The notes under the pieces are model-generated. The model was not told where the DNA came from. It worked only from the letters and a program-made list of their open reading frames with translations, and did no database searches. The position numbers and the translations under genes were made by a program. Positions 1-64,000 of a stretch of 64,000 nt of DNA are shown piece by piece (the stretch's first letter is position 1; the number at the start of each line of letters is the position of its first letter). The DNA is from Octopus bimaculoides (Eukaryota): assembly GCF_001194135.2 (NCBI RefSeq), contig NC_068989.1, positions 798,728-862,727 on the forward strand. Reading direction: 5' to 3'.

Positions 1-969
1 CCAACATTTTTTTTTGGGGGGGGGAATCGCATGACCGTGACATATAGAACACATTATCGAAGACGAAAATCGTCAAAATTAAAAAATAAAAAAGTTACAG
101 CCATTTTCCCTCAGTGTCTAATTCCAATGTCCACCGAGACCTGAACCATATTCGGGGGCGATACAAATTCTGAAATCCTAGCGATGTGTTCTGTTATTGC
201 ACAATCGTAAAGAGACGCTTGCGCTAGAGGAGTGACCATGGTGGTCGATTGTGTCGTTGTGGTGGCTGCAGTTAGAGAAAGGTGGCAATGATGATGATGG
301 GTCAATTGTGGGGAGGGAACGAAGAATATGAAGGACTGCTAATTGTTGAATTTAAAGGCTCATTAAATGGGCCAGGAGTGACCGCGGCAGTTTCTGTTCT
401 GGTTGTTGAAGGGTAGATGGAGAAAATACACGTCGAAGCATCTCAAAATTAAACGAGGGACGAATATATGTTTGGATTTATTTTGCATCTGCTTCTCCGA
501 TCGGTTATCGAACAGTTTGAATGTTGCTTTGGCAAAGTAATTCGGTTACGAAGCGTCTGTCTTCAGTCTGAGAATGACAGAACCATGCGTTTATGAGAAT
601 GTTGGTCTCCTTCTCGGATCACTTTTGTAGGAGACGGAATATGTTTGAACGTATGAAATGCAAGATCAATGTGTGTGTGTGTGTATATATATATATGTAT
701 ATATAAGGCTGGAAAAAATTTACTATGTACTCACGGGTCTGTAACGATGGTAACATGAAGGTTCTCAATAAGATGCTACCTATCATAGAGTTTGGAACCA
801 ATTCCTGAAGTTCTTGCAGGCACTGCCAATTTGTATTTGTTTTATGGCATATAATATTATGTAAGTCTTCATAGAGACTACATTATTGCCTTGTGATTAC
901 AAAATCAGGAGTTTCAAAGGCTTTTCTGTTGAAAAGCTGGATTGAGTTCCACTTCATTCTTTGAGTTCC

Positions 970-1050
970 CACTGGCGGGAGCTATGCAAAACACGTGCAC
1001 CTTAGCTCGCCTGCGCGAGAAACTTGGATAGGTTTTAGCCAAAGATTGGT
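970..1050. promoter_or_regulatory. Candidate promoter motif cluster
   Basis: GGCGGGA (974), ATGCAAAA (984), CACGTG (992), GCGCGAGA (1013) and ATTGG (1045) within 80 bp of CpG-retaining DNA. Confidence 0.3.
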
Positions 1051-1858
1051 CCAGGCCATGTCTAACTTAATACCACCAGATGCGTCAATAACAAAAGTGG
1101 AACTTCGAAAGAAGTATCTATAAAGCAATAATTTTAGTCATTTAAAATGTAGAAAATAATATTTTTAATTGAAGCATAAAGGGAACCGAAATATTTTTTC
1201 CCTCTCTCTTTCTATCGTATAACAACAGTCTCTGTCATAAAAGCGTCTTGTCCCATATTAAACTGTTTGGGTTTGGTTTTCTCTTGAAATGAAAAAAATG
1301 GTTTGTAAAATTACAGTTGATCTCAACGTGAAATAAAGGTAAGGGTTAATATATTCTTATTTTCTCCTTATTTAATTTTTTTGATACCTTACAGAAAAAA
1401 AGTTTTTACAGAATTAGGCGCAGGAGTGGCCTCTCGCCACTTCATTCCGCTGTCTAAAAGTGAAAATGAACAGCTGTCTTGTCCGTTTGCATGTGAAGCC
1501 CTCGCCACGAAACTCGATATGCTAAAAATAACAGCTAAATGCCTAGAGAATTTTTGTTTGTTTGTGTGTGCGTGCGTGCAACAATTATCCGAATGAACAG
1601 AGGAAGAAGTACACAAAATGTATTTTACATATCTATCGTACACGTCGGGGTTTTTTTTTTCCTTTTAAAGTAGTTAATTTTTTTTTTAATTTGTGCTTGA
1701 GATGTAACAGATCCATTCATTGGAGTAATATAACAAAATACTACAAGTTTAGTCACCGGCTCAGTACCTATGTCTTTATAATCGTAATTTTAAATCGAAA
1801 TGTCTTAATAATCGTAATTTGTGCGGCATCTCTATAAAATTTCATCAATATATATTCA

Positions 1859-2132
1859 TTTTCCTGAAAGTTATAAGGGGGAAATCGGATCTTGTGAATT
1901 TTCCGAAAGTCCTCTCCCCCACCTCACGTTCGTTTGCGCAAATTTTATTTTTCATATTCGTTTTCTACACGATTTTTAACACCTAGCAGGCTGGGTTTTT
2001 TGGGGTTTTTTTCGTTAAGGGGAGTCAGTTCTTATATTAACTAAATTTCATTACAAGATACTCGTTTTCCTGAAAGTTATGAGAGAAAAAATTCGGATCG
2101 TGTAAATTTTCCGAAACTCCTCTCCCCACCTC
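1859..2132. repeat. Two imperfect direct repeats of about 67 bp (1859-1925, 2065-2132)
   Basis: ttttcctgaaagttat...tcggatc.tgt.aattttccgaaa.tcctctcccc.acctc occurs twice. Confidence 0.85.
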
Positions 2133-5100
2133 TCGGAAAATTCCTTTATATACTCTAGATCCATAGCATCTAAGAGGTATTTGTTGAAGATTTCGTTAAA
2201 AAGTATCCATTTTCCTGGAAGTTGCGAGGCAACAAAGTCGGGTGGGGGTACACATCTGTAGTTAGACCACAACCGATCAACTAAGCAAATGCATTAAAAA
2301 ACTATAACACATCCAGAACACTATTTCAAAAAATTCAACACCAAGTGCCTCAGTTGGTGGCACACCACAAGGTTCAGCGGAACCAACACGCTGGCGGCAT
2401 TAACTACAGGTGGATGGCGAGGCTAGGACACCAAGAACAGCTAAGCACGCTCACGAGTCTCCACTGATACCTCGATAAGGTGAGCTGCCAACGATGACAA
2501 GAACTTCGTTGTTAGCGGCCCAGCCCCTCCAAACGCCTCAAATGTCAAATATTGCAAATGATTCACTGACAAGGACCCGATACTTTAAGGATTTTGTTCT
2601 GTTCGGCTACGGAAGTAGTGGTGATAGTGCAAGTTGATGAGGAAGTGAAGCAATGTCATAGCAATGTTTTATCTTCTTTTATTCAACCAGTGACTTGTTT
2701 AGAGTTTGTGTACTTAATCGAACAATTCACAGTTTCTGTTTTGATAAAGGAATTGATCTAACATTACCGTGAAATAATAATTTCATCGTTATGTGACTTT
2801 TATTTTTCACAAACTTAAACTGTGACTGACAAAAGTCGTAAATGGACAACGGAATTATTATTTAACATTTATTTCAGGAACCACATATATTTATTAATGT
2901 CTTTCTTCTTCTCTTTAAGGTTTATATTGATTCTTCTACGACGTAGTTGTTTCATTTTTATCACACGGTTTCAGATCAAGAACAATTCTGAAACTATAAT
3001 TACGGTCAGGCCACAAAACTGAATAAACAGTTTATTTATCTAACAGTAGTAATTACAACTTTTGTGTGTAAAATAGTTTATGCATAAATCGAGCTACAAA
3101 ACAATGTTTGAATATTATTAATGGAAAACGGGAATATATAATAGTTTATAGTAGTAAGTTGGCAAACGGAAATAAAAATCACAGGTAGAAAGTTAGTCTG
3201 GGCCAGGTAAATACATACTTCTTTTAATTACTATAAATACTACAACAATATTTTAAATCATATAATTAACTACCTGACAATGATAATTTATACAATATTT
3301 TTACGTACAGGTGAAAATGAACAACGTTTTATTTAATCTCTCAAATATAACAATGAAGAAAGAGAAGAAACATATTCATTTATTGAACTGTTCCTGTCAT
3401 TTATTTTCCTGGATTAAGTTATTTAGTTAAATTTTTTTTTTCGAAGTCAACGTTACCTTGTGGTTTTGTACCCAAGTTAGAAATTATTATAAATTTTGTT
3501 TATTTAGTTAGTATTTTAAAATAACTTGCTTACTTACCGTTTCTAGTCTCTGAACTGTAAACTAAACTTAGAAACATCCAATAAATTATAAATAGTTGGA
3601 AAGGGAAATACCTCGTGTGCTGCGACTATAAACACAACCTGTTTGCCATTCATTCACACCTGTTTCTTCATTTGTAACAGGTTTCTTTTATTAATATTAT
3701 TGAAATGTGTTAACAAAAATGTTTGAATTATTTGCACAGATTTGAAATCTGTCAGTCTTACGATATTATAGTAAACAAATATCATTCACCCTCTTTTCAT
3801 GGGTTGGGTAGTTTGACAGAAACTGGCCAAGCAGAAACTCTACTTCTGTGTCTGTTTTGGCACGGTTTTTATGTTTCGATGCCATTCCTAACACCAACCA
3901 CACAGCAGAGTGGACTGCCTGCTTTTTATGTGCCACAAGAAAAAAAAAACTCAGTCCACTCTATTTCAAGTTCGACCCCCATTCCTTACCCACACTCACC
4001 CTGGGCCCTACTCTTCTGATCATTACATACTCACCTAACTATCTACAAAGTATTGTCCTCTTGGATTTCTTGTTTTCATTTTGGCAACTTGGAAATTTTT
4101 CAAAAGGCAAATTGCAGCCCACAACATTCTTTTAATGATTTTAGCCATAGGACTGCATCCATACTGAAGCACCACCTTTGAAGTTTGTCTGCCATCTTAG
4201 TCAGATATTGTTTTATGGATTTTCTAACAATTCCTTTTATGATCATTCCCAACCAATTCTTCCCGTTTTTTGTCATTTTCTTTTCTCTGTTATATATATA
4301 TATCTGCTAGTTTCACTAAGTTTAAAATGTAAACATTTATTGCATTACCAATATGCACTTCCTAACTTTACTTTAGAACATGTCTTCATGGTATTTGAAC
4401 TAAAATAACATGACACAACACATTACCTTCTCCTGCCCATTATTATATCTAATTTAATCTCTTCCCTAAATCTGATGTTTTAGGGTCTGTCTCTTCTGAG
4501 AAAGAGGAAAATAATCTTTTAGTTGTTAAGATTTTTTTTTAAAAAAGCATTCACTCAGATCTCTCTGCCCCCGCCCTCCTCTTTCAAACTTATCTAAAAT
4601 CATACACTTTGTTGTATTATTCTAGCTGATGGAAGCTACAACCAGTTTGCTTGGAATAATTTTTCCCCCTTTGCTAGAGGTAAAGAGGGTGAGCTGGCAA
4701 TGCCATTAGATATAATAATACCTCATGATATTTCTAATCATCTGCAATCTGAGTTCAAATCTTGCTGGTGTTGACTTAGCCTTTCATGTTTTCAAGGGTC
4801 AACAAAATAAGAAGCAATTGCAGAGGAGTGAATATGTAGAACTGTTGGAACATTGGGTTGGATGTCTTGTATTGATTCTGGTTCTTTCTGATGTCAGCAT
4901 TTGCAGTGAGACTGGCACTGAACTGCATCACCCTGGCTTTTCTCTTGAACACCATTGGTGGTGTGGAGAGACTTGTATGCAAGCGCAACTGCTGGTCTTC
5001 CACAGGAAACCTTGTGCTTTGGAGAGGAACTTTCCCTGTGTTGATTATCCACACCAGGAATGACCAAAGGATGGAGACTATGGAGCGAGAGAGGGACGTT

Positions 5101-7615
5101 GATCAAATTATGTCTCTACTCGCAAGAATATTATTCTTGTGTCTCATCAAAGAAATCAATTTTATTGAATAAACTTTCAAAACCATAGAATAAAATGTAA
5201 CCTTTATTAGTATGAAATACAATCATGGCACCATGCAAAATGTAAAAATTTAGAGAAAAAAAACATCTCAGAAATTATCAAAAAATAGCTGCCAAAAAAC
5301 GAATAAGTGTGTGTGTGTGTGTGTGTATGTGTGTGCAAAATGAAGGATAGGAAATTGAATTCAATTTTTATTTTGGTTCAAGTTTTTATTGGAAAATTTT
5401 CTTTGAAAAGTGTGTTTTTTTTTCTTTGCATTCTTTTGATTTGAAAAAAAAATCATTTATTTTAATCAATTTGTAATTTCTAAGAAAACAAAAAGAAAGA
5501 AAAGCCTATGTTTAAACATGCATTTAATTATGCTTTTGCAAGTAGGCATTTGTGTATAAAACAGAAACCTGTATGGATCATATAGCTGTATATCTAATAT
5601 AGTAGCCATATTTTATTAACAAAATCTGAAGAGGTTATGGAAAGAAAAGTTGAAGAAATTTCTAGAAATAGATTTATAATTTATATCACAGAAGTGAGTG
5701 AATGACTGATAAATACTAACAACAAATTTATTCCACTATCCACCCCAAATTCTCTGATAAAACTTCTTAAAGTCCCAACAGAGGTATTGTGAGTGTATCG
5801 GGTCTGAATTTAAATTAGTTTAAAAAACACCTCTGCTGGTGCCATGTAGAAAGCACCAAGTGCCACTCTCTAGAGTGGTTGGCATTAGGAAGGGCATCTA
5901 GCTGTAGAAACTATGCCAAATTAAACAATTGGGGAGCCTGGTGCAGCTCTCCAGCTTACCAGTTTTTCATTCAAACTGTCCAACCCATACCAGCATGGAA
6001 AACGGGCATTAAATAGTGCTGATGTTGTCAGCTTTGAGTGAATATTTTGGTGACTATCAGCAGATATCACAGATAAATGAAATACAGAGAATTCACATTT
6101 ATTGATATTGTCTCCCTCCGTAAACAACTGAATACATTATACAGAATAGATAGATTTACAGGCTTCTGGAAGGCAGGGAGGGAAGAGTAGCAAAGGTTAA
6201 TGCCAACTCATAGAAAACTCTTGGTTCTCTTGTAGTTCTAACATTTACAAAATTTTATAGAATGAGTAAACTGACAGGAGTTCCTCGTCTCCCCAAATTG
6301 CTTCATCTCATCACTGCATGCTAACAAAACACTCATTCATTTTCAGTGTTCCCACTGATTACAGGGGTCTATTTTTATCTACCCTAGAGTACAGCATTAG
6401 ATTTAAGCAAACTCAACAATTGCAGAGTTAAAACTTGAAGCCATGGATGCTGCACAGAGTTGGTGATGGCTTTCCTTAAACTGTTGTCTTTAACACGGCA
6501 ATCACCTGACATTTCTTATCAGTTTGACCAGTTGTAATTCGGAATAGGGCCTCAGAATGAGTTGATAATCTTTAAAGAGAATTATTTAAATGAAGCATTT
6601 GAATGACTTACTGACACTTGTACAGATGTGTTTGTAAAGTATTGAGATAGGGTTACAATGAACCATGCAACTAATTTCACAATGACAAAATGAATTAAAT
6701 ATTTGATATAATTTAATTATCTCCCACAGAAGAAATAATAGCAGCTTCACCTAAATGATTGTCGCATTTTTCTTAGGAATCACCATTTCCTATTAAGATT
6801 CTGGCAGTGAGTTCTTGCTATAGATTTGTAAATGGTTTCATTTTTAGGTTACGTTATAAGTATACAAAATCTGTGAATAAACAGAGATAGAAAAGACTGG
6901 TGACATTTGATTAATTCAAATAGATTTAATTGGGATTCTTATCTTGAGATGTCATGATACAAAATGGAATTATTTGTTCAGAGAATTGTAAATATCTAAC
7001 TAATTGTAAATTCCTAACCATAATAGAGAAAAAGGTGTTATATTGTTCCAGGTACATTAACTGCCTGCCCCATTCAGTGTTATGTAAATACATTGCTCTT
7101 CATAAATATGTGTATACAGATACATGAGCAGAAGTGGTGAATAAAAGCTGATATCTTGGACTGCTGAACCTTGAACAATCCTAAAGGAATGTGGTTGGAG
7201 AGGATCTGATCAAGTGGGAGCAAAAAGGATTTTATATGTACCCCTGTTTACTGCTATTAGGGTGGAGATGGCTGTCCACATGAGTCAGAGAGAGGCTGTT
7301 CCAGAGCATTCCCTTTGCCATCTTCTGGGGCAACGATTTTTCCATTCTGTCTGCTGGAACCACAAGGCAGTTCAACTTACAGGAAATCAAGAGAATGTAA
7401 GAATTTCGTAGCTTAATTCACTCGAAACGCTTATAGCAAGTAAAAAGGCTAAAAATGAACAACTTATAAATGGAAGAGACGGAGCCAGCATTGAAAATAT
7501 TCAAAACAAATGACAATTGTTCTGGGACCAAAGCGTTGGTTATTGCTCTTGGGCATATTTCAGGGCTAATGCACGGCATTTTGACAAAATGAATGATTCT
7601 GCGTATTCTTTTCTT

Positions 7616-7968
7616 TTTTTACTTGTTTCAGTCATTAGACTATGGCCATGCTGGGGCACCACCTTGTAGAATTTTAATCAAACGAATTGGCCCCATTGCT
7701 TATATATTTAAAAGCCCGATATTCTATCCATCTCTTTTGCCCAACTGCTAAGTTATGGGTGTAAACACACCAACACTGGTTGTCAAGCAGTGATGGCGAC
7801 AAGTATGTATACAACAGGCTTCTTTCAGTTTCTGTCTTGTAAATTCACTCACAAGCATTTGGTCATCCCAAAGCTATAGTAGAAGACATTTGCCCAAGGT
7901 GCCAGGCAGCAGGACTGAACCTGGAACCATGTAGTTTGGAAGTAAACTTCTTACCACACAGCCATGCC
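7616..7968 (-). mobile_element. tRNA-derived SINE family A, near full length
   Basis: Minus strand head gtgtggtaagaagtttacttccaaactacatggttccaggttcagtcc through tail gactgaaacaagtaaaa; many homologues in the window. Confidence 0.85.
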
Positions 7969-9248
7969 TCACCCGAGAATTTGTATGTGTGTGTGTGTGT
8001 ATACACCCACACATTGATAGCAGACTGTATACATGCAGTGGGTTGTATATTGCTGGCAATATATGGATTGTTGTATATGAGAAATTATATGTATGAGATT
8101 GTCTGTGAATAAATTTGCATAAATGGGTTTATAAGCATTGCTCTATTAAAACCTTTTATTTTAGTCTGAACTTAAGTGTGTATGTATGCAAGATAACACC
8201 AATGGTTTTCTATGTCCCAGGGCCGCAGGTGGGATTACTTGCAGACTTTCTCTTTGTATATTTCCACATCTGAACCTTTAATGTAAACGGTTTCTTACTG
8301 AGACAGAAGGCTAATTGTTGACGTTGATTGATATAATTAATTATAGTGGAATTTATATTAATTGATATTAAATATAATTAATTACTTTGAAATTAATATG
8401 TTAGAGTCACTTATTTTCTTGACTCATGGAAGAACAAGAGAAAAATGTAGAGAGATGGAGAATTTGATATGAAGAACCGTTTTGTCTGGCTCTGATGTCT
8501 GTATTGTGGTTGTGTAACAAGACTTAACTTGGACTCAAGTTGATGGCTTTTCTATTTTTAGTTGGTTCTCTTTTGTAAATTTGGTGAGATCAATAGAGAT
8601 TTTTAGTTTGATCATAGCGAATAGCTTCATACTTTGTATCCTAGCAATGTGTCAATGCTGTATCTTTGTCAAATTTACAGATTTGTTAACTGACCAGTCA
8701 CTTATGTAAGCAGCTAAAGCCACTGCTGTTGTTGTGTAGCCCCAGGTCAGTTGTAGACTGAGCATACTTATGGCCAAAGACATACTGACCATCTGTCCTC
8801 TTCTTGAGGATTGCATATATAGGACTGTAACATCTGGTGTGTCCCTCTGTTTTCAAGACAATGGGGTATGGCTTGAAAGACATTTAGTTATAATTTCTAG
8901 GTCAAGCAACCACATGGAGGCATTGTCTTTGGTTTAAGTAGGAACTGAACCCAAATTATTAAGTCATTACAACAGTTGAGTCTGAATGGTTTTTCACTTT
9001 GATCTCATGACAGCCTGATCTACATCAAAGAAATTCTGCGGAATCTAAAGTTTATTTGGGCTGCTACTGCCATAGAAGACAAATCTTCTCCTCATACAAT
9101 TCTCCATCATTTTAAAGAGTCAGAATACAAGATGTTTATAATTCAAAAAATCTGAGAAAAAATCCAGAGAAAATGACGAGATGTCAATGACAAAAATATT
9201 TTTTTTTTAAATTAATTTAAGGAAAATATCATGGTTGGAATGTCTTAA

Positions 9249-9443
9249 TCAATTAGCATTTAAACCAGCCTAAACATTCTACATGTTTTACTTTCAAACC
9301 AACCACATCAAGTCTCTCACACCTGCCCTACAATGTCATTTTAAAAATAGACACATCATCAAAATTTCTAAGCACTGAGACAGTACAAAACAATATGAAT
9401 GAATATGCATTACATACAGCAGAATAGTCTGAATACTAAAGGC
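9249..9443. mobile_element. piggyBac-type MITE, family 2 (older copy)
   Basis: TTAA flanks; ends CTGAATACTAAAGGC|TTAA; internal similarity to 39906-40116. Confidence 0.6.
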
Positions 9444-9993
9444 TTAATCACAGATCAACTTAACCAGGACCAACCTGGGGTTAAAAACAGAGCAACTAAA
9501 AATCTATCACAGATAAAAAAAAAAAAATTATATAGCAATTAACAGTATTTAGTATATTTTAGTGACATTGTGTGGTGTTGGTGGGTTAGTGTGTGTGTGT
9601 GTGTGAGACAGTATTTTGCAAGCGGTCTCATCACTTCCACTCTGTATTGGCTGCTCTGAACTGAAAATCTGTTGCAACAATTGTTTAGAGAAATAGGAAA
9701 TATTACCTTTAAAAGAGGCTGACCCTAAGGCCTTGGTTGTAAATTGTTCGTCTCTGGGGCTAATCCCCACCCAGTTTCAGTGATCAGATCCGGAATATAT
9801 AATGATGTAATGCTAAAATAAATGTTGTGATTAACACACACACAAGTAGTAACCATCAGTATTGAAACTAGGTGCAATGAACATAATTAAGAGGTAAACT
9901 TGAACATATATATATAATGAGATAATTATATGAATATACCATAATGATATTATATATAATATAAAATAAATGCCATGTTTAAAGAACAGTATA

Positions 9994-10411
9994 CAGGTTA
10001 TCGTTGACTTACAACCATGATTGGTTCCGAATGACTGGTCGTAAGTCGACCTATAAGTCTACATAGTTTTGTTTTATATTTTCACATTCTTGAAGTACAT
10101 TCTCAGGTAAAAAGTCACACACAGCTTTCTGTATTATACTATTATACTGGTGTTAGTCAAAAGTTTCGGAGTCTCAAGCTGTCGTCTTATAAACAAATAC
10201 AAGGTTGCCTTGATGTCTCCATGACAGGATAGTCATCTAACACAGTGGCAATCGATAACCAAACCTAGAGGAAGCTGATATCATCCATAGACAGGTTAAT
10301 TTCTAAGAAATTAAACCCATTGGATTTCAACTGGACTATTTATTATTGCTGCCGGGAGCTGGTGCCCCAATCATTGTAAAGTTGGATAGGTTGTAAGTCG
10401 ACAACAACCTG
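9994..10411. mobile_element. Tigger/pogo-type MITE
   Basis: TA|CAGGTTATCGTTGACTTACAACC...GGTTGTAAGTCGACAACAACCTG|TA. Confidence 0.85.
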
Positions 10412-11094
10412 TACAAAGTTCATAAAAAGAAGCAGAAAATCTTAAATAAATAAAAATAGTGTGGAAGCCTTTTTATAGCGATATAAACCAGCAGTTATCC
10501 AAACTCCTTCATTTTATGTAATCTTGATTTCTTAAGACTTCCAATACAGTGCAAAGGAAAGAAAAAAAAATTAAATTATGTATTTTAATTAATGTTATAT
10601 AAATGTTATTAGATTAGATTTGAGAATATTATTGACTTTCTTTTTTAATTGTTCTCAATTTAAAGCCTTTGTTTTAATGAATCATGATTTTATGATCCAT
10701 CAAAAGTGAATTTGTTAAATAAGTTCCGATGGATTATCGGTTTACAGTACACAATTTTTGATTTTGTGGTAGATCAACAAAGAAAAAATTGGAAAGATGA
10801 GTTTGGCTCTTTACCTGTTGCAATATTCTTTTTTGTATTTGAAAATTACAATCAACAAACAACAAATAACAAAATACAAATGAATTTCCATGGCAAAAAG
10901 ATAGAAAAGAAACAACAGCGAGAGAATCAAATGAATAGAGAAAATATTAACGATATCAGATGAAAGAGTTTCGTGGGAGAACAGGGAAAATTTGATACCA
11001 AAAATATAATTTTAAAATTCCAAGATATATAAAGATGAGTATGAGTTTTCTTTTTGGGTTTATTTATACACACACACATACACGCCTATATATG

Positions 11095-11126
<32 letters not shown>

Positions 11127-12061
11127 ATTAGAAGTTAAGTATTCAAAATTTGATATATTTTATAGCTATAAGATGTTTGATTAATCAAACATTAAGAAAT
11201 ATATCTTAAAAACTTCAGTCAATAAGTTACCTCAATTTTTTAACAATCTAATTTCCTTTTTCAAAGATGAAAATTGTGCAAAAGATTTTTAAGAAAAATT
11301 TGATAAAAATTTCACCATTATTAATATATAAAAAAAAGATGTAGCAATTTATATTGTTTATGAGTAGCTTTGGTTAAATGTCTTTAATGAAATCTGTAGC
11401 TTTGAGATAACCAAGCAAAGAATTGTTCATTTAGATATTTTGTTTGGGCTTATTGTGAATTGAGTATTGTAAACTATTGAAAATTTTTCATTATTAATAT
11501 GGAGGTTTGAAGTAAATTCTCACTTAAAGATGATTGTCTGTTTGTTCAGGGAGATTTTGGTGCTTCATTGCACTTGAAAACAGACAACAGACAAAGTCCA
11601 CTGTGTCTTTCATATTTATTTCTTAGCATAAAACCTGAGATTTGAAAGGAACAAGGAATGTAACAATAACCAAAATACAACTTTTTAATGATGACATTGC
11701 TTATTCTTTTGGAAACAGAAATATTGGTTTCAAATTTTGGCAGAAGGCCAGAATATTTGGGAAAGGAGTCAAGTCGATTAAACTGACCCTAGTGTTTAAC
11801 TGGTACTTATTTTATCAACCCTGAAAAGGATGAAAGGCAAAGTCAACCATAGCAGAATTTGGACTTAGAATATAAAGACAAACAAAGTGCTGTTAAGAAT
11901 TCTGCCTGATTTATATTCAAAAACAGATTTAGAGAAGAAGGGAAAACTGGTAACAGTTCTTTGGTATACAATCATGGAAATGTGTCATTGGAAGTTATTC
12001 CAACTAAAAATCATAATCAAATTGTAAACTTGATTTGCTAGGAACTACCTGCTGGAATTGA

Positions 12062-12282
12062 ACCTTTTCGTTACTGTATTTCTGTTGAGATGCTCTGTGT
12101 TTCTTTCAATTACTTTAAATATAACAAAGAATTTAGTAAAATAACTTAGTTATCATTCAGCTGGTGTTAGGAACATGAATTGTGACTAAGGTTTGGTGGA
12201 AGATTTTAATTCAGAACTTATGAAAACAAGACATTTGTAGTCATAGCCAGAGGCAGTTTCAGCCGGGTTGGTAACGAAAGGG
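12062..12282. mobile_element. piggyBac-type MITE, family 1
   Basis: TTGA|ACCTTTTCGTTAC...GTAACGAAAGGG|TTAA. Confidence 0.75.
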
Positions 12283-14061
12283 TTAAGCTAAGATCAGCCA
12301 TGACTGAAGAGACACAGGATCAAAAACAATCCAAGAATGACCTTACCATCTGATTAAGATGACTGGATATGATTTTGAGGGAAATTTGGATGCTACTTTT
12401 AGCAATTTTTGGAGGTGAGGCACCATGTAATAGCCATCTTATTGGCAGAGCAAGTGATGGCAATATTTGTTAGAGGGATGAGAGAATCTTTTAGAGCCTC
12501 AGTATTTTAATTTTTCTATTATTTAATGAGACAGAATTATAGCAAGAATTCTCTGGAATTAGATACTTTAAAGTAGAAACATTTTTTAAAAATAAATTGA
12601 AAAACGGAAGATGCAGCTTGGGTGATGTTCGTGTTTAATGGTTAAATTTGACTCCTTCCTTGTTAATGGTTTCAGGTGGGAGTGGGTGGGTGTAATATAG
12701 ACTCTGAAAGTTCTTTAATTTCTATGCTGAGGATCATCATTCCATCTATTCCAGTTCTGTGATCGGTTAAATTGCTTTGTTGACTGCAAATAGGAAATTA
12801 TTAAATTATTGTTTTAGAGGAATTAATTCAAAGCCGAATTTGTTTTAATTATGAAACGAAATATTAAAATTCAATGTTCCCAAATGTGTTAAAGCTTTCT
12901 CTCCTTGAACTAGGCTTCATAATCTATCCCTACAATGCAGCTTTGTGAATTCCTTAGCCACACACACACACACACACACACACATGATTGAAGATGTTAA
13001 GCATGTTAAAAGTTTAAAACAGCTGCACTGTAATTAAAATATAAATAAATAAACATAGGGTGTCTAAATAGAATATTTGTAAGAGAAATCCTGCAAATAA
13101 TGTAATATGGTAGGGTTTTGTATCATTTGACATAATATCAGTGTTGTATAATGTCGAATGTGATACATTGTGGTGTTATTGTGTGTTGTATAGCAAGATG
13201 CTGTAGCATCTGGCAAAGTATATCATGTAATTGTATATGAGGTGATACATCAGTGTGTGGTGTAAAAGTTGATAGCATGATTTTGGTATATTTTGATGTG
13301 GTATCAGATGACATCGTATGGCATTTATGTGAATTATGATATATCAGAGGGACTCTGTGAATAAGTCAGTATAAAACATTATACTAGTGTTCAAATAGTC
13401 TTACTTATGGAAAACTTGGTAGAAGAACTTGGTAACATATGAAATTATTTTTTAAAATAAAGACAGAATATTTTCTGTGAATGCCAATGCTTGCCTTTTC
13501 ATAGAATTATGATTTTTAAATATGTCTCCATTTAAAACTGAAAAAAATTAAATTCCAAAGGAAAGAAAAATAGAAGGATAACAGAAACCATCTGATAATG
13601 TAATTGGCAGTGTGTCTCTATCTCTCTGTTTGTCCATTCCTGAAAGGACGATAACTCTTATCTCGTTAGGTATATTACCCTTGATTGCTATATACTAACT
13701 AGAATGTAACCTGTCATAGAACAAGTATAATACTGGTTTCAAATATTTGCACAAGGCCAGCAATTTGGAGGGGAGGGGGTAAGTCAATAACATTGACCCC
13801 AGTGTTCAACTAGTGCTTATTTTATCGACCCTGAAAAGGCAAAGTCAACCTCGTCAGAATTTGAACTCAGAATGTAAAGATGATTGAAATGCCACTAAAC
13901 ATTATGCTCAGTGTGCTAACAATTCTGCCAATTTGCCACCATAAAAGACAAGAAATATTGGGAAGAAGATAACTTTTGTCTTTGTTGGTAGTGTCAGGTA
14001 ATGTTACACCTGTAATTAAGTGAAAGTTATCGTTATTGATAGTATGGATTTATTGCAAATA

Positions 14062-14150
14062 CAGTAATCCCTCAACTATCACAGGTGTTACGTTCCAAAA
14101 CACCCCGCAATAGGTGAAAATCCGTGAAGTAGAAACAGTACTGTACTGTA
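14062..14150. mobile_element. Tigger-type terminal remnant
   Basis: TA|CAGTAATCCCTCAACTATC...CCCCGCAATAGGTGAAAATCCG; partner TIR not found. Confidence 0.55.
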
Positions 14151-14291
14151 TACGTTTTAAAATTATTTTTATAATTTGTGTATATTTATTTTATTATGAA
14201 TGCAAAACAACACCACGGAGGAATCGACGTAAGCTTAAATTAATAAACTGCGATATGGCAAGGGATTATTGTATACTAGTGAGAAATTTGT

Positions 14292-14297
14292 TTTATT
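14292..14297 (-). terminator. Candidate AATAAA polyadenylation signal of the patatin gene
   Basis: tttatt on the plus strand about 385 nt past the stop; the hexamer is common in AT-rich DNA and the site is unverified. Confidence 0.25.
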
Positions 14298-14678
14298 TCA
14301 TCTTAAATAAATATTTTCATATTGAAAATTAGAATTCATTGACCATGAAATCTGGAAAAATTATAATTATTGTAACGAATGTAGCATTATCTGACATTAG
14401 CCACTGTGACAAAAGTACATTCCAAACATTGGCCATCACCATGTTGTGGTTAATACTAGAATAAATTGTTTGGTTGACAGCAATGGAAAGATTATAAATA
14501 TGAATGTGCCAAATTTGAAGAGGGTGAACAAAGTTTAAATATTTTAAATGAAACTACGATACAATGTATGAATTTGAGAAAAAAAAATTCCCTTAAAATT
14601 ATATCCGGATGGTGGGAGAAAGAAATAATGTAAGATGAAAAATTCCCATAAAAATAGTAAAGTCTTTGATGTTTGCTG

Positions 14679-14804
14679 CTATAAAAGGTCTGGACTGGCA
14701 AGTGGAATTACTTGGCAAATTGAATGATGTCGACGTTTTTTCAAGACACCACGATGTGTGTTGAGGTATTCTCGGAAGAAGGCCACAGTACTGTTCCATC
14801 CTTG
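14679..14804 (-). CDS. Patatin gene last coding exon ([14 protein letters not shown]...ASPDLL*)
   Basis: Acceptor ttttgtgtcttgcag; TAG stop at 14681-14679. Confidence 0.9.
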   Translation of the reverse strand, partial: QGWNSTVAFFREYLNTHRGVLKKRRHHSICQVIPLASPDLL

Positions 14805-14876
14805 CTGCAAGACACAAAATAAACCAATATTAGATTCTTCAAAGATGTAAAAAAAATCGATACAGATGAACAGAAG

Positions 14877-14911
<35 letters not shown>

Positions 14912-17794
14912 TATGCAGGCATTGGCACACTTAAAGCACAAATATACACCACATTAAATACACTGTCTATATATCTGTGGTTATGTAGATATTATACGCA
15001 CAACTATACACTGCATTAAATATACTGCTTACATCTGTGATATCCGATCTGAATATTTACAACAGATGTAGCTTGCTAAAGGCATCCAAGTATAAGGCGG
15101 TTGTGTTAAATTGGGGGTGGATTAACTCTATTATTCAAAAACAGCAACAGTCCTTCTGGTAGGCTTTCCTACAAAGCTTCTGTCCACCAAATTCCACTTA
15201 CAGGCCATTGGCTGACTCAAGGGACACTTGGCCCAATGTGCCACACAGAATGATCCCGAAACAATGGTATCTTGGGGCAAACTTCTGAACCACACAACTG
15301 TGTTTATGGAGTTGCTGTTGACACACGTCATATAACGAGCCATCTTAAAGGTAGCTCTACCATTAAACTTACATTTCACTGATGGTGTTTAATAAAATCA
15401 GAACATGTCCACAGTTGTCTACCCATGCTCTCTACACCATGTTCACTTCTGTTTTTAATTAACTTTTATTAATCTAAGTATTGCAATGATCCCCTTAGCC
15501 TTTCTTGACCACAATTAGGTTGATATTTTGTATTGTTATGCATGTAAGATAAATGAATTGATTCACTGCATTAAGTGTGTAAGCACTGATTTAACTATTA
15601 GTTTATTTGCTGAAGAGACTCCAGGGTACCCCCACCCCCCACTATTAATCATATCACTTTCTTTTATTCTCATGCAGGTAAAGGTAGGAAGACACATAAA
15701 TATCATAGCCTTTTATCCCATGACTAAATTTCTGGGTGTGTTTTGGGAATAGGATTTTTGATTGTACATGCTTCAGAATAAAGCAAAACTAGCTTTATCA
15801 TAAAGCGTCAAAGTTTCTCAATTTTACATTTTCTGACCCTTTCTTTTTTTTATGTTTGTAAGTTGTGAGAAGATGAGGAAAGGTGAAAGAACGAAAGAAC
15901 TGAGACAAAATATAAAAGTTCTGTTACCCTAATCAGGAACTGTTTGTCTTCGTCTTCCAAACAGAAGTCTCTGGTGTCAATATAACCTGTGTTTATACCA
16001 ACCGTACGGTGTTTATCTCGTTCCTACAATAGTACCAAAAAAATATAACAATGAGATGTAGTAGTAGTACACATATTAATGAATAATTACATTGGTAGAT
16101 GACCATTTGAAGGACATAGGTAGCAGAAGTGACCTTGTATATATAACTGATATTTTTTAATCAACTCCAGGAAGGTGAATGGGTAGAATCGACACTTGCA
16201 ATTGTTGACCTTTACACTTGTATCTGTCCCTCATGTACCTTTAATCTCTCAGCCAGCACAAAGCCACTCCCTCTCAGTACTACTTTTGCTCTCCTAGTTG
16301 AAGGGGTTTCGTGCGACCCTGTCAATACTGGTGTCATGTAAAGAGCACCTGAGCCAGTGCCACATAAATAGCACACATTTTGTAAAATGGAAGGGCATCC
16401 AGCCAGAGGAACTGTGCCAAAGCAGACAGTGGAGTCTGGTGCAGTTCTCTGGCTTGCCAGCGACTATCAAACCATCTAACCCATGCCAGCACGGAAGGTA
16501 GACATTAAACGATGATGATGATGATGAGATTAAATATAATCAGGCATTTGTTCTCTTGCTGTACAGTTTCTGACACTTCAATATCTTTAGTGTTGCATAT
16601 ATTGAAATATATTGCTATCTGGGTATCATACTCAATGTAGACACACCATTCGATAAAATCTCTTTGTCGGCTTTTGATAAAAAAAAACATTATATATTGC
16701 AGCAAACAAACATCATTGCTGCAGTGATTCATGAGAAAGACAGATGCATTTCACCATTTCTGGAGACTTGTCAATGCCATGCACCTGATTCCTGCTTATT
16801 TGTGCATGGTTTTACATCTACTTGCATTTTTACATGATTACCGTTTACTATGGAAAATACTGACTTCCAGGCTGTGTGTCTTTTAGTATATATTATATAT
16901 ACTACCTAATGGTGAATTAGTTTATACACTTATATGTGAAGGCATGTGGCTCAGTGGTTAGGGTTTTCAGCTCACAGTTGTAAGGTCGTAGGTACAATTC
17001 CCAGCAGCACATTATCCTTGAGCAAGACACTTTATTTCACATTGCTCCCGTCAACTCAGCAAAAATGAGTTACAGTATTAGGTCCATTTCAGCAGATTTT
17101 TACCAATTGGCTTTGTAGATTAGAGTTCAGGGAAACCTAATCCTGGTCCCTGGAAGAAGGGTTCGTGGGAAGGTCATGGTGATGGTTCTTTGTTGCTGGA
17201 GGCGGAGAAGTGTGACAGTTGAGAAAAGTTAGAATGAAAGAAAAAGAAAAAATCATGGGAGTTGAGAGAAGAAACTTTTTAGAAAGTTATGCCCCTTGGC
17301 AGCAGCAAAAGTGGTCACAAATGATTATGGAAACAATATTAATAATAAAATATAACATATATAAAACTAATATCAATACCTGTACGAACGCTCGTTTAGT
17401 ATTCGTCAACATGGTCTCCGTTAATGCTGAAAGGTAAGATTGTAGGTCATAGACTGGTCTGCCAAAGTATCCAAGAAAGCGAGACTGAACATTAATTCCT
17501 TTTGTTTCAAGAAAGTTAACCAATTCTTGATACTCGATCTACAATAAGAAAAGAATACAATGACCAGAATCAGTGGATTAATGTGAAAATGACACGGCAC
17601 CGAGACCTCGGCTGTGATGGCAAAAGCAATGGAACTAAGAGGATTTTTGCTTTCTGAATCAAAATAAGCCAATTCTTATACAATGAGTTTGAATATGTGA
17701 GCAATTAAGATCTGTAATTTAAAGACACTCAGAAATACATGTGTGGGTAAAGATTTATGCATGCACTCACATATATATATGTATATACATGTAT

Positions 17795-17827
<33 letters not shown>

Positions 17828-18215
17828 CACACACATATTCTTTTACTTGTTTCAGTCATTTGACTGTGGCCATGCTGGAGCACCACCTTCAAGGGTTTTT
17901 TAGTTGAACAAATTGACCCCAGGACTTATTGTCATTACAGTTACTTTAAGATTAGGGCTGCTTGTAGACAGTTTGATGCATTCTATATCAATATCATTCA
18001 GGGTGAATCACACACACACACTTATTCCTATATAAACATACACGTGTGTGTATATATTTATACACACATGCAGGCATACACATATACTCATTACATATAT
18101 CTGTGTGTATACACACATGCACACATACATGTATGTACATGCGTGTACACACACACACACACACACACACATATTATAAGAGACTATGATGATAGATGGG
18201 AGAAGGCATTGAGAA

Positions 18216-18254
<39 letters not shown>

Positions 18255-21200
18255 ATGGCTGAAGGCACAGAAAGTGGGTGATTGGTAGAAATAGTGTGGG
18301 CAGGGATGCTTATCAGGAATGGGAGTGGCTCCGAGGGGAGTGAGGGACATCACCACCAGAAGGGAGGGGATGTAATCTGTGCTGAGTCTGCTTTCAGCTG
18401 ATTACAGCAGCCAAGTGGTACCACAGGGAGTGATAGGAATTAGGGGATGAGAATCATGGGAAATGCTTGATGAGGCAGAGAGAGAGGTAGGGGTAAGGCC
18501 CTGCATGTATAAGCATACCAAGTGGTTTTGGGATATCAATTTTTGCAGCACTGATTATCTTGTTCCTTTGTCATCTCCTCAGTCAAGTACCGGGGTCGAT
18601 GTAATCGACTAGTCCCCTCCCCCAGCATTGTACCTTTTGTAGAAAGGATTATTTTCAAAGGGTAAAAATCTAGAAAGAAATGAAAACTTCGTTATCGACT
18701 GTTAAAGTAAGTATGCATTTTTGAGACACCCTCTGTGTGCGTGTGTGAGTGTGAGCAAAATAGTGTCATCTTTATTTGTGATGTGATTAATCAAAGCTTA
18801 CCTCATTGTTCTGATTAGTGTCCAAATAATCAAAGACATACTCAATATCATGTTCACTTCTAACAACTTTGTCAAACAGGAGGATATGGTCTTGGTAATT
18901 TAGCTCAGAATCCTAAACGAATGAAAATCATTAGTAAAATTATCTGTTATAATTAATACAACAATAGTATTTAACCTACATCCGTACATCACAAAAATGA
19001 ATTAAGAGAAATGATTCTGAGTGGTCAGTGGCCTGAATTTGGACAACAAACCCAAAGAGACATATATTAAGTGCTGTACAAGATAAATTCTTGATTTATT
19101 GAAGCTGTCTTTATTTTGAGAGAAGGTAAACAAATGCCTGGCGAAACTTGAGTAACACTGAATGAGAAGTGGAGATAGAACTCAAGAATAAAGAATTTCC
19201 TAGAATTGATGGACATTATAGAAAAGCAGTTGTTTTTTTTCTGGGTATGGGAAGACAGTTAAATGGCAGTGATCAATAGAGTAGTCGTCCTGGGTTGGTT
19301 CCAGGAAACACAAAGCTTAGGCAGCATACAAAACAGCAGCAAACATTTGCATCATTAAAAGAAAAGGAGCTAATATATATATATATACATGTATATTAAT
19401 CCATTTCTATATACACACGGAGAATATATATATATATATATATGCATTCATACATACGTGTGTATCTACTACATATGTGAGAAATTCTGTCTGTAGGTGT
19501 GTTTGTGGATAAGACGAGGTCACAAGTTAAGTGGTCAGTCTCAACCAGAAATAGGCTGAAAAGAAGCTCTCCTAGAGAGATAGCAAACACAGGAATGGCC
19601 TTTATCATTTATTACAATCAGATTTTGTGCCTTGTCAGAATTTTTATTTGAGCGCACAATCTTTTGCTTCCTATGAAAGAGATGCACTCTAATGGTCAAG
19701 AGGTCCCTCTGCTGCCAACATCAGCAGGATGAAGAGTTTGGTCTGCTGAATCTAATGATGCATGGACATGCATTAAAGCTGCAGGGTCTGCATTGCCCCT
19801 GGATACTTAAAAGTTTTAGTTTGTGAAGCGTAATTTCTTGCAGCTTGTCTCTTTGCGGGTCAGGCAAAGACCAAAACTGGGTTTCAGAAATGTGATCAGG
19901 CTCCCACAGTTGTTTGTCAGTGGAATAACATGGCCAGTGTTACATCAATGCTTACATTCTATGGAGAAATGGTGAGCCTGAATGAAACCATTGTCAAAGA
20001 GATTCTCAGCAATGACAATTTACTGAACAGCCTGTTCCAAATAACTTTCAACACAAAGACTATGGACAACTTCAAAGAATCCCTGGTCTGTTGTTGGAGA
20101 GGAGTATTGCCAATTTTGGATAAACTTTACAGGCACTGTTGCAGCATCAGCCAGACTTTTGTCTCAGAAATATGCAGGTCAATTAAATCATTCTAAACAC
20201 ATTGATTCAATGTCCAAGCAATGTTGACTTGTAGAGTTATGTTGACCAGCATTGTTGCATGTGAGACAAATCCAGTTGATAGCAAAGTCCATTGTGAGCA
20301 TCACCCTGCCACCTTCCTTTGACCAACTGAAACAGGAAGTTTTCCTGTCTGGTGGCCACCCCTTGCAAAAGAGACTGCTTAGCAGACATGACTAAACAGG
20401 CAGAAGCCATATATTCTTCATGGTCCAGGTTTTTTTTTAAATTCGTCAAGTCCCACTTACACTGGCTTTAAACCTACATATTAAGGTGCAGTCAAGTTAG
20501 ATTCCTTTGGACATGAGATGGACGAAAAATATAAAAATAAAATGTGAAATTTTAGAAGACAAGAAACAAACCATTCCAAAGACAGGCATTTCAGATTAAA
20601 ACCATTTTAGAAGCCCACAATTCTGAAGTGTAATACTCACAAGTAAGGCAGCAGTTAACATTTTCATATCGATGGTTCTTCGGTGTTGTGGGTTATGTTT
20701 AGCAATGGCCTGAAATAATAGAAATATAATTGCTACATAGCTTTTATTTTAATAAAATTTAATTTGTATTAAAGTACCGGTCTTCATGGAAATACAATGA
20801 AACAAGAGGGGTACTTGTAGTGGTATGTAGAGCATGTGATGGAGAATGACTGAATGAAAGCAAATGAAATGAAAGGAGAAACATGGTCCTCACCAAACCC
20901 ATCTGATTGTCCCATCAACTTACATCCTCCTCCATCTCATCTGTTGTACCACCAAACAGCACACTCTGCCAGGTGACCTCTATTGCTAACCAATGCCCAC
21001 CCTTAAATCTCTAGGATGCCCTCTACCCCTTACTGCATCCCTGGCCAGACCTCATGGCCACATTGTTTGATATCCGACTAAGTATATTTTTTTATAATTT
21101 CACAAAGTAATCACAATTAATTATCAGAATTAATTATCAGAATCTCACTGATATTAATTCTTAAAAAAATACAAGAACAGTTTGTAGAGTCAATATTCTT

Positions 21201-24200
21201 CAACATTTATTCCAAACTGTGTTTGTGATGACTCGTGGTAAAGGTCGTACTTTCAAGACCTGATTCTCAGTCTCTTCATTTCTGTTAGCATCTTTGGGAA
21301 ATGCATGAACACCACATCATGTTGATTTCCTTATTTTTGTATAAATCTAAGCCCATGACCCTTCCACAAGAAATCAATTTGCATATTCTACAATAATATA
21401 AATATTCTAATATATTCTTTGATTTCCATACTTTTGACATGTTTGAAAATACTAACCTTCACCAATTTATCAAAAGCATTACAAATCTCTTCATGTTTTG
21501 TACATTCCTGGAATTTCTTGCTGGTGTTTTCTTTTCTCTTCCTGTAAAATAATGTCAGAATGTGAACATGTCAAAATAATTCATTCCTACAGAATGAATA
21601 ATAAACAACTTAACAAACATACTGCTTGGTGTCTCTGCTTATTAAATAAGATTTTAAATTTTCACATTTTATTTTCCATATATTCTCTCAAATTTAAAAA
21701 AAATTCTGAGGATTTTGATGGCAAATCTTGTTGTTCTTCAGGATAATTCTCACTGACAAATCACAAATCCCATCAGAGAGATGGCCCTGCTTAATATGTG
21801 GAAAAGGTGTAAGTAGAAACTAGAAAAGATGTACTTGGTGCAAGCTCATAATAGAGCTCATAAGAAGTGCAGCAGTATCAGGGGAAGGTTAACAGAGAAA
21901 GTAGTATTTGTGTGTAACAGATATGTAGGCAACTGCATGAGGGGTCCTTCGAAGAAGTAGAGAGCTTCCATTATCTAAATGGTCAAGTCAGCAGTGGCAG
22001 AGGATGTTCAGAGACTTTAGATCCGTGGTTCCCAACCCAGGGTCTGCAGACTACTGGGAGTCCATGAACTAAATTCAAAATTTCACACACACACATACAA
22101 GGATAAGCATATGGAAAGGGGTCCATGGGAAAACTCATTTAAATAAAAGGGTTGGGAACCACAGCTCTAGATGCTAGAATAAGAATGGGTCGGGTAAAGT
22201 TCAAAGAGCTTCGATTTTTGTTGGTAACAAAGGGCCTCTCCGTCAGAGTGAAAGCTAGATTGTATGATGCCTGTGTGGGAACAGCTGTGTTACATGGCAG
22301 TGAAACACAGGGCTGTGACTGCAGAGGACTTGGAAAGGCTTGAAAGAAATGAAGTTAGCATGCTCTGGTCAAAGTGAAACTGTCTAACCCATGCCAGCAT
22401 GGAAAACTGATGCTAAATGATGATGAAGACACACAGACAGACATACATAGATAAAAATAAATAAATTCATAAAACAAGAAGATGGAATGAAGAGGCTTTA
22501 ATTACAAATCGCAATGATTGCTGTATGTTGGCATGTGATAGCTGATAACTGTAGAGGAGCTTTGAAATGCACATTATGAGGTTATTATGACAATCTAAAG
22601 CCATGCCACTGACCCATTTAAGTTACTTTCCTTAGCTCACATTTTGGAATTAAGCAAATCATACTGGTCAGAATTCTTTGTAAATCTATTTCTGTTTGTC
22701 AAAGTCTATGGTCAGAGAAAAAAGGTAACTCTAAGTCGGTAGGCATTAGTAAAAATCAGATGTATAATTGTTTACAAGATGGAATATAACAGCTTACTTG
22801 GATAGTTTGGTCTCTGGGTATTCAGGGAGTGTGCCACATCCATTGTCTTTGAGTCGGTCTTCCAAATGGGTCCTCATAATCTCTGGTTCATCGTCTGAAA
22901 ACTGATTAGATTAAAACATTGTAAGTAAAGAACATTGATTAGTATATACAAGTACATTTCTCATCATCATAGGTTTAATGTCTACTTTTCCATGCCAGTT
23001 GGGGTAAAGTTTCCTATGATCTGATACTGTTCTTGTCACCAACCCTTGCTTGTTTTCAAGGCAGGTAATAACAAACAGCTGCGATATGCTTGCACAGAGA
23101 GCGGTCAACAAGCAACATTGCGTGAAGGAGTGTTTTGTTTATGAAGACTGCAAATGTCAGGACATATGAAGAAACCCAGACATACTTTACTTTTCTTAAA
23201 TTATATTGTTACTAAAAATATTGCTTATGAGCAGTGAATGAAGACACATGAAGTAAGAGGGAAACACGAACTTACACACACACACACACACACACACTGG
23301 TGCGCTGGGTTTTTAGTTTCTTTCTAGCAAATCCTTTGACAATGCTTTGGTCAGTCCAGGACTATAGTAGAAGACACTTGCCCATGGCGACACGCAGTGG
23401 GACTGAACTTAAAACCATGCAGTTGGGAAGTAAACTTCTTAACCACACAGCCAGCCTGGCACCTATCAATTGGTATTTGTTGTCTCACAGAGGCACACAA
23501 TTATTATCATAAATGGTTCCTCTCTCTGTCCATTTCTTCATGACAGCATAAATCAGAAACATTTGCAAACAGTTCAATCCAGCAAAATTTATAGTGTGAC
23601 ACCATGACCACCACTTGCAAATTCATACATTGATTTAGGTTGGATTGGCTGCTCTCCTAAATGTAGTCATTCACGGATTAGATTTGGATTGATGTTTGGC
23701 CCCAAAAGGTTTAAATATCTTTTCTAGGAACAGAGGGAAGTGATATTTCAAGCTGCAGGTCAGCCTCACAATTCGTTCATTTAATTTTTAAAAACTTTCT
23801 TAACTTCCATCTATCTTAAGTCAAATTGTTAATCTGTTATAATACACCAGTGTGTGTGTGTGTGTGTGTGTGTGAATTAACATTTTGTCTGTAACTTTTG
23901 AATGTAATGAATTACTAGAGAGGGGTTACTGAAAAGGGAGAGATCTAATGTGAAGAGGAGAAGTGAGAGATGGAGAGAGAGAGGGAGAGAATGTGAATTA
24001 GAAGGGAAGGAAGAAAGAAAGAGTGTTATGGCAGTTTCATTATTTAAATATTTACTCCACTGGAATTGATATGGCACAGTGGGTGAGAACGGTTTTATTT
24101 ATTTCTTGGAAATTAAAGAGAGACAGTGGAAGGATCTGTGTGTGTGGAAGTAAAAAATGACGGCTGATGTATAAAAGGCAGGTTTGAAATAAGAATAAGA

Positions 24201-27200
24201 TATGTTAACCATGGAATGGGGGCAGGTGAAGGGATTCCAGAGAAGTAGACAAATGCCAAGCAACAACAGTAGAGGACCCAAGATGCTAGAGAGAGATTAG
24301 ATTGCAGACATGCAGCAGCAGTGAGGTGAGTTGAAGCGACTCAAAGTTGACTCAGTTGAAGAAAGAAAGAAAGAAGGAAATTAAAGACAGAACAGGAACT
24401 GGAGAGTAAAATAGATAAAAATTTAAATAAATACAACTGAAGAAGAATGAGAAAGAAGAGAAGAAATGAATTAAGGAATATTGAGAGTTGTCAAAGAATT
24501 GAGGATCAAACATGAAGAATTGTTACAAGATTAGAAAATGAAACTGAAGACCCACAGGGAAGAAATTGAAAAGAGCCAAAGAGAACAGGAAGCAGAAGTT
24601 GTTAGTAATACGAGGAGACATAGCTGGATGTTGTATATAACTCACTAAACATATTCTGAAATGAATATATGATTCTGGTGGAGAATTTACCATTAATATA
24701 TCTCAGACCTTTTGGTTACTTCAATGAAGACTTAAAAAGCTGAACCATTGGGTTGAAGTCCCTTTTGTTTGAGAATACACAAGTTAATTATATCGTTGCA
24801 CCTAATAATATGCACCCAAGAGAAGGACACGAAGGAAGAAACTAATATAGGATGCATCTCTGAACTTATGACCATTCTCGATAAGAATTACCAGAAATGT
24901 TAATGCAATGGCATCCAAGATGCTATGAGGAGGAAGAGGAGGAGGAGAAGAAGAAGAAGAGCAGACTCAAAGAGACAAGCATGACACTTAAAGAGAGACT
25001 GTTCTGTTGACAGAAGAATTTATGATTTACCAACAGCGGAGGAGAAGGCATTGGTGTTGAGGAATGGAGATAAAATTTCACCATTTGCGAGAGAGACTTC
25101 CATGAAATCCAGAAGAACAAGAAGACCGTTTAAATCTGAATAAATCCAAAACTTGGCTTGTGATATAGAATAATTTATTGAAAGTCTCTGATGGACCAAG
25201 CCGACAATTTGATTAGCCAGGTGCTGAAAGAAGAATAAGAGATAATGGTTGGAACAAGGTTGGAATTTTGCATCCCAAAATGTCACAAACTGTGCTAAGA
25301 GATCAATTTAATCCTATCTGGCATGGGGGCAAGTTATTGACATGGGAGTTAATAACTGAAACTATGTCAATGGCTCAAGCGAATTCCATTTCCTTGCATC
25401 CATCCACAAAACATTATTATCTGTGTGAATTCCCTTGGAATATTCTCAAAGAATAGAACTGCTCTTCTGATAATAGATGAAGCATCCATGTTCTTTGTGA
25501 ATGCACTACATATAACAGATACTCTATTGAAAAAACTGTAATGAGGGAACATTGAACTCTTCAAGAGAATGTTTCTTCTTCTTAGCAAAAATGTTCATCG
25601 AGCAGCATGGTCTGTTCTACTGTGTTGCTGTAGACAGGAGATAAGACTAGAAGTAATGGAGACAATTTAATACAAACATCATGTTAATACCTTGAGAAAA
25701 AAAGCATCAAATGAAGATATAGCAGAGACCAGAAATGGGGATTTGCTAACCTTAATAATCAACAAATGCTTTTATTGAATACATTTTCAAGAAAATAATC
25801 CTAACTCCAAACAACGAAGGTGATGTTCTGTAACTAAATAATAAAGTTCTGAATTTCTTGGTTGCCAGACGACATTACAGAATATAAGAGCATAAACAAA
25901 ATTGCAGCTGGAGATGATGTGCAAGCTGTAAATTATCTCCAAAATTTCTGAACCATTTTATTCCTTTGGCTTACTTCCTTGTGAGCCAAACCTAAAAGTT
26001 GATTCCATTGTTCACACGTTACCTCAATTCCAGGAAGATTCTGCTGAGGGGAACTAGATTAATCATCAACAATTTATCAGTCATCAACAATTTATCAATC
26101 CACTACATCACTCTAGAAATTATCCCTGGCAAGAAAAGAGAATATATGAATCAAGTGAATGGATTTAGTACCAAGTGATAAGGCATTACTCTTTACTTTG
26201 TAAAGATGGCAGTTTCACTCTTATCCCTTCATTTGTTAAATCTATTAACAAATCTTTTGATACAGTTGCAGTATATTTACCAAAACCTGTATTTAATCCT
26301 GGCCAATTGTATGTGGTATGTGGACTTAAGTAGCACTAGAAATAACTTGAGCCTACTTCCTAATACCAACCACTTTACACCGTTTACTCTGACTGGTTAT
26401 CAAGTCCTCAGTCACATTAAAGTGTCCTCTAGATCTGATCACATCTTTGCCTATTTGTCATTCACTTTACAGAATGTATTGAGTGTGTTTTAGCATGGCA
26501 TCGGGTCTACTAGTGAGGCAGCAACAAGTGTAAAAGGATAAATTGGAGAGAGAGAGAGAGAGAGAGAAAGAGACAGTACCAGGATAAGTGGCTGAAGAGA
26601 GGAGGAGCATAAAGAGAGAAACAGAGTAGGAGAAGGTAATGAAAGAAAGAGAAAGAGGGACAGAGGTGGCAGCTAAAAGTCTGTTGGGGTGGGGGGGGGG
26701 TGATAGTAACAGATAGATGATGGTTAGAGAGATTGATGGATGACAGTAAGAAAAACCTGGGATATGGATAGTGGTGGCCATCGGTAGAGAAAGGGTGATG
26801 GTGGAGTGTATTGGTTATGAATTTACCCTTCGTAAATAAGTGTGTCGATTGGGGAGAGAGGTAGCATATTAGGGATAGTGGAAGTGGGGATTGGTTATTG
26901 AACAGATTCAGTGCCATCCCTTGTTACTCTGGTAATCTCGTGTAATAAATAGGAGGGAAGGTGCCAGAGATGAGACATCTCCGGTGCCTTCTGAGATCCA
27001 CAGGCAGCATTATATAATGAACGAAAGATGGGGGTGAATGGAAAAAGGGGATGAAAAAGGGTGATACTGGGGTACATTAATTCTGAACAGACTCAAATGA
27101 AATTTCACTGGGATTTTTATTATTCAAATACACTCTACACTGTCATATCATTAGATTGGATTAGAAATATTCCTGTAAACTGCAATCTATTGAGGCTGCA

Positions 27201-29386
27201 AATGATAATTTTATTTATTCCTTATAATGGCACAAGTAATTCTATTATTGGTTGAGATAAGTCATACAAAGGAAAACAAATGTATTTCAGCACCCAAACT
27301 CTATAAGCAATCTAAAAGGAATTTAACAGAATACCAATTCTATTTGCTGTCATCTTTGATGGCATAGTTATAAACTAAATAAATATATCCTCTCAGATTA
27401 AAATGAAACCAAAACATTTACAAAAAAAAAGTCATAATTGCTAATATTTCATTCACAGAAACAATAAAAACAAATATATAAAAATAACATACCAAGAGAA
27501 ATCCAATCGTCTTTTCATTAAAGGTACCAAATCTGACTGATTTGTCAAAGAATTGCAACAATTTATCAAGAGGACGAAGTCGATTAAGGAAAGTATCTTC
27601 TGGTGCCATTGAAAGCCACCAACCTGGGAAAGAAGATACATTTTTTTAAAATGAAGAGCTTGTATAATATTTCCCCATGGCTGGACATGTTTATGCAGAA
27701 TATCGAAAATAAACGACACTGCTTGTATGACATTGACACTCCTTTACAACTGTCAAGACAAGGAGAAGAAGGAAACACACACACGCATATACATAAATGA
27801 TGGGTTTCTTCTAGTTTCCCTCAACCAAATTCATTCACAAGGCTTTGGGTGGTCTGGGGCTTTAGTAGAAGATATTTGCCCAAGGTGCCACACAGTGGAA
27901 CTGAAACTGTGATTATGTGGTTGGGAAGCAAACCTCTTCACCATACACCAAAGCCATCTATATATTATATTTAGTGTAAATACATCATTAAAAGGCAAAT
28001 TTACTGCAGTATTTGTCCAGGGAAAACATCTTATGGATGTGCTGTATTTAAAACCAATTTAAAATCAAAGGAAGATGAAAATCATCCCCACAGTGGCTAG
28101 TGAGAATGCTGGATGTATTTCAGCTTCATTGAGCATTGTCAATGGCATGTACTTTGAGGGATCAGTATAGTCTCTGCCAGAGTTAAACAGTATAGTCTCT
28201 GCTAAATATCCCTGCTGAGAGCTTGCTGATACAGATTGATAAGATTTGTGCAAATTTTACATGAGTAGAAGCTTTTTTTTAACAATTTTCACCCTGAAAA
28301 TCACCTGTTACTTGTGTTTTAAAGTGAAAAAGAGGAGAAAGTGAAAGAACGTATGAACGTGTATATGTAATGGATGTGTGTGTGAGTGAGAGAGAGTGCC
28401 ACTTACACATACATGAGAACACACACGTTCACTTTCTCTCTCTCTCATGCACACATGCACATGTACATACAAAAAAGATGTACGCATATGTATTGATGTA
28501 TGTACGTATACATGACAACACACCCCTTCACTCACTCACTCTCTTTCTCTCTTTCTTTCACACACACATGTTCATACATCTTTCACTTTAAAACAAAAGT
28601 AAATAAATTGAAATTTTTTACAGAAATTAACAAACTCTGGATGATGAAATCACATTCAGTTAAAAATATTTCTAAATGATTAAGACATTGTGTACGTCAA
28701 AAAGTCAACGTTTTTTTTCCTTAGAGAGCACGAAGACTATGCATGTGTATATGTCACGCATAACGGATGTGTGTTTGTGTTGATTGGCACACCATGACAT
28801 TCATTATATGTGTGTGTATGTGTGCTGATGTCATGAAAGCCATTTTTTTTTCATCAAGAAATAACAAACAAAAATTGAGTTTAATCGTTTAAATAGCAGT
28901 GCAAATATCACAAAAATTTGTACTGCACTGCCAAAGGAAAGTATGAAAATAAATATGCAAAAAAAAAAATAAGATAAAATATACAATTTCTGAGGTATTT
29001 TGAGTACACACAAACATCTCTAGAGTTTTAGTATTATTGAGATTCTAATTTCCTCATGCACACACACACACACACACCACTCAAGTTTATAAATTATGTT
29101 TACAGCTTATCCAGTGTTAGCTTTAATTTCATTTCTTAAAAGTAAACTCATGTAGCACCACATGTTTATCTGAATAACTACTATGTCATTCTTGTCACGT
29201 CATTTTCGTACTTAGTTACACCAAAGGATAAATTTTTCTGAACCGACAATATCCTGTTGCAAATTCTGCAGCCACCTCCCTACCACCACCTTCTCCCTTT
29301 CTTTTTCCACTTAGTTGTATACTTCCAGTATTTCTTCACATCCTTTATTTCTTTCATCTTTCTCCTTTCTTTTTTCTCTTCTCCTC

Positions 29387-29417
<31 letters not shown>

Positions 29418-29734
29418 CCCTACTCTCTAAATTATTTCTCCAAACCCCTTAAAGTCCTTCATTAACTTTGAGAAAGGCATAAGGTTTGATATAATTTTTA
29501 TGAAGCTGTTAGCTAGTCATTAATTAATGAACGAATATCTGTTTTAGCTACTTTGTTTAAGATATAAAAGTGTGATTCCTGCAAACATGCGATTCACATA
29601 CAGGTATGACAATGTGGTTAAGAAGTTTGCTTAGAACCATGTGTCTGATGGTTCAATACCATGGTGTGGACACTGTTGGGCTGGTGTTCTATACAATTGT
29701 TGTGGGTTAATCAATAAAAGAAATTGGTGGACAA

Positions 29735-29789
<55 letters not shown>

Positions 29790-30473
29790 TGACTTCTTTT
29801 TCCTCTTTGCCTTCACTTGTGTTCGCTGGTTGCAAACAAACTTCTCCATTCTTCAAACAAACAATGCTGTATACTTGCAATCCATGGTGAAAGTATGCCT
29901 GAGCTTCTTGAGATGTTGCACAATCATCTATATANNNNNNNNNNNNNNNNNATATATATATATATATATATATAAAGATGAGGATGTGTGTATGTGTCTG
30001 TCTGTGTGTATCTCTAAAACTCAAGAACTACACAACCGATTTCATTGAAATTTTACATATGCCTTCTTAGGGTCCAGGTAGTGTCATAGGCCAAAAAATT
30101 TTCAACTTCATGCCTAATGCAAGCCCAGAGCAATCTCTTATATCTTCCACTATTTCAGTATTACGTGTCAAAAGTGAAACAATAACATCTCTCTATTGTA
30201 ATGTGAGATAATACTTTCACTTTAATACTTTCACTATTAATACTGAAACTATAAAAGTGAAACTATTATCTCACATATATACAGGCATACATACATATAT
30301 ATACATGCATACCTATATATAATATATATTATGTACATATATATGTATACATCTGCACATATGTATATATAGATATATATGTATATGTATATATATAGAT
30401 GTATATGTATAGATGTATATATATATACATGTATATATATAGTTATATATGTATATAAGTATGCATATATGTG

Positions 30474-30506
<33 letters not shown>

Positions 30507-30572
30507 GAATAAATATATGTATGCATGTATATATGTAATATGTACACATATATACATGCATATACATATTTA

Positions 30573-30646
<74 letters not shown>

Positions 30647-33600
30647 TACATATACATACATTTATACACACACATATATATATATCAATATATATAAATA
30701 TATATAGGTGCAGGTGTGGATGTGTGGTAAGAAACTTGGTTCCAAAACACATGGACCTGCTTTCACTCCCACTGTGTGGTAACTTGGCATGTGTCTTCTG
30801 CCATAGCCTCAGACCAACCAAAGCCTTGTCAGTGGATTTCGTAGACAGAAACTGAAAGAAATCAATCGTATATGTAAGTGACAAGGATTAGTTTGTCCAG
30901 GCAAAGGGTCAGGACACGAATTGCAAGAAAAGAATAGCAATGTGATATAGGACAGTGGAACTTGTGAGTGATTTTGACCGACCTATTGAAATATGAGACT
31001 TACCATCAAAACAATGGATTGGATAATTGCACAGAAGTCCTCCATCAACATAATGTTTCTTTGTTCCATTATTGGCAGAATAACTGGGTGGGCTGAATAT
31101 TCCAGGGATGGACATTGACATACGCACAGCCAGGCGTACTGGCATATGTGGAGTTGTCTTTGGGTGGCAATATTCAACAGCCATGTGGTTAACATTAGTC
31201 ACAACCACACATAATTCTCGACCGTAATGTTTGTAGATCTTGAAGAAGAAAGGAAATGAAACCAACATTTGAGTTTGGCATAAAACTTGATTAAAAAGAA
31301 AAACAATTTTTTTTTCTAATATTTCCAGTAATTTGCTGATCTTTTACAAACTTTTTCCCCATATTAGCAATGATAAAATTTTAAACTTTAAATTTTTAAA
31401 ATCTAAAATTGTGGAGTGATGTCAATGATTGCACTGGGCAACAAAAAAAGATTTATTGTCTGCTGCCCAGACAAATGGTGCTGTACCAAACTAAATCGAG
31501 TACGCTGATTCCGAATCTCAACTCAAAATTGCTATAGCACGTCAGGATTTTGAGTTATGCGCATAATTATATTTTAATACTATATTAGAATCAAGAATAG
31601 TTAAGTTCAATGTAAATAATCATTATAATAGCATATTAGTAGTGTATATAGTAAATTTATGTCCAAGGCAAATAGTATTATAATATAATGGTACATAGTA
31701 TATTTATGTTAAGGGAATGCTCACTTTATTTTTGATATGCTCATCTCAGAAATGTTTGAGACACTTGCTCTTGCGATTATGCATCATGCTGGTCTCTCGT
31801 TGTAGGAATCAGCAGTAGTCACCCATCATCCGTGGATTGAACCGGCCTTGATACCTCATTTCCAAGATAAGTTGGGAAAAATCGAGATGAGAATGCAAGA
31901 AATGCATTTTAAGGGACATTCAGTATCGTAATTGCAGTTGCAGCAGATACTGGTGTCACACAAATGGCACCTGTGCTGGTGGCAGATAATAGCACCCATT
32001 ATACTCTCAGAGTGGTTGGCATTAGGAAGGGCATCCAGTTGTAGAAACCATGCCAAATCAGACTTGTGTCTGGTGCAGCCTTCCAGTTTACCGTCCCTGG
32101 TCAAACCATCTAACCCATGCCAGCATGGACGACAGACGTTAAACGATGACGGCAACGATGACGAATGACCAATCAGAAAATCAGAAAACACTCACCTCCC
32201 AGAAAGTAATATTTGGATTCCCAGTTTTTTCCAAAAATACTTTTCGAAACCATTCATCAATTTTTTTGCCAGGATTCCAGCCATAGTCTTTGAGTAGGTT
32301 TGGTAAAAGGCTCAAATATCCCCATTTATGATCTACAAGAAATAAATTTATAAGCAACAATATTAAAGTTTAGGTAACAAGACACATATTTCATTGCTCC
32401 ATGAAACAAATGTAATCTTTAAACTTCACTGTGGATTCTTTGTTTAGCACAAACTCACTTTTACAAAAATTGGAAAAGTGTAGTATATAATTTACATTAT
32501 CCTAATATATTACTGGTATATTTTTTATTGAGTAAAGTAGCATTAAAATTATACTTTAGTCTCAGCAAGAATGCAACAGAGAACTATATGATTGTTACAA
32601 TAATAGGTCTTGTAACCCAGCATTCTTATTGCAAAACAAGCGTGATTAGAGAGTGCAGAGGGGGAGTGAGAAGTGAGTGGCGAAAACCTGGATATATATA
32701 TAGAGTGGGGTGAGGCTACCGGATAGCATTGGTACAGAGAAACATGGCCGTGAGGTCAAAATATCAGCTGAACCAATATATCTGAAAGTTTATGTTATCA
32801 AGGTAACCCAAAACCAGTTCAATTCAAAGCAGACTGAAATAATATCTATGATACATGAACACATACAAAAAGAACACAGAAACAAGAAATATAATATTCT
32901 AAGAAAAACCGGTTTACTTTTTAAACTTATGATGGCATCAGTAGATAATGAAACAATAAAAAATAAACATGGAAATTCTATAAATCATGACATTTGGTTA
33001 TTTCGCTATTTATGTATGCTAAAAACAATTTAGAGAAATTATGCTTATTAGATTATAGGAAAAGCAATCATAATTAAGGTGTTATTTACTACTGAAATAT
33101 TTAAATGCTTTTCTATATTTATGGGAATATTTCAATGTAAGACTGGTTCTACAATTTAATCATTTTAATTTTGAAGTAATTATATAATACATTTCCTCTA
33201 GGACGATATTTCCAATAATGACCAGAAGAGAGAATGTTGACAACAGCTTCATGGATTTCTTTCAACCAAGATGGAGCTGGAAGCAGGAAGAATGGTCATA
33301 TTGTTGAATAAAGTATCAAAGTATTTTCAAATGACCAGCGTTTCTTTGCAATCTGGATATATTCCATTGAAGTGGTTTACTTTTACAGACATTGAGCAAA
33401 AGCCAAAGATATGACTAAGTTTGCAGATTATCAATAACAAATTCAAAGAGAAGACAAGCAAAATCCAGTGTTTGGTGCTTTCAGTGGTTCCAGCAGTCTT
33501 CCTTCGCTTGTTGAATCTCAAATGCCTTCTCAGAAAAATTCTTTCCATTATTGATAGAATGCCACAGAACCTTCCAAAACCAGACACCAATATCTCAGCA

Positions 33601-34481
33601 TTATCCAGGCCTAAAGACATAATCAAATCCTGTCATATATCTCAAAGAAGTAAGAAAAGGATTTAACGAAGAATTTGTAGAGTTTACAGAACCGTTTAAA
33701 ACTGATATTGCTTCTCAGATTGGCATCAAGTAAGATGTCATGGAGTTCAAATTATATCATTTGATAACAGACAACCGTTTGGAGTTTCTTTTTCTAAATG
33801 TAGAAAATTCCTTACACCTTTATAGCATATATTACAGGCACCACTCTACTTCAATCTGAACCAGCAAGTGATAATGGCCACACCTTCCACCAAATTATCA
33901 CGGCAGTCTATCAATATCCCTATTACGAATATAACGGCCACACATTCTGCCAAAATGTTATAGTAGTACTTACCAAGCATCAACTTGCCAATGTCTTGAC
34001 TTAAGTAGTCCAAGAGTTCAGTGCTTGAGACGCCAACACTGATTAACGCAGCAACCATGGCCCCAGCGCTTGCACCAGCCAAGCGTTTTGTATTATTTAA
34101 TACACCAAGTTCTTCAAGGACCTGGAAACAAAAGAAAACAACAACAGCTCAGTTTAAAGAAAAAAGAGAATAACAATAATAACAACAACAATATCATTGT
34201 CATTAACATAATCTTTTGTCATCATCATCATCATGTTTGACTTTTCCTTTAATCCTAGAACTGATGAAGTATACTCTTTTACTCTTTTACTTGTTTCAGT
34301 CATTTGACTGCGGCTATGCTGGAGCACCGCCTTTAGTCGAATCAAATCGACCCCAGGACTCATTCTTTGTAAGCCTAGTACTTATTCTATCGATCTCTTT
34401 TGCCGAACCGCTAAGTTACGGGGACGTAAACACACCAGCATCGGTTGATGGTGGGGGGGACAAACACAGACACACAAACAC

Positions 34482-34512
<31 letters not shown>

Positions 34513-36928
34513 CATATATACGATGGGCTTCTTTCAGTTTCTGTCTACCAAATCCACTCACAAGGCTTTGGTCGGCCTGAGGCTATAGTGTCACCTTGGG
34601 CAAGTGTCTTCTACTATAGCCTTGGGCCGACCAAAGCCTTGTGAGTTAATTTAACCTATGATTAGTGGAAAACGACTAATGAGACATGAAGAGGGAAAAA
34701 ACATGCAATCAGTTTCAAGTTGAAAACACAATCATGGTTTTGAACTATTCCTAATAACAAAAACCCTTGGGTTGAATTAATAACATTATTATAATTAATC
34801 TATCTATCTATCTATCTATATAGACATATAATAAATATACAAGAATAAGGGCAGAGAATCGTCAATTAATAATAGAATTAATAATTAACAATTTTGCCAA
34901 GTAGTTCAGTATGAAAAAAACCTTTATCGGTAAAACTATTTATCATCATAAATATACAGGGATTAGCAATTGAGTTGCTTCTCCAACATACTGAAAATTT
35001 AGAAATAGCAGTCAAAGAACTACTGATTCCAAACTACAAATTTTCAGTATGTTGGAGAAGCAACTCAATTGCTAATCCCTGTATATTTATGATGATAAAT
35101 AGTTTTACCGATAAATTCTATTATTAATTGATGATTCTCTGCCCTTATTCTTGTATATAGACACATATATAGTTTAGTCACAGGGTTCATTAGAATCTAG
35201 GTGCATCAACACACAGGGCACCAAGACTGGTTAGGTACCATAACATTGAGTTCACAGTAAGGTAAAAACAACCATGAAGTGTCATGTATTTGGTAGTGTG
35301 CTGCAGGTATGTATAACCGAATCCAAAATAGACCGTAGATCTAACTCAGGTTTGGTTCCAGCTGTAGTATATGTTTAAAAATAAGAACATGAATGGGGTT
35401 TAAATAAAAGCCCATTTGTGTTATTCTTTATGCACACACACACACATTCCATTTACTCTGTTGTACTGAATTCTTGAGGTGAAACTATGTGTCTAAACAG
35501 ATGTTGTACTAAAGTGCAACCACATCTATCTCAACAGTCATCATTTTCCAACAGGGTTATTTCTATTATTAAATTAGAACACATGCACTGAATCTCTATC
35601 GTTCTCTTTATTAGCATTCAGTTGATCTGAGTGTTGCTGGCCATTGTCAGCAGCAACGCATTTGCAATCATGTCTACGAGGCGTCACTGAACACACCATT
35701 CATTCTTGAGTATACAAACCATTACTCCCTCCTCCCACCCATCTTCTGCTGCTCGCCACCACTACCGTCTTTTTTTCTTTTTCTTTGTTTCTTTGGTGAG
35801 GTAGGTATGGGGGTTTTTTTTCTCAATAATTTGGTCTTTTATACTTTTAATGTTTTTTCTTTCTTTACTGCCAGTAAAAATATGTTAATAAAATAAAGTA
35901 CCATTCAAAAATAAAAAAGAAACAAAAACAAATAATTAGATAAATAATCATTCCATTGACCATCACTTGCTTGATCAATCAATGATTCAGTTTGTGCAAG
36001 TCCTGTTGTCTCAAGCTAAGAACTTATGGAGGACTTGCGCTCACCTTCTCTTCTCCCATTAGTAAATTACTACAACGGCAAAGGAGGTGTCTTAAACAGA
36101 AGCAACTATGGAGGAATCAAACTGCTCGACCAAGTTAAGAAGGTCAAAGTTCAATTGATCCATGACAAAATAGTGTTAGATGCAATTTGGCTTTGTGTTT
36201 GGAAGAGGCAGCACAGATGCAATCTAACCAGTGAGGCAAGTGCTGGAGAAATACTTGGCTTGGAATAAACAACTATTTCTAGCTGTCATTGATTTGGGGA
36301 CAGTATTCGAAAGGGTACCACATTCAGTAATTTGGTGGTCAGTGAGGGATCTGGGTGTAGAGGAATGAATTGTGAGGATTGTACAAGCTTTGGACAAAAA
36401 TGCAGTAAGCAAAGTGAGTTAATGATTTCAGTGATGAATTTAGTGTGAAGGTAAGAGTCCATGTGTGTGTGTGTGTGTGTGCGTTTGTAAATATTTATGT
36501 GTGTATGTTATTGTTTATACATGTGTGTGAATATTTTGGAAAACAACTAATTTACATTATTTACATTTGACAGATATTGTTTCGGCTGATATACCCTCCA
36601 GCCTTCATCAGGTGTCTTGGAGAAATTTCGAACCTGAGTTTTCATCCCTAAGGTATTTTTCAATGTTATTATTATTATTGTTGTTGTTGTTGTTGTTATT
36701 ATTCAGGTCACTGCTTGGAATCGAATTTGGAATCTTGGGATTAGTAGCCTGCACTCTTAACCACTACACCATATGCTTTTGTGCTTTTGTCATGCTAGTA
36801 TTTAAGTCTGTATGCGTGAACATGTTTGATGTATGGATGTGTGAGTATCTCAGTAAATTTTCACAGACTTTCTCCACACAATTTTCGTTTGTATGTCTAG
36901 ATGTGCATGAATTAGTATGAATGCTTAT

Positions 36929-36977
<49 letters not shown>

Positions 36978-37257
36978 CTGAATCTGATGTAAACTCTCAG
37001 TCTAAAAGAAATAAACATGATTCACGATGACATCTCACCATTAAACTCCCACAATATGCAATGCCTTTATTTCCACCACCTTCAAACACCAAATTCTCAA
37101 AGGGATAATCATAGTGTATTAGGGTTCCAAGTTGTACTTCACCCGAATCAGGGACATCACTTCGGTCCACAAACTGTATCCTTTCCTGCTGGAGGGTCTC
37201 ATTATATTCAGATTTAAACCACCTGGAATGGGAACCACACTTCACAGTGTTTCCCAT
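14679..37257 (-). CDS. Patatin-like phospholipase domain protein with inserted EF-hand pair; 12 coding exons, 539 aa
   Basis: Manual assembly join(37257-37039,34121-33974,32332-32196,31238-31004,27623-27493,22901-22798,21541-21457,20709-20641,18912-18802,17538-17380,16023-15928,14804-14679) = 1620 nt with no internal stops; all 11 introns are GT-AG with matching phases. Motifs: G60-G-G-N-K-G65 oxyanion loop, G-A-S91-A-G nucleophile elbow, D233-G-G, EF loop D407-T-N-Q-N-N-E-I-E-Y-Q-E418. Confidence 0.93.
15928..16023 (-). CDS. Patatin gene coding exon 11 ([32 protein letters not shown])
   Basis: Acceptor ggtactattgtag, donor GTAACA; RTxxIxTxxxxTxDF motif typical of the C-terminus of ExoU/VipD-like patatins. 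Confidence 0.93.
17380..17538 (-). CDS. Patatin gene coding exon 10 ([21 protein letters not shown]...TNTKRAFVQ)
   Basis: Acceptor ttttcttattgtag, donor GTATTG; completes the EF loop. Confidence 0.92.
18015..18252. repeat. Compound (CA)n/(TA)n/(GA)n microsatellites
   Basis: Directly visible. Confidence 0.95.
18802..18912 (-). CDS. Patatin gene coding exon 9 ([13 protein letters not shown]...[12 protein letters not shown])
   Basis: Acceptor ttcattcgtttag, donor GTAAGC; first 7 residues of the canonical EF loop. Confidence 0.9.
19640..20440 (-). mobile_element. Highly decayed non-LTR RT remnant
   Basis: Minus strand [12 protein letters not shown] (cf. F.V..GVRQG) and LHISETKV (cf. L.IS..KT.V). 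Confidence 0.4.
20641..20709 (-). CDS. Patatin gene coding exon 8 ([23 protein letters not shown]), degenerate EF-hand
   Basis: Acceptor ttctattatttcag, donor GTGAGT; 69 nt, phase 0 to 0. Confidence 0.85.
21457..21541 (-). CDS. Patatin gene coding exon 7 ([28 protein letters not shown])
   Basis: Acceptor attattttacag, donor GTTAGT; phases 2 to 0. Confidence 0.88.
21775..22425 (+). mobile_element. RTE-clade LINE 3' fragment interrupted by a hAT MITE
   Basis: WPC.ICGKGV...ESFHYL...GCSE|[41 protein letters not shown]; ends ctaacccatgccagcatggaaaac...(gat)n. Confidence 0.85.
22023..22164. mobile_element. hAT (Charlie/Buster-type) MITE
   Basis: TIR CCGTGGTTCCCAACCC...GGGTTGGGAACCACAG; 8-bp TSD CTTTAGAT (22015-22022) / CTCTAGAT (22165-22172). 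Confidence 0.88.
22798..22901 (-). CDS. Patatin gene coding exon 6 ([35 protein letters not shown])
   Basis: Acceptor ttaatctaatcag, donor GTAAGC; phases 0 to 2. Confidence 0.88.
23297..23465 (-). mobile_element. SINE family A, 5' half
   Basis: Homologous to 7820-7968. Confidence 0.8.
24780..26330 (+). mobile_element. Helitron Rep/PIF1-helicase fossil, antisense in the patatin intron
   Basis: [10 protein letters not shown] at 25461-25490; [25 protein letters not shown] at 26241-26315 (cf. TINKSQGQTFD.VGIYL..PVFSHGQLYV); decayed DGP Walker A near 25190; many stops and frameshifts. Confidence 0.8.
27493..27623 (-). CDS. Patatin gene coding exon 5 ([16 protein letters not shown]...NEKTIGFLL)
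   Basis: Acceptor tcttctttcccag, donor GTATGT; phases 1 to 0. Confidence 0.92.
27805..27945 (-). mobile_element. SINE family A, 5' half
   Basis: Homologous to 7820-7968. Confidence 0.8.
29925..30240 (+). mobile_element. Possible non-autonomous Helitron-like element 5' part
   Basis: TCTATATA..(TA)n, GT-rich tract, then aagaactacacaaccgatttcattgaaatttt, an architecture typical of non-autonomous Helitrons; no 3' hairpin/CTAG identified. Confidence 0.35.
30265..30705. repeat. Complex (TA)n/(TATG)/(TACA) microsatellite array
   Basis: About 440 nt of alternating purine-pyrimidine repeats; source of the spurious YI-rich ORFs. Confidence 0.97.
30706..30873 (+). mobile_element. SINE family A, 5' half
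   Basis: ggtgcaggtgtggatgtgtggtaagaaac...gtggatttcgtagacagaaactgaaagaa. Confidence 0.8.
31004..31238 (-). CDS. Patatin gene coding exon 4 ([15 protein letters not shown]...[12 protein letters not shown]...[16 protein letters not shown])
   Basis: Acceptor ttcttcttcaag, donor GTAAGT (phase 1); conserved patatin AVRMSMSIP and catalytic DGG. Confidence 0.95.
31940..32165 (+). mobile_element. Non-autonomous element with RTE-type 3' tail
   Basis: gtggttggcattaggaagggcatccag...aaccatctaacccatgccagcatgga..acgttaaacgatga; the same tail ends the RTE fragment at 22370-22425. Homologues at about 3735-3915(-), 5835-6020(+), 16290-16530(+), 37490-37650(+), 42130-42270(+), 57500-57690(-). Confidence 0.8.
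32196..32332 (-). CDS. Patatin gene coding exon 3 ([29 protein letters not shown]...[10 protein letters not shown])
   Basis: Not in the ORF track; acceptor atttcttgtag, donor GTGAGT; phases 1 to 0 match neighbours. Confidence 0.93.
33200..33620 (-). mobile_element. Possible decayed LINE RT remnant
   Basis: Elevated GC; weak resemblance (LWLLLNVC...SRLQ) to the RPISLLN.D.K...RL motif; interrupted by stops. Confidence 0.25.
33974..34121 (-). CDS. Patatin gene coding exon 2 ([30 protein letters not shown]...GKLML)
   Basis: Acceptor ttttgtttccag, donor GTAAGT (phase 1); catalytic GXSXG. Confidence 0.95.
34275..34589 (-). mobile_element. SINE family A, young copy lacking its head
   Basis: Well-preserved body and tail with several CpGs retained; truncated at the fold-back at 34590. 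Confidence 0.9.
34556..34646. repeat. 34-bp inverted repeat made of SINE sequence
   Basis: 34556-34589 vs 34613-34646 match at 32/34; 23-nt loop. Confidence 0.9.
34836..35157. repeat. Fold-back element with perfect 78-bp inner inverted repeat
   Basis: 34923-35000 is the exact reverse complement of 35038-35115 (37-nt loop); outer arms 34836-34879 and 35114-35157 also pair with one mismatch. Confidence 0.95.
36548..36777 (-). mobile_element. Third copy of the tRNA-headed hammerhead SINE, in the intron after coding exon 1
   Basis: Minus strand: tRNA head, CAGTGACCTGAA, (AAT/AAC)n, GACAC-CTGATGA-A-GGCTG-gagggtatat-CAGCC-GAAAC, then an about 30-nt deletion relative to the other copies. Confidence 0.85.
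36930..36975. repeat. (CA)n microsatellite
   Basis: Directly visible, about 60 nt from the exon 1 donor. Confidence 0.97.
37039..37257 (-). CDS. Patatin gene coding exon 1 (MGNTVKC...[23 protein letters not shown])
   Basis: Acceptor tttttgtttcag ends at 37262, ATG 4 nt into the exon, donor GTGAGA at 37038 (phase 0); contains the GXGXXG motif. Confidence 0.92.
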
Positions 37258-39905
37258 ATTTCTGAAACAAAAATGTAAATATAAACAGTTAGGTTAACTC
37301 TTTAGATGGCAATAATTTTAGCTGGCACACTTTACTATTGCAATTTAGAATTCCCAGGTAATGAGAAAAACCTGCATGTTTTCTTCAGCAATGTCACTTA
37401 TTTTTCATGTTTTAGTTTCAGACACTATGTCTAGCTTAACATGAACTGTAGTAAAGACAACATGGCATGGTGAAGGGGTCACATAAAAAAACCCCACTGG
37501 GTTGGCATTAGGAAGGGCATCCAGCCATAGGAACCATACCAGGACAGACAATTGAAACCTGGTGCAGTTCTCAGCTGCACAGCTCCTGTCAAACTGTCCA
37601 ACCCATGCCAGTATGGAAAACAGACATTGACGATGATGATGATGATGACAACTTCTATGTTGTATATTAGCATCCGTACATTTCTGACAGTCACACTAGT
37701 TGCCATATTGTCAGTACAAAAGCAGGTTATTCCCAATCACAGAGGAATCTAGATGATTTCAACATAAAATGTTTCTCATAGAAAGAGAGATGAGGATGAT
37801 ACAATAAAGAATTATATGACAAGAATCATATTCATTAATGAAAACAATTTAATTATGGTAAAAGAGCAGCAACAATAAGATTCTTCCTGTCTGTGTGTCA
37901 CTAATGTAATTTGATTGTGTCGATGTTGATTGGAGGAACACAAATTCAGCTGAGCTTTTAATTCAAAACTATTTTTATTGTTTCCAACTTTATATTGTCA
38001 TTTCTATGAAACACAGAAGAGGTATTTACACAGCAATAACAGTTGATCAATGAGACCGGAATGGGAGTGGTTTGTCTGCTGGATTGGCAGGAAGAGTTCA
38101 TTGGAATGATTCGGTTGACTCTTGCACCTTGGCAGTCAAGTTGTGTAATCGGAGTCACTGTTACTTTGGTCATCATTATAATTCATTTTGGCTGCTACAG
38201 ACACTGTTCTAGTTTACTCTGTTAGTAGCTAAAACACATTAAATATGTAGCTGAAGTCCTTATCAGAAAGAGCACACCAGAGGGAAAATGTTTAATTAGA
38301 CCGTGTTTGTCCCAAGTGTCTTAGTGGCATCATCAATAACTGAGCGAACCACATTTGTTTTGTTTTCTCATCAGATACAGTGACCTGGGTTCAATTTCTA
38401 TGTGTTTTGAGACTGCTAAATATTTCTGCTATAGAATTCTCAGATTATAATAGATCTTGAGCCAACAGTATTTAAATATAGAGAGAAATATTAAAATCAT
38501 CAAAATATAATTGTTTGTATATTAAACAATTGTTCATTCATATCTGTTCGCCTCGCAAGGTTTAGAGCATTGTCCAGATTAGGTTGTTGTTAACTGGTCC
38601 TCTGGCTAAGCTTAATTAATGTTTACAAGAATTATACTCAGTCACTACTGACCCAGCAAGATTGTTCAGAGAGATAAACAGTTAAAATGTCTTTCTGATA
38701 AATCAAAGACTATCCTGTCTGTTTGTGTCTGCATATAACATAAAATGATGTCTAGTTTTTGCAACAACATCAACAATTTTGAGAGGGGGAGAATAGATGA
38801 GACCATCGTCCCCCATGACTTGACTGATTCTTTAATTTACTGACCCTGACAAAATCAAAATCAAAGTTGACTTTGGTGAGATTTGAACTCAGAACATACA
38901 GAGCTGGATAAAATGCTACTAAGCATTTTTTCCTAGCTGTGTTTCGGGAGGGTCATTATGCCAATAATAATAAACACATGCACTGGGTCAATATCACTTC
39001 TTTATCATTAAATATCTAACCAACCAACTAGTCGATCGTTCGTTTGATGTGTTGGTTAAACAATCAATTGGTCGGTTGTTCGTGAGAGTCCTTTCATTGC
39101 TATTCACAACCTCTTCAATGCGATGCCCTTTCTCTTCAAAGTCTGCCAGCCTGCCACCACTCTATGTTTGCCTAGAAATATAATATTAGTCACAATGTGT
39201 GAGATTGGTGGAGTTAAAAGGCATGAAAGAAATCAGATGTATGTGTGTCAAAACATACATGTCCATTTGACAAGTTTAATCACACACATGCATGTGTGTG
39301 TGTGCGTGTGTGTAAATAAGCTTGAAGTCCTTATATCAAAACATGATATTGTAGTAGAGATTCCTGGAGGAAGTAGACTAGTATGACTAGTCTAGCACTT
39401 ATCTCTGACTTGCTTTTTATCAGTGTCTTGACAGGGTACGGCTGATCTATGAACCAAATGAAAGACTGTTAAATAATCTTAATTAAACCCACAACAGCAA
39501 CAACAACAGCAACAACAACAGAAACTTGTTTCTATGAAGCAAGCACATTGTCATCTGAGCTTCATATCTTTTGGGAAGAAGGCAGCGAACTTTCAGGGGA
39601 TTGAGTGTCCTGAGTTCCTGTTGCAGAGGGTGTATACTGCAGTTCCAAAAGTATTGATCTGCTTACTAGACATTGCAGCACTGTAATGGTGTGCTTCGCT
39701 TGTGGCTGAAATATTCTTCAGATTGGTCAAATAGAAATAGCTTTCTGTTGATGTGTATTGATATTCATTAATTGATATTCATTAATTCTTCAATGATGCA
39801 GTTTTATTTGAAAGCAGTCACCAGCAGCACCAGCAGCACCAGCACCAGCAGCATTTGTGTTTCTGCTGTGTTTTAGGTTTGACAGCTTTGAAATAAATTC
39901 TTTAA

Positions 39906-40116
39906 GCCTTTAGCATTCAGTTCATTCCTCCATCAAATGTTCTGCTTCTTTATTCAAATTGCTTTGAATTAATTAGGCATCATCTTATAGCTTTAAGATT
40001 TAAATGATGGATTGTTTATTTCTAGAATGACATTGTTAGGTACGTATGAGGGGTCAGATCTGGCTAGTTTTGATTATAAAACAGGGAGAATATTTGGGCT
40101 GGATACGGCTGAAGGG
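39906..40116. mobile_element. piggyBac-type MITE, family 2
   Basis: TTAA|GCCTTTAGCATTCAG...GAAGGG|TTAA; reverse-oriented homologue of 9249-9443. Confidence 0.7.
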
Positions 40117-43100
40117 TTAAGCCATGTGATCCTCTGCCAGTTTATTTACAAGGGAGGGTAAAGTCTTGGATCCCAACGTTTTCATATACATTTCTCTTTG
40201 GTCCACATCCAGAAACAATATTTTCCCTCCAGCTTTTGTATTATTCATTTGCATTACACATGAATTTTTGTGTAGTCGTTTCTCCTGCAGGCTTCAGTTG
40301 ATGTTTCAAGGCCCGAGTTGCATTATCAGTCTGTTTGTGCTTAGCTTTTCATTGAAGTTGGACAACCAACTAAGTGACCTCTAGGTCATCATGCCTTGTC
40401 ACTAACCTGGTGTTGTATCCCCTACCAAATCATTCAGCTCCCAACCACCAAGCCCATGGACGTTAAATTAGGGAACATGAAAAAGTATAATTCATTGATA
40501 CAACCAGGAGCAGCAATTAAAGACAGCTGATCACTTCAACCTTCTCCTGCAATAAACCAACACATCCTGTACACAGGAGGTATTTCTCATTTACTTGAAA
40601 CAAGACACTCAGCTGAAGGTCACACTTGCTCTTATCGATTCATTTCAGATCCTATCTATTTACTACTCATGTGTCAAGCAAATATAACTCCATATAACTT
40701 AATTCACATGATTCATTTAGTCTCAAGAAACAGAAACTGTTTGGTTTTCAACTGGAAAACAATAAACATAAACTGGCACAGACAGCAAACACATTAAGGA
40801 GTAATACGACATACCTGGTTGCAATTAGGCATTCAGAAAAGTAACTGAGCAAAAGAAACGAAGCAACTGCTTGAAGAAGGTTTCGTTTCATCTCTTTTCT
40901 GTAAAATGCAATGAAAATGAACCTAGGAACTTGTCTGAAAAACCTTCCCTAGTCAGACGAAGCATGTTCATTTGCTTTCTATGTCTCTTGTTTGTCTTTT
41001 ACTTGAAAGTAGAAACCTTTTGGTGTTGATCAGGTCAATTCTGATTAAGTATATGGATGAGCAAAGGCATTCCAACCATGACCATTTCATTTTTGTAAAC
41101 AAGTATGTCAGGGTGCTATTTCAGAGAAATTTCATAGCTATTTCTAGCAAGTCAGTTAGTTAATCTAGGAGGTGCTACCAAGAATAGAAAGACAAAGTGA
41201 AAAGAATACTAAGTGCTATGGTAACAAGACAGAACAATGTCCAGACCCACTATTCTTACAAACTCAGTATCTATACCATGTGTAAGTGTTGCTAGCATAA
41301 GCTTTTCTTTTCATCACTGAATTAGAATTAGAAGAACAAAGGGCAAACGAGACTTGTACAATAAAAGCGGAAGTAATGAAATAATATTGATTCAATCACT
41401 TGTGGTGTTCTCCTCCAGTAAAAATTAGTATTTTATCTGATGAATAGAAAAATCAATACTAATAAATATCTTGTCTTAAACTCTACTATGTTCCTGAGTA
41501 TTTATTCATTCTACGTCTGACACACACACACACATATGCATGACATTTAAATTTGAGCTTTTATTAGTTTCATGCTATCAAAACAATGATCTGACAAGCT
41601 TGTATAACACGCCATGAGTTTCTATACAACACAGCATACGGAGAAGAAGAAAGCCATATCTGGGTCCTGAAGGCTAACTACACACTACACACCATCAACT
41701 GGAGCATTGTGGAATGATTTGTGCCATACATTAATGATTCAAAGAGATGCAGGCTTTGTGAAGCTGAAATATCTCATAGCCATTTTAGATCTAAGAGCCT
41801 GTACTGACCTACTAAATTCCAGATCTGAAATTTATATTAAATGTAAGCCTCTGGACAAATTTCTTTTATTGAATTGGAAAACATCACCCTCTCTGAATTA
41901 AGCATGCAGTCTTACAAACTGACTTTCTCCCCATTGAATTAATTTACACCAACCAAATTCTGATTCAAATAGTCAGAGACACAGCTCTTAATTTTCTTTT
42001 TTTCTGTTTTCTCAGTCTGCTTTTTCTGTGTGTGTGTACCCTTCATTTTTACAACCATCATGTGATGGTTGTAAATGAGTATCACCCTCATCCAAATGAT
42101 GTTGTTCGTTCCCAGACTTCCATGAAAAACATGACCATCCCTGAGGAAATCTTGCCTCGCTTGGAAACATGTGAGCATTGGCAACAGTAAGGATATCCAG
42201 CCATAGAAAATCTTCAATAAATCCCATCTGACCCATGCAAGCATGGAAAAGCAGACGTTAAATGATGATAATGGCACACAGCAAATCTTTGCAAAGGAAC
42301 ACTTTATATATTACTGGTTTTTACCAAGATTTGGGAGAGGAAAGAAATGTTGACCTCAACCAGGATTTGAACTCAGAATAATCACTCCTAAATATATAAC
42401 CAATCCAGTGTTCAGCAACTGAGGTCATCTTTTATGACGTTTTCGTGATGTTTCTTTTACGTAGAAACAATATTTGTGGATGAAGGGAAAATGCGTTCAA
42501 GTTGGTAAACAGGAAATGCACACTTGATTTCACAACTACTTTATTTCTTATAAGTGTTTGTACTTGTCCCCCCCCACTTGACAACCAGTGTCAGGAGGTT
42601 TATGTCCCGATAACTTAGCAGTTCAACAAAAGGGATCAATATGATAAGTACCAAGCTTTAAAAAAAATAAATAAGTACTGGGGTTGGTTTATTTGATTAA
42701 GCAGTTTTCAAGGTGGTGCTCCAGCATGGCCACAATCTAATGACTGAAACAAGTAAAAGATGAATGATATAAATATAAGTTTGTTGTTGTTGTTGAGTTG
42801 TAGACCAAAGCCAACTCCTCAAACATTTGGCCAAAAGTATTCCAATCATGATTATCTTGTGTTTTACTTAAGCATCGTCTACCTAGGATTACATTACCCA
42901 ATGTGCAGCCTTCCATTTTTTTAGGACACTAGGGTGTGGTCTGAGGGTTGTTATTGTTTGTTGCCAATGAATTGACTGAACCCCCCCCCCCCAACTAATT
43001 GTATTGGTCTGAAAGAAAGTTTTGAAACAAGAAGAACAGAAATAAATCTTGTTAGATGCTTTGTTTTGTCATTCATCTACTTCACCACATCTTATTTTAT

Positions 43101-43705
43101 ATACATTGATATGAAACTCTAAATTAAACCTACAACCACAAATTTAATTTGGGGGGAAATGAGATGATGTGACAATCATCCTCTTCTCAAGATCACTGAA
43201 ATGCAAGTAGAAACACTCATTATTATGGTATATACTTTTAACATGTTGTGTACTCTACCAGAACATTCTCACATCAACAGCCTTAGCTGCTCTTCAACAC
43301 CAGACCTCACTCAGACAAACGCCAGTACCAACAGGTTCTTCATGTTCTCTTTTGAGTCACTGTTACTCTATTACTACCACTGTTACTCTACTACTACCAC
43401 TGTTACTCTACTACTACCACTGGTTTCACCACTACAACTCTGAAATTAGCCCAATGCCTCTGTAAATGCCATGCTCCAGCTTCCCTTAACGCTCTGCGTG
43501 TGTGTGTGTACATCACTGGGGCTTTTACATGGTCTCTCAATAGAAATAGCAGCCAAGGCCCCTCAAATCACATATTATCATCTTAAGTACAGTAGTGTGG
43601 GATACATCAGATAATGTCATTGTATATATCCCTAAAAAAAGACAAGAAGGCCCTTACAGCTGCAACAGTTTTGATCTGCTGGATCAGTGCTGACTCAGAG
43701 CTAAG

Positions 43706-43828
43706 CACTAACATAGCTAGGAGTTGGGGGGGGGGGGCGTCCACCCCAGGTGGCATTTTGGGTCTGCTATAGGCAATATGTATCTTTTGTGGGGTCCAGG
43801 GGCAGCATACACTCTAGCTATGCTAGTG
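43706..43828. mobile_element. 123-bp MITE with 15-bp TIR and probable 8-bp TSD (hAT-like)
   Basis: CACTAACATAGCTAG...CTAGCTATGCTAGTG; flanks GAGCTAAG / AAGCTAAG. Confidence 0.75.
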
Positions 43829-44379
43829 AAGCTAAGCAACAACAACACTATAACAGTGAAATCATACCATGATGTTTCAAAAAACCAATTGAATGAGATA
43901 AGTTCATGAAATATAATCTAATATGGTCCTGACATATTTGGCAGTCTACCAAATCTCTGTACTATTGTTCCAGTGAGAATCTCTGATATTTTTACAGAGA
44001 AGTACTCTAAAAGTACAATTTGGTTGGCAACCAGTATATAAAAGTATATAAATAACAGTTTTGGAATTTTGTGCTTTTTATAACTGTTCTATTCAAATTA
44101 TAATTTGTATGGTAATGCACTTTTTCAAAAACTGAACAGCTTCTGGTAGTCACAAACTATCATTTATCAAAAAGCCTTCTAACAACACAAGGAATTTCAA
44201 AATAGTTTTGCATTTCTTTGACTATTTCAGTCCCATTACAATAATTCTTTGGATGCATTTTTACAAGTAAAATCTTGCAGAAGAGTTTCTGAGAGATTTT
44301 TTAGATCAATTTTCAAAGCTCAAAACAGGTTTTTTTAAATAAATAATGGATTATAGATTAAAACAGAGTGGATTTTTCA

Positions 44380-45300
44380 TCTTTTACTTGTTTCACTCAT
44401 TAGACTATGGTCATGCTGGGGCATCATCATCATCATCATCGTTTAACGTCCGCTTTCCATGCTAGCATGGGTTGGACGATTTGACTGAGGACTGGTGCAA
44501 CCGGATGGCTACACCAGGCTCCAATCTAATTTGGCACAGTTTCTACAGCTGGATGCCCTTCCTAACGCCAACCACTCAGAGAGTGTAGTGGGTGCTTTTA
44601 CGTGTCACCCGCACGAAAACGGCCACGCTCGAAATGGTGTCTTTTATGTGCCACCCGCACAAGCCAGTCCAGGGGCACTGGCAACGATCTCACTCGAAAA
44701 TCCTACGGGAGCCAGTCAGGNNNNNNNNNNNNNNNNNNNNNNNNNNNNNNNNNNNNNNNNNNNNNNNNNNNNNNNNNNNNNNNNNNNNNNNNNNNNNNNN
44801 NNNNNNNNNNNNNNNNNNNNNNNNNNNNNNNNNNNNNNNNNNNNNNNNNNNNNNNNNNNNNNNNNNNNNNNNNNNNNNNNNNNNNNNNNNNNNNNNNNNN
44901 NNNNNNNNNNNNNNNNNNNNNNNNNNNNNNNNNNNNNNNNNNNNNNNNNNNNNNNNNNNNNNNNNNNNNNNNNNNNNGGTGAGGCCCAATGTACAATCAC
45001 GCTAAAGAATTTTTTTTTAGTAAAATGAGTTGACCCCAGTACTATTTTTTAAAGCCTCGTACCTATTGTATCAGTCTCTTTTGCTGACATTGACACACCA
45101 ACACCAGTTGTCAAGGGGGGGGGGGCACAGACATACATGTATATGCAATGGGCTTCTTTCAGTTTCCATCAACCAAATCCACACGTTGTTCGGCCTGAGG
45201 CTATGGTAGAAGACATTTACCTAAAATGCCACACAATGGGACTGATCCTGCAACCATGTGCTTGAGATGCAAGCTTCTTACCACATGGCCACGTCTGCAC
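44380..45300 (-). mobile_element. SINE family A interrupted by a young RTE-tailed element (about 44423-44995, partly in an N gap)
   Basis: The SINE tail stops at ...catgctggggca and resumes after the gap at aagaattttt...tag; the insert starts (catcat)n cgtttaacgtccgctttccatgctagcatggg. Confidence 0.75.
44721..44977. other. Assembly gap (N run); other gaps at 29936-29951, 48915-49240 and 50230-50239
   Basis: Runs of n. Confidence 0.99.
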
Positions 45301-46244
45301 CTTTTGAAGTGGGACATTTATTTTTGCACTAACTTCTTTACTTTCAAATATTGAAGAACAAACTCGAGTTAATGCTTTTGATTGTAAACTTTAGATGTAT
45401 CTAAGTATAAACTGCATCTATAGTTTAGATTAAATTTTAACTAAATCTATATTTTAGTGAACAGTGACATACAGCAAAGAAAAATCTATTTTTTTGCTTT
45501 AATATGTTGTTGTTACCATGGAAATCGAAGCAACTATTTTTCACAGCAAATATAAATTATTTGTTATAAAGTAATTTGAGATACAAGCTAGAGGTTATGC
45601 TTTACCTTAATCTTTACTACAAACAAAAATAGAACTATTACACGTTTCAGGCTATAGTTAACAACATGTGCAATGATTTTGTCTGATAAATGATGTTTAT
45701 TATACAAACATTACAACAATACTAAGCTAATGAGGTTGTAACTATGTCAGCAGCCGTTCTCAACTGCATCTTCTCGAGCATCCTTCTGACAGTCTTCCCT
45801 CTATAAATACATTTTTCTTTAACTGACTTGTGTTTTACTGTTTTTTGGTGTGGATCCCTAAAAAAATTCAGGTTTTAGATTTGGCTCAGATATTAAAAAA
45901 GGTTGAGAACCACTGATCTGTGTGATCACTCGACCTGCTAGAAATAGCAGCCAAATCTTACTAAAATTTTACCTTAAAAAATAATGACACATTTGACAAT
46001 ATAGCCGTGAGTCTATAAAATATCAGGACAAAGCTAGAACACGTTTGACTGATCACAGATCTGATTGATAAAGGATCAGTTGGGGTGAAGAGTAACACAC
46101 ACACACACACATTGTTTATTTACACCAACAGAAAATTTATAAACCACTGAATGAATGAAAGAAAATTTAAGAATGAATCAAAAACAAATTTCTTTTCAAA
46201 GAACAAAAATATTAGTCGCTGTTGTTGTTTGCAATAATGATTGA

Positions 46245-47255
46245 TGGGGTGACGGAAAGTGCAAGAGAGGGATGGATAATGGAGATAGTGTATGTGGATG
46301 ATCTTGTTCAGGTGAGTGAGACGATGGAGGGATGAGGGAGCAGTTTTGGAAATGGAAGGAGGCGTTTGAAAGCAAGGGTTTGAAGGCAAACCTCAGGAAG
46401 ACAAAGGTGATGGTGAGTGGGGTGGAAGGAGAAGTGTTAGTGAGTAAGGTGGATCCATGTGGTGTGTGTGGGAGGAGGTGTAATGGCAGATGTGGTGTTG
46501 TGTACGAGGTGTGAGAAATGGATTCATGGTAGATATACGAAAATGAAGAATGTGACCCCTCAAGACTGGCAAGAGAGTCTGTTTGTGGAAGATGTGAAAA
46601 AGGAGCTGGAGGGCTGGCAGAACCAGTGGAAACATTATGTGACAAGGTGGAGACGGTGAGAGGGTTGTGTTTTTTGGGAGATAGGGTGGGTGTAAGTGGT
46701 AGATGTGAAGCAGCTGCGACAGCAAGAGCAAGACTTGGCTGGGTGAAGTTCAGGGAATGTGGAGCATTGTTATATGGGAAGGGGTTCTCATTGAAGATGA
46801 AAGGAAGGGTCTATAGGAGTTGTGTGAGAGCTGCAATGCTGTATGGGAGTGAGATATGGTGTCTGAGGGAGGGAGAGAGATGGCAAGTTTGAGAAGAATG
46901 AAGAGACAAATGTGTGGTGTGAAGCTGTTTGATAAGAGGACTGAGGACTTGATGGGGATGTTGGGGTTGGAGGAATTGGTGGAATGGTTGGCAAGGGTGA
47001 ATGGAGTGAGGTGGTATGGGCATGTGTTGAGGAGGGATGAGGGGCATGTTTTGAGGAGGGTGATTGCGTTTGAGGTAAATGGAGCGTGAAAGCGAGTAGA
47101 CTGAGGAAAAAGGTGGAGATTAGGAGGGTTAGCTTGAGAAGGGAAGATGCCCAAAACCAGGCAAGATGGTGTGAGGGTGGTTGCTATGGCATTGAGGTAG
47201 ATCCACCCACCCTCATTAACAGGGACAAAACCCTGATTTAAAACACTAGATGATG
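46245..47255 (+). mobile_element. RTE-clade LINE 3' fragment
   Basis: YVDDLV..., WKEAFESKGLKANLRKTKVM, FCFLGD, ARLGWVKFREC..LLYGK.FSLKMKGRVYRSCVR.AMLYGSE.W, RWYGHVLRRDE; GATGATGATAAT tail. Confidence 0.92.
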
Positions 47256-47775
47256 ATAATGATGATTACTTAAATTGCCAATGTTGATCTACAAATCAAC
47301 AATAACAGCAAGTTTCACAATAGAAGAACATAGAGTAAGAATATGAAGAAACATGTTCTTAGTATTTACGTCTGTAAATAGTAAGACATGAATACTGAAT
47401 TAAATGCAATCCCCTACCAGAAAAAAAAGAAAAGAAAAAGAACAACTTATGAATATAACATAATGAAGGATCTGCTTACATTAAGTGTTGTCAAATCAGT
47501 GAAGATGAGAACCAACAAGAATTGTGTTGCGGGTGCTGTGAGAAGTACAACTCAAGTATTCTCAACTACCAGAATATTTATAATTTCCTTCTGCACTCAG
47601 CATTCTTCTTCACATTCTACATAAAAGAGCATTCACTGATTTCTGGCACAGCCCTATCATCATAACAAATAATTATTTCTAATCTTAATACAAATAACAA
47701 AAATGTAGTCTGTATGTATAAGTAGTATGTTAATGTGTGCATATACACACACACACACACAAACTCACACATATA

Positions 47776-47892
47776 GGTGTGGGTACAGGTGCAGGCAACA
47801 CAGTGTGGTAAGAAGCTTGCTTCCCAACCACATAGTTCCAGGTTCAGCCCCACTGCATGGCACCTTAGGTAGACAGAAACTGAAAGAAGCCC
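47776..47892 (+). mobile_element. SINE family A head, internally deleted
   Basis: gtgtggtaagaagcttgcttcccaaccacatagttccaggttcagccccactgcatggcacctt. Confidence 0.75.
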
Positions 47893-47904
47893 TTCATATA
47901 TCTC

Positions 47905-48245
47905 AAGACTCAAGAATTGCCACATGGTAGTTCAATTTCAATTTCGATTTCACTTGCCCCAACAGGTCTTCGCAAGCAGAGTTTAGTGTCCAATGAAGGA
48001 AAGGTACACATAAGTGGGCTGACTACACCACTGGCAAAGGCCATGGGTTATGGTCTCACTTGGCTTGCTGGGTCTTCTCACGCACATCATATTTCGAAAG
48101 GTCTCAGTCACTAGTCATTGCCTCAGTGAGGCCTAATTTTCAAAGGTCGTGCTTCACCACCTCATCCCAGGTTCCCTCAACTGCTAGGGTGTGACACTTT
48201 TTCACACAGCTATCCTCATCCATTCTCGCCACATGAGCAGGAAGT
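47905..48245 (-). mobile_element. RTE LINE 3' end fragment
   Basis: Minus strand HVARMDEDSCVKKCHTLAVEG..WDEVVKHD...LGLTEAMTSD. Confidence 0.8.
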
Positions 48246-49652
48246 TGGTATTCCTCCAATACATGTCATACATGTTTCTTTATTCAGTAATTAATTAATG
48301 TTGTTACACTACAAATGCAGTTCAGACGTGCAACTTAACAGTGAATCCGACCAACCATATCTTTGATTCAGGGTTTTATTACAGATCACAAACATGAAAT
48401 TGTCTTGCATAAGTTCCCCCCACCACCACCACGAGACACACAAAGCCAGCGGGGAGTAGGGGAGGTAGGATGGGGGTTTTGTCTTATTCATGGCAACAAA
48501 TGTATAGTGATACAGATTACAAAGTGGGTATCGGTCACCAAATGAAATGTTGAGACATAGGTCAAGTAGTTTGAGTTTACTGAAAGAAAGCCAGCTGAGC
48601 AAATAGATATTGTATGAAGGTAGGTAGAGAAGGTGTTGTGAACTGGGTGAGGTGTGTGTCTGTGTTTGATGGGGTGTGCGAGACAGAAATTGTGGTGTGT
48701 ATGTGAAGTTCTTTTGTTAGTGTGTGTGAAGAGACAGAGAGAGAACAATGGTGCTGGTGCATGTGTGAGAGAGAGAGAGAGAGAGATAGATGAAATTGGA
48801 AAGACTTCCTACAAAAAGTGAATAAAAATAATTTCCAGTTATCTTTCTTTCTCTCTCTCTCTCTCATACACACACACCAACACCATTACTCTTTCTGTCT
48901 CGCACACCCCACCANNNNNNNNNNNNNNNNNNNNNNNNNNNNNNNNNNNNNNNNNNNNNNNNNNNNNNNNNNNNNNNNNNNNNNNNNNNNNNNNNNNNNN
49001 NNNNNNNNNNNNNNNNNNNNNNNNNNNNNNNNNNNNNNNNNNNNNNNNNNNNNNNNNNNNNNNNNNNNNNNNNNNNNNNNNNNNNNNNNNNNNNNNNNNN
49101 NNNNNNNNNNNNNNNNNNNNNNNNNNNNNNNNNNNNNNNNNNNNNNNNNNNNNNNNNNNNNNNNNNNNNNNNNNNNNNNNNNNNNNNNNNNNNNNNNNNN
49201 NNNNNNNNNNNNNNNNNNNNNNNNNNNNNNNNNNNNNNNNTGTCCTTGTATACAGTCCAACACACATCTATACATGTATATACAATGGCTGACACTTTAT
49301 CCACAGACTAACATCAGTTAAAAGTGTCCCAAATTGTATATTCATCAACTTAATAACAGGTTGTGTTAGAAAGTTATTTAGGGAGACCCAGCTGGATGAA
49401 TATTCGGACATATGGAAAGTGGCATACACCTCTGTATAAACTTATATTTTGACATGTATACAAATAGACATCCCCATATATAATTGTACACACACACACA
49501 CACACACACACAGATATACGACATTTTAAAAAATATATTTAAGCAGAAATATTCCAATTCATGTATATAAAAACATAGACTCATATCAAACATAAGGACA
49601 GAGTCAAAGAAGTGCAAATATTTCAGATTTTATGTTTTATTGTGTGTGTGTA

Positions 49653-49903
49653 TTGGGTTGGTGCATAATTATTGTGGCATTTTTTCAATAAATTTTATTC
49701 AACAAAAACAATGACAACATGTAACAAAAACATCTTTAAATGACGGTCTGACTGTCTGCCAAGCAAATGGGAAGCAGTAATTGAAGTAGATGGTGAATAT
49801 GCTCCAGAATAATCATTTAAAGATGTTTTTGTTACATGTTATGATTGTTTTTATTGAATAAAATTTGTTGTAAAAAAGCCGAAATAATTATGCACCAACC
49901 CAA
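49653..49903. mobile_element. Mariner-derived MITE with long TIRs and TA TSD
   Basis: TA|TTGGGTTGGTGCATAATTATT...AATAATTATGCACCAACCCAA|TA; arms pair for about 90 bp; centre encodes LPSKWEAVIEVDGEYAPE*, resembling a mariner transposase C-terminus. Confidence 0.9.
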
Positions 49904-49944
49904 TATATATATAAAGGTAAGGGTCTAAAGGTAAAGGAGCCAGA

Positions 49945-50690
49945 ACAATGTATGGTAACTACAGAAGTATTTCTCTGCTATCAGCTGCTGGCAAGGTTCT
50001 GGCAAATATTCTTCTTACCTGCCTGAATGGGTGTCTCGTAAATGGTGTCCTATCTGAATCTCAATGTGGCTTCCGATCTGGTAGAGGGACAATGGATATG
50101 ATTTTCACAGCAAGACAGATGCAGGAGAAGTGATATGAGCAGAATATGGATCTTGTCCAGGTATTCATTGATTTAACAAAGGCCTTTGATACTGTAAATA
50201 GGGCCTCCTTATGGAAAATACTTGGCAAANNNNNNNNNNCATCCTTGCCCCAACTCTCCTTTGTACTTTGCTGCTGTTTTTACTCCTGCTTTTGTTAAGG
50301 TTAGCACTCTGGGAAATAACATGCAAATACTTATGAATCATATTTCTACTTCTTGCAAGGCATTTGAACTCAGCATTAGCCTGGACAAGACTGTTGTAAT
50401 GTTCCAGCCTGCACTAGGAAATCCTTATGTGGAACCAGCTATCTTCGTTGAAGGAACAATACTGGAAATGGTAGACAAGTTTGGCTACCTGGGCAGCACA
50501 CTCAGCTGTTCTTGCTTCCTGGATGAAGAAATACCTTTCAGGCTGCAAAGAGCAGCTGATTCCTTCTGGTCTCTTGAGTCTTGTGTCTGGTCCCCAACAT
50601 GGCATCACAACGCACACAAAAATTGCTGTGTACCGTGCATGTGTACTGACATCGCTCCTGGAACACTTGTTTGCAGTCATGTATGCTTGT
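49945..50690 (+). mobile_element. RTE (BovB-like) reverse transcriptase fragment spanning a small gap
   Basis: YRSISLLSAAGKVLANILL, LSESQCGFRSGRGTMDMIFTARQMQEK, VFIDLTKAFDTVNR, ISLDKTVVMFQP, VDKFGYLGSTLS. Confidence 0.92.
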
Positions 50691-50760
50691 CAAGAGCAAG
50701 GCTCATTGGCCACCAACGGTGCCACAAATGCAAAAGATAAGTTAGTCCTAGAGCGCACTC

Positions 50761-50936
50761 CATCACATATGAAAAATGTCATTGCTTAAATGGCAGCCGT
50801 TTTCGGCTTCGTACACCCGTACTCTTTCCAAAACTTGCACCATAACAGCCTCAAGAATTTCAGACCCCACTTCTCTTTTGGGTATCCCCACGAGAAAAAA
50901 ATCTGGGCTAGTCAAGTCTGGGGAACATGAAAGCCA
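50761..50936 (-). mobile_element. Inverted, internally deleted copy of the DD41D segment
   Basis: Reverse complement of 51063-51305 lacking 68 nt between two AAGAGA words. Confidence 0.85.
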
Positions 50937-50939
50937 TTC

Positions 50940-51446
50940 AAAGTAGACCTCATGCATGGTTCCAGCAAGATGGGGGCAACTGCTCATACCACAAGAGAAA
51001 CAATGCAGTTGCTACAGCAGTGCTTTGGGGAGAGAATTATCTCCCGCTACAGCAATGACATCTGGCCTTCACGTTCCCCAGACTTGACTCGTCTGGATTT
51101 TTTCCTGTGGGGATTCCTGAAAGAGAGGGTTTATGTCAACAAACCAAAGACTCTGGTGCAACTGAAGGAGAACATCAATAGAGAAAATAAGAGAAGTGGG
51201 GTCTGAAACTCTTGAGGTTGTTATGGTGCAAGTTTTGGAAAGAGCATGGGTGTGTGAAACCGAAAATAGCTGCCATTTAAGCGATGTCATTTTTCATTTG
51301 TGATGTAGTAGTATTGCAAAATTTAACTTGGACATATTAATTTCCATTATGTTCTTTTATATTGTATCAAAATTTCATGTATTTATCTGTAAACTGAAGG
51401 AAGTTACTAAAAATTGAAACCCATCAGTGACTTTTGGGACACCCTG
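50940..51446 (+). mobile_element. Tc1/mariner DD41D (rosa-type) transposase 3' remnant with right TIR
   Basis: WFQQDG(+1 nt)ATAH...WPSRSPDLTRLDFFLWGFLKERVY; 41 residues between the 2nd and 3rd catalytic Asp; ends GACTTTTGGGACACCCTG|TA. Confidence 0.88.
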
Positions 51447-51464
51447 TATGTGGCCTTACAAGAA

Positions 51465-52015
51465 TTTTTTTCTAAATATGCTTAGTAAGTAATATCCCTC
51501 AATCAGCTTTGGCCTATATTGGGATGATGCCTTAGCCCTATAGAGGAGGGCAAATAGCCACACACTCAATAGGCTTAAGAAGGATCTAACCCTTAATTCT
51601 CTTGCACCCAAGGTCACAATATGGACCAACCTGAAAGTGGTTGATTCCATGAATGTGACATCAAACCTAAACACTGGCACCTATAAAACCCTTTCAAAAA
51701 ACCAAATGAGAGGCTGACATATATTAATACAGCTTACTGTCATCCAACTATAGTTTTCGGGAACTTAGTTAAGGGAGTTAGCAAAAGTATCTCCAACCTA
51801 TCTTTGAGCTAAGAGATCTTCAATGCCATGGCCCTAATTGCCAGTGATTTCAAGGATAAGATTAATTCTATGCCTGATCCTAACCTGAACAGGAAATCTC
51901 ACTCTAAAATGTTTATCATTTACATCTCCATTTCCATCAAAGTAAAAATTTGTGAAGGTAAGATATTCCTCAGTTTGGTTGACAAACCTGCTCCTCACCT
52001 AGCATTAAAGGAAAT
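51465..52015 (+). mobile_element. Penelope-like retroelement RT remnant
   Basis: Degenerate GLYWDDAL (for YRDD), TIWTNLKVVD.MNVT.NL.TGTYKP, KPNE.L.YINT...HP, FLSLVDK. Confidence 0.75.
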
Positions 52016-52084
52016 ATAAGGAAGTAGGCCCCCAACCTAGAACAGAAGCAACACCCCATGCTCACTAAAATGGCCAATGCAATC

Positions 52085-52750
52085 CAGAAACCATTGTGCA
52101 TGAGGTAGACGTGGTATTGAAGAAATTTTGTGGAAGGTTCTCAGCCCCTTCTTATTCATGATAATCCTACAGGCCATCAAAGAGGAATTTTAAGACCTGA
52201 TGTACATAGAACCTTCTATATGCTGATGATCAAAGCCAAATCTATAGAGAAATTGGAGAGGAAATTCCAGGCATGGAAGTGAAACCTAGAATTGAGAAGC
52301 CTTGAAGTAAACTTAACAAAGACTAAAATCTTTAGTGAGTAGGAAAGAAGATAGAGGGGCTTTACTCAGTATCCAGGAAAGTAGGTATAAACTCTGTACA
52401 TAGAACCCAATATATGAATACCCTAGAGGTAATGTGAAATCACAAGCAAACTATCAGAGTAAGGGTGGTTCATATTTAACAAATGCTTTGGAGCAGTACG
52501 TACTACGAGCACACAAGAAATAGTTGCCATTACATACCCGGACGTCTTACTAGACGCAGTCAATGGCTTTTGTTACTTAGGAGACAAAAATTAGAAGGGG
52601 TGGGGGCAGTTGCTCAGAGGGTACAATAATAGCCAGGGTAGGAAGAGGTTAAAAGTTCAAGGTTACTACTTCTGCTGGTGACAAAGGCCTTTTCTCTCAG
52701 AATGAAGGACAGATTGTATAAGGCTTGTGTTTGAACTGGATGACAATGTC
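52085..52750 (+). mobile_element. Decayed RTE LINE RT fragment
   Basis: LSPFLF.IIL.AIKEEF, LLYADD, RKFQAW, VNLTKTK, FCYLGD, LLVTKAFSLRMK.RLYKACV read across frameshifts. Confidence 0.8.
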
Positions 52751-53654
52751 CGAAAGTAAGAAGGAGCGGTCATGACTAGAGCTAAACAACAGAACTATAA
52801 CGATTAGACACAAGGACATGAAACGTGTTTCGCACAACTAACAAAAACTTAGTGTACACACCCATAGATAGGAAGGGCTCTATTATAGCAAACTAGGTAT
52901 TCTTTCGATGTGCCGAATCAGCCAGAATTAACTCTAATTAAATTAAACGCTTTTAATTCTGTTTATATCCATTTAATTATATTTATATAGTATAGATTGT
53001 TAGTCTGTGTCGTGTCTTTATCCTGTCGCAAGGTGCAATAAATAGGATACGATTGACATACCAGCTTTGAAAAAAACAATCGACGCTCTCGAATACAAGC
53101 TATGCCATTAAGGCACGTATATAATCTCTTCTATTATACAATCCAATATATTTACATTAGCGAAGGTAATCCACCACAAACTTTTGGCTAACTTGATTAG
53201 TAATAGCTACTGTGTAGCTTTACTCAGCTATTCCGGTCGGTATTCCAGCCAACTTTTTGTGATCACAAAACTAGGGTAGTTAATTTTAGAAAGAGGAAGA
53301 ACAAGTGAAAATCTTTACTACCGACACTGCTTTAATCGTTTATTTTTACTTATTTGTATAAATTTATTACCTCCGTGTTGATGTTATATATAAGAATAAG
53401 ATAACACGAATGCAATGAAAGACTCCTCTATTCCTTCACAAATGCTGTGAATAAATGACAAAGTTTGTTTGATTGAACAAGAGCTCGTTCTGAGAAGTAT
53501 TAGAAATGTTTGATTGTCAAACTGAAAATGTTCTCAAGATGTTTAAACCAGTCACATGGCGACTGTTTATCATTGGCTCTAAATTCATCTGCACAGTGTG
53601 TCATTAGTAATTCTTTCATGGACCAAAGAGAGAGAATGAATGAATGTATTAGAA

Positions 53655-53860
53655 TAATAATGCTTTCTACCATGGGCACAAGGCCTGAAATTTTTTTTGT
53701 GGTGGGGGGAACTAGTCGATTACATAGACCTCAGTGTTTCACTGGTACTTAATTTATCGACCCCAAATGGTTGACTTTGGCGGAACTTGAACTCAGAAGC
53801 AGACGAAATACCGCTAAACATTTCGCCCAGCGTGCTAACGATTCTGCTAGCTCGCCGCCG
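53655..53860 (-). mobile_element. tRNA-derived SINE family B, well preserved
   Basis: Minus strand ggcggcgagctagcagaatcgttagcacgctgggcgaaatg...ctgagttcaagttccgcc (A and B boxes). Decayed homologues at about 4686-4812(+), 11740-11900(-), 13735-13940(-), 38765-38940(-), 54630-54800(+), 55685-55850(+), 58430-58545(-). Confidence 0.85.
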
Positions 53861-56411
53861 CCTTTAGTTGTATTAGAATAATAACCATCAGTCACAAATA
53901 ATATCAGCTTTATAAAGGTGAATTAATATGGGATTTCGTGGCAATCATGCGTTTCCCAAGGATTATTAATGGTATGAACGAAGTGAATTAAAAAGGAAAC
54001 CGACTTGTCACCAACTTTCAGATACAATACAGAAGGTGGGGTGGGGGGAGTCTTTAGTACAGGGTCCGATCCCTTTATTTCTCTAGCTTCATGTTACCCA
54101 CAGGGTTTAGTTGCTCGGGTAATAACCTCGACACAAAGACTGTTATTTTATTGGGAGTCAGCGAGAAATGAGATATTTTAACGTTCGTTCGGCCCTTCCA
54201 CAAAGACAATAATGAAAAATATGATCCCATATGTTCACGACGGTGAAGGGTTGTGTTATTTAATCAGGTGATGGTATTTTGTCACTAAAATCATTTTTAT
54301 TCATTGATACATTTTAAAAATTAGCTCCGTACAGACATTTAATATTTTCAAGCACCACTGCATCGTTTATTTGTCGTATCGATGAGGATGATTGTTGTAT
54401 TTTTATTATAAAGACGTAAATATCAAATGTCATGGCTCTGCATAAACAAAATAAATATTTGGCGAAAGAAAAACACCTGAGTCAGCTCAGGTACAAAACT
54501 CTCGCGCGCGTGTTTATATCTAGAAATAATTGAAGATATTTGTGGTAAATCATATATTCGTATAAAACTCCATTCATACAAATTTCCGTTCGTTTACTAA
54601 ATTATAATTCATTTAAGGTAAAATTTTAAAGCGGCTGAACTTCCTTGAATGCTGCAGCAAACTGGGAATTTAATGTTTGAGTTCAAATCCCACCGAGTCT
54701 CGATTTTGTTATCAATTGGTTCGATACAGTAATTACCAATTATATATCAATTAAATGTCTGAGGTCACCTTTACTTTTAATCCTTCTAATATCGATAAAA
54801 TAAAATAGCAATGGAACACTGAGTAAATGATGCATCCTTAATAAGAATGTAATTATAATAGAAGACTAGGCGCCCGTCTGCTCAGTTTTTCTTCGTGTCA
54901 AATGGATATTAAGAGTTGTGCACTTGAAACATGATAATGGCCCAAGTACAGGCCGGATGGAGGCAACATGGCTAGTGAACCCTTGTCCGAAGATGAAAGT
55001 TCCCAGATTCGCAGCAGCGAGGTGAAGAACTACAACTGAATGCAAACAATCGATCTAAACCGATAGACCGTGGCCAGGTTGTCCACAGCCTATTTGATTA
55101 AGGATCCTTTGGATGATCGCTATACCTGTTAGAAATAGCAGCTAAATCTCCCTTAAAAATCACGGAAAGAAGAAAGGAAAAACCGTATTACATCATGTTC
55201 AAGATGCAGAATTTTTTTTTTACTATTCCACTCATCTCGTGAGACAAGTGTAATTGAAAAAGAAGATAAAAATACAGATTTACGGAGCCTGAAGGAAGGG
55301 GGCAAAATGCGAAAAGATTAAATTTGGGAACAAAATATTATCTCATAGAAGGAAAACAACCAGCCAATTCCTCGAAGTGTTTCCTTCTCCATGAGGTGAG
55401 TGAGACATATTTCGAAAGTTGGCAAATCAGATTTTAATTAGACTCGTCTTGTGAGACGGATGTAAAGTATAAAAGTAAAAACAATTCACCCACGATACCC
55501 TCAAAAAGACGGCATTGTTAGGGTCGGGATGCCATGGGTTTGCTCAGTCGGGGTTGGTTTGGGACTAAATCCAGCCATCACGCTTCTCTTCAAACACACA
55601 CTTATTCCTAGAAACTGACACACACACACACACGTTGGAATTTACTAAGAATTACTCAAAACAACAAAAGTGTATGGGGGGGCTTTGTCCATTTACGTTT
55701 TGAATTGAAATCCCGCCGAGGTCAGCTTTACCTTTCATCCTCCTGGGGTCAATAAAATAAATTATCAGTGAAGTACAGGGAGCGGACATAATCAACTGCC
55801 CTTCTCCCACTAAATTCCTGACTGTACCTTTCTTAGAAATTATCATCATCATCGTCGAAACTGAAACTGCAATCTTGTTGCAACTCATCGGATTTGATTA
55901 TGTGTTCGTCCAGCTAATTTATATAATCAGCCAACTTATTTATACCCTTTTCAATCCAGATTAAATGATAATTGAACCACTTGTAAATCGGAGGCATGTG
56001 AATTAAAGGAAGACATTTCGCACGATAGACAGACAACTATAGAAAAAGATGGATAGAAAGAGAAGAGGAAAAAAGAGGAAACAAACACAGTGATAGGTTC
56101 CCCAAGCAAAGGATGTCTTGCTACTAATTGTCATTAACGAAACAAAAACGGTGAATAAAATGTGAATTGACAATGAGTAATTATTATTTACTTGCCGACC
56201 TGTTCGTTGTGGATCGCCTTTAATTTTCCGTTTGTCTGTTAGTAGAAAGCATAGAGATATCTCTTCTTATGATAAGCACTTGATTTAGCTGTTGCTTCTT
56301 TTTACTTCTAAGCAATGCCGCTGCGGTTACTGAAGACCTCGTTGGTGTTAGTCTGTCCCTATCGAAGCCGTTGAATGTTGGCCTGGCTGCTGATGCTTTC
56401 TTTCTTTCAGC

Positions 56412-56452
<41 letters not shown>
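56412..56452. repeat. (TTA)n microsatellite
   Basis: Directly visible. Confidence 0.97.
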
Positions 56453-56454
<2 letters not shown>

Positions 56455-59175
56455 AAGTTATAGAGACTAATGGTGATACAACAGATGAGGATGTCGGTGC
56501 TGTTGTCAAGTGATGGGTTTTTTTTAATACACTGATCTTGTTATTGCTGCTGCTGCTGCTGTTGATGATGATGACGACGATAATGATCCAATTACACACT
56601 CCAAGTCAAGGAGGGTGCTTCTACATGATCGCCACTTGATTTGCAAGATATAGCAGCCAAATCTCTCTACTTACTCCTCTGCCATCTCTAATAAGAAATG
56701 AACACGTTAGATAATGCAGTCTTATATTCCAACACACACAAAAACAGGATGGTCAACGTCAGGATGTCTTTAGTCATAGTTCTTCGTCAAGGCTGACCTG
56801 GGGCTAAAAAAACAGCAACAACAACAGCAGTTCTTCCAAGTGTTTCCATTTGTGTTGTTTGTGGTGGTTGCAGTGCAGACAAATGACTATTCCGACCGTG
56901 ACCATCTCTACTTTTTCTTGCACTACTGTGTCCAGTGTATCCTTTCATTTGTTAAGACAATAGAGCAATATTTCCCGACCAGAGTTCCCTGGAACCTTAG
57001 GGTTCTTAGACTGATAGGTATAGACCCTAATTATATATAACTGCAGTTTTGAGTAATTCCTCATTATTAGTAATTATATAATAGATGCCCAACATATCCC
57101 CTAAACCCATAAGAAGTGAATCAATCCTCTGGGGAAACAGGACCTTTTAATAGGAAACTCTGGGTGCATTTGATCTAAACAGCATCCAGGGTAAGACAAC
57201 ATTTTAGAAAATCTTCCAAATGTAATCTGATGGATTTAGCAGTATCAAGCATTTCAAAGCCTGCTTTATAATTTGTTTATTATCTCATGAAATTCAAATT
57301 TATGAAAGGGAAAGAAGAAAGATTAATAAAAATATTTCTAACTGCATTAGCCAATGTGTCCCTTTTTCCTTTTTTAAAAATTTTCTTAAAGACAGTAAAG
57401 TATGATTTAAGGGAGAACTGGTTGCTGTCTTGCAAATCAAACAACAACAAAAAAAGGCCCTGTTATTGACTCATTACATTCGTGTAGTTGTTATTGTTAA
57501 TCAATGTCTGTTTTCCATGCTGGCATGGGTTGAATGGTTTGACTGGAACAGGTCAGCCTGAGAACTGCACCAGGCTCCATTGTTTGTTTTAGCATGGTTT
57601 CTGTGGCTGGAAACCCTTCCTAATGCCAACCAATTTACAGAATGTACTGGGTGCTTTTTATGTAGCACCAGCATCAGCAGGGTTACCAAGTAACTTGCAT
57701 GACAAAAATCCTTCAGCTGGGAGAGGAAGTGGTATTGAAGGAGAGACTATGGTGTCTCAACCTCATTGTGTGTCTCCTCAGTCAAAGCTACCCCCCACCA
57801 CACCAGTGAATCTAATGAGAGCTCAGGCTCCAATTTATAGAAATTAGCAAACAAATGCCGATGCATTTTGATGTCTACCAAACAAATAATACTTTATGAA
57901 ATGCCTGCAGAACTGTGAGAATCCAAACAATAACATATCTGTTCATTCTCAACATGTTTTGGCAAACATTCAGATCGACTGCAATGAATAAAATACATTA
58001 TTGTTTGGCTTCTCACTGTTCTCAGTGCCCTTCATGAATTATTTCTTCAAATTTTGTCTACCTTACTCTACATTGTACTGTAGATGTTGATGTTGCTATT
58101 ATTTTCCTTCTAGAAGTTAATTTTTGTTATTATTGTTGTCAGTGCCACCTTAAAGTAGGATCTATAGATGTTGCAGCACCAGGATCCCAAGAGGTCCCAT
58201 GGACCTATGAATAATATAATTTCATCAGATTTTGATAGGGATGGGGTCCCATTTCTTTGGTACAGCAACTGGGCTGATAAGAATCACAAAACATTATGTT
58301 CTTTTTTTTCCCCCTCTTTTTAATCAGTTTAGATTCTGGAGAATGTACTGTATGTGTGTCTTGTTTTTCTATTATAATTCCATTGACATCAAAGGTGCTT
58401 TGTAAGAATTGGTCACAGTACTTGTCTAGTACTTTACTTCATCATCTCCAGGAAGCAAAAAGGCAAAGGATTTGAACTCAGAATATGCAGGGCCATGACT
58501 AAATACTGCTGGCATTTAGCCCACCACTCAAGCAATTCAGCCATTTTGCTTTTCCAAGTGAATCACAGTTGAACTGAATAAGAAAGATTCCAGGAATAAC
58601 AGATTCCCTAAACTTTCTGAAAGCCAAAAGTTCAACTTTTCCAGTCTTGTAACATTTCTTGTTTCTTGCATGTATTTTTATCCAGTGAAACCTTCAAGAT
58701 CCGGGTCTGTTTGACACACAGACAGACATTTGTTAATCAGATAGTATTTCTGTTGCTGCTTACAACAACAAACTATTCTTCTCTCCACAAAGCATGTTTT
58801 AGAGTGAAAGAAGAACTAATGTTATTTAACAATTTTTCATGTTTCTGTCATTTACCTGACAACACAAACAGGTGAGGCCAAGTCATTACATTGCTGCTGT
58901 TGCAGCTGCACTTAACAACACTAATACTGTGGCTTGTTTTCAAAATCGTTTTTTTTTTCTTTATTATTATTATTATTTCGCTTGCTGTAGCTGTTGTGTC
59001 TGTTGTACATGCTACCTGTGCTTGTTATTAACAAAGGAAAAAAATAGTTGAAACAAATACGTAAACATAAAGAAAAATGTATTTGATAAAAATGAATACC
59101 GAAAAATAGTAAAATTAAATAGTTAATAGTGAATTTAGTAGCTAATAACACAGTTCTATATTTAAGAGATGAGGA

Positions 59176-59322
59176 ATTATGTACACTATTTACATTTGAT
59201 GGATATTTGTCCTCATCTTGTTTGTTGTTAACACAACATTTCGGCTGATATACCCTCTGGCCTTCATCAGGTGTCGTGGGGAAATTTTGAACCTAGGTTC
59301 TCATTCCTAAGGTATTTTTCAA

Positions 59323-59370
<48 letters not shown>

Positions 59371-59398
59371 CATTATTATTATTATTCAGGTCACTGCC
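59176..59398 (-). mobile_element. Headless inverted copy of the hammerhead SINE
   Basis: Reverse complement of the 59472-59658 body, with a longer (TTA)n tract. Confidence 0.85.
59230..59275 (-). ncRNA. Second hammerhead motif copy (partly decayed)
   Basis: Minus strand GACAC-CTGATGA-A-GGCCA-gagggtatat-CAGCC-GAAAT-GTT-GTGTT; two mismatches in stem II. Confidence 0.55.
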
Positions 59399-59405
59399 AG
59401 GAGTT

Positions 59406-59476
59406 GGGCATATAGCGTAGTGGTTAAGAGCGTGGGCTACTAACCCCAAGATTCCGAGTTCGATTCCAGAAAGTGA

Positions 59477-59512
<36 letters not shown>

Positions 59513-59658
59513 GATCGAAAAATACCTTGGGAATGAGAACCCAGGTTTGAAATTTCCCCAAGACACCTGAAGAAGGCTGGAGGGTATATCAGTCGAAACA
59601 TTGTGTTAACAACAAAGATGAGGACAAATATCCATCAAATATAAATAATGTAAATAAT
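59406..59658 (+). mobile_element. tRNA-derived SINE with hammerhead-bearing body, full copy
   Basis: A box TAGCGTAGTGG (59413-59423), B box AGTTCGATTCC (59457-59467), (AAT)n linker, body, short ATGTAAATA-type tail; homologous to copies at 59176-59398 and 36548-36777. Confidence 0.85.
59562..59607 (+). ncRNA. Minimal type-I hammerhead ribozyme motif (Penelope-type)
   Basis: GACAC-CTGAAGA-A-GGCTG-gagggtatat-CAGTC-GAAAC-ATT-GTGTT: stem I GACAC/GTGTT, core CUGANGA and GAAA, stem II GGCUG/CAGUC; stem III is one transition away from the palindrome ACGT. Confidence 0.65.
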
Positions 59659-61654
59659 AACAGTTAATAAATTCTATCAAAAGAAAAGTGCTGTTCTACT
59701 GTAAAACGTTGTTTTCATACATCTACCTCATCCCCACCATTTAACATCCATTTGCCATAACTCATCATCATCATCATCGTTTAATGCCTGTTGTTGTTAA
59801 TTAGCAAAAGAAAAAAATTAATCGAAAGAAACTAAAGAAGCAGCAGCTAATAAAACTTAATGAATTTTTAATAATTGATGACAGTTAATGAATTCCATAA
59901 AAGAAAGCTAATGAGTCCCTGAGCTTCTTGATTTTTTCAGGATATGATAGACGTGAGTCACAGGCTTGGCCAGCTCTGCTTACTAATATCTGGTTTGGGC
60001 CCTATTCATAGTTAGGGCTTCAAAAAGAAGAATTATTTCTGCTATCTTCCAGATTTCTGTAGCATCTGTTTCCACATGGCAGCCAAGGTACATATTATAA
60101 GGCTAATATCACAGCACCATAGATGATTGATATTTAATCAGCTAATTGGCGTTGTCGCAGCATGAAGGTGCAACTGTTCCAATGAGCAGAGAACAAGAGA
60201 AATGTAATCATTAAAGTACCACCCACCTCAATCAAAAGGTGTAAGACAATGGTGAAAACCAAATTCCAATAAATGAAGGCCACCACACAAACATTGTTTC
60301 ATTGTGAACATGTCCACAGCAGAAGACAGGTATTCTTAGATTGTTTAAAGTACTCAGAGCATAAATGGCTGACGTTACCAAATATTTGACAACCGGCTGA
60401 AAGGCTAAAAGTATTTTTATCACAACTGCTGTATCGTGTTTATGGTCATGACACTTCAAAAGCTTTTCTTCAGATTGTATTCATTTATAAATGTCTGTCA
60501 TAAATTATGCATAATTGGAATGTTTTACAAAACAATAATGAAACAAAACAGCAACTAAGAAAGACTTCATGATCAAGGTTAGTGGAACATTATAAAAGTA
60601 AAAGTTAGACTTATATGAAGCATAACGGTTGCGGTATTTGAAATTCCATATCATATATATTATGTGGTTATTAATTCAAGTGTCACACTACCTTCTCTAA
60701 CCTGTTTCTGGATAAAGCACTTTACCTCTGTTTGGCTTATTTAGCTTTCCAGGTACAGACCCCTTTCTTTTATCACATATTGCAATTGTATTGTTGGTTA
60801 CAGGTTTCCAATTAGCCAATCAAACACTCACAAACTTTTTGTTAGCAACATTGACAACAAAGTGTCGATAACTTGCAACAGAGTAAACATCACAAGGGAC
60901 TTTGTTCAATGAGCACTACTTCAAGTTTTATATCCTTCAGCAATATATGCCATCAGAAGATACACACACCCACACATATCCTTAATTATGCATTCATACA
61001 TCTTCCTCCTTATTCATCATTCATTTCCAAAAATGACCACCTGTTTGACACTGACAGTACTTCTTAAACAGAGTATGCAGGTGACCAGATAACAACAACT
61101 GCTCTTGCCAATAATTCTATCCTTTCTGTATGCATTGGCGATATTTCATTGCCTCCACCACATGTGGTGTTCTGACCACTACAGTCAGAGGTCCACTCTC
61201 TCTTTATGGTTGCAAGAAGTTTGAGCATTGACATGCATTGGACTTGGATAATAGAGATGGAGTGCTATAATGGATGATCGGCTTTCAATCTCACATTCTT
61301 AACTTCTTCAACCAATGGTGATGCAGGCTGAGATGACTGAAGATGTACCAGGGATGCAGAGGGATGACTCAGGTGATCTACTCCTTAACTGTCACCACCA
61401 ATCTTGCTAGATATCACCTTTTCCGTTCATTAAAACTTGAGGTGGGCTTCTCAACCTGTGGAAAATTCTAACTGGGCCCCACCTGCAAGGTCATGTGTTG
61501 TTTATCTTGATATGAGGTCACAATACCGTGCACATATGGTTGTGGTACATGTACCTGGTGTACTCTTATCAGACAGGTAATCATGATAGGTATGTTGGGT
61601 TTTGTAAATTTGTATCCCAGTGTCACTTCAATGACATGTGTTTCTCTCTCACTC

Positions 61655-61870
61655 AATAATAATAGTAATTATTTCCCCACTGAATGATCCCTCATGTCCA
61701 TTTGATTCCAGAATTGTGAAGAAAGAAGATGAAAAGTTGAAAAAATACAATCCCTTAAAATTTGAGATTGTGAGGATTTGGAGCATGAAATCTATAAAGG
61801 TCATAGTTGTGATAGTCGATGCATCAGGGACTGTGGGTGATGACCTAAGACCATCCTGAATCAAGTTGAA
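61655..61870 (+). mobile_element. Restriction-like (PD-D/ExK) endonuclease fragment of an R2/R4/NeSL-type non-LTR element
   Basis: SCPFDSRIVKKEDEKLKKYNPLKFEIVRIWSMKSIKVIVVIVDASG (cf. D..CP.D....KE.EK..KY..L..EI.RLW....V.V.P.V.GALG). Confidence 0.7.
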
Positions 61871-64000
61871 TTATAATTCCATGAGACAACAGGGATGAAA
61901 CTGTTGAAGAATGCAAACAATTAATATAGAATTAAAGTAGAGAACTAAACTGCTTGCAAACCAAGTTCCATGGTTTGATTTTAATCGTTTTGGAAAGCAA
62001 TCGACATTAGTTTTGTTCCTAAAGACATTAACCCAAATTCATTCCTCAATCTCATTTGTCCTCCACCCAAATGTGAGGTTTTGGAATTTTGTTAGAAATA
62101 AAGACAATGAAGGTATTGTCATGCACAATACCAAGTTTATCAGACTCACCTGTTCATGAGGGTCTTTGGCAGAGTCTACTCTCTTACAAGCATTTAGATT
62201 AAGTCTTTAGTCTGAAGAAAACTCAAAGACTTGATACACCACAGTCTATGAATTGTCTGCCCCCAACCCCCACACACACCTCAGAAGTTCTGCAAAAATC
62301 ATGTGAATAGGGAAGGAGGGGAGGGGTTGCTGTCCCTTCCTCTTTTGACTAAGCCACAAAATAGAGAAAAATATCTCCAATAATTATATAATGTAAGTTA
62401 ACAAAGTAGTCAGCTATTGACTAACTCTCACTCAGTATGGACCATCCTAGCAGTTGATATATTCAATAGGAAATATAAACAATGAGTATTGATCCAATGT
62501 AAAAAAATCAATATAGTTAAATAGCAGGTAGTGAATGGCTGAAAGGTTGGTTCCTAACCAAGTCCACAATCTGGTTTCAACATCTCCTCTACTAATTTCC
62601 CGCTCTGATGATCTTCAGAGTGACTTTAATGCCACGTTGTCTCTTAATACATCTTTTATGAATATTTGATTTATAGCTGCTAAATTGATAAGCCAATTTC
62701 ATTAATTAGGGTTGATGTGAAATCACCTTTAAACGATCCTCCTGATAATCAATACAACTAGAATGTTTTATGGTGGTCAGTTGAGTTACTCTCCTCATAG
62801 CGGCAGAGTGTCCCTTTATATAACAGTATTTTGTTTTCACATTTTGTCAGAGAAGAGAGGGGTCGTACCTCTTTAACCTTTGCACACATTCCCAGCAGAC
62901 TGAGGAGGAGGTCAATGCACTTAATGTTCGACTTCAATGTCTATGAGTTAATGCCAAAGTAAAACATATGAGCAAGGAAGATATTCCAGAGAGATACGGT
63001 TCTGACGAGGAAAGATTGAGCAAAGCCAAAGAAGTAGATGTGCAAATCCTGATGCAGAAAGTCTGACGTTTTCCCATCAACAGTTGTTGTTAGTGTTACT
63101 GTCAGTCGATCACAGGAATTTTTCTTTTGTGTGTGTTGGTGGTGGTGGTGGTGATGGTGGGAGGGGCTTCCATTGTTGTCTCTTTTCCAAACAAACTCTA
63201 AGTCAGCTTCAAATCTGTCAGGTTAAATATGATTTAACGTAATTGTATGGATTTCCTCTTGACGGCTTTCATTTCACTGAAACCTCAGTACTTGCACTAC
63301 GACATGCACACATACATGCACATGCACTCACACACACACATCTAAGAACTGGAAAATGAATATGTACTTCATATCATCTCAAGTAAACAATATTGAAAAA
63401 GGCTTATAATGAACCTCTTCTCATCTTTCCCAGCCCAACACATTTAACCACAGAATATTATGCAAGAATTTTTATCTCAGAAAAATCAGCATTTTAAAAT
63501 TTAAATTTAAAGTCTTCTTTTTTTTCTCTCTGCATTTAGATATTAATGAGAATGAGCTGACCTTTTGAACTTTCTCTAAACGTTGAAGGTCTAACAGAAT
63601 TATGGCGCCAAAGGTTAGTCGTCTTGTTATCATTTATATTTCTCTGCACATTTCTTGAAGTAACTGTTTTGTTAGAATTCAGACAATATGAATATTGAGT
63701 AGGAAAGAGTTTTGTGTTTTGTTATTCTATTCTTCTTATTTATTTTTGATTCAATATAATTTTGTTTACTTAAAAATTTTATTTCAGAATATAAAAGTAA
63801 TTTTACAACTGCAATTTTCGTTTTTGTTTACATGAAATTATAAAAAATAAAAAAAAAAATTCAAGAGATTTGGTTGTTATTTCTAGGATGGGGAGAGACC
63901 TTCTAGGTTTTACCTCTTGTGCTGGTTGAAAATCACCTAAAAAAATGTCTGGGTTCGATACAGTTATCTAAAAATTCTTCAAGGTGGTGCCCCAGCATGG

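What the first reader, a model, noticed from the sequence alone, without database searches (positions are those of the whole stretch)
14679..37257. Intron-rich animal gene for a bacterial-type (ExoU/VipD-like) patatin phospholipase with an EF-hand insert
Seen: a 539-aa protein with an intact catalytic set (GGGNKG, S91, D233). After the DGG region comes an insert of about 170 aa containing EF-hands, then [15 protein letters not shown]...FLIRQG. Known: the [13 protein letters not shown] start and the RT..I.T....T.DF end characterise the ExoU/VipD-like patatin group (CDD cd07207 as I recall), not vertebrate PNPLA1-9. Patatins are normally Ca2+-independent. Inference: a Ca2+-sensing phospholipase lineage of invertebrates with essentially no functional characterisation, possibly from ancient retention or early horizontal acquisition; 11 spliceosomal introns rule out contamination.
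Basis: partly seen in the sequence, partly recalled or inferred. Interest (0 to 1): 0.7.

Follow-up and report, generated by a model that had tools for sequence, protein, structure and literature searches.

The report
Octopus patatin phospholipase with built-in EF-hands
This is a real, intact, 12-exon Octopus bimaculoides gene for a bacterial-type patatin lipase with a calcium-sensor (EF-hand) module inserted in it. It belongs to an old, widespread, uncharacterised family found in marine invertebrates and, with the same insert, in some bacteria.

Summary
On the minus strand, 12 GT-AG exons (37257 to 14679) encode a 539-aa protein identical to RefSeq XP_014784560.1 (Octopus bimaculoides, "uncharacterized protein LOC106879483"). 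The assembly gap at 29935-29951 lies in a microsatellite inside intron 4 and does not touch the coding sequence.

The protein has a full patatin catalytic set: GGGNKG at residues 60-65, Ser91 and Asp233. Its nearest solved relatives by sequence and fold are VipD, ExoU, PlpD and CBASS CapE/CapV, not iPLA2-beta (PNPLA9).

Compared with about 335-aa bacterial relatives, it carries a 132-aa insert (residues 307-438). The insert is a long helix plus an EF-hand pair. In Octopus only the second loop (DTNQNNEIEYQE) keeps the calcium ligands.

- **Bacteria:** the same architecture, EF-hands included, occurs in Myxococcota (for example the complete genome of Cystobacter fuscus) and Actinomycetota. These form a sister clade to the animal proteins, so the direction of transfer is unresolved.
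- **Age in animals:** the gene is old, because 9-10 of its 11 introns sit at the same positions in scallop and amphioxus.
- **N-termini:** most animal members start with MGN, an N-myristoylation-type motif.

Most likely it is a cytosolic, membrane-anchored, calcium-regulated phospholipase A. I found no published characterisation.

The parts
56191..56235 (-). Probable 3' end of an upstream non-coding (5'UTR) exon of the same gene. Its 5' limit was not determined.
   Evidence: tblastn of the N-terminal extension of the O. vulgaris 592-aa model P0122 hits here at 93% identity. The exon ends with the donor GGCAAG|gtaaat. An in-frame TAA upstream and the lack of an ATG make it non-coding in O. bimaculoides.
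37039..37261 (-). Coding exon 1. The acceptor tttcag lies 4 nt before the ATG at 37257. It encodes residues 1-73: the MGNTVKCG N-terminus, the [13 protein letters not shown] oxyanion-hole motif (GGGNKG = 37080-37063) and the first helix.
33974..34121 (-). Exon 2, residues 74-122. Contains the nucleophile elbow GASAG (34076-34062) with Ser91.
32196..32332 (-). Exon 3, residues 123-168 ([12 protein letters not shown]...ITFWE).
31004..31238 (-). Exon 4, residues 169-246. Contains YCHPKTTP and the catalytic Asp233 in VDGG (DGG = 31046-31038).
29935..29951 (.). Assembly gap (17 N) inside intron 4, flanked by (TG)n/(GA)n and (TA)n microsatellites. No effect on the CDS.
27493..27623 (-). Exon 5, residues 247-290. 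Contains [19 protein letters not shown], a signature shared only by the long-form (EF-hand-bearing) clade.
22798..22901 (-). Exon 6, residues 291-325. The 132-aa insert starts here at residue 307.
21457..21541 (-). Exon 7, residues 325-353. Part of the long helix 322-357 that leads into the EF-hand pair.
20641..20709 (-). Exon 8, residues 354-376. Contains the degenerate EF-hand loop 1, [12 protein letters not shown] (20694-20659).
18802..18912 (-). Exon 9, residues 377-413. Contains the first seven residues of EF-hand loop 2, DTNQNNE (18822-18802). The donor is GAG|gtaagc.
17380..17538 (-). Exon 10, residues 414-466. Contains the rest of EF loop 2, IEYQE (17538-17524), its exit helix, the end of the insert (residue 438) and the helix that precedes the last strand.
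15928..16023 (-). Exon 11, residues 467-498. Contains the C-terminal core strand RTVGINTG (16008-15985) and DF...FLIR.
14679..14804 (-). Exon 12, residues 499-539 plus the stop codon. Contains the C-terminal helix [14 protein letters not shown] and a disordered tail.

Best explanation
LOC106879483 encodes an intracellular serine-aspartate (Ser91/Asp233) acyl hydrolase of the patatin fold, most probably a phospholipase A or lysophospholipase.

Its core is the bacterial 'short' patatin type, the group whose solved members are VipD, ExoU and PlpD. A 132-aa module is inserted between the last-but-one core strand (residues 285-291) and the helix-plus-strand that closes the core (445-477). The module is a 36-residue helix followed by a paired EF-hand.

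I infer that calcium binding to the EF pair changes how the module packs against the catalytic domain or the membrane, and so switches the lipase on. In Octopus only loop 2 would bind; in most relatives both loops would. This would parallel the need of VipD, ExoU and CapV/CapE for an external activator (Rab5, ubiquitin and a cyclic nucleotide, respectively).

The animal proteins also carry an N-terminal MGN... motif, typical of N-myristoylated and often palmitoylated proteins. The enzyme is therefore probably tethered to the cytosolic face of membranes.

Shown here: the gene model, the catalytic motifs, the fold, the EF-pair fold, conservation of the calcium ligands across the family, and the age of the gene. 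Inferred: calcium dependence, substrate, acylation and localisation.
For: - **Intact, conserved gene.** The model matches RefSeq exactly and is 97% identical to the O. vulgaris/sinensis orthologue.
- **Patatin domain.** Pfam Patatin E = 1.5e-28 over residues 56-243. The family alignments show G60, G62, G89, G93, D233, G234 and G235 invariant and S91 nearly invariant.
- **Nearest solved relatives.** The family profile hits VipD at 4e-22, ExoU at 1.6e-21, PlpD at 9.5e-15 and CapE at 4.5e-10. Foldseek gives VipD 1.4e-11, then CapE/CapV, patatin-17, PlpD and ExoU, with iPLA2-beta at only 8e-5.
- **Structure model.** AF2 with 68 sequences gives pLDDT 86.8 and pTM 0.85. The insert has pLDDT 81-97. 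The helix-loop-helix pair has short beta bridges at 365-366 and 414-415, the hallmark of paired EF loops.
- **The insert is an EF-hand pair.** The family profile hits EF-hand proteins (SCaMC-1, CDPK calmodulin-like domains, S100, troponin C) over the insert. Foldseek hits S100 and troponin C with the same region.
- **Calcium ligands are conserved.** EF2 is canonical in 115/122 animal and 27/30 bacterial members. EF1 is canonical in 89/122 and 29/30.
- **No signal peptide is evident by eye; no predictor was run.** The N-terminus is hydrophilic.
- **Acylation motif.** 76/122 animal members start with MG and 57/76 with MGN. Position 6 is S/G/C/T/A in 66/76, and 31/76 have a Cys at positions 3-8. 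Only 2/30 bacterial members start with MG.
Against: - No biochemical or expression data exist for any member, as far as the searchable library shows.
- In Octopus, EF loop 1 has lost positions 5 and 12, and loop 2 has Asn rather than Gly at position 6. Pfam EF-hand scores for this protein are below the gathering thresholds.
- The Octopus N-terminus has Lys at position 6 (MGNTVK), an uncommon residue at this position among the MG-starting family members (3 of 76).
- I could not inspect model coordinates. Where the EF module sits relative to the active-site cleft is unknown, so the switch mechanism is an analogy and not an observation.
- A patatin fold alone does not fix the substrate. It could be phospholipid, lysophospholipid, a neutral lipid or a transacylation substrate.
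Confidence: 0.6

Rival explanations
1. The EF-hand module is a structural relic in cephalopods. The enzyme is active or regulated independently of calcium.
For: EF loop 1 is degenerate in all three Octopus paralogues examined. A third paralogue (P0139) has lost the ligands of both loops yet keeps the whole module. Pfam EF-hand hits are sub-threshold.
Against: Loop 2 keeps D1, N3, N5, E9 and E12 in two Octopus paralogues (DTNQNNEIEYQE, DKNSDDKIEYEE). EF2 is canonical in 115/122 animal members. That level of conservation argues that ligand positions are under selection.
Confidence: 0.25
2. It is a neutral-lipid lipase or transacylase (as PNPLA2/3 are) or a pure lysophospholipase, not a phospholipase A.
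For: The patatin fold supports all of these chemistries (established knowledge of PNPLA2, PNPLA3, NTE and patatin-17). Nothing in the sequence fixes the substrate.
Against: The nearest characterised relatives (VipD, ExoU, PlpD, CapV/CapE) are described as phospholipases in their PDB entry titles and molecule names, except PlpD, which is listed only as a patatin-like protein. That they act on membrane phospholipids is established knowledge. The putative N-terminal acyl anchor suggests a membrane rather than a lipid-droplet target.
Confidence: 0.25
3. It is a secreted venom or digestive phospholipase of the salivary gland.
Against: There is no hydrophobic signal peptide. The N-terminus is hydrophilic and starts with MGN, a cytosolic acylation motif. 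EF-hands of this type are characteristically cytosolic sensors (general knowledge).
Confidence: 0.03
4. It is bacterial contamination, a recent horizontal transfer or a pseudogene.
For: The closest non-animal relatives are bacterial, at 36-47% identity.
Against: - There are eleven GT-AG introns in AT-rich, repeat-laden octopus DNA.
- 10 of the 11 intron positions are shared with the scallop Argopecten, and 9 (a tenth lies within 3 residues) with amphioxus.
- Orthologues exist in Octopus vulgaris/sinensis and Argonauta.
- The ORF is intact and the catalytic residues are conserved.
Confidence: 0.01
5. It is a divergent member of a characterised vertebrate PNPLA1-9 orthogroup.
For: It shares the Pfam Patatin domain.
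Against: - The profile search of all PDB sequences puts VipD/ExoU/PlpD at E = 1e-15 to 1e-22. iPLA2-beta (PNPLA9) is not among the 60 best, which reach E = 0.014.
- By fold, iPLA2-beta ranks below every bacterial patatin.
- No vertebrate protein appears among the 120 best hits of three database searches.
Confidence: 0.02

Closest known systems
Short (about 335-aa) bacterial patatin-like proteins. Sources name them 'NTE family protein'; animal relatives are labelled 'YqhO-like' after Bacillus subtilis YqhO.
   Same: - 34-47% identity over the catalytic core.
- The same start ([14 protein letters not shown]).
- The same GxSxG and DGG motifs.
- The same closing helix plus RTI.I.T....DF strand.
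   Different: They lack residues 307-438 (the long helix plus EF-hand pair) and the GWWLSM...RLRPL signature. They have no N-terminal acylation motif. They are themselves largely uncharacterised.
Long-form bacterial patatins with an EF-hand pair (Myxococcota including Cystobacter fuscus Cbf 10; Acidimicrobiia/Ilumatobacteraceae; Propionibacteriaceae)
   Same: The architecture is identical from end to end, at 36-38% identity. This includes GWWLSM, both EF loops in the same places and the C-terminal strand. They form a sister clade to the animal proteins.
   Different: - They are intronless genes in dense bacterial contigs.
- Their N-terminus is a conserved MATLQPWNI... segment rather than MGN.
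- Both EF loops are nearly always canonical.
- They are uncharacterised.
Legionella VipD/VpdC and Pseudomonas ExoU
   Same: They are the best solved-structure matches by sequence and fold. The Ser-Asp dyad and glycine-rich oxyanion loop are the same. They share the concept of a latent lipase that needs an activator.
   Different: - Identity is only 15-17%.
- They are secreted bacterial effectors with large C-terminal domains (Rab5-binding or membrane-localisation) that have no counterpart here.
- Their activators are host proteins, not an internal calcium sensor.
CBASS effectors CapV / CapE
   Same: Compact patatin fold, with Foldseek E = 1e-8 to 1e-9 and TM about 0.5 on the target. Ligand-gated activation.
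   Different: Weak sequence similarity (NCBIfam CBASS_lipase E = 0.009). They are activated by cyclic nucleotides and filament formation, and have no EF-hands.
Cytosolic phospholipase A2 alpha (GIVA cPLA2)
   Same: A functional analogy only: a Ser-Asp lipase whose action on membranes is triggered by cytosolic calcium.
   Different: Calcium is sensed by a C2 domain, not by EF-hands. The relation of the fold is remote (Foldseek E = 1.5e-3). There is no sequence homology at the family level.
iPLA2-beta / PNPLA9 and the other vertebrate PNPLAs
   Same: Patatin domain and Ser-Asp dyad.
   Different: It is calcium-independent and is regulated by separate calmodulin and ankyrin repeats (established knowledge). 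It is a much more distant match than the bacterial patatins.
Calcium-dependent protein kinases (CDPKs) and recoverin-type calcium-myristoyl switches
   Same: In CDPKs an enzyme is fused to its own EF-hand sensor, and the family profile actually hits CDPK calmodulin-like domains. Recoverin-type proteins combine N-myristoylation with EF-hands.
   Different: These are different enzymes. Here the sensor is inserted inside the catalytic fold rather than appended to it. A myristoyl switch is pure conjecture.

Membership tests
Patatin-like phospholipase (Pfam PF01734) | HMM score above the gathering threshold | tested here: met
   100.8 bits against a cut-off of 27.7; residues 56-243 cover profile positions 1-188 of 191.
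Patatin-like phospholipase (Pfam PF01734) | Oxyanion-hole G-G-G-x-[KR]-G, nucleophile G-x-S-x-G and catalytic D-G-[GA] | tested here: met
   GGGNKG at 60-65, GASAG with S91 and VDGG with D233. These positions are invariant or nearly invariant in alignments of 16-68 family members.
Patatin-like phospholipase (Pfam PF01734) | Patatin alpha/beta fold | tested here: met
   AF2 pLDDT 86.8 and pTM 0.85. Foldseek probability is 1.00 to VipD, CapE, CapV, patatin-17, PlpD and ExoU.
   No CDD library was available.
   Profile against PDB: VipD 4e-22, ExoU 1.6e-21, PlpD 9.5e-15. iPLA2-beta and patatin-17 are not in the best 60. The NCBIfam best hit is VpdC at 5.7e-18, far below its equivalog cut-off.
ExoU / VipD proper (secreted T3SS/T4SS effectors) | C-terminal Rab5-binding or membrane-localisation domain; secretion-system context | tested here: not met
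   Significant sequence matches to VipD and ExoU lie within the patatin core, residues ~52-241; a further VipD stretch over residues 474-509 is not significant (i-Evalue ~2e4). The VpdC score of 64 bits is far below the 1000-bit cut-off. This is a eukaryotic nuclear gene.
EF-hand calcium-binding pair | Pfam EF-hand model above the gathering threshold in this protein | tested here: not met
   EF-hand_6 scores 22.8 against 25, EF-hand_1 20.4 against 25.4 and EF-hand_7 20.1 against 30. Many orthologues do pass, according to the precomputed Pfam columns.
EF-hand calcium-binding pair | 12-residue loop with oxygen ligands at positions 1, 3, 5 and 12, plus a hydrophobic residue at position 8 | tested here: met
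   Loop 2, D407-T-N-Q-N-N-E-I-E-Y-Q-E418, fits. Loop 1, N359[11 protein letters not shown]370, does not.
EF-hand calcium-binding pair | Paired helix-loop-helix fold | tested here: met
   Helices 322-357/368-375 and 396-406/416-425 with beta bridges at 365-366 and 414-415. Foldseek hits S100 and troponin C. The profile hits SCaMC-1, CDPK and S100.
EF-hand calcium-binding pair | Actual calcium binding | not testable with these tools
   Needs ITC, 45Ca overlay or a structure.
Vertebrate PNPLA1-9 orthogroups | Nests within one orthogroup, with a vertebrate orthologue | tested here: not met
   There is no vertebrate protein among the 120 best hits of three searches. PNPLA9 matches only at fold level, E = 8e-5. 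No explicit tree with PNPLA1-9 could be built because those sequences were not retrievable.
N-myristoylated proteins | Met-Gly start with a small or uncharged residue at position 6, and experimental acylation | tested here: inconclusive
   The family consensus MGN..[SGC] is strong, but Octopus has Lys at position 6. No NMT predictor or experiment was available.

The most novel reading that the evidence does not exclude
The animal and bacterial long-form proteins would form one ancient inter-domain family of calcium-switched patatin phospholipases. The family would have been exchanged once between bacteria and the stem of eumetazoans, before the cnidarian-bilaterian split. In animals it would have been fitted with an N-terminal myristoyl/palmitoyl anchor. 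This would give marine invertebrates an EF-hand-gated membrane phospholipase that works in parallel to, and independently of, the C2-domain cPLA2 system. It would also make Cystobacter-type bacteria a tractable model for the enzyme.
Probability: 0.3. Interest if true: 0.7.

Novelty: new variant of a known kind. Interest (0 to 1): 0.5.

Why it matters
Patatin-type lipases are textbook calcium-independent enzymes. The calcium-triggered release of fatty acids in animals is attributed to cPLA2, which senses calcium through a C2 domain.

A patatin lipase with its own EF-hand sensor would be a second, independent solution to the same problem. It is conserved from cnidarians to amphioxus, expanded in molluscs and lost in vertebrates. 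It would be an unexplored node of lipid signalling, membrane repair or immunity in marine invertebrates.

The same architecture in Myxococcota and Actinomycetota gives a clean case of ancient inter-domain gene sharing. It also offers easy bacterial material for biochemistry.

For genome annotation, the analysis shows that many 300-430-aa 'YqhO-like' or 'R571' animal models are truncated or split versions of this longer gene.

Tried and rejected
- **Tandem paralogue in the window.** tblastn with LOC106879487 (P0125) and P0139 hits only the same 12 exons. The paralogues lie elsewhere on the chromosome.
- **Longer N-termini.** The 610-aa UniProt model (A0A0L8G3H7) takes its extra 71 residues from an interspersed repeat copy at about 37.5-37.7 kb, so I rejected it. 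The 592-aa O. vulgaris model uses an upstream exon that is non-coding in O. bimaculoides.
- **Direction of transfer.** NJ trees give 100% support for the short/long split and for monophyly of the bacterial long forms. Animal monophyly fails (28/100 and 4/50 bootstraps) only because the very divergent amphioxus paralogue P0140 drops one node. Animals and bacteria are sister groups, so topology cannot polarise the transfer. No ML software was available.
- **Giant-virus or phage vector.** A scan of IMG/VR gave one weak, core-only hit, so there is no support.
- **Literature.** Six searches found nothing on this family: patatin plus EF-hand, ExoU, YqhO-like, R571, and HGT/metazoa.
- **Conserved bacterial neighbours.** Only the Myxococcota share a downstream NlpC/P60-like gene, and it is sub-threshold in Pfam. 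I did not pursue it.
- **Other long ORFs in the window.** Pfam found nothing for the repeat ORF or the ORF at 50.2 kb.
- **Intron comparison with other phyla.** Gene loci for Lytechinus P0134 and Exaiptasia P0007 were not on record, so I could not extend the comparison to an urchin or a cnidarian.


Full report
**What is in the window.** The window is AT-rich (GC about 0.30-0.41) and full of microsatellites and interspersed repeats, as expected for a cephalopod genome.

From the open segments, the homologues and the splice signals I rebuilt a 12-exon coding model. The exons are 37257-37039, 34121-33974, 32332-32196, 31238-31004, 27623-27493, 22901-22798, 21541-21457, 20709-20641, 18912-18802, 17538-17380, 16023-15928 and 14804-14679. 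Every intron is GT...AG, and the CDS is 1620 nt (539 aa).

An exact-sequence look-up shows this protein is XP_014784560.1 / XP_014784561.1 / XP_052826301.1, "uncharacterized protein LOC106879483" of Octopus bimaculoides.

**The assembly gap.** The 17 N at 29935-29951 sit between (TG)n/(GA)n and (TA)n runs. They are inside intron 4 (31003-27624), over 1 kb from exon 4 and over 2 kb from exon 5. The junction of exons 4 and 5 (...IHCFDG|[11 protein letters not shown]...) is contiguous and almost invariant in all homologues, bacterial ones included. The gap has no bearing on continuity or frame of the coding sequence.

**The transcription unit is longer than the finding.** A polypyrimidine/AG acceptor lies 4 nt upstream of the ATG, so coding exon 1 starts at 37261. 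An exon ending at 56191 (donor GGCAAG|gtaaat) is 93% identical to part of the N-terminal extension of an O. vulgaris 592-aa model. In O. bimaculoides it is preceded by an in-frame TAA and has no ATG, so I read it as a 5'UTR exon.

The 610-aa UniProt model A0A0L8G3H7 draws its extra N-terminus from a copy of an interspersed repeat. That repeat has 8 copies in the window. The extension is most likely an annotation artefact.

**The enzyme core.** Pfam Patatin matches residues 56-243 at E = 1.5e-28. GGGNKG (60-65), Ser91 (GASAG) and Asp233 (VDGG) are present. These positions are invariant or nearly invariant in family alignments.

Among all PDB sequences, the protein alone hits VipD (8.5e-14), ExoU (2e-10) and PlpD (1.7e-5). 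A 16-sequence profile sharpens this to VipD 4e-22, ExoU 1.6e-21, PlpD 9.5e-15 and CapE 4.5e-10. iPLA2-beta and plant patatin are absent from the 60 best hits. The best NCBIfam model is the Legionella effector VpdC, at 5.7e-18 but far below its equivalog cut-off.

An AlphaFold2 model built on 68 sequences is confident (pLDDT 86.8, pTM 0.85). Foldseek ranks VipD first (1.4e-11). CapE/CapV, patatin-17, PlpD and ExoU follow, then iPLA2-beta (8e-5) and cPLA2 (1.5e-3) (an earlier model gave the same order).

The CDD model itself could not be run. The protein is not an ExoU or VipD orthologue: identity is 15-17% and their C-terminal domains are missing.

**The insert.** The closest relatives outside animals are about 335-aa bacterial patatins, at 34-47% identity. 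Aligned to seven of them, the Octopus protein has one large extra block, residues 307-438 (132 aa). After the block, homology resumes through the helix and the [15 protein letters not shown] strand.

In the model the block is a 36-residue helix (322-357) followed by two helix-loop-helix units. Short beta bridges at 365-366 and 414-415 mark a paired EF-hand, and pLDDT is 81-97. The family profile hits SCaMC-1, CDPK calmodulin-like domains, S100 proteins and troponin C across exactly this block. Foldseek finds S100 and troponin C.

Loop 2 (D407-TNQNNEIEYQ-E418, split by intron 9) has canonical ligands. Loop 1 ([12 protein letters not shown]) has lost them. Pfam EF-hand scores for this one protein are just sub-threshold.

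Across 122 animal and 30 bacterial long-form sequences, loop 2 is canonical in 115 and 27, and loop 1 in 89 and 29. The ligands are therefore clearly under selection in the family, and cephalopods have lost one site.

The C-terminal strand 473-477 has pLDDT above 90. R472 and I476 are invariant, and T473 is invariant among the 16 long-form sequences and at least 90% conserved once short bacterial forms are added. DSSP strand status can only come from pairing with the core sheet, since the C-terminal region has no other sheet.

**Distribution.** A search with the C-terminal half alone returned octopod paralogues, bivalves, an annelid, a sea urchin and amphioxus. Unexpectedly it also returned full-length bacterial proteins with the same EF-hand insert.

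The bacterial proteins are real:
- One lies on a 122-kb, gene-dense contig of a Bryobacterales MAG.
- A scan of one genome per GTDB species found about 50 long-form genes. These are in Myxococcota, including the complete chromosome of Cystobacter fuscus Cbf 10, and in Actinomycetota (Acidimicrobiia/Ilumatobacteraceae, Propionibacteriaceae, Micropruina).

A profile search shows the long form throughout molluscs, cnidarians (Hydra, Clytia, Actinia, Oculina, Rhopilema, Sanderia), echinoderms, annelids and amphioxus. It is usually multi-copy and every entry is "uncharacterized". No vertebrate, arthropod, nematode, fungal or protist protein appears among the best 120 hits of any of the three searches. 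The lists are truncated, so this is not proof of absence.

At 50% clustering, the insert plus C-terminus finds 88 clusters at E <= 1e-10 among 1.84 billion representatives. The family is real but modest in size.

Many 300-430-aa animal models are truncations. In Apostichopus the 377-aa patatin gene is followed on the same strand by a separate 185-aa "EF-hand" gene, which looks like a split model.

**Age and origin.** Exon mapping of the scallop and amphioxus genes places introns at Octopus-equivalent residues as follows:
- **Octopus:** 73, 122, 168, 246, 290, 324, 353, 376, 413, 466 and 498.
- **Argopecten:** 74, 122, 168, 247, 290, 325, 353, 375, 414, 466 and 498.
- **Branchiostoma:** 73, 122, 168, 247, 290, 325, 373, 413, 466 and 498.

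Thus 10 of the 11 Octopus introns are shared with scallop and 9 to 10 with amphioxus. An extra intron at residues 213/214 is shared by scallop and amphioxus and has been lost in Octopus. The gene structure therefore predates the protostome-deuterostome split, and cnidarian members push the gene back further. Contamination and recent transfer are excluded.

In NJ trees the short/long split and the monophyly of bacterial long forms get 100% bootstrap support. The animals form the sister group, except for one very divergent amphioxus paralogue that drops one node, probably through long-branch attraction. One ancient inter-domain transfer is the simplest reading.

The direction of that transfer is not resolved. 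Bacterial short forms favour a bacterial origin of the core. The eukaryotic flavour of EF-hand pairs, and the known appetite of myxobacteria for eukaryote-like genes (general knowledge), leave the reverse possible. A scan of IMG/VR gave no viral intermediary.

**An added observation: the N-terminus.** Of the 122 animal sequences, 76 begin with MG. Of those, 57 begin with MGN, 66 have S/G/C/T/A at position 6 and 31 have a Cys at positions 3-8, often as MGNC.GK. Only 2 of 30 bacterial sequences begin with MG.

This is the classical N-myristoylation, and often dual-acylation, signature (established knowledge of NMT substrates). It points to a cytosolic, membrane-tethered enzyme. The Octopus protein (MGNTVKCG) keeps G2, N3 and C7 but has a less favourable Lys at position 6. 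No signal peptide is present, which argues against a secreted venom or digestive role.

**How it probably works.** What is shown: a Ser-Asp patatin hydrolase with an EF-hand pair built into the catalytic fold, calcium-ligand conservation across two domains of life, and an animal-specific acylation motif.

What is inferred: cytosolic calcium binds the EF pair and, through the long connecting helix, alters lid or interface geometry or membrane engagement, activating phospholipid hydrolysis. VipD, ExoU and CapV/CapE all need an activator, and here the activator would be internalised. The enzyme would thus be a functional analogue of cPLA2. I give this reading a confidence of 0.6.

The main rivals are that the module is a calcium-blind relic in cephalopods (0.25), and that the substrate is not a diacyl-phospholipid. 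The second is not exclusive of the main reading.

**Novelty and verdict.** The gene, its domains and its family are already in public databases as unnamed predictions. Six full-text searches found no paper on a patatin lipase with intrinsic EF-hands.

I class it as a new variant of a known kind. It is a good, correct observation whose interpretation needs two amendments: the family is shared with bacteria, insert included, and only one calcium site survives in Octopus. Interest 0.5.

Noticed in passing
window 5828-6013, 16325-16515, 22374-22423, 31856-32191, 37500-37649, 42224-42268, 44436-44614, 57503-57673: An interspersed repeat (about 180-340 bp, 69-87% identity between copies) gives pseudo-ORFs reading 'CWHGLDGLT...LDALPNAN'. 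Four copies lie in introns of the gene. The copy at about 37.5-37.7 kb is the source of the extra 71 N-terminal residues of UniProt A0A0L8G3H7 (610 aa), a probable mis-annotation. Pfam finds nothing in the ORF.
   Followed up: partly
window 56191-56235 (minus strand) and 37258-37261: A probable 5'UTR exon lies 19 kb upstream of the start codon, and there is an acceptor 4 nt before the ATG. The gene therefore spans at least 41.5 kb, beyond the finding's coordinates. The O. vulgaris 592-aa model treats this exon as coding.
   Followed up: partly
window 44721-44977, 48915-49240, 50230-50239: Three further assembly gaps lie upstream of the coding exons, within the long first intron if the 56.2-kb exon is real.
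   Followed up: no
window 50222-50740 (+): A 172-aa ORF next to a gap looks by eye like the tail of a retroelement reverse transcriptase (…SLDKTVVMFQPA…VDKFGYLGS…). Pfam gave no hit, so this is unconfirmed.
   Followed up: partly
window 30250-30700 and 29740-29990: Intron 4 contains very long (TA)n/(TG)n/(TATG)n-type simple repeats. They generate long spurious ORFs of Y/I/C/V repeats.
   Followed up: no
L084 (Apostichopus japonicus MRZV01000885.1) 8001-12288 and 15261-18294: The 377-aa 'PNPLA domain-containing protein' gene is followed on the same strand by a separately called 185-aa EF-hand gene. This is almost certainly one long-form gene split in annotation. Many 300-430-aa 'YqhO-like' or 'R571' animal entries look similarly truncated.
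   Followed up: partly
L082 (Argopecten) and L083 (Branchiostoma) versus the window: Scallop and amphioxus share an intron at Octopus-equivalent residues 213/214. Octopus lacks it, so the intron was lost within exon 4 in the cephalopod lineage.
   Followed up: yes
L001 9494-10195 and the corresponding ORFs in L002, L004, L005, L007, L009, L012: In Myxococcota-type loci the long-form patatin gene is followed, overlapping by 4 nt in L001, by a conserved gene. That gene shows sub-threshold NlpC/P60 / Peptidase_C92 (permuted papain fold) similarity. It may be a functional partner in lipid or cell-wall chemistry.
   Followed up: partly
P0133, P0239 (JGI metagenome proteins): JGI/IMG names two bacterial long-form homologues 'arachidonate 5-lipoxygenase', although they contain only patatin and EF-hand domains. 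The naming is unexplained and probably an annotation-transfer error.
   Followed up: no
P0139 (Octopus vulgaris, 490 aa, named 'NHL repeat-containing 2-like') and P0140 (Branchiostoma, 495 aa): These divergent paralogues keep the whole insert but have lost the calcium ligands in both EF loops. P0139 also has GCGTKA instead of GGGxKG and G-V-G-T-G in place of GxSxG, so it may be catalytically dead.
   Followed up: partly
bacterial long forms P0135-P0137, L002-L012: The bacterial proteins share a conserved N-terminal segment (MATLQPWNIRIxQVGxPxLPPxD) of unknown role. It sits in place of the animal MGN acylation motif.
   Followed up: no
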